A stretch of 64,000 nt of DNA, from positions 372,001 to 436,000 of the forward strand of contig NC_086108.1 in NCBI RefSeq assembly GCF_963921235.1. Reading direction: 5' to 3'. Position numbers and translations under genes: made by a program. This stretch comes from Mobula hypostoma. Taxonomy: Eukaryota. The notes under the pieces were generated by a model that was not told the DNA's origin, ran no database searches, and saw only the letters and a program-made list of their open reading frames with translations. Positions 1 to 64,000 of the stretch are shown piece after piece. Within the stretch, counting starts at the first letter, position 1. Each line of letters starts with the position of its first letter.

Positions 1-71
1 CGTTCACCAGCAAAAATACACCTGTGTCTGGAAGGTCCAACTGATGAGCTGATTGTGGAGCTCACTGGAAA

Positions 72-1280
72 ATGGCGCAGAGAGAGAACATCAAGGAAAG
101 AGCCAAGCTGTTGAGGGAAGTTTTTGGCGAGAGTGGAAGTGAACTAGAGATGGAGGTCGGTGGGAAAGAGGAACGGAATGGAAAGAGGAAAAAAAGAAAG
201 CAGAGGTACGGGATATCAAACTCTGAGGAGTCAGCGGATGATCAAAGCAGGACAGCAGAACAATGGAAAGAAGATGAGATTAAAGCAATTATAAAACTAA
301 GCCAAGACGGGGCGTCTTTTGGTGATTGGAACCCGATTTGTTTGACGAAGATGCTCAACAAAATTATAGGGGAGATTAAAAGAGCAAAGAATTTACGAAA
401 TGGATGGCTATTAGTGATTTGTCGGGATAGTGCTCAGCAAGGCAAAGTGATAAGACTAAGTAAAATAGACAGCAAAGAAGTACAATGCTCAATACTTGAC
501 AATAGAAAGTGGACTAGAGGAGTTATTTCGGGAATACCAACAAGAGTTACTATGGATGAGATTAAACAGAACATAAAAGGAGCAAAAATTATTGAAGCCA
601 AACGTTTAAAAGTTACAAGAAATGGGAAGAAGTGTGATAGTTTATCAGTAATGATTAACTTTGATGAAGAGAGATTGCTGACTAACGTTCACTTAGGGTA
701 TATGTGTTATGTGGTTAGAACATATATACCACCGCCTTTAAGATGCTATGAATATCAGAAATTCGGGCACATTGTGGCGGTCTGCAGAGGAAAACAAAGA
801 TGTGGGAGATGCGCTGGAGAAGATGAATATGGGAAAGGTGAAGCGGGAGCTGGGCTGAAATGCTGCAATTGTGGCGAGGAACACAGCACAGTTTATCGAG
901 GGTGCATTTATAGCAGGAAGGCGGCTGAGATACAATATGTAAAAGTAACTCAAGGAATCAGTTACGCAGAGGCAGTGAAAGAATTTACTGAGAAAAAGGC
1001 TGTCAAGCAAACAAATACAGGGAATAATAAACTGGTGAATTGTGAGGGTTCTAATATGAAAAATAAGGATACACTATTAATGAGTAGAAAGGATTTCGTA
1101 CTTTTTGTGGTGGATGCATTTAATTGTTCAGCACAAACAAGCAAAAGAACTGAAAAAAATAAAATTATAGTCAAGTCTGCAGAAAAGTATCTTGGTATTA
1201 AAGGGATTAGGTGGGAAGAAATCAAAGAAACGCTGAACGGAGGATCCAACGGTTCACAGGCAGGGGAGATGGAATCTTAA
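72..1280 (+). mobile_element. ORF1 (gag-like nucleic-acid-binding protein) of a Nimb/I-group non-LTR retrotransposon
   Basis: 402-aa ORF with three degenerate CCHC knuckles (PLRCYEYQKFGH..C, RCGRCAGE, KCCNCGEEH...C). It is followed directly by an ORF2 start remnant (IANGQEFKKY) that resumes after the L1 at 4291. Confidence 0.8.
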
Positions 1281-1324
1281 TGGCAGCATATTTATCGCAA
1301 ATGGTCAAGAATTTAAGAAATATG

Positions 1325-4272
1325 ACCAGGAAGCAGAATTACCTAATAAGATTACTGTCTTACGGTATGAGTATAATTCTATAACGTCCAAGAGTGTCTC
1401 AAAACTACTGACACAAGTCAGACAGAGATATTTTCAGCTTGGTGAAAAGCCCCATAAATTATTAGCCCGTCAGTTAAGACAGATGCAGGCCTCCAGGGCC
1501 ATACATCGTATAAAGGCGAAGATGGCTTTTAATGGACGGACCCGGAAAAAAATTAATAAGTGTTTTGCGGAGTTCTATGCTAATGTTTACTAATCACAAG
1601 GCGGTCCAGACATTGAAACTATGGATGCAGTTTTTGATAATCTGAATCTGCCCACACTGTCAACAGATTCAGTAAGTACACTTGATGCTGATATAAGCCT
1701 AGATGAGATCAAGAAGGTCATCTCTTCCCTCCCCAATGATAAGGCAGCAGGTCCTGATGGTTCTAGCATGGAATTCTTCAAAGTATTTGGTTCAAAATTG
1801 TCACCTCTGCTCTTACAAATGTTGAATCACTCTAGGATAGCTTCCAGATTGCCACTCACTTTATGTAAAGCCAATGTTTCTCTGATTCCAAAACCAGGCC
1901 GTGATCCCGAGGTGGTTTCATCATATCGCTCCATTACGCTGCTGCCCATTGAAACCAAAATTCTTGGGAAAGTCCTGGCCAATAGGTTAAAAGAATGTAT
2001 TTGTTCTATTATTCATCCAGATCAAACTGGCTTTATGCCAGGTAGACATATGTATTTTAATTTGCATTGTCTTTTCAATATTTTATATACAAAACATGCA
2101 GAAGAGGCTGTAGTCATTTCATTAGATGCACAACATGCGTTTGACCAAGTGGAATGGCCATATATGATGTTTGCACTTAAGAAATTTGGATTTTGACCAT
2201 CTTTCATTAAATGGATTGAGATAACTTATTCACACCCAGCTGCTTCTATTATCACTAATCAGTATATTTCCTCCCCTTTTGCAGTTCATCGTGGGACTGG
2301 TCAAGGCTGCCCCCTTCTCCGTTTTTGTTTGCAGTTATCGTTGAGCCACTGGCTGTCAGCATCCGACAGGACCCTTTGATATCTCCCATTGAAATGCATG
2401 GACATTAACATCACCTTTCGTTATACGCTGACGATGTTCCTTTATATATCTCCAGCACACAAGCATCAATACCCCCCCTTCTGACTTTAATTAATAATTT
2501 TGGTAGTTTCTCAGGTTTCTCTGTTAATTGGGATAAGGGTGAACTAATGCCAGTCACTGCAGTGGTTAATACAGCATATTTACAGTCCATTCCCTTGAAA
2601 ATAACGTATGATCATTTTTCCTATCTTGGTGTGACTATTACAAAAAACCCAGATGACCTTTTGCAAGTGAATTGGCGAAACAAAGGTGAGCAGGTTAAAC
2701 GCAATATTGACTTTTGGAAAACCCTTCCAATTTCTTTGGTGGGGAGGGTTAACACAATCAAGGTGATTGTACTGCCACGATTTCTTCATCATTTCCAGTC
2801 AATTCCATGTTTTAATCCTCTGTCATATTTTAAGCAATTGGATTCAATTATTATACCCTTCATTTGAAATTATAAAGCCATTAGAATTACTAAAAAGCAC
2901 TTGTCAAAGCCCAAGGAAGCAGGTGGTTTTGCCCTACCGGACGTTAAAACGTATTACTGGGCTGCCCACCTATCCATTCTCACATAGTGGAAAAAGGCCC
3001 GCCCTCTACCTCAGACTCGTGCCCAGCATGGTTACTCATAGAGTGAGTGCTTTGTAAGAAGACTTCCTTACCAGCTCTCCTTAATAGCCCCACTGCAGTT
3101 AATAAGTCACATTTTAGTAACAGCTTCGTGGTTGGCAGCACTATAAGAATTTGGAAGCAGATTCAACTACACATTAAGGCCCCAAAAACTTATATTAACA
3201 CTCCAATTTGTGACAATCATTCCTTTTTGCCTGGCCTGAATGATACTGCTTTTTCCTACCTGGAAACAGAGAGGTATCTGTAGTGTAGGTGACCTATATA
3301 TTAATGGAAATTTTGCCTCATTTACACAGTTACAAGCAGTTTACAATATCCCTGCATCTAGTTTTTTTTAGATATTTACAAATTCGAGATTATGTCAGGA
3401 AATATATAGCTAACTTCGAGGTTTTAGACAAACATGAGTCCCTGGAGGTAATAAATAAATTTGATCCTGTTACTCGTAGTGCGGTATCCTATTTTTATCA
3501 GATCCTACATAATGGAGCTCGGGTGAATACTGCAGGTCTTAATCAGGCATGGGTGGATGAATTGGGTATAGAACTGACAGAGGAGGTCTGGGATGAGTAC
3601 TTAAAGAGTATACATGATGGTTCGGTCAACGTCGGACACAGACTTATACAGTTTAAAACAATCCATTATTCCAGAGAAAAGTTGCAGTTTCTACCCTGAA
3701 GTTTCACCAGTTTGTAATAGATGTAAATCTGTGAACAGTAACTTGTCACATTCATTCTGGTCATGTTGTAAGCTTTATGCATACTGGAGAAGTATTTTTC
3801 ACTGTTTCTCTGAGGCTTCTGGGAAGCGGCGGGAAGCAGACCCGCTCATAGCCATCCTTGGAGCAACATGCTCCCTATCTTCAGACAATAAGTATGAAAA
3901 AAAAGGCTGTGTTGTTTGCAACGGTGATTGCCAAGAAGTTAATCCTGCAAATGCTGAAGATGGACTCTGTGCCTACGTACGATCTGTGGCTGAGAGAACT
4001 GGCAAATACTTTACATTTGGAGAGACTGAGACTATGTAAAGAGGACAGAGGGGACATCTTTGAAAGGACATGGGGCCCTGTATTGGACTTTCTCACGGGG
4101 TGAGGACTGAGGTTTTTTAGTGTGGTGAACCTCTGCTGTGTTTGTTTACTTTTGCCTTTTTATTTTTCTCCCTTTTGCTGCTCAATATTTAATTAGATTT
4201 TGTTAAGGTCGTGGTTTTTGTAGATGTGCTGTTTTTTTTGTATAATAAAAAAACAAAAATAATATGAAAAAA
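1325..4272 (+). mobile_element. 5'-truncated, decayed L1-clade LINE (ORF2 RT, C-terminal Zn knuckle, 3'UTR, A-rich tail)
   Basis: ORF fragments KAAGPDG, IHPDQTGFMPGR, SLDAQHAFD, YADD, CNRC...HSFWSC; T-rich UTR; A-tail; 18-bp TSD AAGAATTTAAGAAATATG at 1307-1324 and 4273-4290. Confidence 0.92.
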
Positions 4273-4989
4273 AAGAATTTAAGAAATATGTTTCAGAACT
4301 TAAGGAAAATACTCAGATTTTATGGTTGAAGCCCAGGGTGCAGAACTCCAACAACAAATAGAAGTACCCGACAAGAACAACTGTGAATTGGAAAGGAGAT
4401 TGGAAAATGGAGGAAATAATTACAAGGATACAAAAAGAAAAGGAATTTGTTGCAAAGTGAATTATCTACATTCAGATTATAAAATGAAAACATGGAAGCA
4501 AATGAAGAAGAACTCCAAGGTCTCAGTAAACAACTGCAGGCTACGATCCAAGAAAAGGAAAACCTGAAAAAGCAGATAGACTTGGAAAAACAGCAATTTT
4601 AAAAGTATAATGTGCGATAATTACTGTTCTTTAACAAGATGATTTCAGTCTTACAAATGATGCAGATGAAATCTATGTAATTGAGGTAATGCAACTACAT
4701 GAAAACATGTGACAAAATTAGGGAGGGATAGCAGTTTGTGGCATATCTAGTGAGCGCATTAAGCAGTCACGAGGAATTGCAACTACAGAGTGATGCTAAC
4801 AGGGAACTGCAGGCTGAACTAGATTGTCTAAAGTAGAGAAATCCAGGACATATTTGGTTGGAACACCACAAGTCTAGCAGGTGGCGGTAATACACTGAAA
4901 AACTGGTTGCCAACCGCCATAAAACAAAATCGAAGAAGAAGCAGAGTGTGCAGCTACTGGTGAGTGAGTATCCTGGCAAAAACTACACC

Positions 4990-5330
4990 ATGAAGACAAA
5001 AGGACACTCCAAGCAACTCCACGAAAAGGTTATTGAAAAGCACAGGTCAGCAGATGGATACAAGAATATTTCTCAGTCACAGAATATCCCTTGGAGTACA
5101 GTTAAGTCAATCATCAAGAAATGGAAAGAATATGGCACAGCTGTAAATCTGAAGGGAGTAGGCCGTTCTCGAAAACTGAGTGACCGTGCAAGAAGGGGAG
5201 TAGTGAGGGAGTACATGAAGAGACCTGTGACAACCCTGGAGAAGTTACAAGCTTCAGAGGCTGAGATGGGAAAGTCTGTGCATACAACTACTGTTGCCTG
5301 GGTGCTTCAAAGTTGTAGTTTAATGGAAGA
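4990..5330 (+). mobile_element. Tc1-like transposase N-terminal (paired/HTH) fragment
   Basis: MKTKGHSKQLHEKVIEKHRSADGYKNISQSQNIPWSTVKSIIKKWKEYG...GRSRKLSDR resembles fish Tc1 DNA-binding domains; cut off by the adjacent CR1. Confidence 0.85.
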
Positions 5331-7170
5331 AGAAACAATGAATTATGAAAGGAGTCTGGTGACTAATATCAAAGAAGACATTAAAAGCATTTTTAAGTAT
5401 ATAAAGGGCAAAAGAGAGTTGAGGGTAGCTATAGGACCAATAGAAAATGATGCTGGAGATATTGTAATGAGAGACGCAGAGATGGCAGAGTGTTTTGCAT
5501 CAGTCTTCACAGTGGAAGACATCTACAGTATACCGGACACTCAAGTGTGTCAGGGAAGTGAAGTATGTGCAGTGAAAATTACGACTGAGAAGGTGTTCAG
5601 GAAGCTTAATGGTCTGAGGGTGGATAAATCTCCTGGACCTGATGGAATGCACCCTTGTGTTCTGAAGGAAGTAGCTGGAGAGATTGCGGAGGCATTAACA
5701 ATGTTCTTTCAAGAATCGATAGGTTCAAGCATTGTACCGGATGACTGGAAAATTGCAAATGTTACTCCACTATTTAGGACGGGTGGGAGGCAGCAGAAAG
5801 GAAACTACAGACCTACTAGCCTGACATCAGTAGTTGGGAAGTTGTTGGAATCGATTGTTAGGGATGAGATTACGGAGTATCTGGAGGCACATGACAAGAT
5901 AGGCCAGAGCCAGCATGGCTTCCTGAAAGGAAAATCCTGCCTGACAAATCTACTGCAAATTTTTGAGGAGATTACAAGCAGGGTAGACAAAGGAGATGCA
6001 GTAGATGTGGTGTATTTGGATTTCAAAAGGCCTTTGACAAAGGGCCCACAAGAGGCTGCTTAGCAAAATAAGCACCCATGGAATTACAGGGACGTTACTA
6101 GCATGGGTGGAGCATTGGCTGATCGGCATAAAACAGAGTGGGAATAAAGGGATCCTATTCTGGCTGCCGCTTACCAGTGGAGTTCCACGGGTCAGTGTTG
6201 GGACTACTGCTTTTTACGATGTATGTCAATAATTTGGACTATGGGATTAATGGATTTGTGGTTAATTTTGCCGATGATACCAAGATAGGTGAAGGAAACA
6301 GAGAGCCTGCAGAGAGACTTAGATAGTTCAGGAGAATGGGCAAAGTAATGGCAAGTGAAATACAACGTTGGAAAGTGTATGGTCGTGCACTTGGGTGGAA
6401 GAAATAAACAGGCAGACTATTACTTAGATGGGGAGATAATTCAAGATGCAGAGATGCAAAGGGACTTGGGAGTCCTTGTGCAGGTTACCCTAAAGGTTAA
6501 CCTCCAGGTTCAGTTGGTGGTGAAGGCAACGAATGCAATGTTGGTATTCATTTCAGAAGGTATAGAATATAAGAGCAGGGATGTGATGTTGAGGCTCTAT
6601 AAGGCACTCGTGAGACCACACTTGGAGTATTGTGTGCAGCTTTGGGCTCCTTATTTTAGAAAGAATATACTGACATTGGAGAGGGTTTAGAGAAGATTCA
6701 CGAGAATGATTCCAGGAATGAAAGGGTTACCATATGAGGAACGTCTGGCAGCTCTTGGGCTGTATTCCCTGCAGTTCAGGAGAACGAGGAAAGGGGGATC
6801 TCATAGAAACATTTCAAATATTAAAAGGCCTGAACAGATTAGATATGATAAAGTTATTTCCCATGGTCGGGGAGTCTAGGACAAGAGGGCATGACTTCAA
6901 GATTGAAGGACATCCATTTAGAACAGAGATGCAGAAAAATTTCTTTCGTCAGAGCATGGTAAATCTGTGGAATTTGTTGCCACAAGCGGCTGTGGAGGCC
7001 AAATCACTGGGTGTATTTAAGGCAGAGATAGATGGGTTCTTCATTAGCCAGGGCATCAAAGGGTATGGGGAGGAGGCAAGGGGAATGGGGATGACTGGAA
7101 GAATTGGATGGCAGAGCAGACTTGATGGGCTGATTGGCCTACTTCTGCTCCTCCATCTTATGGTCTTATG
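5331..7170 (+). mobile_element. 5'-truncated decayed CR1 LINE
   Basis: [43 protein letters not shown] motifs with frameshifts; ends in a TTATGGTCTTATG tail. Confidence 0.92.
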
Positions 7171-7534
7171 ATTAAGGGGAGGTTTCTCTGGTGAGGGACA
7201 CTAAGGTTGGGCTTGGGGCTTTTGTTAGGAAGAGATGAAGAGAGAAGACGCCAGAGAGAAGAGGTGAAGGGCCTGTTCCCCTGCTGTACTTGTCTCTCCA
7301 CGTTGACTAAATCTTCAGTGACTAACTCTGATTTGTGTGCAAGACTTTGCTCTCTAAAACCAGGTGAACGGCACAGAAAGCTACCTCAAAAAGAAATTTA
7401 ACAGAAGGAAAAAATTACAAGGAAATGAAAAACATGACATGCTTTTTACGTGTTTCTGCTCTGCAAAAGTCGCAAGGAGGTAAATCCTGCACCTCTGTGG
7501 TGTGCAACACAAGGCAGCGTTTACCTGAATCCAC

Positions 7535-7666
7535 ACACATAAAAGTTGCTGGTGAACGCAGAAGGTCAGGCAGCATCCTTGCAGATGCTGCCTAACCTGC
7601 TGCGTTCACCAGCAACTTTTATGTGTGTTGCTTGAATTTCCAGCATCTGTAGAATTCCTGTTGTTT
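7535..7666. mobile_element. Short Penelope-terminus-derived palindromic insertion
   Basis: 44-bp inverted repeat (7534-7577 / 7584-7627); flanked by an 18-bp direct repeat with one mismatch (7517-7534, 7667-7684). Confidence 0.7.
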
Positions 7667-8512
7667 GCGTTTACCTTAATCCACTTTATTAGGGAAACCA
7701 GTCAAAACAACGATGTAATGTACAAATTAGGAGAAAGATGTCCACTGGTAACAGGTTAAACGTGTCTAACACAATCTCTAAAATCATTCAAAAAGCTATC
7801 AGAGATTAAATTAAGTGATTTGCAATATTGAAATGTCATCCCAAATGTGACCAGACCTCTGGAATGATACAATATTGTGTAATTCTGGTCGGGAAGAGAA
7901 GCTCAGCTATTGAAAAATCTACTTTAACTAATACGTACAGAAGCAATGGCTGCCTAAGCAAACCATCAGGTAATCACAGCATCCACTGGCACTGCTGTTC
8001 AAGTCACTGGAATAATGAGGTCGGCATTGAAAGTCATTTCAATAACTGTCTAAAGGGCACTCTTTCTTTTAATGTTAAAAATAATTAAAAGGGAAATTAA
8101 GGTAGGTCAAAACTTATAGCAGGTCATTCAGCAACCTGGGGACAATACAGTGCAGACATCCTTCCCCACGAGGCCCCATTAAATGTGGGCCCCACCTTAG
8201 GACCCATCAATGTGGACTCCACCCCTTCACCAGGCCCCATCAAATGCAAAACCCTCTCCTACATCAGGGTCAGGACCCATCTATGTGGAAAACTTCCCCA
8301 AGCCAAGGCCCATCCAATGTGGACCCCTCACTGGCCCCTCCTCTGCCACCCCTTCCAAGAACATTTTCAGATTGGACAACATCTTCAGTTTTAATTCCAG
8401 CATTTGCCACTGGATGCTGGGAATACGAGCGAAGGTGTTTTGGGAAAGGAGGCGAAGGCATGCTGGATACAAGTGACTGTCCAGAGAGCAGCAAAGCTAA
8501 TAACCTCACATC

Positions 8513-8537
8513 CGGGTTCGGGTTCGGGTTCGGGTTC
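8513..8537 (+). repeat. (GGGTTC)n short tandem repeat at the Penelope truncation junction
   Basis: cgggttcgggttcgggttcgggttc seen directly. Confidence 0.85.
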
Positions 8538-11490
8538 TAGTATGTCTTTTAAGTTTCTACCCCTTTTGAAGGCTGAGACTATGGTGTCCGCTTTTAGTTC
8601 TTCAAAGTGTGTTTTAACTGTCTTGTGGATATTCACTGCCATCCTACTGTATCCTGTTACCAAGGGTAGTTTCTGTGTTGTGTTGTCCCGTGGTCGGGGA
8701 TTTGTGATACTTTTTAAAAAGTTAGATTTGATGTGTCTGAGTCTCCGTCTGCTGTAGCCCCTGTGTCTAAGTGCAGAGAAGAGGATAGTAGTGGCTTGGT
8801 GGAAGTCCTCTGCCCTGGTGCAAATGCGGTGAAACCGGGTCAGCTGTCCTTTGACAATGCCTCTGAAGGTGTGTTTGGGATGGTGGCTCCCGGTGTGTAG
8901 GAGGGTGTGTGTGTCTGTGGTTTTAAAGAATGCTTTGGTGGCTAGTTTCTGGCTGCCATTTTCTGGTGCTTGTTTAAATACCGTAGTGAATTTTCCGAAG
9001 TACCAAAGTCAATTTTCTCCCTATCTGTTGCGGCCTTAACCTTAATGGATGGATGATGAGTGTTTAGGATTTGAATAAATTCCTCTAATTCTACCTCCGA
9101 GTGCGTCCACACTCCTCAGATGTCATCCAGGTATCTATAGAGACACATGGGTTTTTTGGGACACTTTGGATAAACTATTTCCTCCCATTTTGCCATGTAT
9201 ATATTGGCATAGGCTGGAGCAAACTTCTTTCCCATCGCTGTGCCCTTGACTTGTAAATAGAATTCATTATTTAATTCAAAGTCATTTTTAGTTAGGCTGA
9301 GGTGAAGGAGTTCTATCAAGGCCTCGTCTGGTCTCTCAAGCTGAGGGTTCTCCCGAAGGATATTCCTCACTGCCTCTATACCCCTGTCCATTTCTATATT
9401 GGTGTACAGGCTTTCAATGTCCATGGTGAAGAGTATGGCCTCAGGGGGCACTGACATGGAATTGACTATCCAGACAAAGTGGTACGTGTCCTTGACGTAG
9501 CTGGAGTGTTTCTGTGATAGTGGGTTAAGGAAGGCATCAATGTATTCTGCTATCCTGTATGATTCACTGCCGCAGTCCGACACGATGGGCCTGTCGGGTG
9601 GTATTTCTCCCAGAACAGTCCATGAGTCTGGGTTCTTGTGTATTTTGGGGAGGATATAGAACTTTCTTGCTCGTGGCTGTATCCCTGTCAGGTACTCCAC
9701 CTGCTTCTTCCCGAGGTATCTAGTCCTTTCTAGTTCTCGCAGAATGTTCCTGATTTCTGTGTGTGTTTCCCAGTATATAGGTTCCTTTAGTTTAGTGTAG
9801 TGCTCCGTGTTGTTTAATTGTCTGTGTGCCTCAAATAGATATTGCTGTTTGTCCATGATCACTATGCTGCTCCCTTTATCTGCTGGTTTGATAACAATAT
9901 CCATATTTTCCCTCAACTCCTTCAGGGCTGCTCTCTCCTTCCTGGTTAAATTGGGTTTATCCTGTACCTCTCTCTCCCTCTCCATTATCTCATCCAGTGT
10001 GCTCTCAAATTGTAGGACTGCTTCTGGCCTGTACCTCCTCTTGGGCATCCAGTCTGAGGGAGGGGTGAAAGGGGTCTTTCTACGTTCTGACTCCCCAAAG
10101 AAGTCGACGAGTACCACTCTCTTGTAGAACTTATCCATGTCCCCCTCAGTCTGCTCCTTATGGAGTTTTGCAATTGGTACAAAAGTGAGGCCCCTGTTCA
10201 GAACCTTTTGCTGGGTTTCTGTAGGGATGAACGTACGGGAGAGGTTCACGACAGTCTCTCCCAGTGGTGGACCCTGCCTCTCTCGGCTTTGTCTCCACTC
10301 TAGCTTAAAGACTGCATCCACCTCTTGACTATGGGCAAGGCTGTGTTTTCTGTTCAATCGATGTGGTCTGTGTCTACCTTAAACTGCCTCGCTGGGATTG
10401 CAGGGATATAATTCTTAGTTTTAATAACCTCATTCAGCTCTGGCACCCAGATACTGGCATTGGGAAATTTTATATGGGCCATTCTTAATAATTGCTGAAG
10501 CTGTTTCGTCACTGTTGCTGATTGATGTGACCTATTGTTTATTCCAAAGGAAAGAATAACCTTCTTAGTTTCCAGTTGTGGTTCTAACTTTGTCAGGATA
10601 GCAGTGGCATGGGTGAATTTGGCTCCCGGAAAGCTGTCCAATTGAACATCCTTATTAGGGCATCTTTTGATTCTGGAAATGTTAGAGTCCCCTATAATTA
10701 GTATAGGTTTAAGGGGCCTTAGTTTCCAAGTTACATTTTTCTGTTTAGAGTGAGGATGCCCCATTATTTGACCCCTCTGGTTGTTGCAAATAGGGGTTAC
10801 CTGTCCTCTTGTTTGTCCCATGTCCTCCGACTCTCGGGCTGTGTGGTTCCCTGGGGTGGAAGACTTGCTCGGTCCTCGTGTACTGGCTCCCCTTGTCTGT
10901 GTGCCCATCCGCACTGCTGTGGGGTGGGGTGCTGATTCCTCAGAGTCTTGGGTCGGGAAGGCCGTGCGGGCGGTGGGCTGGGGCTCCCCTGCTCCTAGGT
11001 TGGATTGCGTCTTCTCCGAGGGGCTCATGGGTGGGGAGGGTCTCACCTGGCGTCTTCTCTGTTCCTGTGACTGGGGCAGTGGGGCCGCATCGGCGTCGAG
11101 TGGGTTAACTAGCTCCAGCGACCTCCCGTGGACGGTGCCGGAACTCCCACTTCAGGTGTCAGCGCCGGGAGGACTAACTAGCTCCAGCGCCCTCCCGTGG
11201 ACGGTGCCGGAACTCCCACTACACGTATTGTTCTCAGGACCTGTTGGTCTGAGACAGTCCCGCAGCACAATTACCGGACTCAAGTTCATTTTACTCGTCG
11301 CCGACGGACGGGGTGCAGCCTGAGCGGTCTTTTTCCGGGGCTCGGGTGTGATACGGGTCCGGTCACGGCTGACCCAGAAGCCGTCCCTAGAGGTGGAGGG
11401 TCTGTTCCCCTCTCCCCTTTGGGATGCGGTTTCCACTGTCCGTGGGGTCATTGTGGCCGCGTCCGAATTGTGGGGCCCGTTGTGGGCCCT
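8537..11490 (-). mobile_element. Penelope-like element (probably Neptune-type): upstream SGNH/esterase-like ORF plus RT, truncated before the GIY-YIG domain
   Basis: RT 9116-10357 has IKPADKG, FYILPKIHK, RPIVS, GTAMG..APAYANIYM, YLDDI, then an in-frame stop. It continues to AFKRGRNLKDIL at about 8537. ORF 10354-11046 has ILIIGDSN, FPGA and SFGINN. Confidence 0.88.
11106..11220. repeat. 69-bp-period tandem duplication in the Penelope 5' region
   Basis: TAACTAGCTCCAGCG(A/C)CCTCCCGTGGACGGTGCCGGAACTCCCACT at 11106-11151 and 11175-11220. Confidence 0.9.
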
Positions 11491-11512
11491 GTCTTTGTTT
11501 TTGGAATACACC

Positions 11513-14500
11513 TGTAAGGGAGTTTCGACTTTTATGTTACTGCGGAGGCTAATTAAAATGGGGTCTTTGTTATGTTAATCTGGGGAATGCGGCTTTGTTG
11601 TGTTAAACGCTGAGAAGGTTTGTGCGAGCAGCTTGTTTTATTTTAGAGTGTGATAAGAGAGTGTTTTTAACCAATTGGGATAGTTGTTAGGGGGTTTGGG
11701 GTAGAAGGCGGGAGAACGAGACAGAGGATGGACCAGGTGCTGTGAGTCCGCTAACGGGGTCGGACCCGAGGAGGGCGTTCGGCGAGGAACCATCCATACC
11801 CCCTGACCCCCGTAGCCACAAGGGCCATATCTAACTCCCTCTTAAATATAGCCAATGAACTGGCCTCAACTGTTTCCTGTGGCAGAGAATTCCACAGATT
11901 CACCACTCTCTGTGTGAAGAAGTTTTTCCTAATCTCGGTCCTAAAAGGCTTCCCCTCTATCCTCAAACTGTGGCCCCTCGTTCTGGACTTCCCCAACATC
12001 GGGAACAATCTTCCCGCATCTAGCCTGTCCAATCCCTTTAGGATTTTATACGTTTCAATCAGATCCCCCCTCAATCTTCTAAATTCCAACGAGTACAAGC
12101 CCAGTTCATCCAGTCTTTCTTCATATGAAAGTCCTGCCATCCCAGGAATCAATCTGGTGAACCTTCTTTGTACTCCCTCTATGGCAAGGATGTCTTTCCT
12201 CAGATTAGGGGACCAAAACTGCACACAATACTCCAGGTGTGGTCTCACCAAGGCCTTGTACAACTGCAGTAGTACCTCCCTGCTCCTGTACTCGAATCCT
12301 CTCGCTATAAATGCCAGCATACCATTCGCCTTTTTCACCGCCTACTGTACCTGCATGCCCACTTTCAATGACTGGTGTATAATGACACCCAGGTCTCGTT
12401 GCACCTCCCCTTTTCCGAATAGGCCACCATTCAGATAATAATCTGTTTTCCTATTTTTGCCACCAAAGTGGATAACTTCACATTTATCCACATTAAATTG
12501 CATCTGCCATGAATTTGCCCACTCACCCAACCTATCCAAGTCACCCTGCATGCTCTTAGCATCCTCCTCACAGCTAACACTGCCACCCAGCTTCGTGTCA
12601 TCCGCAAACTTGGAGATGCTGCATTCAATTCCCTCATCCAGGTCATTAATGTATATTGTAAACAACTGGGGTCCCAGCACTGAGCCTTGCGGTACCCCAC
12701 TAGTCACCGCCTGCCATTCTGAAAAGGTCCCGTTTATTCCCATTCTTTGCTTCCTGTCTGCTAACCAATTCTCCACCCACACCAATACCTTACCCCCAAT
12801 ACCGTGTGCTTTAAGTTTGCACACTAATCTCCTGTGTGGGACCTTGTCAAAAGCCTTTTGAAAATCCAAATATACCACATCCACTGGTTCTCCCCTATCC
12901 ACTCTACTAGTTACATCCTCAAAAAATTCTATGAGATTCGTCAGTCGTGATTTTCCTTTCACAAATCCATGCTGACTTTGTCTGATCATTTCACCGCTTT
13001 CCAAATGTGCTGTTATCACATCCTTGATAACTGATTCCAGCAGTTTCCCCACCACCGACGTTAGGCTAATCAGTCTATAATTCCCCGGTTTCTCTCTCCC
13101 TCCTTTTTAAAAAGTGGGGTTACATTAGCTACCCTCCAATCCTCAGGAACTAGTCCAGAATCTAACGAGTTTTGAAAAATTATCACTAATGCATCCACTA
13201 TTTCTTGGGCTACTTCCTTAAGCACTCTAGGATGCAGACCATCTGGCCCTGGGGATTTATCTGCCTTCAATCCCTTCAATTTACCTAACACCACTTCCCT
13301 ACTAACATGTATTTCGCTCAGTTCCTCCATCTCACTGGACCCTCTGTCCCCTACTATTTCTGGAAGATTATTTATGTCCTCCTTAGTGAAGACAGAACCA
13401 AAGTAATTATTCAATTGGTCTGCCATGTCCTTGCTCCCCATAATCAATTCACCTGTTTCTGTCTGCAGGGGACCTACATTTGTCTTTACCAGTCTTTTCC
13501 TTTTTACATATCTATAAAAGCTTTTACAGTCCGTTTTTATGTTCCCTGTCAGTTTTCTCTCATAATCTTTTTTCCCCTTCCTAATTAAGCCCTTTGTCCT
13601 CCTCTGCTGAACTCTGAATTTCTCCCAGTCCTCAGGTGAACCACTTTCTCTGGCTAATTTGTATGCTTCTTCTTTGGAATTGATACTATCCCTAATTTCT
13701 CTTGTCAGCCACGGGTGCACTACCTTCCTTGATTTATTCTTTTGTCAAACTGGGATGAACAATTGTTGTAGTTCATCCATGCAACCTTTAAATGCTTGCC
13801 ATTGCATATCCACCGTCAATCCTTTAAGTGTCATTTGCCAGTCTATCTTAGCTAATTCACGTCTCATACCTTCAAAGTTACCCCTCTTTAAGTTCAGAAC
13901 CTTTGTTTCTGAATTAACTATGTCACTCACCATCTTAATGAAGAATTCCACCATATTATGGTCACTCTTACCCAAGGGGCCTCTCACGTTAAGATTGCTA
14001 ATTAACCCTTCCTCATTGCTCAAAACCCAGTCCAGAATAGCCTGCTCTCCAGTTGGTTCCTTGACATGTTGGTTCAAAAAAGCATCCCGCATACATTCCA
14101 AGAAATCCTCTTCCTCAGCACCTTTACCAATTTGTTTCACCCAATCTACATGTAGATTGAAGTCACCCATTATAACTGCTGTTCCTTTATTGCACACATT
14201 TCTAATTTCCTGTTTAATACCATCTCCGACCTCACTACTACTGTTAGGTGGCCTGTACACAACTCCCACCAGCGTCTTCTGCCCCTTAGTGTTATGCAGC
14301 TCTACCCATATCGATTCCACATCTTCCCGGCTTATTTCCTTCCTTTCTATTGCGTTAATCTCTTCTTTAACCAGCAACGCCACCCCACCTCCCCTTCCTT
14401 CATGTCTATCCCTCCTGAATATTGAATATCCCTGAACGTTGAGCTCCCATCCCTGGTCACCCTGGAGCCATGTCTCTGTGATCCCAACTATATCATAAGA

Positions 14501-14786
14501 AGGTCCTTGAGCTCCAACTGTTTTGTGCATGAAGGGATGGAACTTTGATAAGTGTGGCGCCTTTTATTTTCCTTTTATATTTTATTCTCTCTTAATTGTA
14601 TAGTTCCAGTAACATCTATAAACTGTACATCATTTAATCGTATCCGGTGTATTGTCTGTTATTTGGGCGGGGTGGGGTACATCACACAGCATCCACACAA
14701 ACGAATTACCCAGTTTGGCGGGGCCGAGGCTGTTTCCCTAGACGACAGCGAGCCGAGTGACCCTGAGGGCGGCCTGGGGGGCTACA
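11513..14786. mobile_element. Solo LTR (Gypsy-like), interrupted by a CR1 fragment
   Basis: Termini TGTA(11513)...TACA(14786); 4-bp TSD CACC at 11509-11512 and 14787-14790; LTR pieces about 11513-11790 and 14498-14786. Confidence 0.75.
11793..14497 (-). mobile_element. Young CR1 (family A) ORF2 fragment lacking both 5' end and 3' tail
   Basis: APE plus RT nearly identical to 32772-35570 but with stops and a frameshift; sequence stops at VRGYG without the 3'UTR or (TTTCTATG)n tail. Confidence 0.95.
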
Positions 14787-14790
14787 CACC

Positions 14791-15106
14791 TGTCCAGCGT
14801 CTCCCTCAGTTTTCCCTGAAACTCGCACCATTATTGCTTTGCCGCCGTCCCTGCCAGCATGGCCTTCCAGTTTACTTTGCCCAACTCCTTTCTCATACCA
14901 ATGTAATTTCCTTTACTCTACTAAAATACTGCTACATCAGACTTCACTTTCTCCTTATTAAATTTCAAACTGAACTCAATCACTGGCTGCCTACCTCTGG
15001 TTCATTACATAACACCCAATCCAATATAACTGATCCCCTGGTAGGCTCAATGAAAAACTGCTCTAAAAACCATCTCGTAGGCATTCAACAAACTCACTCT
15101 TGAGAT
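14791..15106 (-). mobile_element. Old CR1 fragment (APE/linker region) that hosts the solo LTR and the ERV 5' LTR
   Basis: Minus strand reads WCEFQGKLRETLDRCIPKTK across the excised LTR, and EFVECLRDGF near 15063-15100. Confidence 0.7.
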
Positions 15107-15876
15107 TGTGGTGGTAATGGTTAAAGCTAGTGTATGATGGGATACTTGACCACTCTGGAGCAGCTCCAACGTAACCTTGGAAGATAAGCACAGTACAAGG
15201 AACTCCAATAAATAAGGTATTAGGCCCCTGGGACCAGGAGAGAGGATGCATCTGGAGGTAAATTATGAGCCCTAATAATGGAATAAAGAGGACTGTTAGA
15301 CTCCTGCTGAGAGACAATTAACATATCTTTTCCACAGTTGATCAGGTAGTGGGATGTTAAGCAAAGTTATGTGAAGTTGTTTTTCTTGCTGTATGAATAT
15401 GAGCACTGCATTATCAAAAAAAGTATGAGCACGTGGCCAAGTGGTTAAGGCATTGGACCAGCTACCTGAAGGTCGTGAGTTCGAGCCCCAGCCGAGGGAA
15501 CGTGTTGTGTCCTTGAGCAAGGCACTTAATCACACATTGCTCTGTGACGACACTAGTGCCAAACTGTATGGGTCCTAATGCCCTTCCCTCGGACAACATT
15601 GGTGTTGTGGAGAGGGGAGACTTGCAGCATGGGCAACTGCTGGTCTTCCATACAACCTCGCCCAGGCCTGCGCCCTGGAGAGTGAAGACTTTCCAGGTGC
15701 AGATCCATGGTCTCGCAAGACTAACGGATGCCTTTAATTATCTAAAAATCAGAATTCTGGTGGTGGTGGAGACTGCTGCAGACTGTCCATGATGTCATGT
15801 TAATGAACTCCTAAAACAAAGCTCAAGTCACTCTTAGTCACACTAACTAACATCCTTAGTTCGTGTTCCCATGGCA
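15107..15876 (+). mobile_element. ERV 5' LTR (contains a SINE insertion)
   Basis: TGTGGTGG...ATGGCA; colinear homology with 19127-19589; followed by a PBS. Confidence 0.85.
15424..15737 (+). mobile_element. tRNA-derived SINE with CORE-like block
   Basis: A box TGGCCAAGTGG, B box GTTCGAGCC, GTGTCCTTGAGCAAGGCACTTAA block; degenerate TSD TTATC(A/T)AAAAA; absent from the 3' LTR. Confidence 0.85.
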
Positions 15877-15881
15877 GAATC

Positions 15882-15899
15882 TGGTGACAAGGATGGGAT
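15882..15899 (+). promoter_or_regulatory. Retroviral primer-binding site, tRNA-Ser(GCT) type
   Basis: TGGTGACAAGGATGGGAT versus TGGCGACGAGGATGGGAT (complement of the vertebrate tRNA-Ser-GCT 3' end, from memory); both mismatches are CpG transitions. Confidence 0.75.
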
Positions 15900-16189
15900 C
15901 TCCGTGAAGCGAGATTTGAAGGAAGGCTAACAAAGAGGGCCACGTTAAATAGGGGACTGCCCTAGCTGAAAGAGGGGTAGGGTCCGAATTACTTTGGAAG
16001 TGCTGTAGCTGAAAGGGGGGTAGTTGCCAGAGACCACCCTGGGAGAAGGGAAGGTAGTCAGTACCCTAGCGTCCGGCCAGTGACTCAGAGTAAGCCAAGA
16101 CACCTGCACAACTGAGGCTGGAAGAAAACTTGAGAAGAAAACAAGCTCGGGCTACAAAATTAAGGAGGGAGGGAATGTCAACTCAGACC

Positions 16190-16312
16190 ATGAGAGGCCT
16201 GCGTCGGGCATTTTCATGCCCTATAAGGCGCAGATTGGAAGTGTGTGGGGCGCCACTCCTCGCACAGAGACTAGAGCAATGTGTGATTAAGTGCCTTGCT
16301 CAAAGACACAAA
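16190..16312 (-). mobile_element. SINE fragment sharing the CORE-like block with 15424-15737
   Basis: AGAGCAATGTGTGATTAAGTGCCTTGCTCAAAGACACA is the reverse complement of the block in the upstream SINE. Confidence 0.7.
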
Positions 16313-16395
16313 GGTTTTAATTTGAGACTAATCCAGCACTGGGTGGACGCCACCCGAAATGGGGATGGCCACTCAAATTGGGATGTTGATTCCCC

Positions 16396-16730
16396 TTGTT
16401 GTTCAATCGTTAAGTCGAGTCCAACTCTTCGTCACCTCATGGACTCCTGCACACCAAGCCTTCTTGTTGGAAACTGTCTCTTTAAGATCCCCGAAGGCAT
16501 ATGCATTGTCTGAATAATATTGTCTATCCATCATAGCCTCCGTCGTCCTCTCCTTCTTTTACCTCCTGTTTTACCTAGCGTGAGAGTCTTCTCCAAGAAA
16601 TTCTGTCTTCTCATGAAGTAGTCAAAATATTTGAGTTTTTGTCTCATAATCAAGTCTCCTAGTGAGCAGTCTGGCTGTATTTCTTCGAATAATTGATTTG
16701 TTGGATGTTCTTGCTGTCTAACAAAGTCTT
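16396..16730 (-). mobile_element. RTE/BovB-like LINE 3' end
   Basis: TTGTTGTTCAATCGTTAAGTCGAGTCCAACTCTTCGTCACCTCATGGAC...CGTCGTCCTCTCCTTC resembles the BovB 3' terminus as I recall it. Confidence 0.7.
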
Positions 16731-16739
16731 AAGATACTT

Positions 16740-17400
16740 TAAACGATGGAAGGAGGTGGCTAAAGACACCAACTTCCCAGGGAAAGGGAGAGGAAGCAGC
16801 CTGAAACAGAAAAGGCTGTGCTGAAATGAAGCCTGTCGCAGGACTTTATCCCTGACTCCCCGTACTGGTCAGTGCCCCATCAGCAGCCAACAGTGAAATA
16901 GACGATTTAATAATGATGACGATTGCCTTGGGATGACCTGCACACCCTCCATACAACTCCCCATGCCAAAAGTTCAGCCACCTGACGCCCCCAGGGGAGC
17001 AGACATCACTGTAACGAGAGAAGGGCCTCAGGAAAGAGGAATTGAAGCTGAGGGAACCAAAGGAAATATTAGCAGTATTAGTGATATCCCACACCAAGGA
17101 TTACCAGCTCCTTCTTTAAATCCAGCTTGCAGTTCCCAAAATACAGGTCGGGGTTAGATGGATTCCTCTTCCTAGACATCACCATCGCCTTGCACTTAGT
17201 AGGTTCAAAGATGACATTCCAGTCGTCTGTCCAGCCTTCCATCCTGTCAAGATCCCTATTCAGACCTGCTACCACTGTATGACTCTCTCCTGCTGTAATT
17301 GGTGCAATTAGTGTGGAGTTGTCCGCGTACAGGTATAGCTCGTTACTGCACGCATCAACCAAGTCGTCAGTAAAGATGGAAAGCAGAAGTGGCCCAAGTA
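16740..17400 (-). mobile_element. Divergent CR1-group LINE RT fragment
   Basis: ELYLYADNSTL...LNRDLDRMEGWTDDWNVIFEPTKCKAM...LVILGV. Confidence 0.7.
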
Positions 17401-17899
17401 GTGAACCGTGTGGTACAGATGCGTTGATGGTTGAAGAACCAGAAGCCTGACCAGAGATAACAACTTTGATGGTCCAGCCCTGCAGCCACCCTTCCTGTCC
17501 TTGCTTTTAGTTGGAATATACTTTTGTTGAGCATGGTGAAAAATCTCTTTGGAAGTCTTCTACTGTTCCTCAACTGTCCCACCATATAGCCTGTGTTCTC
17601 AGTCTACACGAGTCAAATCCTCCCTCATCCCTTTGCAGCCTCCATTGTTTAGGTATAGTATACTGGAATTAGACTGAACTATTGCACCCTCCATTTGATG
17701 AGAAATTCTATCATACTGTGATCACTCTTTCGAAGATCACTAATTTTATCTGTCTCATTGCACAGGACCAGATCTAAGATAACATGTTCGCTTGTGGGTT
17801 CAGTAACGTGCTGTTCAAGAAAGCCATCGTGGATGCATTCTATGAAGTTCTCCTCAAGCCTATAATATTTCTGCCAGCGAGTCTGCTTGGAATTGTCTT

Positions 17900-18900
17900 G
17901 ATTCCGTTTGTGTTCAGATCCAGGGCCTAAGAAAAACTGGTCAGCGATTTCCTTGTGTGATACCTCCTCGTGCCCCTAATGCAGTGGTCCAATCAACCCG
18001 ACAATGTGACTAGCAGACAGCATTGGGCAGGTAAAAATTGGACCAACGTTACTGTTCACCATTTTTATAGTGTATGGATGGCAATGGGAATATACGGGGT
18101 GCCCAGGGTAAGCTGGATTTGTAGGTCTAAGGCTTATCCATGGCTCCCTAGGCAATGGGCTGGCTACTGCTATTAGTAAAATTGTCTACCTCTGTTACAA
18201 CTATAGTCCCGCCAATCAACGTTTTTCATGCAGACCACCTACACTTAAGAACTAGACGTGGTCTTTGGATTTCTGCGGGGAATAAGTTTTTGGCAGGATT
18301 ACTCCCCTGGTGGGGTACAGTAAATAATACCCACAGATGAGCCAACCTTTTTGCCTCTGTGGGCCAGATCGTGTATTAATGAGCGGATGGTGGGCCAGAT
18401 AAATGCCATAAAAAACTTGAAATATGGGAATTATCCATTTAAATACATCTAGGTATGTTTTGCCTCAAATTAATGATAGAAAATCATTTGTGCTTAAGAT
18501 TGCCTACCCCTGTAATAGACAATATAGGTTTAGAACTAGACCAGCTGGCCAGTGAGACTATAGAGGGATTTGCCATTCTGAAGCAGGAAATGTTGACCTT
18601 ACAGAACAGAATGGTCCTAGACTATGTACTAGTCAAGGAAGGCGGGGTCTGTGCACTAGTAGGGAAAGAATATTGCACCTACATACCTGGTGCTATGACC
18701 CATGTGTCAGAACATATGAGCCAACTGCAAGATGAGATACACAGACTGGACCCTCAAGCCCCTCCAGAAGGCTGGCATTTCTTTAGGTAGGTTAAATTAG
18801 TGCTAGGAGAAGGAACAGATTCCTGGTTGCAGCCCCTCCTTTTGGGCTCATTGCCCTGATCTGCTTAGCGGTGGTAGTTCATTGTGTCATACGACTATGC
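17900..18900 (+). pseudogene. env: Gamma-type retroviral env remnant (SU C-terminus plus TM)
   Basis: WIC..KAYPWLP..WAGYCY; furin site RTRR; fusion peptide GLWISAGNKFLAGLLPWWG; ISD LQNRMVLDYVLVKEGGVC; degenerate CX6CC (CALVGKEYC); frameshifts and an insertion. Confidence 0.9.
18334..18512. mobile_element. Small hAT-like non-autonomous insertion in env
   Basis: Interrupts the env frame between NNTH and IDNIG; right end TTGCCTACCCCTG resembles a CAGGGGT..GCAA hAT TIR; left end degenerate; no clean TSD. Confidence 0.5.
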
Positions 18901-19126
18901 ATTTTTTGGGTCTGTGCCCCTCCAAGGTCAAAGCCAAAGCCGGCAGAGATGGTAACATTACTCTATGCGCAATCTCACATCGTGGGACGGGGGAAGAAGG
19001 GGATAGTTACTATGAAGAGGAATGTTTAAGAATGCACCCTTATCCAGTGGGTTATGAGCCCCCTTTTCAGAAAGAAGGGACTACGAATATTTAAGTGTTA
19101 ATCAGAAAGATCGACAAGGAGGGATT

Positions 19127-19589
19127 TGTGGTGGAAATAGTTAAAACTAGTGAATGATGGGCTACTTGACCATTCTCGTGCATCTGGACTTAGACTGCTG
19201 ATGCGAGTCAAGAATAGCCTTGAATGATAAGCACAGCACCAGGAATTCAAATCAACAGGATATTGAGCTCCTGGGACCAGGAGAGAGGATGCGTCTGGGG
19301 GTAAATTATGAGTCCTGATAACATGGAATAAAGAGGGACTGTTAGACTGGCGCTGGGAGACAATTGACAAACCTTTTCAACAATTGATCCTGTACTAACT
19401 GTGGGATCTAAACAAAGTTATGTGAAGTTGTTTGTCTTGCTGTATAAATATGAGCTCTGTATAACCAAAAAAAATCAGAGTTCTGGTGGTGGTGGAGACT
19501 GCTGCAGACTCTCCATAATATCATGTTAGTAAACTCTTAAAACAAAACTATTAGCCGCTCTGGTGTTCTTAGTTAGTATTTCCATGACA
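19127..19589 (+). mobile_element. ERV 3' LTR preceded by a polypurine tract
   Basis: PPT AAGGAGGGA 19116-19124, then TGTGGTGG...ATGACA homologous to the 5' LTR. Confidence 0.88.
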
Positions 19590-20302
19590 CAGGCAATGAC
19601 ACAGCCATTCAGGATGACCCTGTGGAAAGTGCTGAGGATTTGAAGACTCATGCCAAACTTCTTCAGCCCTCTGAGGTGAAGGAGACACTGTTATACTTTT
19701 TTCACCACATGGCTGCTATGTAGAGTCCTGGTGAGATCCTTGGTGATGTGTACACCGAGGAGATTGCAATGCTCACCCTCTCGACTACACTGATGTCTGT
19801 TTCCGTTCCTCCTCGAATCCACGATCCTTTTGTCGACACTGAGGAAGAGTCTAAATACTCAAATTAATAATTTTGAGCGTTTTTTCATTGCTGATTGAAA
19901 GAAAATGATAAATACATATTATAAATAATGTATTCTTTTCAGGATTTTCAAATAACTTTATTTTTAAGATACACCTATAATATTATATTTAACATAGAAT
20001 AATACCTATAACCTATTAAACATAAATGTTGAATGTGTTTGAATAATACCAAACAAATCTTAAGCAACTAATGGGAACTAGGTTGTTTGGGGGGCACAGA
20101 AGTAAATAAAAGTCACAAGTGGGTGATGAGCAGGAAACAGTTGACAAGCACTGCTTTATAATGTTTCATCAGGAGACGTTGACTGAGATGGGGGTAATTC
20201 CCATGTGGCTCTTGTGTTTCACCTTCTACATGGAGTGGAAGCAGACAGTGATGCTTTCAGACAAGACAAAGGGAACAACACCTTTGTACACACTGTGAAG
20301 TA

Positions 20303-22509
20303 TGCTGGTGCACGTGCTGTCTCTTCATGACGAAGTCTTTGTCCCTGAGCTTGGTGAGTCCGTTAATCCAATGCCAGGCCATCTTGGCATCAGGGACCAC
20401 CAGGTCCAAGTTCCTCCTGCAGCACTTAAAGACGATGGTAAAGCAGCAGTTGACGGGCATTTGGTTGGCGTACAGCTGCATGCTGACTGACTGGTGACCC
20501 GGCCTCACCTCCTGGATAGAAACATAGAAACATAGAAAATAGGTGCAGGAGTAGGCCATTCGGCCCTTCGAGCCTGCACCGCCATTTATTATGATCATGG
20601 CTGATCATCCAACTCAGAACCCAGCCTTCCCTCCATACCCCCTGACCCCTGTAGCCACAAGGGCCATATCTAACTCCCTCTTAAACATAGCCAATGAACT
20701 GGCCTCAACAGTTTGCTGTGGCAGAGAATTCCACAGATTCACCACTCTCTGTGTGAAGAAGTTTTTCCTAATCTCGGTCCTAAAAGGCTTCCCCTCTATC
20801 CTCAAACTGTGACCCCTCGTTCTGGACCTCCCCAACATCGGGAACAATCTTCCCGCATCTAGCCTATCCAATCCCTTTAGGATCTTATACGTTTCAATCA
20901 GATCCCCCCTCAATCTTCTAAATTCCAACGAGTACAAGCCCAGTTCATCCAGTCTTTCTTCATATGAAAGACCTGCCATCCCAGGAATCAATCTGGTGAA
21001 CCTTCTTTGTACTCCCTCTATGGCAAAGATGTCTTTCCTCAGATTAGGGGACCAAACCTGCACACAATACTCCAGGTGTGGTCTCACCAAGGCCTTGTAC
21101 AACTGCAGTAGTACCTCCCTGCTCCTGTACTCGAATCCTCTCGCTATAAATGCCAGCATACCGTTCGCCTTTTTCACCGCCTGCTGTACCTGCATGCCCA
21201 CTTTCAATGACTGGTGTATAATGACACCCAGGTCTCGTTGCACCTCCCCTTTTCCTAATCGGCCACCATTCAGATAATAATCTGTTTTCCTATTTTTGCC
21301 ACCAAAGTGGATAACTTCACATTTATCCACATTGAATTGCATCTGCCATGAGTTTGCCCACTCACCCAACCTATCCAAGTCACCCTGCATCCTCTTAGCA
21401 TCCTCCTCACTGCTAACTCTGCCACCCAGCTTCGTGTCATCCGCAAACTTGGAGATGCTGCATTTAATTCCCTCATCCAAGTCATTAATATATATTGTAA
21501 ACAACTGGGGTCCCAGCACTGAGCCTTGCGGTACCCCACTAGTCACCGCCTGCCATTCTGAAAAGGTCCCGTTTATTCCCACTCTTTGCTTCCTGTCTGC
21601 TAACCAATTCTCCACCCACACCAATACCTTACCCCCAATACCGTGTGCTTTAAGTTTGCACACTAATCTCCTGTGTGGGACCTTGTCAAAAGCCTTTTGA
21701 AAATCCAAATATACCACATCCACTGGTTCTCCCCTATCCACTCTACTAGTTACATCCTCAAAAAATTCTATGAGATTCGTCAGACATGATTTTCCTTTCA
21801 CAAATCCATGCTGACTTTGTCTGATCATTTCACCGCTTTCCAAATGTGCTGTCATCACATCCTTGATAACTGACTCCAGCAGTTTCCCCACCACCGACGT
21901 TAGGCTAACCGGCCTATAATTCCCCGGTTTCTCTCTCCCTCCTTTTTTAAAAAGTGGGGTTACATTAGCCACCCTCCAATCCTCAGGAACTAGTCCAGAA
22001 TCTAACGAGTTTTGAAAAATTATCACTAATGCATCCACTATTTCTTGGGCTACTTCCTTAAGCACTCTAGGATGCAGACCATCTGGCCCTGGGGATTTAT
22101 CTGCCTTCAATCCCTTCAATTTACCTAACACCACTTCCCTACTAACATGTATTTCACTCAGTTCCTCCATCTCACTGGACCCTCTGTCCCTTACTATTTC
22201 TGGAAGATTATTTATGTCCTCCTTAGTGAAGACAGAACCAAAGTAATTATTCAATTGGTCTGCCATGTCCTTGCTCCCCATAATCAATTCACCTGTTTCT
22301 GTCTGCAGGGGACCTACATTTGTCTTTATCAGTCTTTTCCTTTTTACATATCTATAAAAGCTTTTACAGTCCGTTTTTATGTTCTCTGCCAGTTTTCTCT
22401 CATAATCTTTTTTCCCCTTCCTAATTAAGCCCTTTGTCCTCCTCTGCTGAACTCTGAATTTCTCCCAGTCCTCAGGTGAGCCACTTTCTCTGGATGTTGT
22501 CAATCAGGA
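20303..22509 (-). pseudogene. Phospholipase C delta-like (PLCD1/PLCD3-like) second PH-domain exon, split by CR1 (pieces 22496-22509 and 20303-20517)
   Basis: Rejoined 229-nt exon reads (F)LIDNIQEVRPGHQSVSMQLYANQMPVNCCFTIVFKCCRRNLDLVVPDAKMAWHWINGLTKLRDKDFVMKRQHVHQH, matching the PLC-delta PH C-terminal half. The acceptor reads CG instead of AG, and no GT follows the expected exon end. Confidence 0.9.
20518..22489 (-). mobile_element. Young 5'-truncated CR1 (family A) with open RT frame
   Basis: Uninterrupted ORF2 part (20614-22503), 3'UTR and (TTTCTATG)n tail; CTGGAT duplicated at 20512-20517 and 22490-22495. Confidence 0.97.
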
Positions 22510-23057
22510 CGGCAGTGGGTCAGGGGGTGGGGAGTAACAGAGAGGCAGAGATCAGAACAAAGGATTCAGATACAGATTCATAATCATAGGAGATTCTGCT
22601 GGTGCTGGAAATCCAGAACAACAAACACAAACTGTTATTTAAATATTAATTTAGCAATATAGTGCGGAACAGATCCTTCCGGCCCAGTGAGCCACATCAC
22701 CCAACAACTTACTGACTGACAATTTACAATGACCAATTGAACCTTTCTGAAAGGCAAAGAGTCAACATTTCAAGCCAAGACCCTTCATGAATCCTGATGA
22801 AGTGTCTTGGCCTAAAATTTCAACTCTGTTTTCTCTTCATTGAGATCTGCTTATTGATTGCATTTACATCAAAACAACAGCATAATCAAAGACTCCTCCC
22901 ACCCCAGACATGCACTTTCCCCCTTTCCCATCAAAATCAAAAAAATTGAAAGCATATACAACCCGGCTCAAGATCTGCTTCTGTCCCACTGACATAGTTT
23001 TGGACACCTCCATATTTGGAAGGATGTGGAAGTTTTGGAGAAACTTTTTTTTAGAAA

Positions 23058-24400
23058 CTTCCTGTTTCTATCTTCCACCCACAGAGACTCAGTAGACAAT
23101 CCCTCCATGACTTCCTCCTTTTCTGCTGCCATGATACTATCTCTGATCAACAGTGCCACACCCCTACCTCTTCGCCTCCCTCCCTGTCCTTTCTGAAACA
23201 TCGAAAGCCTGGCACTCTAAGTAGCCATTCTTGCCCCTGAGCCATCCGTGTGTCTGTAATGTCTACAACATCATAGCTCCAAGTACTGATCCATGCTCTA
23301 AGCTGATCCGCTTTGTTCATGATACTCCTTGCATTAGAATAGACACATCTCAAACCAACAGTCTGAGCGCATCCCTTCTCTACCACCTGCCAATCCTCCC
23401 TCTCACACTGTCTACAAGCTTTCTCTATTTGTAAGCCAACCGCTCCTTCCTCCGTCACTTCAGTTCAGTTCCCACACCCCAGCAATCCTAGTTTAAACTC
23501 TCCCCAATAGCCTTAGCAAACCTTCCTGCCAAGATATTGGTCCCCCTTGGATACAAGTACAACCCGTCCTTATTGTACAGGTCACGCCTGCCCCCAAAGA
23601 GCTCCCAATGTCAAGAAATCTGAATCACTGCCCTCTGCTCCAATCCCTCAGCCCCGCATTTAACCTCCAGCTCACTCTATTCCTTTATTTACTGTCGCAT
23701 GGCACAGGCAGCAATCCTGAGATTACTACCTTTCTGGTTCTGGTTCTCAGCTTCTTTCCTAACTCCCTGTAGTCTGTTTTCAGGACTGCCTCCCTTTTCC
23801 TACCTATGTCAATGGTGCCAATATGTACCACTACCTCTGGACATTCTCCTTCCCACTTCAGGATATCGTGAACGTGATCAGGAACATCCCAGATCCTGAC
23901 ACCTACTATCCATGTTCCTTTTCTGCCTGTCTGACCCTCTAACTATATAGTCCCTTATCACTACTGCCATTCTCTTCCTTTCCCTACTCTTCTGAGCCAC
24001 AGGGCCAGATTCTGTTGCAGAGGTGCGGCCACTGTTGATTCCCCCAGGTAGCTCATCCCCCCCAACAGCACTCAAACAGGAGCACTTATTGTTAAGGAGG
24101 ACAGCCACAGGGGTGCTCTCTAGCCACTGACTCCTGCCCTTCCTTCTCCCGACTGTTACCCACTTACCTGTCTCCCGAGGCCCTCTGTGACTACTTGCTG
24201 AGAGCTCCTCTCTATCACCTCCTCACTTTCCCTGACCAGACGAAGGTCATTGAGCTGCATCTCCAATATCCTAACGTGATCCCTAAGGAGCTGCAGCTTG
24301 ACACATCTGGCACAGATGTGGTCATCTGAGAGGCTGGGAGTCTCCTGGACATCCCACATCCAACACCCAACACCCAGTACAGAACACCAATCTCACACAC
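23058..24400 (-). mobile_element. Decayed CR1 5' region (ORF1 Zn-finger/leucine zipper and esterase remnant; start of ORF2 APE)
   Basis: MWDV..DDHICARCVKLQLLRDHVRILEMQL; VVIRDYIVRG; LRCVYSNARSIMNKADQL. Confidence 0.85.
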
Positions 24401-24791
24401 ATACTTTCTATTCCTATTCTTCACAAGTAACTTACTTGTCCTCTTCCACACAGTCACCTAAACTCCCCCCAGATTCTACCCCTCACCTACCCACTAGGGG
24501 CAATTTACAATGGTCAATTAAGCTACAAGACTTTAAAGTCACCAACATAATCAGGGAATCCTCCCACCTGTCATTCTCTCTTCCTCCGATCCCCATCCTT
24601 CCCCATTGGACAGAAGATATAATAGCTCCAGAATATGAGGACAGACTCAAGGACAATTTTGAATCCACTGCTATAAGGTTCCTGCAAAGACCCATCATGC
24701 AGTAAAGATGTACTTTTGATCTCACTATCCATCTGACTTGACTTGATGCAAAATGTATTCACTGTATGTTATGATGTACATGTGACAAATA

Positions 24792-25285
24792 CACTCGGTA
24801 GCCACTCCATTAGGTATCTCCCGTATGGCAATAAAGTGGTCACAGACCGTATGTTTGTTGTCTTCTGCCTGTCTACCTCAAGGTTCAACATGGGCATTCA
24901 GAGATGCTCTTCACTGTTGTGACGTGATTATTTGAGTGACTGTCAGCTTTCCAGTCTGGCCATTCCCCTCTGACCTCTCTCATTAACAAGGTAGTTTCTC
25001 CCTCAGAACTGATGTTCACTGGATGTTATTTTTTGGGTTTCTCGCCACCTTTAAGATCAGCAGATTCGGAGATACTCAAACCATACCATCTGGCACCAAA
25101 AATCATTCCACTGTCAAAGTCACTGAGATCACATTTCTTCACCATTCTGATGTTTGGTTTGAACAACAACTGAAACTCTTTACCATATCTGCATGTTTTT
25201 AATCCATTGAGTTGCTGCCTCGTGATTGGCTGATTAGTCATTTGTATTAACGTACAATTGTACCTAATAAAGTGGCCTCTGAGTG
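24792..25285 (-). mobile_element. Internally deleted Tc1/mariner element
   Basis: TIRs CACTCGGTAGCCACTCCATTAGGTA / TACCTAATAAAGTGGCCTCTGAGTG flanked by TA; internal MVKKCDLSDFDSGMIFGAR...SISESADL HTH remnant. Confidence 0.85.
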
Positions 25286-25629
25286 TATATTCAGAACTCT
25301 GTTATTGTAATACTTCAACATACTTGGGTTCTAAATAATATGCATATCTGTCAAAGTCATTGATATCGTCATATGTGTGTACAGGTGCAGTGAAAAACTT
25401 ACTTTCAGCATTATTCATAAGAAAATAAAATTAGATACAATCTGTTCAAGAAAGAACACAATTTTTAAAAGAAGTCTATTTTAATGCAAAATGATTATTG
25501 CAAAACAAAGCTTTTCACAGTACCTCGTCCCGTGACAATAATAAATGTGAGGAAATGCAAACTTCCTGGGCAAAATACAAATGGTGATAGGGACAAGGTG
25601 CAAACTCCACACAGACAGATCAAAAGTCA

Positions 25630-25920
25630 GAGTAGCGCAGTGGTTAGAGCGACATTATTACAGCTTGGAAGGTCACCGTCTGGAGTTCAATTCCCATGCT
25701 ATCTGTAGGGAGTTCTTCCCGTGAGTGCGTGGATTTCCTCTGGATGCTCTGGTTTCTACCCACAGTCAAAAGATGTACTGGTTAGTAAGTTAATTTGTCT
25801 TTGTAAATTGTTCCGTGATTAGCCTAGCGTTAAATGGGTGGGTTGCTGGACAATGCAACTGACTGTGCTGGAAGGGCCTGTCCCCATTGTATCTCTAAAT
25901 AAAATAACATAAATAAAATA
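25630..25920 (+). mobile_element. tRNA-derived V-SINE (HE1-like)
   Basis: A box TAGCGCAGTGG, B box GTTCAATTCC, V-like block GCGTGGATTTCCTCTGGATGCTCTGGTTTC, (TAAAA)n tail. Confidence 0.75.
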
Positions 25921-26073
25921 ACTAAAAGATAGAAAGCAGGTCACTGGTGCCTTGAAGCAGCAACTCTACTGGTATCAGCATGGTGCCGTACCAGGAGTAA
26001 TCACTTGCATTGTTGGACTGCCTTTAAACACAGTCCCTGTCCCACCATTCCTCCAACACCTGTACAAACTCAC

Positions 26074-26238
26074 AGATTTTGCTTCTGGCTGTCCTCAGGA
26101 TCTTTTGCGAATTGTACCAAACTGTGTTACAGTCCACCAGGAGCTTGTAAAACCGGGGCTTAATCCATGAGCTAGACTTGATCTTCAGCATGGAGCATCC
26201 TCTGAGCATAGCCTTGATATCTTCATCCTCCATGATGC
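26074..26238 (-). CDS. Phospholipase C delta-like first PH-domain exon (open, with intact splice sites; the gene may be a pseudogene)
   Basis: GIMEDEDIKAMLRGCSMLKIKSSSWIKPRFYKLLVDCNTVWYNSQKILRTARSKI resembles PLC-delta [33 protein letters not shown]; acceptor ttttcctCAGAAG (NAGNAG, alternative start 26241); donor GTGAGT; phase 1-1. Confidence 0.92.
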
Positions 26239-26322
26239 CTTCTGAGGAAAACAGAGGATACATCAGGCTGAAAAATAGAGGATGCAGGGCTGGGGCAGTG
26301 AATGGGAATTGGATGGGGTGGG

Positions 26323-28437
26323 CATAGAACATATAATAGAATAACAGCACAGCACAGGCCCTTTGGCCCACAATGTTGTGCTGACCCTCAAACCCTGCCT
26401 CCCATATAACCCCCCACCTTAAATTCTTCCATATACCTGTCTAGTAGTCTCTTAAACTTCTCTAGTGTATCTGCCTCCACCACTGACTCAGGCAGTGCAT
26501 TCCACGCACCAACCACTCTCTGAGTAAAAAACCTTCCTCTAATATCCCCCTTGAACTTCCCACCCCTTACCTTAAACCCAGGTCCTCTTGTATTGAGCAG
26601 TGGTGCCTTGGGGAAGAGGCGCTGGCTATCCGCTCTATCTATTCCTCTTATTATCTTGTACACCTCTATCCTGTCTCCTCTCATCCTCCTTCTCTGCAAA
26701 GAGTAAAGCCCTAGCTCCCTTAACCTCTGATCATAATGCATACTCTCTAAACCAGGTAGCATCCTGGTGAATCTCCTCTGTACCCTTTCCAATGCTTCCA
26801 CATCCTTCCTATAGTGAGGCGACCAGAACAGGACACAGTACTCCAAGTGTGGCCTAACCAGTGTTTTATAGAGCTGCATCATTACATCGCGACTCTTAAA
26901 CTCTATCCCTCGACTTATGAAAGCTAACACCCCATAAGCTTTCTTAACCACCCTATCCACCTGTGAGGCAACTTTCAGGGGTCTGTGGACATTTACCCCC
27001 AGATCCCTCTGCTCCTCCACACTACCAAGTATCCTGCCATTTACTTTGTACTCTGCCTTGGAGTTTGCCCTTCCAAAGTGTACCACCTCACACTTCTCCT
27101 GGTTGAACTCCATCTGCCACTTCTCAGCCCACTTCTGCATCCTATCAATGTCTCTCTGCAATCTTCGACAATCCTCGACACTATCTACAACACCACCAAC
27201 CTTTGTGTTGTCTGCAAACTTGCCAACCCACCCTTCTACCCCCACATCCAGGTCGTTAATAAAAATTTGGAAAAGTAGAGGTCCCAGAGCAGATCCTTGT
27301 GGGACACCACTAGTCACAATCCTCCAATCTGAATGTAATTCCTCCACCACCACCCTCTGCCTTCTGCAGGCAAGCCAATTCTGAATCCACCTGGCCAAAT
27401 TTCCCTGGATCCCATGCCTTCTGACTTTCTGAATAAGCCTACCGTGTGGAACCTTGTCAAATGCCTTACTAAAAAATCCATGTAGATCACATCCACTGCA
27501 CAATCCTCATCTATATGCCTGCTCACCTCCTCAAAGAACTCTATCAGGCTTCTTAGACATGATCTGCCCTTCACAAAGCCATGTTGACTGTCCCTGATTA
27601 GACCATGATTCTCTAAATGCCCACAGATCCTATCTCTAAGAATCTTTTCCAACATCTTTCCCACCACAGATGTAAGGCTCACTAGTCTATAATTACCCGG
27701 ACTATCCCTACTACCTTTTTTGAACAAGGGGACAACATTCGCCTCCCTCCAATCCTCTGGTACCATTCCCGTGGACAACGAGCACATAAAGATCCTAGCC
27801 AGAGGCTCAGCAATCTCTTCCCTCGCCTCGTGGAGCAGCCTGGGGAATATTCCGTCAGGCCCTGGGGACTTATCCGTCCTAATGTATTTTAACAACTCCA
27901 ACACCTCCTCTCCCTTAATATCAACGTGTTCCAGAACATCAACCTCACTCATATTGTCCTCACCATCATCAAGTTCCCTCTCATTGGTGAATACCGAAGA
28001 GAAGTATTCATTGAGGACCTCGCTCACTTCCACAGCCTCCAGGCACATCTTCCCACCTTTATCTCTAATCGGTCCTACCTTCACTCCTGTCATCCTTTTT
28101 CACTTCACATAATTGAAGAATGCCTTGGGGTTTTCCTTTACCCTACTCGCCAAGGCCTTCTCATGCCCCCTTCTTGCTCTTCTCAGCCCCTTCTTAAGCT
28201 CCTTTCTTGCTACCCTATATTCCTCAATAGACCCATCTGATCCCTGCTTCCTCAACCTCATGTATGCTGCCTTCTTCCACCTGAATAGATTTTCCACCTC
28301 ACTTGTCACCCATGGTTCCTTCACCCTACCATTCTTTATCTTCCTCACCGGGACAAATTTATCCCTAACATCCGGCAAGAGATCTCTAAACATCGACCAC
28401 ATGTCCATAGTACATTTCCCTGCAAAAACATCATCCC
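26323..28437 (-). mobile_element. 5'-truncated CR1 (family B)
   Basis: RT fragments 28100-28437, 27314-28093 and 26388-27503; TTCTATG-type tail; highly similar to 46783-48565. Confidence 0.95.
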
Positions 28438-28604
28438 ATGTGCTGTCAACATGAGATATCAACTCTTTATTCCTCTCCATAGATGCTGACTGTCCTGCCG
28501 AGTTCCTCCAGTATTCTGCACGTGATGTTTTGAAACATAGTGATGATTGTGTTATAAACAAATACAACAACTGATTTCCATTTAGGGTCCACAAAGTCAA
28601 TTCA

Positions 28605-28990
28605 GCACAATATATAGTAGCAGAATTTGGCCATCAAGTCTGCTCTGCCAATCCATCATGGCTGATTTATTATACTTCTCAACCCGATTCTTTTACCTTA
28701 TTGCTCTAAGCTTTGAAGCACTTACTAATCAAAAAACTATCAACCTTTGCTTCAAATATACCCAATTATTTGGCCTCCATAGCCATCTGTGGCAGAGTAC
28801 GCCACAGATTCACCATCTTCTGGCTGAAGAAATTCCTCCTCTGTTCTACAGGTCTGCCCTTCTACTCTGAGGCTCTCCTCTCTGGTCTTGGGCTCTCCCA
28901 CTATTGGAAACATCCTGTCCACGTCCACTCTATCTAGCCTTTCAACATTCGATAGGTTTCAATGAAATCCCCCCTCATTCTTCTAGACTC
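28605..28990 (-). mobile_element. Old CR1 3' end
   Basis: CCACAGATTCACCATCTTCTGGCTGAAGAAATTCCTCCT and similar blocks are the reverse complement of the CR1 ORF2 C-terminus/3'UTR. Confidence 0.75.
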
Positions 28991-29224
28991 AAGTTTTTTG
29001 CGACTTCAAAACATTAAGCTAAATCAGAGGAAGTCACAGGAGTCTCACATTGACTTTATTTTAAGCAAGGTGTGCACATATCATGGGCAGTGTGGTGACA
29101 TATATAATCCACATTTACATATATAACCCATAATGAATTACTTCAATGAACAAAGAATGCTTATCCAACAATATAATTATAATATTACTCAAATATTAAA
29201 TATACAACAAAAACCATCTGACAC

Positions 29225-29652
29225 TTTGTACAACTGCTATTAATGCAAATATAGAATCAATCAACTAGATGGCAGTAAATCAGTGTATAAGAGCATGCAG
29301 ACATGGCCAAGAGGTTCAGTTTTGTTTGGACCAAACATCCGAATGGGGAAGAAATGTGATCTGAGCAAGTTTGACCATTAATTGATTGTTGGTGCCAGAA
29401 GGGGTGGTTTGATTATCTCAGAAACTGCTGATCCCTTGGGATTTTCAAGCACAACAAAACAACTATCCAGTGAACAACAGTTCTGTGGGCAAAAATCGAA
29501 AGATATCAGAGGAGAATGGCTAGTTCAAACTGACAGGAAGGCAGAAGACACTCAGAAAATCACACGTTACAATGTGGAGTACATCTCTAACTGCACAACA
29601 TGAAGTGAGTGCACTACAGTAGCAGAAGACTTTGAACATACGCTCAGTGGCT
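29225..29652 (+). mobile_element. Tc1 relic of the same family as 24792-25285
   Basis: IRMGKKCDLS..IVGARRGGLIISETAD..GFS remnant. Confidence 0.7.
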
Positions 29653-29761
29653 ACAAGAAACCACTGACTGTATTTTATATTAAATTTGCCTATACATTTA
29701 ATCTCTCAGACTCTCTCTCTCATACACACATGGACAGATCTATTTATACTACCACTTGTAC

Positions 29762-30495
29762 CTTCCTCAGCTCCACCAGAATTAGGATTCCAGACTTCTG
29801 TGTTTTTTTACCAGATCCAGGGACTCCTCTTTCCAACTTGTTGATTTCTTTTCCCCATCTTCAGACACCACTTCTCTTACTCTGGGAACCAGTCTGCCTT
29901 GCTCCTGTCTACTTTTTTGCCCATCTCTGCTGGCATTGCGACCTACACGTTGCTGTCCTCTTTTTTGTCGTGATCTCGTTGATCGCTCCATCTCCTTGGC
30001 TGATCTCTTCCCCACAGACCCCTTTTGTTGACTTTCTGGTCTCTCACCTTCCGACTTCATTCCCCCACTCAGCTGAACATATCTGGTGACATCCAGCTCA
30101 GCGCGCAGTCTCTCTTCGTCATTCCATTCCTGCTCATCCTTGATGGTTGCTTGGCTCACCTTTCTGTTTTTCACTCTCCCATTCCCAGTAAACCATTGTT
30201 CAGCCACTGGCTTCCTCTTTGGACGAGCTACCCCCTGAAGTAAGTGCCCGACAGCTGGCTTGGACCTTAGCCTTCTAACTGCCAGTTCCTGGGGCCTAGC
30301 TCCTTGCTCCTTTCCTTCATCCTCACCACAATCTTCTAGCTGGTTGGTGCTAGTTCTAGGATTGGCTGCCCCAGATTGGGGGCCCTTCCTGATGAACTTC
30401 TGGCAGGCCCACCAGCTGAAGGCAATGGCAGCCCCGCCCGCCGACAGTCCGAGAACCACCAGCACAGGAAGCATCCGTGAAACATGAAGCTGCAT
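29762..30495 (-). CDS. Candidate first coding exon of the PLC-delta-like gene (hydrophobic segment plus charged linker), needing one frameshift
   Basis: Non-repeat part of ORF 29782-30726: MQLHVSRMLPVLVVLGLSAGGAAIAFSWWACQKFIRK, then an E/K/R/Q-rich region. Removing one base from the A7 run (29803-29809) extends the frame to a phase-1 G|GTACAA donor compatible with the 26238 exon. Confidence 0.4.
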
Positions 30496-31608
30496 GCCTG
30501 ACCCGAAGGAATACTTAAGAACTGGAAATGATATTCCAGGGAGAAAGAGACCTCTGCGATGGTCTTCGCCAACTTTGCAGTTAACAGATGGACTCATGAC
30601 CTCATAATCTACCTCATTATGATCTCGCTCGTGACCTCCACAAGAAAATAAAGAGTGCTGTGGAAACGGCTCAGCACACCATGGAAACCAGCCTCTTGTA
30701 CGACAACAAACCGGCCATGACCTCACAATCTACCTCATTATCATCTTGCAGGAAAATGCAGGGTGTTATGAATACAGCGCCAAATTCAACTTCACCAATA
30801 TGGACTCTGTCTACGCTTCTCACTGCCTCAGTAGAGCAGCAAGCAGACCAAAGACCTCTCCCACATTCTTTCTTATCCCCTCTCCCATCCAGTAGGAAAT
30901 GCAAAAGCCCAAGAACATGTGCCACAAGGTTCAAGGACAGCTTCTACTCCCATCTATCTTTGACAATATACAGATATAATAAGGACAATTAAGAAACTTC
31001 ATGTTCAAAGTTCAAAGTAAATATATTATCAAAGTGCACACACTATTGTGCAAAAGTCTTAGGCACGTGTGTACAGCTAGGGTGTGGAAGACGTTTACAG
31101 AGTACTTCAGTGATTTTATGTATTGCACAGTACTGCTGCCATGAAAAAAATTCCATTACATCGTGAGGGATGATAAACCTGATTCTGATATGGGTCTCTA
31201 TTGTGGACTGAGTTTGGGAAGGGGGCAGGAAGAGAAAAATGGGGAAGAGAAAGGGGAGGGAATGGAAACCAAAGAGACATTCTCTCATAATCGATAAAGA
31301 AATTTAACTGAGAAGGTTACGCACTGCACTCTCCCCCAACCACCCAGTCTCTCACTCTCTCTCCAACTGCCTATATTAGACTGTCAACCAGAAAACTTTG
31401 TAAACAACATCACCTATACAATCCTCCTGGCCTCCTAACTATCCTATCAATTCCTCCCTTTCACCTTTGCACCTTGAAATTAACTTCGCCAGTTCTAACA
31501 AAGGGTCTTTAACAGGAAATGTTAACTCTAATCTACAGCACTGCTTGAATGCATTTTGATGTCTTTTTCCTCTTTTGTCATCATCATTGCTAATTTAGTA
31601 AGGAGATT

Positions 31609-31651
<43 letters not shown>
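31609..31651 (+). repeat. (TG)n(AG)n compound microsatellite
   Basis: Seen directly; its counterpart at 55480-55550 is about 30 bp longer. Confidence 0.95.
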
Positions 31652-31652
<1 letters not shown>

Positions 31653-32671
31653 CACTATATATGGTGATGAGCAATCTAGATTCAGTCCTGACTGGAGTCC
31701 AATCTGTGTGAATTTTACACATTATTTCTGTGATCATGTAGACTTGCCCTGGATGCTCCACTTTCCTCTTAAATCCCAAAGGCACGTGGGTCAGTAAGTT
31801 AACTAACTGCTGGAAATTGTCCCAAATCCAGGGACAATGAAAATTAGTGGAAGAATGGAATTGCTGTGGTCTTTATGTGGTATCGACTTACCTCCTTTCA
31901 TATCATAAACAGACAGGCCTTTCAGCCTATAGTGTCTATTCCAACCATCCCATTTACCAGCATTTGATCTCAGTAAGTCAGACAGCATCTGTGAAGGCAG
32001 AGGGGTGGTTAGAGTTTCGGATTTTGGACTCTGAAGCAGGAGCCTGATGCAGTGTCTTGACCTGACTGCTGATCATCTCTTTGTTTCCATAGATGTTTCT
32101 TTAAATTATACCAGAACCACCCTGAACTGATGCAAGGAACAGTCAAGGCAGTTTGACCATAATGTTAAGCCAACCTACTCAGAGAATAATCTAACCCTTC
32201 TCTCCCACATAGTCCTTCAGTTTTCTTTCATCCATTGCCTATCTATTTTAAATTATCCTCATGTATCTACTTCTATCAGCACCCTGGCAGTGCATTCCAC
32301 ACACGAACTCTCTGCAATAACCTGACTATGACTTTTTCCCTTCAATCACCTTAAAATAATGCCCTCTCATACTAGCCAACGCCACCCGGGACAAAAGCAC
32401 TGGCTGGCCACTCTGTTTCAAATGTTCCCTCACACAAGATGATGCTGTTCCTGAAGCTCACTTTGAACCTCTTTCAGACAGTCCATGAGACCACCGAGAG
32501 GCATCAGAATAGTAGAGTTATAGGGGTAAAGGATTTTACTCCTACCCATAGTAATAGGATTTTACCTCATCAACTGTGATAATTTTAGTATTAAAGACTG
32601 GAGACAGGAAAGTGATAGTGGTTAGTTTTTGTGATTTCAAGTCTATGGCCAGTGGTATTGAAGTGTGTGAA

Positions 32672-35575
32672 ACATAGAAACATAGAAACATAGAAAATAG
32701 GTGCAGGAGTAGGCCATTCGGCCCTTCGAGCCTGCACCGCCATTTATTATGATCATGGCTGATCATCCAACTCAGAACCCAGCCTTCCCTCCATACCCCC
32801 TGACCCCTGTAGCCACAAGGGCCATATCTAACTTCCTTTTAAACATAGCTAATGAACTGGCCTCAACAGTTTGCTGTGGCAGAGAATTCCACAGATTCAC
32901 CACTCTCTGTGTGAAGAAGTTTTTCCTAACCTCGGTCCTAAAAGGCTTCCCCTCTATCCTCAAACTGTGACCCCTCGTTCTAGACCTCCCCAACATCGGG
33001 AACAATCTTCCTGCATCTAGCCTGTCCAATCCCTTTAGGATCTTATACGTTTCAATCAGATCCCCCCTCAATCTTCTAAATTCCAACGAGTACAAGCCCA
33101 GTTCATCCAGTCTTTCTTCATATGAAAGACCTGCCATCCCAGGAATCAATCTGGTGAACCTTCTTTGTACTCCCTCTATGGCAAAGATGTCTTTCCTCAG
33201 ATTAGGGGACCAAAACTGCACACAATACTCCAGGTGTGGTCTCACCAAGGCCTTGTACAACTGCAGTAGTACCTCCCTGCTCCTGTACTCGAATCCTCTC
33301 GCTATAAATGCCAGCATACCGTTCGCCTTTTTCACCGCCTGCTGTACCTGCATGCCCACTTTCAATGACTGGTGTATAATGACACCCAGGTCTCGTTGCA
33401 CCTCCCCTTTTCCTAATCGGCCACCATTCAGATAATAATCTGTTTTCCTATTTTTGCCACCAAAGTGGATAACTTCACATTTATCCACATTAAATTGCAT
33501 CTGCCATGAGTTTGCCCACTCACCCAACCTATCCAAGTCACTCTGCATCCTCTTAGCATCCTCCTCACTGCTAACACTGCCACCCAGCTTCGTGTCATCC
33601 GCAAACTTGGAGATGCTGCATTTAATTCCCTCATCCAAGTCATTAATATATATTGTAAACAACTGGGGTCCCAGCACTGAGCCTTGCGGTACCCCACTAG
33701 TCACCGCCTGCCATTCTGAAAAGGTCCCGTTTATTCCCACTCTTTGCTTCCTGTCTGCTAACCAATTCTCCACCCACACCAATACCTTACCCCCAATACC
33801 GTGTGCTTTAAGTTTGCACACTAATCTCCTATGTGGGACCTTGTCAAAAGCCTTTTGAAAATCCAAATATACCACATCCACTGGTTCTCCCTTATCCACT
33901 CTACTAGTTACATCCTCAAAAAATTCTATGAGATTCGTCAGACATGATTTTCCTTTCACAAATCCATGCTGACTTTGTCCGATCATTTCACCGCTTTCCA
34001 AATGTGCTGTTATCACATCCTTGATAACTGACTCCAGCAGTTTCCCCACCACCGACGTTAGGCTAACCGGCCTATAATTCCCCGGTTTCTCTCTCCCTCC
34101 TTTTTTAAAAAGTGGGGTTACATTAGCCACCCTCCAATCCTCAGGAACTAGTCCAGAATCTAACGAGTTTTGAAAAATTATCACTAATGCATCCACTATT
34201 TCTTGGGCCACTTCCTTAAGCACTCTGGGATGCAGACCATCTGGCCCTGGGGATTTATCTGCCTTCAATCCCTTCAATTTACCTAACACCACTTCCCTAC
34301 TAACATGTATTTCGCTCAGTTCCTCCATCTCACTGGACCCTCTGTCCCTTACTATTTCTGGAAGATTATTTATGTCCTCCTTAGTGAAGACAGAACCAAA
34401 GTAATTATTCAATTGGTCTGCCATGTCCTTGCTCCCCATAATCAATTCACCTGTTTCTGTTTGCAGGGGACCTACATTTGTCTTTATCAGTCTTTTCCTT
34501 TTTACATATCTATAAAAGCTTTTACAGTCCGTTTTTATGTTCTCTGCCAGTTTTCTCTCATAATCTTTTTTCCCCTTCCTAATTAAGCCCTTTGTCCTCC
34601 TCTGCTGAACTCTGAATTTCTCCCAGTCCTCAGGTGAGCCACTTTCTCTGGCTAATTTGTATGCTACTTCTTTGGAATTGATACTATCCCTAATTTCTCT
34701 TGTCAGCCACGGGTGCACTACCTTCCTTGATTTATTCTTTTGCCAAACTGGGATGAACAATTGTTGTAGTTCATCCATGCAACCTTTAAATGCCTGCCAT
34801 TGCATATCCACCGTCAATCCTTGAAGTGTCATTTGCCAGTCTATCTTAGCTAATTCATGTCTCATACCTTCAAAGTTACCCCTCTTTAAGTTCAGAACCT
34901 TTGTTTCTGAATTAACTACGTCACTCTCCATGTTAATGAAGAATTCCACCATATTATGGTCACTCTTACCCAAGGGGCCTCTCACGACAAGATCGCTAAT
35001 TAACCCTTCCTCATTGCTCAAAACCCAGTCCAGAATAGCCTGCTCTCTAGTCGGTTCCTCGACATGTTGGTTCAAAAAACCATCCCGCATACATTCCAAG
35101 AAATCCTCTTCCTCAGCACCTTTACCAATTTGGTTCACCCAGTCTACATGTAGATTGAAGTCACCCATTATAACTGCTGTTCCTTTATTGCACACATTTC
35201 TAATTTCCTGTTTAATACCATCTCCGACCTCACTACTACTGTTAGGTGGCCTGTACACAACTCCCACCAGCGTCTTCTGCCCCTTAGTGTTACGCAGCTC
35301 TACCCATATCGATTCCACATCTTCCCGGCTTATGTCCTTCCTTTCTATTGCGTTAATCTCTTTTTTAACCAGCAACGCCACCCCACCTCCCCTTCCTTCG
35401 TGTCTATCCCTCCTGAATATTGAATATCCCTGAACGTTGAGCTCCCATCCCTGGTCACCCTGGAGCCATGTCTCTGTGATCCCAACTATATCATAATCAT
35501 TAATAACAATCTGCACTTTCAATTCATCCACCTTATTACGAATGCTCCTTGCATTGACACATAAAGCCATAAAGC
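32672..35575 (-). mobile_element. Young CR1 (family A) with an uninterrupted 932-aa APE-RT ORF2, no ORF1
   Basis: ORF 32772-35570 has NARS, ITETWL, GDFN, SDH, QGSVLGP, FADD; 3' tail; TSD GTGAA at 32667-32671 and 35576-35580. Confidence 0.97.
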
Positions 35576-35597
35576 GTGAAGGGAACGCTTTGGATTT

Positions 35598-38500
35598 AGA
35601 TAGATAGATAAATGGATAGATACATTACTGATCCCAAAGGAAATTACAGTGCCACAGTAGCATTACATGTGCACAGATATTAATATTAGAAGAGAAGTAA
35701 AAAGAATAAAAAATAAGTGACCTCAAACAGTCTAACAGGAGGGGGTCATCACTTCCCTGGCTATAGGTTAACTCATTATAGAGCAAAGGTTCTGAACTTA
35801 AAGAGGGGTAACTTTGAAGGTATGAGACGTGAATTAGCTAAGATAGACTGGCAAATGACACTTCAAGGATTGACGGTGGATATGCAATGGCAGGCATTTA
35901 AAGGTTGCATGGATGAACTACAACAATTGTTCATCCCAGTTTGGCAAAAGAATAAATCTAGGAAGGTAGTGCACCCGTGGCTGACAAGAGAAATTAGGGA
36001 TAGTATCAATTCCAAAGAAGTAGCATACAAATTAGCCAGAGAAAGTGGCTCACCTGAGGACTGGGAGAAATTCAGAGTTCAGCAGAGGAGGACAAAGGGC
36101 TTAATTAGGAAGGGGAAAAAAGATTATGAGAGAAAACTGGCAGAGAACATAAAAACGGACTGTAAAAGCTTTTATAGATATGTAAAAAGGAAAAGACTGA
36201 TAAAGACAAATGTAGGTCCCCTGCAAACAGAAACAGGTGAATTGATTATGGGGAGCAAGGACATGGCAGACCAATTGAATAATTACTTTGGTTCTGTCTT
36301 CACTAAGGAGGACATAAATAATCTTCCAGAAATAGTAAGGGACAGAGGGTCCAGTGAGATGGAGGAACTGAGCGAAATACATGTTAGTAGGGAAGTGGTG
36401 TTAGGTAAATTGAAGGGATTGAAGGCAGATAAATCCCCAGGGCCAGATGGTCTGCATCCCAGAGTGCTTAAGGAAGTGGCCCAAGAAATAGTGGATGCAT
36501 TAGTGATAATTTTTCAAAACTCGTTAGATTCTGGACTAGTTCCTGAGGATTGGAGGGTGGCTAATGTAACCCCACTTTTTAAAAAAGGAGGGAGAGAGAA
36601 ACCGGGGAATTATAGGCCGGTTAGCCTAACGTCGGTGGTGGGGAAACTGCTGGAGTCAGTTATCAAGGATGTGATAACAGCACATTTGGAAAGCAGTGAA
36701 ATGATCGGACAAAGTCAGCATGGATTTGTGAAAGGAAAATCATGTCTGACGAATCTCATAGAATTTTTTGAGGATGTAACTAGTAGAGTGGATAGGGGAG
36801 AACCAGTGGATGTGGTATATTTGGATTTTCAAAAGGCTTTTGACAAGGTCCCACACAGGAGATTAGTGTGCAAACTTAAAGCACATGGTATTGGGGGTAA
36901 GGTATTGGTGTGGGTGGAGAATTGGTTAGCAGACAGGAAGCAAAGAGTGGGAATAAACGGGACCTTTTCAGAATGGCAGGCGGTGACTAGTGGGGTACCG
37001 CAAGGCTCAGTGCTGGGACCCCAGTTGTTTACAATATATATTAATGACTTGGATGAGGGAATTAAATGAAGCATCTCCAAGTTTGCGGATGACACTAAGC
37101 TGGGTGGCAGTGTTAGCAGTGAGGAGGATGCTAAGAGGATGCAGGGTGACTTGGATAGGTTGGGTGAGTGGGCAAACTCATGGCAGATGCAATTTAATGT
37201 GGATAAATGTGAAGTTATCCACTTTGGTGGCAAAAATAGGAAAACAGATTATTATCTGAATGGTGGCCGATTAGGAAAAGGGGAGGTGCAACGAGACCTG
37301 GGTGTCATTATACACCAGTCATTGAAAGTGGGCATGCAGGTACAGCAGGCGGTGAAAAAGGCGAACGGTATGCTGGCATTTATAGCGAGAGGATTCGAGT
37401 ACAGGAGCAGGGAGGTACTACTGCAGTTGTACAAGGCCTTGGTGAGACCACACCTGGAGTATTGTGTGCAGTTTTGGTCCCCTAATCTGAGGAAAGACAT
37501 CTTTGCCACAGAGGGAGTACAAAGAAGGTTCACCAGATTGATTCCTGGGATGGCAGGTCTTTCATATGAAGAAAGACTGGATGAACTGGGCTTGTACTCG
37601 TTGGAATTTAGAAGATTGAGGGGGGATCTGATTGAAACGTATAAGATCCTAAAGGGATTGGACAGGCTTGATGCGGGAAGATTGTTCCCGATGTTGGGGA
37701 GGTCTAGAACGAGGGGTCACAGTTTGAGGATAGAGGGGAAGCCTTTTAGGACCGAGGTTAGGAAAAACTTCTTCACACAGAGAGTGGTGAATCTGTGGAA
37801 TTCTCTGCCACAGCAAACTGTTGAGGCCAGTTCATTAGCTATGTTTAAAAGGAAGTTAGATATGGCCCTTGTGGCTACAGGGGTCAGGGGGTATGGAGGG
37901 AAGGCTGGGTTCTGAGTTGGATGATCAGCCATGATCATAATAAATGGTGGTGCAGGCTCGAAGGGCCGAATGGCCTACTCCTGCACCTATTTTCTATGTT
38001 TCTATGTTTCTATAATGGCCGAGGGTAAGAATGACCTCTTGTAGTGCTCTTTAAAGCAGTGCAGTTGTCTTAGTCTGTTACTAAAAGTGCTTCTCTGTTC
38101 AGCCAAGGGGGAAGGCAGAGGGTGAGAAAACTGTCCAGAATTGTCAGGATTTTCCGTGGGGACCTTTGTTCTACTACAGTCTCCAGTGTGTCCAGTTTGA
38201 CTCCTATAACAACCCAGCCTTTCTAATCAGTTTATTCAGTCTGTTGGTATCACCTGTGTTGATGCCATTGACTCGCACACATAGAGGATTGTACTAGTGA
38301 CAACAGATTGGTAGAACGTGTGAAGGAGAGACTTGCATAGTCCAAAGGATCTCAGTCTCCTCAGAAAGTAGAGGTGGCCCTTCTTGTACACAGCTCCACT
38401 CAAGTCTGTCACCCAGATGCACTCCCAGGTATTTGTTAGGCCTCACTACTTCCATGTCCTCACCATCAATAGTAAAAGGGAGCGATGCAGGCTTAGTCTT

Positions 38501-38760
38501 CCTAAAGTCTCTCACCATCCCCTTTGTCTTATTAATGTTGAGCTTGGACCATTTGACAAAGTCCTCCACCAGGCCCCTGTATTCATCCTCCCGTCCTCCC
38601 TTTATACACCCAACCATTGCTGAGTCATCAGAGGATATCTGCAGATGTTATGACTCAGTGTGGTACCTAAAGTCTGAAGTGTACAAAGTCAACAGGGAGG
38701 GAGCCAATACAATCCCCTATGGGACCCCAGTGCTGTTTATAGTTTGTCTGACCCACATCT
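35598..38760 (-). mobile_element. Older Rex-Babar-type LINE 3' fragment, split by the CR1 at 35786-38012 (unsplit copy at 53510-54443)
   Basis: SDDSAMVGCI...LNINKTKGMV.DFRK...KYLGVHL; (ATCT)n tail. Confidence 0.75.
35786..38012 (+). mobile_element. Young 5'-truncated CR1 (family A) with one nonsense mutation
   Basis: Near-identical to 32672-34903 inverted; TGC>TGA at 37067-37069; tail TTTCTATG repeats. Confidence 0.97.
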
Positions 38761-39842
38761 CTGAATCTCGTGGTCAAATTTCCAATTAGTTTCAAGATAA
38801 TTATGGACAGGGATAGTTCTAGTCCTTGAATTGAGATTGTAAATTAGAGAAAAGCTGATTTTGCTGGTATCAGAAAGGATCTAGCAAGTGTGGATTGAGC
38901 AGGTTGCTTTCTGGCAAAGCCATGTGGAAGGCCTTAAAGTAAAATTTTGAGAGTACAGAATTTTGAGAGCAAAGTTAGCAAGTTCAGGGAACCTTGCTTC
39001 TTTGAGGGATAATGTGGCTGTATTTAAGAAGGAGAGGGATGTGCATAGCAGGTATAGGCAGCAAGGAGCAAATGATGTACTTGAATATGAAAAAGATAAG
39101 AGAATATGTAAAAGGAAATCAAGAGACATAAAAAATGGTATGAGGTTGTTCTCGCAGACGAGGTGTAGGAGAATCCCAAAGGTTTTTAAAAATATACTAA
39201 GAGCAAATGGGGAGCAAGGAAGAAGATTGGTCCTCCTGAAGATCAGCGTGCCTATCTATGCATGGAGCCAAGGGATGGGGGAGATCTTAAATGTTTTTTT
39301 TTTGCATATATATTTATTTGAGGGATGATCCCAAAGTCTATTGAACTCAAGCAATACAGTGAAGTTATGAACCATATACAGATTACAAAGGAGGAGGTGC
39401 TTGCTGTCTTGAGGCAAATTAGGGTATGTAAATCCCAGAGTCTGACAAAGTGCCTCTCACACCTTGTGGAAAGCTGGTGCAGGAATTGCAGGGACCTTTT
39501 CAGAGGTATTTAAAGCATTCTTAGCACAAATAAGAGAAAATCTGCAGGTGCTGGAAATCTAAACAACACACACAAAATGCTGGAGGAACTCGGCAGGCCA
39601 GGTAACATCTATGGAAAAGAGTAAACAGTTGACGTTTTGGTTCGAGACCCTTCATCAGCTCTGGAGAAAAAGATGAGAATTCAGAGTAAGAAGGTACAGG
39701 GTTGGAGAATGATGAATCTGAGGACAGAAAGCCATGGGAGAAAGAAAAGGGGGAGAAACACCAGACAGCAGTGATGGAAAGGTAAGAAGATCAGGTGAGA
39801 GAAGGAAATGGGAACAGGAAACGGTGAAGGGAAGGGGGTTAA

Positions 39843-42522
39843 GTAAACGCAAAGGAGGGGGCTGGCGGTTCTGGTAAATAACAGATGGTGTAATCCTGGG
39901 CATATTACGATCAAAGAACGTGTCTGTAGCCCGGATATTGAACTTTTTGCTGTTGGACTCCAGCCATATTATTTGTCAAGGGAAATCTCGCATGCAATTG
40001 TGGTTGTTGTGTACATCCCTCCCTCTGCCAACCCGACGTCGGAGTGTAACATCATTTACACCGTCATAGCCAGATTACAAACCCAGCACCCGAATGTCCT
40101 CATTACCATCTCGGGTGACTTCAACCAGGTTACCATGGCTAGAACACTGCCCAACTTCACACAGTATGTGAGCTGTACAACCAGAGGGGAGAGGACTCTG
40201 GATTTGATGTACGCTAACGTTAAGGATGCATGCAGCTCCTCTCCCCTCCCCCCACTGGGAAGGTCAGATCACAACCTGGTGCATCTAAAACCCTGCTACG
40301 TGCCTCTGGTGAAGAGTAAACCTGCAACCTCGAGGACAGTGAGGAAATGGTCGGAGGAGGCTTATGAGGCGCTCCAGGGTTGTTTTGAGGTGACAGACTG
40401 GCAGGCACTCTGTGAGCCACATGGAGAGGATATTGATGGGCTCACAGAGTGCATCACTGATTACATCAACTTCTGTGTGGACTGCAATGTTCCGACAAGA
40501 ACTGTCCTTTGTTATTCAAATAACAAGCCATGGGTGACAAAGGACATTAAAGACATCCTGAACGCTAAAAAGAGGGCGTTTAGAGATGGAAATAGGGAGG
40601 AGCTGAGGGCAATACAGAGGGACCTGAAAGCCAGGATCAGGGAGGCTGAAGACAGGTACAGGAGGAAGCTTGAGTGGAAACTCCAGCAGAACAACATGAG
40701 AGAGGTCTGGAGTGGGATGAGGACCATCACTGGGTTCCGGCAAACTAGCAACAGAGGAGCTGAAGGCAGTGTGGACAGGGCCAATGAACTTAACCTGTTC
40801 TTTAACAGATTTGACATTGTGACCCCTGCCCATCCCCCACATGAGCCATCTGTTGTCGACCCCCAACCATCACATATTCCACTCTCCCCTCCTACTCCTC
40901 CTCACAGTCCCCCACCCTGCTCTCATGACTATACCTCTTCCCCACACGAAACCACCACGGTGGGCTTCACAGCTGAACAGGTGAGAAGACAGCTGAAACG
41001 TCTCAACCCAAGCAAGGCTGTAGGACCGGATGGTGTCAGTACCAGGGTGCTCAAAGCCTGTGCCCCTCAGCTATGTGGAGTACTTCGCCATGTATTCAAC
41101 CTGAGCCTGAGGCTCCAGAAGGTTCCTGTGGAAGACGTCCTGCCTCGTCCCTGTGCCGAAGATGCCGCGCCCCAGCGGCCTTAATGACTACAGACCGGTG
41201 GCATTGACCTCCCACATCATGAAGACCCTGGAGAGACTTGTTCTGGAGCTGCTCTGGCCTATGGTCAGGCCACACTTAGATCCCCTCCAGTTCACCTACC
41301 AGCCCCGACTAGGAGTTGAGGATGCCATCGTCTACCTGCTGAATCGTGTCTACGCCCACCTGGACAAGCCAGCGAGCACTGTGAGGGTCATGTTTTTTGA
41401 CTTCCCCAGTGCATTCAACACCATCCGCCCTGCTCTGCTGGGGGAGAAGCTGACAGCGATGCAGGTGGATGCTTTCCTGGTATCATGGATTCTTGATTAT
41501 CCAACTGGCAGACCACAGTACGTGTGATTGCAACACTGTGTGCTGACAGAGTGATCAGCAGCACTGGGGCTCCACAGGGGACTGTCTTGTCTCCCTTTCT
41601 CTTCAGCGTTTACACCTCGGACTTCAACTACTGCACAGAGTCTTGTCATCTTCAGAAGTTTTCTGGTGACTCTGCCATAGTTGGATGCATCAGCAAGGAA
41701 GATGAGGTTGAGTACACGGCTACGGTAGGAAACTTTGTCACATGGTGTGAGCAGAGTTATCTGCAGCTTAATGTGAAAAAGACTAGGGAGCTGGTGGTAG
41801 ACCTGAGGAGAGCTAAGGTACCGGTGACTCCTGTTTCCATCCAGGGGGTCAGTGTGGACATGGTGGAGGATTACAAATACCTGGGGATACGAATTGACAA
41901 TAAACTGGACTGGTCTAAGAACACTGAGGCTGTCTACAAGAAGGGTCAGAGCCGTCTCTATTTCCTGAGGAGACTGATGTCCTTTAACATCTGCCGGACG
42001 ATGCTGAGGATGTTCTACGAGTCTGTGGTGGCCAGTGTTATCATGTTTGCTGTTGTGTGCTGGGACAGCAGGCTGAGGGTAGCAGACACCAACAGAATCA
42101 ACAAACTCATTCGTAAGGCCAGTGATGTTGTGGGGATGGAACTGGACTCTCTCTCGGTGGTGTCTGAAAAGAGGACGCTGTCTAAGTTGCATGCCATCTT
42201 GGACAATGTCTCCCATCCACTACATAATGTACTGGTTGGGCACAGGAGTACATTCAGCCAGAGACTCATTCCACCGAGATGCAACACAGAGCGTCATAGG
42301 AAGTCATTCCTGCCTGTGGCCATCAAACTTTACAACTCCTCCCTTGGAGGGTCAGACACCCTGAGCCAATAGGCTGGTCCTGGACTTATTTCATAATTTA
42401 CTGGCATAATTTACATATTACTATTTAACTATATATGGTTCTATTACTGTTTATTATTTATGGTGCAACTGTAACGAAAACAAGTTTCCCCCTGGGATCA
42501 ATAAAGTATGACTATGACTATG
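39843..42522 (+). mobile_element. Rex1/Babar-clade LINE (APE-RT, frameshifted) inserted in a Penelope-derived repeat
   Basis: GGLAVLVNNRWC, GDFN, TLDLMYAN, GRSDHN, YRPVALTS, GAPQGTVLSP, TNRINKLIRKA; tail AATAAAG(TATGAC)n. Confidence 0.88.
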
Positions 42523-43875
42523 TTACCGGAAGTTTGAGAAACCGGTGTTCATGCCATCAAGTTGCACGCTACCTAGACGGAATAGAAGGTGTTGTTCCTT
42601 TAACCTGAGTGTGGTCACATCGCGGAAGTAGAGGAAGCCATGGGAAATGTTAGAGTGGGAATTGGAAGTAGAATTAAAATGGGTGGCCATTGGGAGATCC
42701 TACTTTTTCTGGCTGATGAAGCATAGGTGGTTGATGAAGCGGTCTCCCAATCTACGCCAGGGCTCACCAATACACAGGAGACCACACCGGGAGCACCCGA
42801 TACAGAGATGACCTCAGCAGACTCACCATCAATGCTGCCCTCATCCGCATCTCTTCCATTACTCATATCTGCTCTCACCCCATCCTCGCCACCCCACCAG
42901 GGATGGGGTTCCTCTTGTTTTCACCTACCACACCACTAGCCTCCACGTCCAACACATAATTTTCCATAACTTCTGCCACCTCCAACAGGATCCCATCATC
43001 AAGCACATCTTTTGCTCCTCACCACTTCCTGTTTTCCATATTGTTTGCGACTCCCTTGTCCATTCACTTCTCCCCACCCATCTCTCTCCTGGTGCTTATC
43101 CTTACGAGCAGAATAAGTGCTACACCTGCCCTTACAACTCTTCTCTCACTGCCATTCAGGACCCCAAACAGTCCTTCCAGGTGAGGTGACACTTCACCTG
43201 TGAGGGTGTGGGGGTCATCTACTGTATCTGGTGCTCCCAGTGTGGCCTCCTTTATACTGGTGAGACCCAATGCAGGTTGGGAGACCGCTTCACCGAGCAT
43301 CTATGCTTTGCCCGCCAGAAAAAGCAGGATCTCCAATTGGCCATCCTTTTTAATTCTACTTACCATTCCCATTCCGACATGTTTGTCCATGGCCTCCTCT
43401 AGTGCTGCAATGAGGCCACACTCAGGTTGGAGGAGCAACACGTTACATTCTGTCTGGTTCCATCTGGATTGCATGGATATCAATTTCACGAACATCTGGT
43501 AATTTCCCTCCCCCACCTCTCCTTCATCATTCCCCATTCCCATTTCCCTTTCTCAACTTATCTCCTAACCTCCCACCACCTCCCTCTAGTGCTCCTCCCT
43601 CTTCCCTTTCTTCCACGGCCTTCTATCAGATTCCTCCTTCTCAGCCCTTCATCTCGTTCAGCGATTGATTTCCCAGCTCTTCACTTCAGACCTCTCCCTC
43701 TCCCAGGTTTCACCTATCACCTACTACCTTGTATTTCTTCCTCCCCTCCTCCACCTTCTCACCATTTTCCTCCAGTCCTGATGAAGGGTCATGGCCCAAC
43801 ACCAACCTGTTTACTCTTTTCCATAGATGCTGCCTGCTCTGCTGAGTTCCTGCAGCATTTTGTGTGTGTTGCTCA
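42523..43875. mobile_element. Penelope-like 3' fragments (GIY-YIG plus pseudo-LTR) in inverted arrangement
   Basis: GVIYCIWCSQCGLLYTGETQCRLGDRFTEH on + (43208-43402); a homologous copy on - (42615-42830) continues to 39530-39842. Confidence 0.85.
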
Positions 43876-44134
43876 AAGCATTCTCAGCCAGGTGTACGGT
43901 GCCAGAGCACTGGAGGATAGCTAATGTTGATCAGTTAATAAAGAAATGCTGTAAAAATGAGTCAGGAAATGATAAACCAGTGAGCTTACCAGTAGTGGGT
44001 AACATTGGAGGGTATTCTAAGGTACTGGATATATAAGTAGTTGGATAGACAGGTACAGATTGGAGATAGTCAACATGACTCTGTGCCATTGTAGGGCACG
44101 TCCAGCCAATTTCACAGTGTTTTACTCGGTCCGT

Positions 44135-45470
44135 TGATGAATGAGAAGCACTCAAGCCCACATCCTGGCTATTATTTGGAGGCCTATGGTTCCTATAATG
44201 GTGTTTTCACCCTTGCAGTTTCTTAATTCCACCCACAAAGATTCAACATTCTCTGAGCCCATGCCACCTCCTTCTAAAGATGTAATTCCATCTCTTAACA
44301 ACAGAGCCACACCACTGCCTATGCCTTCCTGCCTGTCCTTTCAATACAAAGTATATCCTTTGATGTTAAGCTCCCAACTATGGCCTTCTTTCAGCCACGA
44401 CTCAGTGATGCCCATAGCATCATACTGACCAATCTCTGATTGCCCCACAAGTTCGTCCACCTTATTCCAAATGCTATGTGCATTTGAGTACAGCATCTTT
44501 AGTCCTGCATTCTTCACCTTTTGAATTTTGCCTCTGTGGTGCAATCTAACTCATTGTTCTGTCTGCATTTGTGCCCAACATTTGGCTTGTCCTTCCTTAC
44601 ATTCATGTTACACCCATCATCTACTTGCAAACCTGTTGGCTCATTCTCAGCTCTATCATCCTGGTCCCCATCCCCCTGCCATATAAGTTTAAACCACTCC
44701 CAACAGCTCTAGTACACCTGCCCACAAGAATACTGCATTCAAGTACATTCCCTCCCTTTTGTACAGGTCACAGCTGCCTCAAAAGAGGTCCCAATTATCA
44801 AGAAATCTGAATCCCTGCCCCACGCGTCAATTCTTCAGTCACGCATTTATCTGCCACTTCATTCTGCTCCTATCCTCACTGTCGCATGGCACAGGTAGCA
44901 ATCCTGAGGTGACTACCCTTGAGATCCTGATTCTCAGCTTTTTTCCTAACTCCCTGTATTCTGCTTTCAGGACTTCCTCCCTTTTTCGACCTTTGTCGTT
45001 GGTACCAATATGTTCCACGACCTCTGGCTGCTCACCCTCCCTTTTCAGGATATTGTGGACACATCCTGGACCCTGACACCTGGGAGGCAGCTATCATCCT
45101 TATTTCTTTTTCACCATCACAGAATCACCTATCTCTTACCCTAGCTATAGTCCCTTATTAGTACTGCAATCCTCTTCACTTCCCTACCATTCTGAGCCAC
45201 AGGGTCAGACTCAGCCCGAGAGGCACGGCCGCTGTTGCTTCCCCCACATAGGCCATACCCCCCCAACAGTACTCAAAATGGAGATACTTATTGTTGAGGG
45301 GGATGGCCACAGGGGTGCTCTCCACTATCTGACATTCTTCCTTTCCTCTCCTGACAGTCACCCATTGATCTGTCTCCTCCAGCCAGGATTGACTATCTCC
45401 CAGTCGCTCATGTCTATCACCTCTTCACTTTCTCGAACAAGCTGCAGCTCCAGTTCCCTAACATGGTCTT
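44135..45470 (-). mobile_element. Decayed CR1 5' region (ORF1 remnant plus APE start)
   Basis: ESTPVAIPLNNKY; LKMLYSNAHSIWNKVDEL...GITESWLKEGHSWELNIKGY. Confidence 0.8.
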
Positions 45471-46403
45471 TAAAGATGGGTTCAATGGGTAAAGAAGGAC
45501 TACAGATGAGAGCTGTGTTTAAATAGGCAGCCGGTAATTCATGTTAGCTGGCTGGAGACTGGGAAGTGCCTGGCTGTGCAGGCCTGATAGAATACAGGAG
45601 TTGGAATATTATGTTGATATTAAACAAGTTGTTGCTGAGATGGAATTTGGAATATTGTGTGCAGTTTCAGTCTCCTAATTAGTTGAAAGTTATCAATAAG
45701 ATGAAAATGTACAAAAAAATTTACAAGGATGTTGCAAGGTCTTGAAGACTTCAATTATTGGAGAAGCTTGAATAGATTAAGACATTATTCCCTTGGAGCA
45801 TAGGAGAATGAGAGGAGTTTTGATCGAGGTATACAAACTTATAAGATAAGTGCAAGAAGGCTTTCTTCACTGAGGTTGAGTGAATCTAGAACTAGAGGTC
45901 AGGGGTTAGGGGTGAAAGATGAAATGTTTAAGGGAAACATAAAGGAAAACTTCTTCACTCAGTGGTATGTGAGAGTGTGACATGAGCTGCTAGCAGAAAT
46001 AGTGATTGAGGGTTTCATTTCAACATCTGCCATTTCACCACAATATCTGCAACAGATCTATATCCCAATATATCATTTTGCAGTTGTTCACACTATCCAC
46101 AACACCACCAATCCTTGTGTCACCTGAAAACTTACTAATCCAATGTCATCTACAGTATATATATCCTGTATCACAAACAGTAGAGGTCCCATTACATTTC
46201 CCTGTGGAATAACATTAATTATGGACCTTCAACTGCCATCCTGTTTGTAATTCTGATTAGTTAAACCAGATCAGAACTAGTAGGGCTCTAGAACTTTCAG
46301 AGAACAGAGATATATTGGAAATTGCCACCAGCCCTTAATTGTTAATCATAAATGGAAATAACATGTTCTCAAAGGAGAAATACATGAATAGCCTGAAATA
46401 TAA

Positions 46404-46782
46404 ACTTACCATCTTTAACTCAGGGGACTCAATGTATTAAAGTGTTTGGTATACCTTGACCTGAATTGCTCTTCAAATTTACTTCTCATGTATGAAAGAA
46501 TTCCCTTTATTACCCTCGCATAAGTCAACAGCAGTCATACTGATGACACAATAATAGTTTGTCAATTCTGCATTGTGATCTGGTAATCTTATGCAATTTA
46601 ATAGTAATTATCAGAAATTTTCTACATTATTCAGCCAGGAAACCCTGAGTCAGCAACAAGGCTGCCATTTTTTGTCCACACTGTCAAAGAATTGGCCAGC
46701 CCGGCCATCTGTGTACCAGCTGACCAGTCCACCCGTACAAATCGTGGACAATTAGCGTGGTTCTTATTGTTGTACGATGCAC
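46404..46782 (-). other. Candidate first exon ending in AAG-ATG|GTAAGT (probably the SPATA25-like exon 1, now inverted)
   Basis: Non-repeat sequence with a consensus donor GTAAGT at 46409-46404 immediately after ATG (46412-46410). Gene assignment is an inference from the inversion reconstruction. Confidence 0.45.
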
Positions 46783-48565
46783 AAACCCCAAGGCGTTCTT
46801 CAATAATGTGAAGAACAAAAGGATGACAGGAGTGAAGGTAGGACCGATTAGAGATAAAGGTGGGAAGATGTGCCTGGAGGCTGTGGAAGTGAGCGAGGTC
46901 CTCAATGAATACTTCTCTTCGGTATTCACCAATGAGAGGGAACTTGATGAAGGTGAGGACAATATGAGTGAGGTTGATGTTCTGGGGCATGTTGATATTA
47001 AGGCAGAGGAGGTGTTGGAGTTGTTAATATACATTAGGACAGATAAGTCCCCAGGGCCTGATGGAATATTCCCCAAGCTGCTCCACGAGGTGAGGGAAGA
47101 GATTGCTGAGCCTCTGGCTAGGATCTTTATGTCTTCATTGTCCACGGGAATGGTACCGAACGATTGGAGGGAGGCGAATGTTGTCCCTTTGTTCAAAAAA
47201 GGTAGTAGGGATAGTCCGGGTAATTATAGACCAGTGAGCCTTACGTCTGTGGTGGGAAAGCTGTTGGAAAAGATTCTTAGAGATGGGATCTATAGGCATG
47301 TAGAGAATCATGGTCTGATCAGGGACAGTCAGCATGGCTTTGTGAAGGGCAGATCGTGTCTAACAAGCCTGATAGAGTTCTTTGAGGAGGTGACCAGGTA
47401 TATAGATGAGGGTAGTGCAGTGGATGTGATCTATAAGGATTTTAGTAAGGCATTTGACAAGGTTCCACACGGTAGGCTTATCCAGAAAATCAGAAGGCAT
47501 GGGATCCAGGGAAGTTTGGCCAGGTGGATTCAGAATTGGCTTGCCTGCAGAAGGCAGAGGGTCGTGGTGGAGGGAGTACATTCAGATTGGAGGGTTGTGA
47601 CTAGTGGTGTCCCACAAGGATTGGTTCTGGGACCTCTACTTTTCAAGATTATTATTAGCGACCTGGATGTGGGGGTAGAAGGGTGGGTTGGCAAGTTTGC
47701 AGACGTCACAAAGGTTGGTGGTATTGTAGATAGTGTAGGGGATTGTCGAAGATTGCAGAGGGCATTGATAGGATGCAGAAGTGGGCTGAGAAGTGGCAGA
47801 TGGAGTTCAACCAGGAGAAGTGTGAGGTGGTACATTTTGGAAGGACAGACTCCAAGGCAGAGTACAAAGTAAATGGCAGGATACTTGGTAGTGTGGAGGA
47901 GCAGAAGGATCTGGGGGTAAATGTCCACAGATCCCTGAAAGTTGCCTCACAGGTGGATAGGGTAGTTAAGAAAGCTTATGGGGTGTTAGCTTTCATAAGT
48001 CGAGGGACAGAGTTTAAGAGTCACGATGTAATGATGCAGCTCTATAAAACTCTGGTTAGGCCACACTTGGAGTACTGTGTCCAGTTCTGGTCACCTCACT
48101 ATAGGAAGGATGTGGAAGCATTGGAAAGGGTACAGAGGAGATTTACCAGGATGCTGCCTGGTTTAGAGAGTATGAATTATGATCAGAGATTAAGGGAGAG
48201 AAGGAGGATGAGAGGAGACATGATAGAGGTATACAAGATATTAAGAGGAATAGATAGAGTGGATAGCCAGCGCCTCTTCTCCTGGGCACCACTGCTCAAT
48301 AAAAGGGGCCATGGCTTTAAGGTAAGGGGTGGGAAGTTCAAGGGGGATATTAGAGGAAGGTTTTTCACTCAGAGAGTGGTTGGTGCGTGGAATGCACTGC
48401 CTGAGTCAGTGGTGGAGGCAGATACACTAGTGAAATTTAAGAGACTACTAGACAGGTATATGGAGGAATTTAAGGTGGGGAGGCAGGTTTTGAGGGTCAG
48501 CACAACAATGTAGGCCGAAGGGCCTGTACTGTGCTGTACTATTCTATGTTCTATGTTCTATGTTC
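46783..48565 (+). mobile_element. 5'-truncated CR1 (family B)
   Basis: RT ORFs 46757-47872 and 47743-48513 (frameshift, small deletion); (TTCTATG)n tail. Confidence 0.95.
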
Positions 48566-48859
48566 GAAAGTGAACTGCAGTGAACTAGCCTAGCAAAGTC
48601 TTTATAAAACGTTAGGACACAAAGTCGCTACCTTGTACTTGCGGTGAAAGCGGTACTGCTCATATAGAATTCGATGCTGAAGCTCAATACTGTAAAAGAC
48701 GCACCTCTCTCCGTGTAAATACAGTGCATTTGGTGTAGAGATTGTCAAATAACCATCATACGCGTAATTGCCTGCATGAAGACCCCAGATTTCTAGTGCA
48801 CTGAGTGACGTCAGTGGTAAATGCGTCAGATACCAGTTGTAAAACGAACAGTACACTAA
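48566..48859. promoter_or_regulatory. Unique CpG-retaining segment with a CRE; candidate promoter
   Basis: Palindromic TGACGTCA at 48806-48813 and CRE-like TGCGTCA at 48822-48828; many CpGs relative to old flanking repeats. Confidence 0.45.
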
Positions 48860-51800
48860 CAGCACTAGAGGAGGCCATGGACAAACATGTCGGAATGGGA
48901 ATGGTAAGTAGAATTAAAAAGGATGGCCAATTGGAGATCCTGCTTTTTCTGGCGGGCAAAGCATAGATGCTCGGTGAAGCGGTCTCCCAACCTGCATTGG
49001 GTCTCACCAGTATAAAGGAGGCCACACTGGGAGCACCAGATACAGTAGATGACCCCCACACCCTCACAGGTGAAGTGTCACCTCACCTGGAAGGACTGTT
49101 TGGGGTCCTGAATGGCAGTGAGAGAAGAGTTGTAAGGGCAGGTGTAGCACTTATTCTGCTCGTAAGGATAAGCACCAGGAGAGAGATGGGTGGGGAGAAG
49201 TGAATGGACAAGGGAGTCGCAAACAATATGGAAAACAGGAAGTGGTGAGGAGCAAAAGATGTGCTTGATGATGGGATCCTGTTGGAGGTGGCAGAAGTTA
49301 TGGAAAATTATGTGTTGGACGTGGAGGCTAGTGGTGTGGTAGGTGAAAACAAGAGGAAGCCCATCCCTGGTGGGGTGGCGAGGATGGGGTGAGAGCAGAT
49401 ATGAGTAATGGAAGAGATGCGGATGAGGGCAGCATTGATGGTGAGTCTGCTGGGGTCATCTCTGTATCGGGTGCTCCCGGTGTGGTCTCCTGTGTATTGG
49501 TGAGCCCTGGCGTAGATTGGGAGACCGCTTCATCAACCACCTATGCTTCATCAGCCAGAAAAAGTAGGATCTCCCAATGGCCACCCATTTTAATTCTACT
49601 TCCAATTCCCACTCTAACATTTCCCATGGCTTCCTCTACTTCCGCGATGTGACCACACTCAGGTTAAAGGAACAACACCTCTATTCCGTCCAGGTAGCGT
49701 GCAACTTGATGGCATGAACACCGGTTTCTCAAACTTCCGGTAACATAGTCATAGTCATACTTTATTGATCCCAGGGGGAAATTGGTTTTCGTTACAGTTG
49801 CACCATAAATAATAAACAGTAATAGAACCATAAATAGTTAAATAGTAATATGTAAATTATGCCAGTAAATTATGAAATAAGTCCAGGACCAGCCTATTGG
49901 CTCAGGGTGTCTGACCCTCCAAGGGAGGAGTTGTAAAGTTTGATGGCCACAGGCAGGAATGACTTCCTATGACGCTCCGTGTTGCATCTCGGTGGAATGA
50001 GTCTCTGGCTGAATGTACTCCTGTGCCCAACCAGTACATTATGTAGTGGATGGGAGACATTGTCCAAGATGGCATGCAACTTAGACAGCGTCCTCTTTTC
50101 AGACACCACCGTGAGAGAGTCCAGTTCCATCCCCACAACATCACTGGCCTTACGAATGAGTTTGTTGATTCTGTTGGTGTCTGCTACCCTCAGCCTGCTG
50201 CCCCAGCACACAACAGCAAACTTGATAACAGTGGCCACCACAGACTCGTAGAACATCCTCAGCATCGTCCGGCAGATGTTAAAGGACATCAGTCTCCTCA
50301 GGAAATAGAGACGGCTCTGACCCTTCTTGTAGACAGCCTCAGTGTTCTTAGACCAGTCCAGTTTATTGTCAATTCGTATCCCCAGGTATTTGTAATCCTC
50401 CACCATGTCCACACTGACCCCCTGGATGGAAACAGGGGTCACCGGTACCTTAGCTCTCCTCAGGTCTACCACCAGCTCCCTAGTCTTTTTCACATTAAGC
50501 TGCAGATAACTCTGCTCACACCATGTGACAAAGTTTCCTACCGTAGCCGTGTACTCAACCTCATCTTCCTTGCTGATGCATCCAACTATGGCAGAGTCAT
50601 CCGAAAACTTCTGAAGATGACAAGACTCTGTGCAGTAGTTGAAGTCCGAGGTGTAAATGGTGAGAGAAGGGGAGACAAGACAGTCCCCTGTGGAGCCCCA
50701 GTGCTGCTGATCACTCTGTCAGACACACAGTGTTGCAAGCACACGTACTGTGGTCTGCCAGTTGGATAATCAAGAATCCATGATACTAGGAAAGCATCCA
50801 CCTGCATCGCTGTCAGCTTCTCCCCCAGCAGAGCAGGGCGGATGGTGTTGAATGCACTGGGGAAGTCAAAAAACATGACCCTCACAGTGCTCGCTGGCTT
50901 GTCCAGGTGGGCGTAGACACGGTTCAGCAGGTAAACGATGGCATCCTCAACTCCTAGTCGGGGCTGGTAGGTGAACTGGAGGGGATCTAAGTGTGGCCTG
51001 ACCATAGGCCAGAGCAGCTCCAGAACAAGTCTCTCCAGGGTCTTCATGATGTGGGAGGTCAATGCCACCGGTCTGTAGTCATTGAGGCCGCTGGGGCGCG
51101 GCGTCTTCGGCACAGGGACGAGGCAGGACGTCTTCCACAGGAACCTTCTGGAGCCTCAGGCTCAGGTTGAATACATGGCGAAGTACTCCACATAGCTGAG
51201 GGGCACAGGCTTTGAGAACCCTGGTACTGACATCATCCGGTCCTGCAGCCTTGTTTGGGTTGAGACGTTTCAGCTGTCTTCTCACCTGTTCAGCTGTGAA
51301 GCCCACCGTGGTGGTTTCGTGTGGGGAAGAGGTATAGTCATGAGAGCAGGGTGGGGGACTGTGAGGAGGGGTAGGAAGGGAGAGTGGAATATGTGTTGGT
51401 TGGAGGCCGACAACAGATGGCTCATGTGGGGGATGGGCAGGGGTCACAATGTCAAATCTGTTAAAGAACAGGTTAAGTTCATTGGCCGTGTCCACACTGC
51501 CTTCAGTTCCTCTGTTGCTAGTTTGCCGGAACCCAGTGATGGTCCTCATCCCACTCCAGACCTCTCTCATGTTGTTCTGCTGGAGTTTCCACTCAAGCTT
51601 CCTCCTGTACCTGTCTTCAGCCTCCCTGATCCTGGCTTTCAGGTCCCTCTGTATTGCCCTCAGCTCTTCCCTATTTCCATCTCTAAACACCCACTTTTTA
51701 GCGTTCAGGATGTCCTTAATGTCCTTTGTCACCCATGGCTTGTTATTTGAATAACAAAGGACAGTTCTTGTCGGAACATTGCAGTCCACACAGAAGTTGA

Positions 51801-54800
51801 TGCAATCAGTGATGCACTCTGTGAGCCCAACAATATCCTCTCCATGTGGCTCACAGAGTGCCTGCCAGTCTGTCACCTCAAAACAACCCTGGAGCGCCTC
51901 ATAAGCCTCCTCCGACCATTTCCTCACTGTCCTCGAGGTTGCAGGTTTACTCTTCACCAGAGGCACGTAGCAGGGTTTTAGATGCACCAGGTTGTGATCT
52001 GACCTTCCCAGTGGGGGGAGGGGAGAGGAGCTGTATGCATCCTTAATGTTAGCGTACATCAAATCCAGAGTCCTCTCCCCTCTGGTTGTACAGCTCACAT
52101 ACTGCATGAAGTTGGGCAGTGTTCTAGCCAAGGTAACCTGGTTGAAGTCACCCGAGATGGTAATGAGGACATTCGGGTGCTGGGTTTGTAATCTGGCTAT
52201 GACGGTGTAAATGATGTTACACTCTGACGTCGGGTTGGCAGAGGGAGGGATGTACACAACAACCACAATTGCATGCGAGATTTCCCTTGACAAATAATAT
52301 GGCCGGAGTCCAACAGCAAAAAGTTCAATATCCGGGCTACAGACACGTTCCTTGATCGTAATATGCCCAGGATTACACCATCTGTTATTTACCAGAACCG
52401 CCAGCCCCCCTTCTTTGCGTTTACTTAACCCCCTTCCCTTCACCATTTCCTGTTCCCATTTCCTTCTCTCACCTGATCTTCTTACCTTTCCATCACTGCT
52501 GTCTGGTGCTTCTCCCCCTTTTCTTTCTCCCATGGCTTTCTGTCCTCAGATTCATCATTCTCCAACCCTGTACCTTCTTACTCTGAATTCTCATCTTTTT
52601 CTCCAGAGCTGATGAAGGGTCTCGAACCAAAACGTCAACTGTTTACTCTTTTCCATAGATGTTACCTGGCCTGCCGAGTTCCTCCAGCATTTTGTGTGTG
52701 TTGTTTAGATTTCCAGCACCTGCAGATTTTCTCTTATTTGTGCTAAGAATGCTTTAAATACCTCTGAAAAGGTCCCTGCAATTCCTGCACCAGCTTTCCA
52801 CAAGGTGTGAGAGGCACTTTGTCAGACTCTGGGATTTACATACCCTAATTTGCCTCAAGACAGCAAGCACCTCCTCCTTTGTAATCTGTATATGGTTCAT
52901 AACTTCACTGTATTGCTTGAGTTCAATAGACTTTGGGATCATCCCTCAAATAAATATATATGCAAAAAAAAAACATTTAAGATCTCCCCCATCCCTTGGC
53001 TCCATGCATAGATAGGCACGCTGATCTTCAAGAGGACCAATCTTCTTCCTTGCTCCCCATTTGCTCTTAGTATATTTTTAAAAACCTTTGGGATTCTCCT
53101 ACACCTCGTCTACGAGAACAACCTCATACCATTTTTTATGTCTCTTGATTTCCTTTTACGTATTCTCTTATCTTTTTCATATTCAAGTACATCATTTGCT
53201 CCTTGCTGCTTATACCTGCTATGCACATCCCTCTCCTTCTTAAATACAGCCACATTATCCCTCAAAGAAGCAAGGTTCCCTGAACTTGCTAACTTTGCTC
53301 TCAAAATTCTGTACTCTCAAAATTTTACTTTAAGGCCTTCCACATGGCTTTGCCAGAAAGCAACCTGCTCAATCCACACTTGCTAGATCCTTTCTGATAC
53401 CAGCAAAATCAGCTTTTCTCTAATTTACAATCTCAATTCAAGGACTAGAACTATCCCTGTCCATAATTATCTTGAAACTAATTGGAAATTTGACCACGAG
53501 ATTCAGAGATGTGGGTCAGACAAACTATAAACAGCACTGGGGTCCCATAGGGGATTGTATTGGCTCCCTCCCTGTTGACTTTGTACACTTCAGACTTTAG
53601 GTACCACACTGAGTCATAACATCTGCAGATATCCTCTGATGACTCAGCAATGGTTGGGTGTATAAAGGGAGGACGGGAGGATGAATACAGGGGCCTGGTG
53701 GAGGACTTTGTCAAATGGTCCAAGCTCAACATTAATAAGACAAAGGGGATGGTGATAGACTTTAGGAAGACTAAGCCTGCATCGCTCCCTTTTACTATTG
53801 ATGGTGAGGACATGGAAGTAGTGAGGCCTAACAAATACCTGGGAGTGCATCTGGGTGACAGACTTGAGTGGAGCTGTGTACAAGAAGGGCCACCTCTACT
53901 TTCTGAGGAGACTGAGATCCTTTGGACTATGCAAGTCTCTCCTTCACACGTTCTACCAATCTGTTGTCACTAGTACAATCCTCTATGTGTGCGAGTCAAT
54001 GGCATCAACACAGGTGATACCAACAGACTGAATAAACTGATTAGAAAGGCTGGGTCTGTTATAGGAGTCAAACTGGACACACTGGAGACTGTAGTAGAAC
54101 AAAGGTCCCCACAGAAAATCCTGACAATTCTGGACAGTTTTCTCACCCTCTGCCTTCCCCCTTGGCTGAACAGAGAAGCACTTTTAGTAACAGACTAAGA
54201 CAACTGCACTGCTTTAAAGAGCACTACAAGTGGTCACTCTTACCCTCGGCCGTTATGCTCTATAATGAGTTAACCTATAGCCAGGGAAGTGATGACCCCC
54301 TCCTGTTAGACTGTCTGAGGTCACTTATTTTTTATTCTTTTTACTTCTCTTCTAATATTAATATCTGTGCACATGTAATGCTACTGTGGCACTGTAATTT
54401 CCTTTGGGATCAGTAATGTATCTATCCATTTATCTATCTATCTAAATCCAAAGCGTTCCCTTCACACACTTCAATACCAGTGGCCATAGACTTGAAATCA
54501 CAAAAACTAACCACTATCACTTTCCTGTCTCCAGTCTTTAATACTAATATTATCACAGTTGATGAGGTAAAATCCTATTACTATGGGTAGGAGTAAAATC
54601 CTTTACCCCTATAACTCTACTATTCTGATGCCTCTCGGTGGTCTCATGGACTGTCTGAAAGAGGTTCAAAGTGAGCTTCAGGAACAGCATCATCTTGTGT
54701 GAGGGAACATTTGAAACAGAGTGGCCAGCCAGTGCTTTTGTCCCGGGTGGAGTTGGCTAGTATGAGAGGGCATTATTTTAAGGTGATTGAAGGGAAAAAG

Positions 54801-55478
54801 TCATAGTCAGGTTATTGCAGAGAGTTCGTGTGTGGAATGCACTGCCAGGGTGCTGATAGAAGTAGATACATGAGGATAATTTAAAATAGATAGGCAATGG
54901 ATGAAAGAAAACTGAAGGACTATGTGGGAGAGAAGGGTTAGATTATTCTCTGAGTAGGTTGGCTTAACATTATGGTCAAACTGCCTTGACTGTTCCTTGC
55001 ATCAGTTCAGGGTGGTTCTGGTATAATTTAAAGAAACATCTATGGAAACAAAGAGATGATCAGCAGTCAGGTCAAGACACTGCATCAGGCTCCTGCTTCA
55101 GAGTCCAAAATCCGAAACTCTAACCACCCCTCTGCCTTCACAGATGCTGTCTGACTTACTGAGATCAAATGCTGGTAAATGGGATGGTTGGAATAGACAC
55201 TATAGGCTGAAAGGCCTGTCTGTTTATGATATGAAAGGAGGTAAGTCGATACCACATAAAGACCACAGCAATTCCATTCTTCCACTAATTTTCATTGTCC
55301 CTGGATTTGGGACAATTTCCAGCAGTTAGTTAACTTACTGACCCACGTGCCTTTGGGATTTAAGAGGAAAGTGGAGCATCCAGGGCAAGTCTACATGATC
55401 ACAGAAATAATGTGTAAAATTCACACAGATCGGACTCTAGTCAGGACTGAATCTAGATTGCTCATCACCATATATAGT

Positions 55479-55553
<75 letters not shown>

Positions 55554-55833
55554 TCTCCTTACTAAATCAGCAATGATGATGGAAAAAGAGGAAAAAGACA
55601 TCAAAATGCATTCAAGCAGTGCTGTAGATTAGAGTTAACATTTCCTGTTAAAGACCCTTTGTTAGTACTGGTGAAGTTAATTTCAAGGTGCAAAGAGGAA
55701 AGGGAGGAATTGATAGGATAGTTAGGAGGCCAGGAGGATTGTATAGGTGATGTTGTTTACAAAGTTTTCTGGTTGACAGACTAATATAGGCAGTTGGAGA
55801 GAGAGTGAGAGACTGGGTGGTTGGGGGAGAGTG
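48860..55833 (-). repeat. Right arm of the inverted segmental duplication
   Basis: Reverse complement of 31327-43407 without the two CR1 copies; both empty sites visible (about 54255 and 54462). Confidence 0.97.
49744..52424 (-). mobile_element. Duplicated copy of the Rex1/Babar LINE
   Basis: Mirror of 39843-42522 with the same junctions and the shared LQKVPVEDVL frameshift. Confidence 0.9.
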
Positions 55834-56305
55834 AAACCACAGAAATAATTGAAGTTTGAAAACTAGTAGCAGGTCGGAAGAGCTACAGAGAAATTAAATC
55901 ATTGTGGTCTGGAAATGCCCAGCAAATCAGAGTGGCTGTGAAATGAGAAGAACTGAGTCAATGTTAGAGAAGGATAAACTCAGAGCAAAGCTTGCTAGTT
56001 CTGAAACAGAGAGTTAAACAAAACTGAACTGATTGAATTTGACATTGAGACAGAAGGCCACCGTGTGTCCAGCTGAGGATGAAGTGCTGTTCCTCAAGCT
56101 GCCATTGGCCCTCATTGGAACTGTACTGGAGATCATAGTCTTATGCCCCCTTCAAATGACAGTAACGGTTTGATTTCTTCCAGGGAAATTTTTAAGTGTG
56201 GTCTTATATTATCACATAGACATGATTTTAGGAATACATATTTAAAACTTGAATATAAAACTCAGTAGATCTGTCCTTGTGTTTGTGAAACATATCTCTT
56301 TATAG

Positions 56306-57134
56306 GTGATCACATTGACGCTAATTCAGAACTACCTCTGCTTCCAAATCGTAAAACTTGTCCCCTCATTGCAGAAAACAACACAGAGAAGTAGTGACAG
56401 GACACGTAAAGATAGAACGCAACAGTGTTTTAGCTGTAGTGCATCCTTTATTTATCTACGCCGACAAATTTGCTGTTTAATGAATCACTTTTCTCTTCAA
56501 GGCAATATGGAATATCCAAAACAACAATGGAATCAACAGGGAGATGATTATCCTGAAATTTATCTTCAAGGCTTTTATGAAACATATTCTTTAAACACTT
56601 TTCTCGATAATCATGCAGATTATTTTCACCATCAGAATTATTCCGACCACTCTACAATGTCATTGAGCAGGAGGTCACAGAATTTTGAACTAAGTCATGA
56701 GGGATCTGCACCTCATGTAATTTTACACCAACAGCTTGAACATTATCAACAAAGCCACCAATTACAAAGAACAAGATTTCCTGTTGAAAGTATCACATCC
56801 TGTGGCCACATCACACCAAGGCTTGCCTGATTACGGAGCTGCAGCAGAACCTGCAAAGCAAAGTGAAACTCCCAGAACATGTATCCTCACTCTTGCCATG
56901 ATGATAGCTGGCATCCCCACTGCCCCTGTGCCCACTGTGAAAACCGAAGATATGGTGTTGGCAGTACAAAAATTCAGAGATGATAACCCAAACCTAAGCA
57001 GTGACATAGATGAGATGCTGAAAGTTAAAAGAGACAGAAAAGAAGCCTTTATGAATGATTCACCTTTGCAGATGAAAGTTAACACTACAGATGAGAGGAT
57101 CAACTGGAAGAGAATGAGAGAATCCTCAAGTTAA
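56306..57134 (+). pseudogene. SPATA25: SPATA25-like terminal coding exon with an apparent frameshift (56736-56830 overlap)
   Basis: [27 protein letters not shown] matches the SPATA25 motif [25 protein letters not shown] as I recall it. Acceptor tctctttatAG at 56305; overlapping 174-aa and 132-aa frames; AATAAA near 57323. Confidence 0.8.
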
Positions 57135-58072
57135 TGTCTTGCTAATAGAGAGTGCAGATCAGTCTGATACAAAGAAAGTCAAATCACATAACCTAATGCA
57201 CTCATGAACGCTTGACCTTTTAGAACAAGTTGGCCTCTGGAAAAAGAAGCTACAATTGTTGCAAATGATGCTACTTATAAATATGTTAATAGAGTTCCTG
57301 TACTTTAGAACAGATCATTTGAAATAAATCTGTATATGATTGACTAACGTTTTACAGTTCAGTTTTTTCTAAATTATTTTTAGTTTTGTAATAATTTTCA
57401 ATTTTCAATATATTGGCTATTATTCCTCATCGGCAATATGATCTGTAAGTTTTTATTATTAAGACAAATACAAACTTACTAATTAAATGGATAAAGTAGT
57501 CTCTAGTTTTAAGAATGCAAGTTAAGCATTAGAATGAGCACATGGATTCTTCAATCACTATAATTCCAACTGTTACAAATATAAACGCTCTGCACAAAAC
57601 ATTGCAACTCTTGTTAGTGCTGGGAAAGTCAGTTCCACATGCATCATAAACATAATGCATTCTGCAGATTCTGCTGGAAATCCAGAGTAACACACACAAA
57701 ATGCATCTGCACCAGACATCAGTCCAGGGTTTGAATCTAGCTGGCTCCTTGCACTTGTGCTGGGTTGAGCTTTGAGCTTGCACTCAACCTTATAAAACAG
57801 CCAAACACTACAGAATGGCAAGGTTGCCCCCCCCCATGCACCAAACAAAGCGGCGGCGGGGGGGGGGGGGGAGGAGAGAATAAAGCACACCAAAGCTTGA
57901 GGAACTCAGCAGGTCAGTTTGCAACTATGGAAAGTAATAAAGAGTCGATGTTTCAGGACTGCATGTTTTCCATATGATTCCTGTATCTTTTTGTCATTCA
58001 TAGTTCCCTAATCTTGCCACATTTTGCTTTCATGCTTAAAGTCAGTCGAGTTTATTGTCAAATACATAAAGT

Positions 58073-58940
58073 CATAGAACACTACAGCACGGAAACAGTC
58101 CCTTCTGCCATCTATCTATGCCAAAGTATTATGCTGCCTTGTCCTATTGAAGCCTTCCATCCATACACCTATCCCAATTTCTATTAACTGTTGAAATTCA
58201 GCCTGCATCCCTCACCTCTGCTGGCAGCACGTTCCATGCTCTCACCACCCTCTGAGTGAAGTTATCCCTTATGTTCCTCTTAAACATTTCACCCTTCACC
58301 CTTAACCCATGAACTATAGTTCCAGTCTCACCCAAGCTTAGTGGAAAAAACTTACTTCCATTTACTCTATCTATTCTCATCATAATTTGATATCCCCATA
58401 TCATATTGCCAAGGCATACACTTATAACTTACCCAACATTTCTCTATAATGCAGGTCCTCATGTCCCAGTAAATTTTCTCTTTCAATCTTCCTGATTTAT
58501 TTCTTGTAAGTAGGTGACCAGAACTGCATACAATACTCCAAATTAGGTTTGACTACAATGTGCCAGTAGACCCTGTCTACTTGTGATGCCACGTTGAAGG
58601 AATTATGGATCTGTATTCTCAAATTCCTTAATTCTACTGTACTCCTCTGTGCCCTACAATTGACTGTATAAGTCTTAACCTGGTTTGTCCTCCCAAAGTG
58701 CAGCATTAAATTTCATCTGCCTTTTAATTCAGTCCATTTTTCCAAATGGTACTGATCCCGCTGCAAGTTTTGTTAGCCTTCCTCAACGTCCACTATGACC
58801 CCAATCTTGCTGTCACCTACAGATTTGCAGATCTAGTTTACCACATTATCATCCAGATAATTGATACAGATGACAAACAATAATAACATCAATCCTGTTA
58901 ACACACCAAGACACAGGGCTCCAGTCACAGAGGGAACAAT
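58073..58940 (-). mobile_element. Old CR1 3' fragment
   Basis: VKPNLEYCMQFWSP; HGLRVKG..F..NIRDNFTQRVVRAWN. Confidence 0.8.
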
Positions 58941-58944
58941 CTAT

Positions 58945-61900
58945 AAGACCATAAGACATAGGAGCATAATTAGGTCATGGAATGGAGTCTCCTCTGCCAT
59001 TCCACCGTGGCTGATACATTATCTCCCTCAACCCATTCTCCCGCCTTCTCTCCATAACCTTCGATGCTCTGATGAATCAAGAAACAATCAACCTCCACTT
59101 TAAATATACCCAATGACTTGGACTGCATGGCAATCTGTGGCAACTTTTTCTTCATCTTTGTACTAGATGGATGTCCATTTAGAATATGGAGACTCCCAAA
59201 CTATAAGAACCATCCTCTCCACATCCGCCTTATCTCTCTCAATTTCAATAGATTTCAATGAAATTCTACCCCGTACTTCTAGACTCCAGCGAGTACAGGC
59301 CCAGAACCATCAAATGCTTTGAATAAATTAATCCTTTTATTCCTAAGATTAGCATGAATCTGGTCTGGACCCTCTCCAATGCCAGCATATCTTTTCTTCG
59401 ATAGGAGCTCGGAACTGCTCACAGTACTCCAAATGCAGTCTGACAATGCCTTATAGAACCTCACCATCACAACCTTGTTTTAGTATTTTAGTCTCTCAAA
59501 ATGAACTTTAATATTACACTTGACTTCTTTAACACCAATACAACCTGCACGTTAATCTTCAGAGAATCCTGCACAAGGACTCCCAAGACCCTTTGCACCT
59601 CTGAGTTTTGAATTTTCTCCCCATTTAGAATGTAGCCTATGCCTTTATTCCACTACCAAAGTGCCAGACCATGCACTTCCCTACACTATACTCCATCTCC
59701 CAGGAGGGGGGAGAAGATGGCGACGTGACGGCAGCGCACGCGGCCATTTCGGTGACGATATCTGTTATCTGTCAAGTAGGGGACTGTGCACAATCATGAT
59801 TTGATGGAGACAGACATGAGAGTACGGAGGAAAATCTGGAAAACTTCTGAAATACCCGCTTTGCTGCCACTGCTACTGTGTGGTAACCGGAATCTCCGGA
59901 GCTGAAGTCCCAAAATCCTCGGCTTTGTGTGTTTCAGCAGCCGGGGAGAGGTCGAAGGCACTCGGCAGAGGATGGCTCTCGGGAGGCTGTATCGGAGGGG
60001 CTGGTCGGAGGCTTGAAGTTTTCGGACGGACGGACTCAGTGTTGGCTGTGGTCGGCTGCTTCCAAGGTATCAGCAAGTTGACGGTGCCTGGAGGTTTATG
60101 GCAGGGAGTTTCTCTCTTTTTCCGCCTGCTATCGGGGACTCGGGAGTCAATCGACTCGGGACTTTGAGACTTTTTTTTTTACTGTGCCCATGGTCTGTTC
60201 TTCATCAAATTATGGTATTGCTTTGCACTGCTGTAACTATATGTTATAATTGTGTGGTTCTGTCAGTGTTAGTCTTTGGTTTGTCCTGTTTTCTGTGATA
60301 TCACTCTGGAGAAACATTGTATCATTTCTTAATGCATGTATGCATTTCTAAATGACAATAAAAGAGGACTGAGTATTCTCATAATCTAATCTGCCAATTG
60401 TTTGCTCATTCTAAGTCCTCCTATCAACATCCTGCTTCCTCAGCATTACTTGCCCCTCCACCTTTGTATCATCTGCAAATTTGGCCACAAAGCCATCAAT
60501 TCCTTCATTTAAATCCTTGACATATAATGTGAAAAAATTTGGTTCCAGTACCGACCCCTGTGGAACACTGGCAGCCAAGCAGAAAAGGCCCCCTTTACTC
60601 CCACTCTTAGCCTCCTACAAGTCAGCTCATCTTCTATCCACGCTAGTATCTTTCCTGTAATACCACAGGCTTTTGTCAAGCAGCATCATGTGCAGCAACT
60701 TGTCGAAGGCTTTGGAAAATTCAAGTAAACAACATCCACTGACTCTCCTTTGTCTATCCTGCCTGTTATTTTCTCAAAGAATTCCAACAGATTTATCAGG
60801 CAAGATTTCCCCTTAAGGAAGACATGCTAATTTTGGCCTATTTTGTCACGTACCTTCAAATACCCCAAAACATCACCCTGAATAATAGTCTCCAACATCT
60901 TTCCAACCACTGAAGTCAGGCTAACTGGCCTATAATTTCCTTTCTTCAGCCTCCCTCCCTTCATAAAGAATGGAGTGACATTTGCAATTTTAGTCTTCAG
61001 AATGATTTCAGAATCTAGTGATTCTTGAAAATTCATTATTAATGCCTCCACAATTTATTCCGCTACCTCTTTCCAAAATGTGTGGTGTACTCCATCTGTC
61101 CAGGGTGACTTATCCAGCTTTAGGGTTTACAACTTCCCAAGCACCTTCTCCTTGGTAATAGCAACTACACTCATTTCTGCCCCTGACATTTCTCACATTT
61201 CTGGCATTCTGCTAGCATCTTCCACTCGGAAGATGGACTTAAAATACTTATTAAGTTCATCCGCCATTTCTTGTTTCCCCATTTTTACCTCTCCAGCATC
61301 ATTTTCTAGTGGTTTGAATTCCACACTCATCTCTCTTTATATTTCTGAAAAAGAACTTTTGGTATTCTCTTTTATATTATTGGTTAACTTAACATCATAT
61401 ATAATAGTTTCTCTCGTTATGACAATTTTAGTTGGTTTCTGCTGGTTTTTAAAAGTTTTCCAATCCTCTGTTCCCACGAATTTTGCCATATTATATTTTT
61501 GCTGTATTTTGCTCTCTTTTGCTTTTATGCTGTCTTTCACTTCTCCCCTATTAGCCACAGTTGCCTCATCTTCCCTTTAGAATATTTCTTCATCTTTAAA
61601 TTCAGAAGACAATAAAATATAGAAGTAGAATTAGTATAAAAGAGTCTTCTCTGTCATTTCATCATGGCTCATCCATTTCCCTCTCAGCCCCAATCTCTTG
61701 CCATTCCTCATATCCCCTCATGCCCTGGCTAATCAAAAATCTATCAACCTCCACTTTAAATATACCCAATGACCTCCACAGTCATCTGTCACAACAGATT
61801 CCACAGATTCACCACACTCCGGCTAAAGATGTATCTTTCCAGCACCTTCCCAATTGTTCCCAGAAACTCCAGCCATTATTGTTCTGCTATCATCCCTACT

Positions 61901-62180
61901 AGTGTCGTCTTCCAATCAACTTTAGCCAGATCTTCTCTCATGCTTCTGTAATTCACTTCACTGCACAGCAATAATGATAGATCTGATTTTAGCTTTCCCT
62001 TCTCAAATTTCAGGGTGAATTCTATCATATTATGATCACTGTCTCCTAAGGATTCCTTTACCTTAAGCTCCCTAATCAAATCTGTATCATGACATAGCAC
62101 ACAATCCAGATTTGCCATTCACCAAGCTGTTCCAAAAAGCCATCTTGTAGGCATTCTACAAATTCCCTCTCTTGGGTTGT
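58945..62180 (-). mobile_element. Old CR1, fragmented by nested insertions
   Basis: [41 protein letters not shown] and 3'UTR at about 58945-59100. Confidence 0.8.
59703..60390 (+). mobile_element. Non-autonomous LINE-derived element (GC-rich 5' head, AATAAA and (TAATC)n tail) inserted in CR1
   Basis: Starts GGAGAAGATGGCGACG, CpG-rich; ends AATAAAAGAGG..ATAATCTAATCT; flanks ATCTCCCA / ATCTGCCA resemble a TSD. Confidence 0.6.
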
Positions 62181-62904
62181 AGCACCAACTTGATTTTCCT
62201 AATCTGCTTGCATATTGATATCCCCCTTTTTACATGTCTTTTCCATTTCCCAATATAATTTGAAGAGCATTTGCTGAATACTGTAATTTACAACCTCATC
62301 CTGAAAGCCAAGTGACTGAACCCTCTTGACCATCCTCTCATGTGGGACCTTGTCAATGCCTTTGCTGAAGTCCATGTAAACTGCATCCACTGCCTCTCTT
62401 GCATTAACTTTCCTGGTAACTTATTCAATAAACTTGTTTAGAAAGACCTACCACACAAAAAACTAATGTTGATTATCCATAATCAGTCCCCATCTATTGA
62501 AATATTTATATATCCAGTCCCTTTGAATATCTTCTAATAACTTACCCACTCCTGATGTCAGAAACAGAATCAGAATCAGGTTCAATATCATCGCATATGT
62601 CGTGAAATTTGTTGCCTTTATGGCAGCAGTACAATGCGATATATAATAATTCCCTGTTGATTACAGCCTTTCTTAAACAACAGAGCAACATTACCCCATC
62701 CTCCAGTACATCATGCATCTTAAATACCTCTTCTAGGGCTCTAGAAAGTTATGCACTCACCAATTAAAGACCTTATCAGGCCCTGGGAACTTATCCAGCC
62801 CAATTTGCCTCAAAACAGCGAGCACCTCCTACTCTGTAATTGTATATGGTCCACGACCTCATTGCTGCGTACCTCGCTTCTATAGACTCCATGTCTATCT
62901 CCCA

Positions 62905-63620
62905 AGTTCAAAATTCAAAATAAAGTTATTATCAGTGCACGTTCATGTCACCACAGAGATTCTTTTCTGCAGACATATTTAGCAAATCTATAGAACAGTG
63001 GCAGTAAACTGTAAGCAAACTGTGCAAATGCAGACAGAAATAAATAACAATATAACAGAGTCCTTAAATGAGTGTAGCTTTTGTTCAGGAGCCTGACAGT
63101 TGAGGAGTAGTAACTGCCCTTGAACCTGGCGTAGTGAGTCCTGAGGCAGCCGAACCTTCTACCTGTTGGCAGCAGCGAGAAAAGAGCACGGCATGGGTGG
63201 GGAGGATCTTTGATGATGGATGTTGCTTTTCTACGGCAACCTTTCATGTAGATGTTCTCAATAGTTGGGAGAATTGTTCCCGTGATGTACTGGGCTAATT
63301 CCATGTCCTTTTGTAGGATTTCCCACTCAAAGGCATTGGAGATCCCATAGCAGCCAGTTGGCACACTTTCTACCACAGATCTATAGTTTTCCAAGCTTCT
63401 TGATGACATGCCGAACCTCCGCAGACTCCTGAGGAAGTAGAGGCACTGTCGTGCTTTCTTCACGATAATATTTATGTGATGAGTCCAGGATAGGTCATCT
63501 GAGATAGCGACAGCCAGGAATTTAACGTTATTGACCCTCTCTACCTCTGACCCTCCAATGAGTACTGGTTCATTGACCTCTGGTTTCCCTCTCCTGAAGT
63601 CTGTCATCAACTCTTTGGTC
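62905..63620 (-). mobile_element. Rex/L2-type LINE 3' fragment within an old CR1 (about 62200-64000)
   Basis: KTKELMTDFRR..VERVNNVKFL..DLSWTHH..KKARQCLYFLRSLRRFG..IIKDPPHP; (TTGAAC)-like tail. Confidence 0.8.
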
Positions 63621-64000
63621 TTATAAGTAAATACAGATGCAAAAAATCCATTGAAGGCCTTCCCTATTTCCTTCGGCTCCATGCATAGATGATCAATCTG
63701 ATCTTCTGGATTAATTTTGTACCTTACTATCTGTTTTCTCTTAATATATCTGGAGAAGCCCTTGTGATTCACCTTCACCTTGCCATCTTTTAGCCTCCAG
63801 ATTTCTTTCTTAATTGCTCTCTTACATTTCTTATGCTCCTCAAGTACCTCATTTGTTCTACCTACCTGTACCTGCTGTGTACCTTCGTCTTCTTCTTAAC
63901 CAGGCCTCGACATCTCTCAAAAATCAAGATTCTGACAGGAACAAATCATTTCTGTACTTTCAAAATTTAATTTTTGAAGGCCTCCCACTTACTAAACATA

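What the first reader, a model, noticed from the sequence alone, without database searches (positions are those of the whole stretch)
20303..57134. Ancestral head-to-head pair of a PLC-delta-like gene and a SPATA25-like gene sharing a CRE promoter
After undoing the inversion, the CRE (48806-48813) sits about 0.9 kb from the candidate PLC start (30495, minus) and about 0.6 kb (CR1 removed) from the candidate SPATA25 ATG (plus). Established: CRE/CREM drives post-meiotic germ-cell genes, and mammalian PLCZ1 shares a bidirectional testis promoter with CAPZA3. Inference: this may be an undescribed chondrichthyan bidirectional testis module containing a divergent delta-type PLC, now decaying in this lineage.
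Basis: inference. Interest (0 to 1): 0.8.

Follow-up and report, generated by a model that had tools for sequence, protein, structure and literature searches.

The report
Two dead genes beside flipped promoter
In a ray genome, a broken SPATA25-like gene (a spermatid gene in mammals) and a broken offshoot of phospholipase C delta with no enzyme part nearby face away from each other across a likely flipped stretch that holds a likely promoter, but the offshoot is likely a stray copy of a ray gene family, so this is probably not an ancient shared testis module.

Summary
The parts are real, but the ancient-module reading is not supported. A single CRE lies at 48806-48813. One CRE per window is chance level (37 of 100 shuffles), though it sits in a CpG-undepleted 295-nt block. 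A 7-kb inverted duplication (arms 1.1% apart) likely flipped the spacer that holds it. The start homologous to skate SPATA25 is at 56480/56507, 13 kb away even after undoing the flip. The SPATA25-like gene has two frameshifts against an intact skate protein (73% identity). The 'PLC' is three exons: a predicted membrane anchor plus a PLC-delta PH domain. No EF-hand, X, Y or C2 exon was found in the 20 kb downstream. Exon 3 has lost its acceptor and carries a CR1 insertion. Unchecked earlier notes describe dozens of such anchor-plus-PH copies elsewhere in this genome. The best reading is a stray dead copy beside a dead SPATA25 whose promoter was flipped. Borrowing of that promoter remains possible. 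Synteny and expression could not be tested.

The parts
30048..30495 (-). Exon 1 of the anchor-plus-PH gene (448 nt): ATG at 30495, predicted membrane anchor at residues 8-26, charged spacer, in-frame phase-1 donor AAG|GTGAGA. The open frame runs on to a stop at 29782.
   Evidence: Hydropathy 2.14 over 19 residues against 0.22 for the best later window. No homologue found.
26074..26238 (-). Exon 2 (165 nt, phase 1 to 1), first half of a PLC-delta PH domain, canonical AG and GT sites
   Evidence: Ungapped match to rat PLC-delta-1 PH, 1MAI, E 7.9e-15, 25 of 53 residues identical by my count from the printed alignment; splice sites
22490..22509 (-). First 20 nt of exon 3; its acceptor reads CG instead of AG
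20512..22489 (-). Young CR1 LINE inserted inside exon 3, with a 6-nt target-site duplication
   Evidence: 1.0-1.1% different from the two CR1 copies in the left arm
20303..20511 (-). Rest of exon 3 (209 nt; 229 nt in all), second half of the PH domain. No GT donor follows; the frame reads on to a stop at 20257 and an AATAAA lies at 19962.
   Evidence: 1MAI match E 1.1e-11, 25 of 57 identical by my count
31327..43407 (-). Left arm of the inverted duplication, carrying two CR1 insertions (2,227 and 2,909 nt) that the right arm lacks
43408..48859 (.). Single-copy spacer of 5.45 kb, inferred to be flipped. A repeat element runs on across 43407/43408 but is cut at 48859/48860.
   Evidence: (element arm 308 nt in the left copy, 202 nt in the right)
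48563..48859 (.). Promoter-like block: CRE 48806-48813, second half-site 48824-48828, TATA-like palindrome at 48603, 13 CpG (observed/expected 0.97)
46783..48562 (+). Older CR1 between the promoter-like block and the candidate donor
   Evidence: 5.5% different from its sibling at 26323-28133, with 6 gap runs
46404..46412 (-). ATG|GTAAGT: candidate donor of a non-coding first exon of SPATA25 (inferred); not its start codon
   Evidence: GGTAAGT occurs 8 times in the window
48860..55833 (+). Right arm of the inverted duplication; inferred to be old first-intron sequence of SPATA25, mostly transposons
56480..57207 (+). SPATA25-like pseudogene: one coding exon, acceptor-like site at 56501/56502, frameshifts near 56801 and 57123, premature stop at 56828-56830 ahead of the SPATA25 domain
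   Evidence: 175 of 239 residues identical to Leucoraja erinacea XP_055507958.1; PF15218

Best explanation
Two broken genes face away from each other here, a SPATA25-like gene with two frameshifts and a three-exon gene joining a predicted membrane anchor to a PLC-delta PH domain with no enzyme exons found in the next 20 kb, and the second is likely a stray copy of a ray gene family that landed beside what was likely SPATA25's own CRE promoter before an inverted duplication likely flipped that promoter. Shown: the exons, their lesions, the duplication and which junction is new. Inferred: the earlier order was PH-gene flank, spacer (reversed), duplicated block, SPATA25. The CRE block drove SPATA25 through a non-coding first exon ending at 46410. 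SPATA25 began to decay first, possibly when an older CR1 landed in that first exon. A break-and-template-switch event then inverted spacer plus block while leaving a copy of the block in place. A young CR1 finally hit exon 3 of the PH gene. While intact, the PH gene would have made a 295-residue tether (anchor in one membrane, PH domain on PI(4,5)P2 of another), not a lipase. Its place next to SPATA25 is taken as incidental.
For: No Pfam EF-hand, X, Y or C2 hit among 139 of the 192 minus-strand frames of 30 residues or more in 1-20256; the 53 left out lie inside three transposon stretches. A recalled-motif scan found no credible catalytic motif in six frames. Exon 3 has no GT donor and is followed by a stop and an AATAAA. 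All 8 listed of 9 'phospholipase' notes in this genome lie on other pieces, and several describe dozens of anchor-plus-PH copies (unchecked). Human SPATA25 is named among the neighbours of MMP9 with NEURL2, ZSWIM1 and PLTP (PMC9560657, passage), whereas PLCD1 is at 3p22.2 (PMC6231310, abstract in listing). Spata25 is a spermatocyte and round-spermatid gene in mammals, which fits a CRE. The 3 Logan proteins start at the second ATG, just behind the acceptor-like site, as a spliced non-coding exon would give (weak). Two frameshifts in 728 nt exceed the 0.31 indels expected since the duplication (P about 0.04). The junction polarity and a 3-nt CAG microhomology fit the reconstructed order.
Against: Look-ups with exon 2 protein and exon 3 DNA found no look-alike in other windows, and exon 1 has no repeated 4-residue word, unlike the repeat spacers in the earlier notes. 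So this copy could be older or separate. Pfam also missed the two true PH exons, so its blank downstream is weaker than it looks, and enzyme exons could lie beyond position 1. About 670 of the 830 nt between the PH-gene ATG and the breakpoint match repeats, so the CRE may once have been about 200 nt from that ATG, as close as it is to the SPATA25-side TATA. The join of the left flank to the spacer rests on 3 nt only. No relative's locus was seen.
Confidence: 0.5

Rival explanations
1. Recent promoter capture: the mobile anchor-plus-PH cassette landed just behind SPATA25's CRE promoter in a ray ancestor and was transcribed from its reverse side in spermatids, until the flip moved the promoter 18 kb away and the gene died.
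For: CRE 878 nt from the ATG in the earlier order, about 200 nt once repeat-matching DNA is set aside. The CRE and the TATA-like element are palindromes. The PH gene is open apart from exon 3, and its CR1 is about as old as the duplication (1.0-1.1% against 1.08%).
Against: No expression data. One CRE is chance level. The cassette may have had its own promoter. SPATA25 seems to have decayed earlier than the flip.
Confidence: 0.2
2. The CRE block travelled with the cassette and is the PH gene's own promoter, inherited from an alternative anchor exon of PLCD1; it has nothing to do with SPATA25.
For: Close to the anchor-exon ATG once repeats are set aside. The 46412 donor motif is not rare (8 in the window) and its ATG is out of frame. 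Earlier notes say the parent gene has an unannotated anchor exon (unchecked).
Against: The TATA-like element and the donor lie on the SPATA25 side of the CRE. No other CpG-undepleted block was seen between the spacer and SPATA25.
Confidence: 0.12
3. The CRE block is not a promoter of either gene (a chance motif or a transposon remnant), or the duplicated and flipped layout is an assembly artefact.
For: 37 of 100 shuffles hold a CRE. The other CpG-rich windows lie in or at transposon sequence. Arms 1% apart resemble two haplotypes, and no read spanning 48859/48860 was seen.
Against: The block has no second copy in the window and no repeat match in the self-comparison. The arms differ with a 51:24 transition bias and by arm-specific CR1 insertions. 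A haplotype mis-join would still need the new junction to exist in a real molecule.
Confidence: 0.12
4. One reading: an ancient cartilaginous-fish module in which a divergent full PLC-delta and SPATA25 share a bidirectional CRE promoter, like PLCZ1 and CAPZA3.
For: The genes do face apart, and the reconstructed CRE lies between them. An intact SPATA25-like protein exists in skate. The PLCZ1/CAPZA3 precedent is in print (PMC10815952, passages).
Against: No enzyme exons in 20 kb. No homologue of exon 1 among 1.84 billion representatives. The PH exons align without gaps to PLC-delta-1, whose other copies lie on other pieces. The claimed SPATA25 ATG is out of frame. From memory, the four vertebrate genome-doubling slots are filled by PLCD1, PLCD3, PLCD4 and PLCZ1, none beside SPATA25.
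Confidence: 0.06

Closest known systems
PH domain of rat PLC-delta-1 (PDB 1MAI; PLCD1)
   Same: Both PH exons align without gaps at 47% and 44% identity. The positions recalled as PI(4,5)P2-binding (K30, K32, W36, R40, S55, K57) are kept.
   Different: A predicted membrane anchor and charged spacer come first. No EF-hand, X/Y or C2 exon follows in 20 kb. Exon 3 is broken.
SPATA25 (TSG23; PF15218); Leucoraja erinacea LOC129707177, XP_055507958.1
   Same: 73% identity over the whole length, one coding exon, same two possible starts
   Different: Two frameshifts, the first of which stops the protein before the SPATA25 domain; the likely promoter is flipped away
PLCZ1/CAPZA3 bidirectional testis promoter of mammals
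   Same: Back-to-back layout with a CRE-type site between a PLC-derived gene and a spermatid gene (PMC10815952, passages)
   Different: PLCZ1 is an active enzyme without a PH domain (recalled); this gene is the reverse, PH without enzyme. Start sites, co-expression and conservation are all unshown here. Both genes are dead.
Anchor-plus-PH offshoots of PLCD1a in this ray genome
   Same: Three exons: anchor and spacer, then two PH exons, no enzyme part, often decayed
   Different: The spacer is not repetitive, no look-alike was found by sequence, and no Penelope element directly flanks this copy

Membership tests
PLC-delta enzymes (PLCD1/3/4) | N-terminal PH domain of the delta type | tested here: met
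   1MAI matches, E 7.9e-15 and 1.1e-11
PLC-delta enzymes (PLCD1/3/4) | EF-hand, catalytic X/Y and C2 exons downstream | tested here: not met
   None among 139 of 192 frames in the 20 kb downstream and no credible motif. Pfam missed the PH exons too, and DNA beyond position 1 was not available.
PLC-delta enzymes (PLCD1/3/4) | Spliceable, open reading frame | tested here: not met
   Exon 3 acceptor CG, CR1 inside exon 3, no GT donor after it
PLCD1 rather than PLCD3 or PLCD4 | Groups with PLCD1 in a tree | not testable with these tools
   No PLCD3/4 sequences obtained. The ungapped match to PLC-delta-1 is shown; that 165 nt for exon 2 is PLCD1-specific is recalled.
PLCZ1 | Catalytic PLC that lacks a PH domain (recalled) | tested here: not met
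   PH present, catalytic exons not found
SPATA25 | PF15218 above cut-off and full-length likeness to an annotated relative | tested here: met
   51 bits against cut-off 27; 175 of 239 identical to the skate protein, which itself scores 57.8
SPATA25 | Intact reading frame | tested here: not met
   Frameshifts near 56801 and 57123
SPATA25 | Neighbours NEURL2 and ZSWIM1 | tested here: inconclusive
   No host-gene domain among 205 further window frames of 45 residues or more; neighbours may lie outside the window
Bidirectional testis promoter (PLCZ1/CAPZA3 type) | Two genes on opposite strands facing apart | tested here: met
   ATG 30495 (minus) and 56480 (plus); about 13.9 kb apart in the reconstructed order
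Bidirectional testis promoter (PLCZ1/CAPZA3 type) | Two start sites within about 1 kb and co-expression in testis | not testable with these tools
   No RNA holder listed
Bidirectional testis promoter (PLCZ1/CAPZA3 type) | CRE beyond chance in promoter-like DNA | tested here: inconclusive
   CRE at chance level; block CpG ratio 0.97, reached by 13 of 6,371 overlapping windows
Bidirectional testis promoter (PLCZ1/CAPZA3 type) | Arrangement conserved in relatives | not testable with these tools
   No genome held; no vertebrate locus retrieved
Ray anchor-plus-PH offshoots of PLCD1a (earlier notes) | Anchor exon, two PH exons, no enzyme part | tested here: met
Ray anchor-plus-PH offshoots of PLCD1a (earlier notes) | Repetitive spacer | tested here: not met
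   No repeated 4-residue word in the 237-residue frame
Ray anchor-plus-PH offshoots of PLCD1a (earlier notes) | Sequence kinship with the other copies | tested here: inconclusive
   0 look-alikes for exon 2 protein (16 words) and exon 3 DNA (100 words); the copies themselves could not be fetched

The most novel reading that the evidence does not exclude
A mobile, enzyme-less membrane-tether gene cut from PLCD1 landed behind the SPATA25 spermatid promoter in a ray ancestor, captured its reverse-strand activity and became a sperm-cell tether. One inverted duplication then swung the shared promoter round and shut both genes off, so birth and death of a bidirectional testis pair are recorded in 37 kb.
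Probability: 0.2. Interest if true: 0.55.

Novelty: new member of a known kind. Interest (0 to 1): 0.3.

Why it matters
As it stands, this is a tidy case of two pseudogenes and a promoter-flipping inverted duplication. It documents loss of SPATA25 in this ray while skate keeps an intact frame, and it adds one more decayed anchor-plus-PH copy. It does not reveal a new testis phospholipase. It would matter more if the copy borrowed the SPATA25 promoter. That would show how a dispersed gene family gains germ-line expression and would say where to look (testis RNA) for transcripts of a family for which earlier notes report none.

Tried and rejected
Homologue searches with the 237-residue exon-1 frame found nothing, and exon 2 found nothing among longer proteins. 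These libraries hold few vertebrates, so the blanks are weak. Nine exact look-ups of window peptides gave 0 of 9. Sequencing runs: no RNA holder listed. The four runs offered covered only repeat-matching parts of 28900-31400 and nothing of 56130-57520, which says nothing about expression. A metagenome scan with the skate protein gave 107 pattern matches and none confirmed. No whole genome is held. Rfam gave 0 matches. The feature search with exon 3 gave generic PH clusters only. A comparison of the whole downstream stretch with solved PLC sequences was not obtained, so the absence of enzyme exons rests on Pfam and a motif scan. I considered a one-base slip in the A run near 29805 that would extend exon 1 to a donor at 29762; it is not needed, since an in-frame donor exists at 30048. 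I considered a minor-class intron after exon 3; none of the 10 listed papers of 215 mentions PLCD1, so this is left open. Rejected: the 46412 ATG as the SPATA25 start; a PLCZ1 orthologue; the CRE as significant on its own. Literature: no paper held 4 of 5 terms on PLCZ1 and cartilaginous-fish synteny. None of the listed papers addresses this locus or family by title or abstract start. The main text of a 2026 mobulid genome preprint has 0 hits for phospholipase, PLCD or SPATA; its supplements were not seen and may bear on this.
Full report
Setting. The window is vertebrate DNA, mostly LINEs and other repeats. Its SPATA25-like gene is 73% identical to a little-skate protein, so a ray is likely. 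Earlier notes call the genome a devil ray (unchecked). No whole genome is held, so relatives could be reached only as proteins.

The rearrangement. Self-comparison shows 48860-55833 repeated in reverse at 31327-43407. The arms differ at 75 of 6,944 columns (1.08%; 51 transitions, 24 transversions; one difference is at the boundary). The left arm alone carries two CR1 insertions of 2,227 and 2,909 nt. A repeat element with inverted arms straddles the inner ends. It continues across 43407/43408 (308-nt arm) but is cut at 48859/48860 (202-nt arm). So 43407/43408 is the old join and 48859/48860 is new. The earlier order is inferred as left flank, reversed spacer, block, right flank. The last three bases of the left flank are the reverse complement of the first three of the block, which fits a direct join with 3-nt microhomology; chance is roughly 1 in 64, so this is modest support. 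Both genes lie outside the rearranged part and face apart today as well.

The CRE. There is one TGACGTCA, at 48806-48813. Shuffles give 0.45 on average and 37 of 100 hold at least one; half-sites are also at chance level, 42 against 38. Its setting is more telling. The block 48563-48857 has 13 CpG at an observed/expected ratio of 0.97, against a window median of 0.3. Only 13 of 6,371 overlapping windows reach that ratio, and the others lie in or at transposon sequence (my reading). The block also holds a second half-site and a TATA-like palindrome about 200 nt towards the SPATA25 side. In the earlier order the CRE is 878 nt from the ATG at 30495, and about 670 nt of that interval matches repeats. 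It is 614 nt from an ATG|GTAAGT at 46412 once the CR1 is removed. A promoter is likely; its owner is not shown.

The SPATA25-like gene. PF15218 scores 51 bits against a cut-off of 27. One homologue cluster was found, 1 of 8 candidates. It has 4 members: Leucoraja erinacea XP_055507958.1 (249 residues) and three Logan proteins of 240 residues. All are collinear with one exon at 56480-57207. The window has frameshifts near 56801 and 57123, each a net loss of about 14 nt, and the first gives a stop before the conserved domain. The ATG at 46412, spliced to the acceptor at 56502, is out of frame, so it is not the start. It could end a non-coding first exon: the three Logan proteins begin at the second ATG, just behind that acceptor, as a spliced leader would give. 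This is weak, and the donor motif occurs 8 times in the window. Six indels between the arms predict 0.31 in 728 nt since the duplication, so two is unlikely (P about 0.04). Decay probably began before the flip; the older CR1 in the candidate first exon (5.5% from its sibling) is a possible cause. In mammals Spata25 is a spermatocyte and round-spermatid gene (PMC9962311 and PMC8002376, passages).

The PLC-like gene. Exons of 165 and 229 nt match the PH domain of rat PLC-delta-1 without gaps. Exon 3 has CG in place of its AG acceptor and a CR1 with a 6-nt target duplication inside it; splicing to the AG at the CR1 tail gives an immediate stop. After exon 3 there is no GT donor; the frame reads on to a stop at 20257 with an AATAAA at 19962. 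Exon 1 starts with a hydrophobic 19-mer (2.14, next best 0.22), continues as a charged spacer and has an in-frame donor at 30048. It has no homologue in three searches. In the 20 kb downstream, 139 of 192 minus-strand frames were scanned (53 inside transposons were left out) and none hit an EF-hand, X, Y or C2 family. Pfam also missed the PH exons on their own, so this is not proof. The gene reads as a 295-residue anchor-spacer-PH protein: a predicted tether that would bind PI(4,5)P2, since the recalled binding residues are kept, and not a lipase.

What this does to the reading. Earlier notes of this scan describe dozens of anchor-plus-PH offshoots of PLCD1a, and full-length paralogues, on other pieces of this genome. 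They are unchecked leads. I confirmed the layout here but not sequence kinship: look-ups found no look-alike and the spacer lacks repeats. Human SPATA25 is named with NEURL2, ZSWIM1 and PLTP near MMP9 (PMC9560657, passage), while PLCD1 is at 3p22.2 (PMC6231310, abstract in listing). No neighbouring host gene was found among 205 further frames. A PLCD1-derived piece beside SPATA25 is thus best read as an arrival, not as an old partner. The PLCZ1/CAPZA3 promoter is in print (PMC10815952, passages). In Table 1 of PMC10454534 (section 4.1 read) both genes fall in Crem-null testis yet are listed as not bound by CREM.

Likely order of events (inferred). The cassette arrives behind the SPATA25 promoter. 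An older CR1 enters the SPATA25 leader and SPATA25 decays. The inverted duplication flips the promoter block. Young CR1 copies land in the left arm and in exon 3; they differ by 0.5-1.1%, about the age of the arms. That the PH gene died at about the time the block moved away is the best hint that it used the block, and it keeps promoter capture at about 0.2.

Verdict. Two pseudogenes and a promoter-flipping inverted duplication are real in the assembly. An ancient bidirectional testis module with a delta-type PLC is unlikely (0.06). I found nothing in print on this locus or family. Interest 0.3.

Noticed in passing
window 32772-35624 (-): CR1 with an unbroken 950-codon frame. Four copies of this young family lie in the window, 0.5-2.6% apart, so it may still be active.
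   Followed up: partly
window 32674-34903 and 35784-38013: Two young CR1 copies form a 2.2-kb, 99% inverted repeat only 880 nt apart, a likely unstable spot.
   Followed up: no
window 8391-11574 (-): Penelope-like element (label partly recalled): reverse-transcriptase hit and a weak GDSL/SGNH hit upstream, about 8.7 kb downstream of PH exon 3 on the same strand.
   Followed up: partly
window 18443-18790 (+): Short retroviral envelope-like fragment (PF00429, E 2e-4, below cut-off), between two 76%-alike stretches at 15106-15422 and 19126-19473.
   Followed up: no
window 20292-20303 (-): No GT donor after PH exon 3. A decayed minor-class donor could explain why such copies end here; not resolved.
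   Followed up: partly
window 46404-46412 (-) and 26238: After the flip the candidate SPATA25 leader donor points towards the PH gene's exon 2, and the former PH-facing side of the block points towards SPATA25: a promoter swap, though both genes are broken.
   Followed up: no
window 56801 and 57123: Both SPATA25 frameshifts are net losses of about 14 nt against the skate protein.
   Followed up: partly
window 4891-6063 (+): Tc1/Sleeping-Beauty transposase fragment runs in frame into a CR1 fragment.
   Followed up: no
window 23688-23942 (-): SGNH-type (OSK) domain hit in an old LINE remnant.
   Followed up: no
window 48-4039 (+): Decayed long LINE with a CpG-rich 5-prime end, Tx1/L1-like by recall.
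   Followed up: no

What the first reader, a model, noticed from the sequence alone, without database searches (positions are those of the whole stretch)
46404..57134. The inversion appears to have flipped the promoter and exon 1 away from a SPATA25-like gene
Seen: the spacer carries, on the minus strand, a CRE-bearing unique segment (48566-48859), a CR1 insertion, and then an exon ending AAG-ATG|GTAAGT (46410). In the reconstructed ancestral orientation these lie on the plus strand upstream of the acceptor at 56305. Splicing would give ATG|GTG ATC ACA..., exactly the 174-codon open frame, with A at -3 and G at +4. The SPATA25 motif lies one frameshift downstream. Inference: a testis gene was decapitated by the inversion and also carries a promoter CR1 insertion and a frameshift.
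Basis: partly seen in the sequence, partly recalled or inferred. Interest (0 to 1): 0.8.

Follow-up and report, generated by a model that had tools for sequence, protein, structure and literature searches.

The report
Broken SPATA25 copy in a palindrome
This is a frameshifted extra copy of the sperm-development gene SPATA25 sitting in a large mirror-image duplication near a chromosome end; the genome keeps one intact copy elsewhere, and the proposed "lost first exon" is likely a chance motif, so the finding is ordinary.

Summary
The SPATA25 call is right: Pfam PF15218 gives E=2e-13, and the two frames match catshark SPATA25 residues 1-111 and 113-218.

- **Copies:** the genome has six SPATA25 exon copies. 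Only the one about 65 kb from the end of contig C2 is intact.
- **Frameshift:** it is a 14-bp deletion shared by the other five copies. The window copy also has a second 14-bp deletion that removes the conserved C-terminal tail.
- **Start codon:** orthologues start at MNHF/MEYP inside this exon, not at an upstream ATG. The frame running from the acceptor is open in only 1 of 6 copies.
- **Donor:** the "donor" ATG|GTAAGT is private to the window. C2 and both C70 copies read ATG|ATAAGT.
- **LINE and CRE:** the LINE is also present at the intact C2 locus. The CRE lies in a dispersed repeat.

One inference was right. In C2 and C70 the spacer's content lies upstream of the exon on the same strand.

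The structure is a palindrome of about 75 kb whose arms differ by 1.2%. Its left arm lost the exon in a 9.8-kb deletion, and its right arm starts inside the former upstream region. An asymmetric inverted duplication explains this without an inversion. An inversion cannot be excluded.

No RNA data could be obtained.

The parts
56306..57134 (+). SPATA25 coding exon, pseudogene copy (5' leader, N-terminal frame, frameshift, C-terminal frame)
   Evidence: Six genomic copies share this exon. BLASTP to catshark LOC119969410 matches residues 1-111 (E=3e-52) and 113-218 (E=9e-47) in two different frames.
56480..56830 (+). N-terminal SPATA25 frame: native start MNHF (ATG 56480; second ATG MEYP at 56507 in a GCAATATGG context), running into a premature TGA at 56828-56830
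   Evidence: Orthologues start at MNHF or MEYP. 66% identity to catshark residues 1-111.
56806..56807 (+). Site of the 14-bp deletion (relative to C2) that causes the frameshift; it removes part of the conserved QVIVTSH stretch
   Evidence: Alignment of the six copies: 5 of 6 lack the 14 bp and only C2 has them and an open frame. The stretch is conserved in orthologues.
56856..56996 (+). Conserved SPATA25 core ([18 protein letters not shown]...), read in the shifted frame
   Evidence: Pfam PF15218, 49-51 bits against a cut-off of 27. Two columns that are invariant in orthologues are changed here, A->T and V->A.
57121..57122 (+). Site of a second 14-bp deletion. It shifts the frame and ends the protein at 57132-57134, losing the conserved tail YPQ(I/V)NVL.ESxD
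   Evidence: Absent from the window, C77 and C166; present in C2, C70a and C70b. The tail is conserved in shark orthologues.
56369..56370 (+). Site of a 10-bp deletion in the leader. It happens to open the frame from the acceptor to the native ATG
   Evidence: C2 and C70b keep the 10 bp and have stops in that frame. The frame from the acceptor is open only in the window, 1 of 6 copies.
48860..55833 (+). Right palindrome arm, inner part. Homologous to the upstream/intron DNA of the C2 locus; the arm continues through the SPATA25 exon and beyond the window to about 89737
14786..43407 (-). Left palindrome arm. It carries LINE insertions at about 32672-35575 and 35786-38011, and at 31327-31353 it lacks 9.8 kb of the C2-type sequence, including the whole SPATA25 exon
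43408..48859 (-). Single-copy spacer. On the minus strand it is collinear with the left arm and with the DNA upstream of the C2 gene
   Evidence: The same order on one strand is seen in C2 and in both C70 copies.
46404..46412 (-). Its GT is a change private to the window
   Evidence: C2, C70a and C70b read ATG|ATAAGT. Motif frequency is at chance level.
46724..48565 (+). LINE fragment (reverse transcriptase) with a short tandem-repeat tail at 48540-48565. It is older than the amplification
   Evidence: RVT_1 E=4.5e-24. It aligns continuously with C2 and both C70 copies.
48566..48859 (-). CRE-bearing segment. TGACGTCA lies at 48806-48813 inside a dispersed repeat (48743-48859)
   Evidence: The CRE is kept in C2, reads TGATCTCA in both C70 copies, and 1 of 5 dispersed copies examined keeps it exactly.
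48856..48859 (.). Non-homologous junction (4-nt filler CTAA) between the upstream end of the spacer and the right arm
   Evidence: Read directly against C2 and against the left arm.
48901..48909 (+). Second ATG|GTAAGT motif, on the + strand. It lies 95 nt after the CRE and 7.4 kb upstream of the SPATA25 exon, and is mirrored at 43358-43366 (-)
Evidence: also present in C2.

Best explanation
The + strand exon at 56306-57134 is a frameshifted, truncated duplicate of SPATA25, likely non-functional, and it lies in the right arm of a roughly 75-kb palindrome 0.4 Mb from the start of contig C50. The sequence shows directly that a 14-bp deletion splits the reading frame, that a second 14-bp deletion removes the conserved C-terminal tail, and that the only intact SPATA25 gene in the genome lies about 65 kb from the end of contig C2. 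From here the account is inferred. A C2-like unit was copied several times. The first extra copy took the 14-bp frameshift, which all later copies inherited. In the C50 lineage, the part of the unit from the middle of the upstream region outward was then duplicated in inverted orientation and joined, by a non-homologous join with a 4-nt filler, to the upstream end of the original copy. Under this history the right-arm exon never had its own upstream module. The original (left) copy later lost its exon through a 9.8-kb deletion. The proposed promoter and exon 1 are likely not such: the donor GT is a private mutation of this copy, the ATG is not the family's start codon, and the CRE belongs to an interspersed repeat.
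For: - **SPATA25 identity:** shown.
- **Copy number:** six loci match, and only C2 has an open frame, of 296 codons.
- **Nested indels:** 14-bp deletion 1 is in 5 of 6 copies, the 10-bp deletion in 4 of 6, and 14-bp deletion 2 in 3 of 6.
- **Further lesions:** C77 has a 1-bp insertion that leads to a stop soon after (HQTA*), plus a stop between the two candidate start codons. C166 has W->stop in MEYPKQQW.
- **Divergence:** the window's arms differ at 65 of 5397 sites (1.2%), while the copies on different contigs differ by 3.4-4.7%. The window's rearrangement is therefore younger than the shared frameshift, unless arm-to-arm conversion hides its age.
- **Collinearity:** the window's minus strand 48855->14786 is collinear with C2 from the CRE segment outward, apart from a 9.8-kb gap that holds the exon. 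The plus strand from 48860 to about 89737 is collinear with C2 starting inside the upstream region.
- **Junction:** it carries a filler, CTAA, and no homology.
- **Donor:** GT only in the window, 1 of 4 copies that hold the site.
- **Frame from the acceptor:** open in 1 of 6 copies.
- **Start codon:** orthologues start at MNHF/MEYP.
- **LINE:** shared with C2 and C70.
- **CRE:** lies in a repeat.
Against: - No RNA data were obtained, so I could not see the real 5' end of SPATA25 transcripts in this species, from C2 or any other copy. A 5' exon somewhere in the spacer is not excluded.
- The acceptor-like TTTATAG|G at 56305 is identical in all six copies, which would fit a real 5'-UTR intron.
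- The structure alone cannot say which arm was the original. Arms of 98.8% identity would allow the spacer to flip by homologous recombination, so the right arm may once have been the collinear one.
- The low arm divergence could reflect gene conversion rather than youth. That would weaken the order 'frameshift first, rearrangement later'.
- pN/pS of the copies against C2 is 0.6-1.2 on only 17-23 differences each. This is too few to show neutrality.
Confidence: 0.7

Rival explanations
1. The right arm was the original complete unit, and homologous recombination between the inverted arms flipped the 5.45-kb spacer. This moved the upstream module (CRE segment, LINE, donor-bearing segment) away from the + strand SPATA25 exon.
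For: - In the flipped orientation, the spacer plus right arm would be gap-free collinear with C2 from the CRE segment to beyond the exon.
- The arms are long (at least 5.4 kb uninterrupted) and 98.8% identical. From general knowledge of palindromes, this is a good substrate for spacer inversion.
- C2 and both C70 copies show the collinear order.
Against: - It needs one step more than a plain asymmetric inverted duplication, and no observation requires it.
- Even if it happened, nothing shows that the moved DNA is the promoter and first exon. The donor GT is private to the window, the ATG is not the family's start, the frame is closed in 5 of 6 copies, and the CRE is repeat-borne.
- The exon already carried the shared frameshift, so no working gene was decapitated.
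Confidence: 0.2
2. The window's palindrome descends from a complete head-to-head palindrome like the one on contig C70, where both arms keep the CRE segment, the LINE and the exon. A central deletion then removed the old spacer and the right copy's upstream module.
For: - C70 holds such a palindrome. Its exons lie at 69090-69912(-) and 111998-112652(+), its upstream modules at 81585-84018(-) and 90929-93368(+), and its inner boundary corresponds to a point only about 700 bp further upstream in C2 than the window's junction.
- A single deletion from left-copy position 30606 to right-copy position 38968 (C2 reverse-strand numbering used) would give the window's layout.
Against: - The window and the C70 arms share no derived structural feature. 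LINE insertion sites and deletions differ.
- The window's arms are 1.2% apart but about 4% from C70.
- The 10-bp and second 14-bp indels place the window with C77 and C166 rather than with C70.
Confidence: 0.07
3. The palindrome is an assembly artefact, such as a haplotype or fold-back read joined in inverted orientation, and the real locus is a single collinear copy.
For: Inverted false duplications are a known failure of long-read assemblies (general knowledge). I could not inspect raw DNA reads.
Against: - The 114 kb around the window holds no N.
- The arms differ at 65 sites, by two LINE insertions and by a 9.8-kb deletion.
- The first arm difference lies only 500 bp from the spacer, so single long reads would span the spacer and both distinguishing flanks.
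- A second, different palindrome of the same family exists on C70.
Confidence: 0.03

Closest known systems
SPATA25 / TSG23 (Pfam PF15218), a vertebrate gene expressed in spermatocytes and round spermatids
   Same: The conserved core matches the Pfam model above its cut-off. Both halves align with the catshark, elephant-shark and bamboo-shark proteins. Expression in human and mouse germ cells is taken from passages of PMC9962311, which cites Zhou et al. 2009; I did not read that paper.
   Different: The window copy is split by a 14-bp deletion, lacks the conserved tail, and has substitutions at two columns that are invariant among orthologues. Only the C2 paralogue is intact.
Duplicated (non-processed) pseudogenes in segmental duplications near chromosome ends
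   Same: The exon was copied together with tens of kb of flanking non-coding DNA and transposons. Copies lie 0.4 Mb from one end of C50, 65 kb from the end of C2, and on three short unplaced contigs. Disabling lesions accumulate.
   Different: No telomere repeats were found in the fetched stretches, so 'subtelomeric' rests only on distance to contig ends.
Ampliconic palindromes with testis genes on mammalian sex chromosomes (recalled from Skaletsky et al. 2003 and Rozen et al. 2003; not read here)
   Same: Long inverted arms of about 99% identity surround a unique spacer. A testis-gene family is present in several copies, two of them palindromic.
   Different: The gene copies in these palindromes are broken, and the window's arms are asymmetric because one lacks the gene. 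Arm-to-arm gene conversion is not shown, and the sex linkage of the contigs is unknown.
Inversions flanked by inverted duplications (staggered-break model; recalled from Ranz et al. 2007, not read here)
   Same: A single-copy segment is bounded by an inverted duplicate of the sequence at one of its ends, and it has a non-homologous junction.
   Different: The same layout arises from inverted duplication without any inversion. Nothing here shows that the spacer changed orientation.

Membership tests
SPATA25 (PF15218) | Match to the family profile above Pfam's gathering score | tested here: met
   51 bits against a cut-off of 27, E=2.2e-13, profile positions 146-193. A genome-wide scan gives 49.4 bits at this locus.
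SPATA25 (PF15218) | One uninterrupted reading frame collinear with orthologues, from MNHF/MEYP to the YPQxNVL tail | tested here: not met
   The frame is broken at 56806/56807 by a 14-bp deletion, and the tail is lost through a second 14-bp deletion at 57121/57122. The feature is met by the C2 paralogue.
SPATA25 (PF15218) | Invariant hydrophobic core C-I-L-A-L-x-M-M-x-A-G-I-P-T-V-P-V-P | tested here: inconclusive
   The window reads [18 protein letters not shown], so two invariant columns are changed (A->T, V->A) and the rest are kept.
SPATA25 (PF15218) | Testis or germ-cell expression | not testable with these tools
   No RNA holder was listed. Contigs laid did not cover 56025-56826.
   GT is present in 1 of 4 copies. 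C2, C70a and C70b read AT.
   The frame is open in 1 of 6 copies, and C2 has a stop after 33 codons. Three orthologues that reach the N-terminus begin at MNHF or MEYP.
Palindrome (inverted segmental duplication with spacer) | Two long arms in inverted orientation with high identity around a single-copy spacer | tested here: met
   The arms differ at 65 of 5397 sites over the inner 5.4 kb, and the spacer is 5452 bp. The arms extend to 14786 and to about 89737.
Palindrome (inverted segmental duplication with spacer) | Arm-to-arm gene conversion | tested here: inconclusive
   Differences are unevenly spread: 2 in the first 750 bp, about 1.7% in the middle, and 6 in 1500 bp further out. No test against a conversion-free model was made.
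Inversion of the spacer by recombination between arms | Evidence of the alternative orientation, from reads, other individuals or a sister species | not testable with these tools
   No usable DNA reads of this organism were available. Both orientations give one seamless and one novel junction, so the sequence alone cannot decide.

The most novel reading that the evidence does not exclude
The chromosome-end palindromes on C50 and C70 form an active, recombining amplicon system for a sperm-development gene in a cartilaginous fish, comparable to the testis-gene palindromes of mammalian sex chromosomes. Their spacer would flip between individuals and switch a CRE-bearing 5' module from one arm to the other. 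The truncated 116-residue N-terminal SPATA25 products, or their transcripts, would be expressed in testis.
Probability: 0.05. Interest if true: 0.55.

Novelty: new member of a known kind. Interest (0 to 1): 0.2.

Why it matters
The finding matters little in itself. It adds a set of dead SPATA25 duplicates and two palindromic segmental duplications near chromosome ends to the picture of a large, transposon-rich cartilaginous-fish genome.

It is useful for annotation. Five of the six SPATA25-like loci should be flagged as pseudogenes, and the C2 locus should be taken as the gene.

It is also a caution about method. A donor motif, a CRE and an open frame that fit together neatly can still all be accidents. 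Here the causes were a private point mutation, a repeat-borne motif and a 10-bp deletion in a leader.

If the palindromes proved to be recombinationally active and expressed, they would be an early-vertebrate parallel to mammalian testis-gene amplicons.

Tried and rejected
- **RNA evidence, run search:** The look-up of sequencing runs listed no holder on record as RNA. The one partial holder had 0.04 of the sampled words.
- **RNA evidence, first read laying:** (runs X1, X2, X3 and X6 on 46000-58000, at least 90% alike) was dominated by transposon contigs from related organisms. It gave no cover of 56025-56826 in three of the four runs, the fourth (X3) having only a trace depth of 3.5 in 56025-56425 and none in 56426-56826, and no joint between the spacer and the exon among the 15 joints shown; 283 further joints were not shown. 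This says nothing about expression.
- **pN/pS against C2:** values of 0.6-1.2 rest on 17-23 differences per copy, too few to use.
- **Telomere repeats:** none were found in 114 kb of C50 or in the last 108 kb of C2.
- **Literature:** 0 papers hold both 'SPATA25' and 'shark'. Four hold 'SPATA25' and 'pseudogene'; by title and abstract start none concerns this, and I read none of them.
- **Earlier scan notes:** the two notes near this place concern transposons beyond the window and did not bear on this finding.
- **A reading I corrected:** I first concluded that the donor site is deleted in the C70 copies. One search showed that it is present there but reads AT. The break seen was an 805-bp LINE-tail insertion 23 nt upstream.
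- **A frame-restoring intron at the 'weak acceptor' 56734:** rejected. The C2 gene and all orthologues read straight through this region without an intron.
Full report
**Where the window lies.** The window is C50:372001-436000 of a 3.48-Gb genome. C50 is 118,116,484 bases long, so the window lies 0.4 Mb from one end of a large contig. It is rich in transposons: LINE reverse transcriptases, an endonuclease-RT ORF of 950 codons, and a Tc1/Sleeping-Beauty-type fragment.

**Observation.**
- The inverted arms are 38012-43407 and 48860-54256, around a 5452-bp spacer.
- The window's only TGACGTCA is at 48806.
- A LINE RT ORF lies on the + strand at 46724-47869 (RVT_1, E=4.5e-24).
- AAAGATG|GTAAGT lies on the minus strand at 46404-46412.
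- TTTATAG|GTGATC lies at 56305/6, followed by a 174-codon open frame.
- A SPATA25 match lies in a different frame, 56721-57134 (PF15218, E=2.2e-13, 51 bits against a cut-off of 27).

The motifs are not statistically remarkable. GGTAAGT occurs 8 times against 7.7 expected. ATGGTAAGT occurs 3 times against 0.58 expected, with 3 of 100 shuffles reaching 3, and two of the three are the same arm site at 43358(-) and 48901(+).

**What the exon is.** A search with the intact paralogue found 10 proteins at E<=0.001, all carrying PF15218. They include catshark LOC119969410 (248 aa, 67% identity), elephant-shark, bamboo-shark and coelacanth proteins, and named SPATA25 of tetrapods.
- The window's N-terminal frame (56480-56827) matches catshark residues 1-111 at 66% identity (E=3e-52).
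- The shifted frame matches residues 113-218 (E=9e-47).
- The break falls exactly where the window lacks 14 bp that the C2 copy has, between 56806 and 56807. This removes part of the conserved QVIVTSH stretch.
- A second 14-bp deletion at 57121/2 removes the conserved tail YPQ(I/V)NVL.ES.D.
- A 10-bp deletion at 56369/70 lies in the leader.

**The family in this genome.** DNA and profile searches both find exactly six loci: C50 (the window), C77, C166, C70 twice, and C2. Only C2 has an open frame, 296 codons from stop to stop, giving 251 residues from MNHF that are collinear with orthologues to the last residue. C2 is 252,427,829 bases long and its copy lies about 65 kb from the contig's end.

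The indels are nested:

| Indel | Copies that carry it | Count |
|---|---|---|
| 14-bp deletion 1 | all except C2 | 5 of 6 |
| 10-bp deletion | C50, C77, C166, C70a | 4 of 6 |
| 14-bp deletion 2 | C50, C77, C166 | 3 of 6 |

This gives the order (C2,(C70b,(C70a,(C50,C77,C166)))). C77 and C166 carry further lesions, and C70b has an internal deletion. Because five separately assembled copies share the identical 14-bp gap, the frameshift is not a sequencing error. I did not check raw reads.

**Architecture.** I compared the window with 70-108 kb of the C2 end, using the C2 reverse strand so that the gene reads forward.
- On C2 the following all lie on one strand in one order: the CRE segment, the LINE, the donor-bearing segment, about 13 kb of further DNA, the SPATA25 exon and its downstream region.
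- The same order holds in both copies of a head-to-head palindrome on C70.

In the window the two strands behave differently.
- The minus strand from 48855 down to 14786 is collinear with C2 from the CRE segment outward. The exceptions are two LINE insertions and a 9.8-kb gap at 31327-31353 that removes the whole SPATA25 exon.
- The plus strand from 48860 to about 89737, which is beyond the window, is collinear with C2 starting inside the upstream region and running through the exon.

The structure is thus a palindrome of about 75 kb, and each arm has lost what the other keeps. The join between the upstream end of the spacer and the right arm is non-homologous, with a 4-nt filler at 48856-48859. 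The inner arms differ at 65 of 5397 sites (1.2%). Copies on different contigs, C2 included, differ by 3.4-4.7% in the same stretch.

**Test of 'promoter and exon 1'.**
1. At the proposed donor, the three other copies that hold the site (C2, C70a, C70b) read GATG|ATAAGT, and only the window reads GT. C2 and C70 span the root of the indel tree, so A is ancestral and the window's G is a private change. An earlier reading of mine, that the site is deleted in C70, was wrong. The C70 copies carry an 805-bp LINE-tail insertion 23 nt upstream of it, and C2 carries a 2.85-kb insertion of the same family 100 bp downstream.
2. The frame from the acceptor to the conserved protein is open only in the window, 1 of 6 copies. 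In C2 it stops after 33 codons. The window's open frame is a by-product of the 10-bp leader deletion.
3. The orthologues that reach the N-terminus begin at MNHF (catshark, elephant shark) or MEYP (P0001). These correspond to the ATGs at 56480 and 56507, and the second sits in an A-3/G+4 context.
4. The LINE is present at the same place in C2 and in both C70 copies, so it is not a lesion of this copy.
5. The CRE lies in the part of the segment (48743-48859) that is an interspersed repeat: 33 of 40 scored genomic matches, out of 977 first-look candidates. Of five dispersed copies aligned, one has TGACGTCA and four have variants. C2 keeps the CRE, and both C70 copies read TGATCTCA.
6. An equally good ATG|GTAAGT, preceded by GCCATGG, lies on the + strand at 48877-48909. 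It is 95 nt from the same CRE and collinear with the exon in the present orientation, and it is conserved in C2. Motif logic therefore cannot decide that the exon is headless.

**History and mechanism.**
- *Shown:* the exon is a broken SPATA25 duplicate, the palindrome exists, and the two arms carry complementary losses.
- *Inferred:* the 14-bp frameshift arose once in the first extra copy. The C50 palindrome arose later by an asymmetric inverted duplication joined by non-homologous repair. The right-arm exon therefore never had its own upstream module, and the left arm later lost its exon.
- *Rival 1, spacer inversion by recombination between the arms:* it needs one more step and nothing requires it, but it cannot be excluded. 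Both orientations give one seamless and one novel junction, and arms of this identity are a good substrate.
- *Rival 2, descent from a C70-type complete palindrome by central deletion:* possible, but no shared derived features support it.
- *Rival 3, assembly artefact:* unlikely, given the many differences between the arms and the absence of gaps.

**RNA.** I could not test expression or 5' ends. The true first exon and promoter of SPATA25 in this species remain unknown. The acceptor-like site at 56305 is identical in all six copies and may be a real 5'-UTR acceptor.

**Comparison with what is known, and verdict.** The exon belongs to the SPATA25 family by homology but fails the test of an intact frame, so it is a duplicated pseudogene. 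SPATA25 expression in spermatocytes and round spermatids of human and mouse is taken from passages of PMC9962311. The palindromes resemble the testis-gene amplicons of mammalian sex chromosomes (recalled, not read), but here the gene copies are dead. No paper in the searchable library links SPATA25 to sharks, and none linking it to pseudogenes looked relevant by title and abstract start, unread. This is a new member of a known kind and of low interest. The 'promoter and exon 1 flipped away by an inversion' reading is not supported.

Noticed in passing
window 32775-35624 (-); copies at 11793-13905, 20516-22493, 32674-35568, 35784-38013: A young LINE family. One copy has an uninterrupted 950-codon ORF with endonuclease and reverse-transcriptase domains. 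Four copies in the window are 97-99% alike, and two of them inserted into the left palindrome arm in opposite orientations.
   Followed up: partly
window 42647-42805 / 43222-43380 and 48887-49045 / 49462-49620: A fold-back element (81% complementary arms, 416 nt apart) sits at the inner end of each palindrome arm, right at the duplication boundary. A 75% relative lies elsewhere in the C2 stretch. It might have helped to start the inverted duplication.
   Followed up: no
contig C70:50001-130000 (loci L035-L042): A second palindrome of the same amplicon, differently built. Both arms keep the upstream module and a SPATA25 exon, and the inner junction is about 700 bp from the window's junction in C2 terms. 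One exon has an internal deletion, and a 7.5-kb insertion lies just before the other exon.
   Followed up: partly
C77:90617 and C166:228216 (loci L046, L050): The C77 and C166 copies both lose homology to the amplicon at exactly the same point (window equivalents 41662 and 50604). They are therefore duplicates of one already truncated copy. What lies beyond that point was not identified.
   Followed up: no
window 48743-48859: A dispersed repeat of about 113 bp with hundreds of genomic copies. Its consensus seems to hold a CRE-like TGACGTCA that decays at its CpG in most copies. The kind of element is not determined.
   Followed up: partly
L005 (C2:252361237-252365115), upstream of MNHF: In the intact C2 gene, the 10 bp missing from most other copies contain an in-frame upstream ATG. 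It would add 39 residues (MVVQK...) that have no counterpart in orthologues.
   Followed up: no
window 4891-6060 (+): A fragment of a Tc1/Sleeping-Beauty-type transposase (HTH_SB, E=8e-15) lies in one open frame with a weak RT match. These are probably nested transposons.
   Followed up: no
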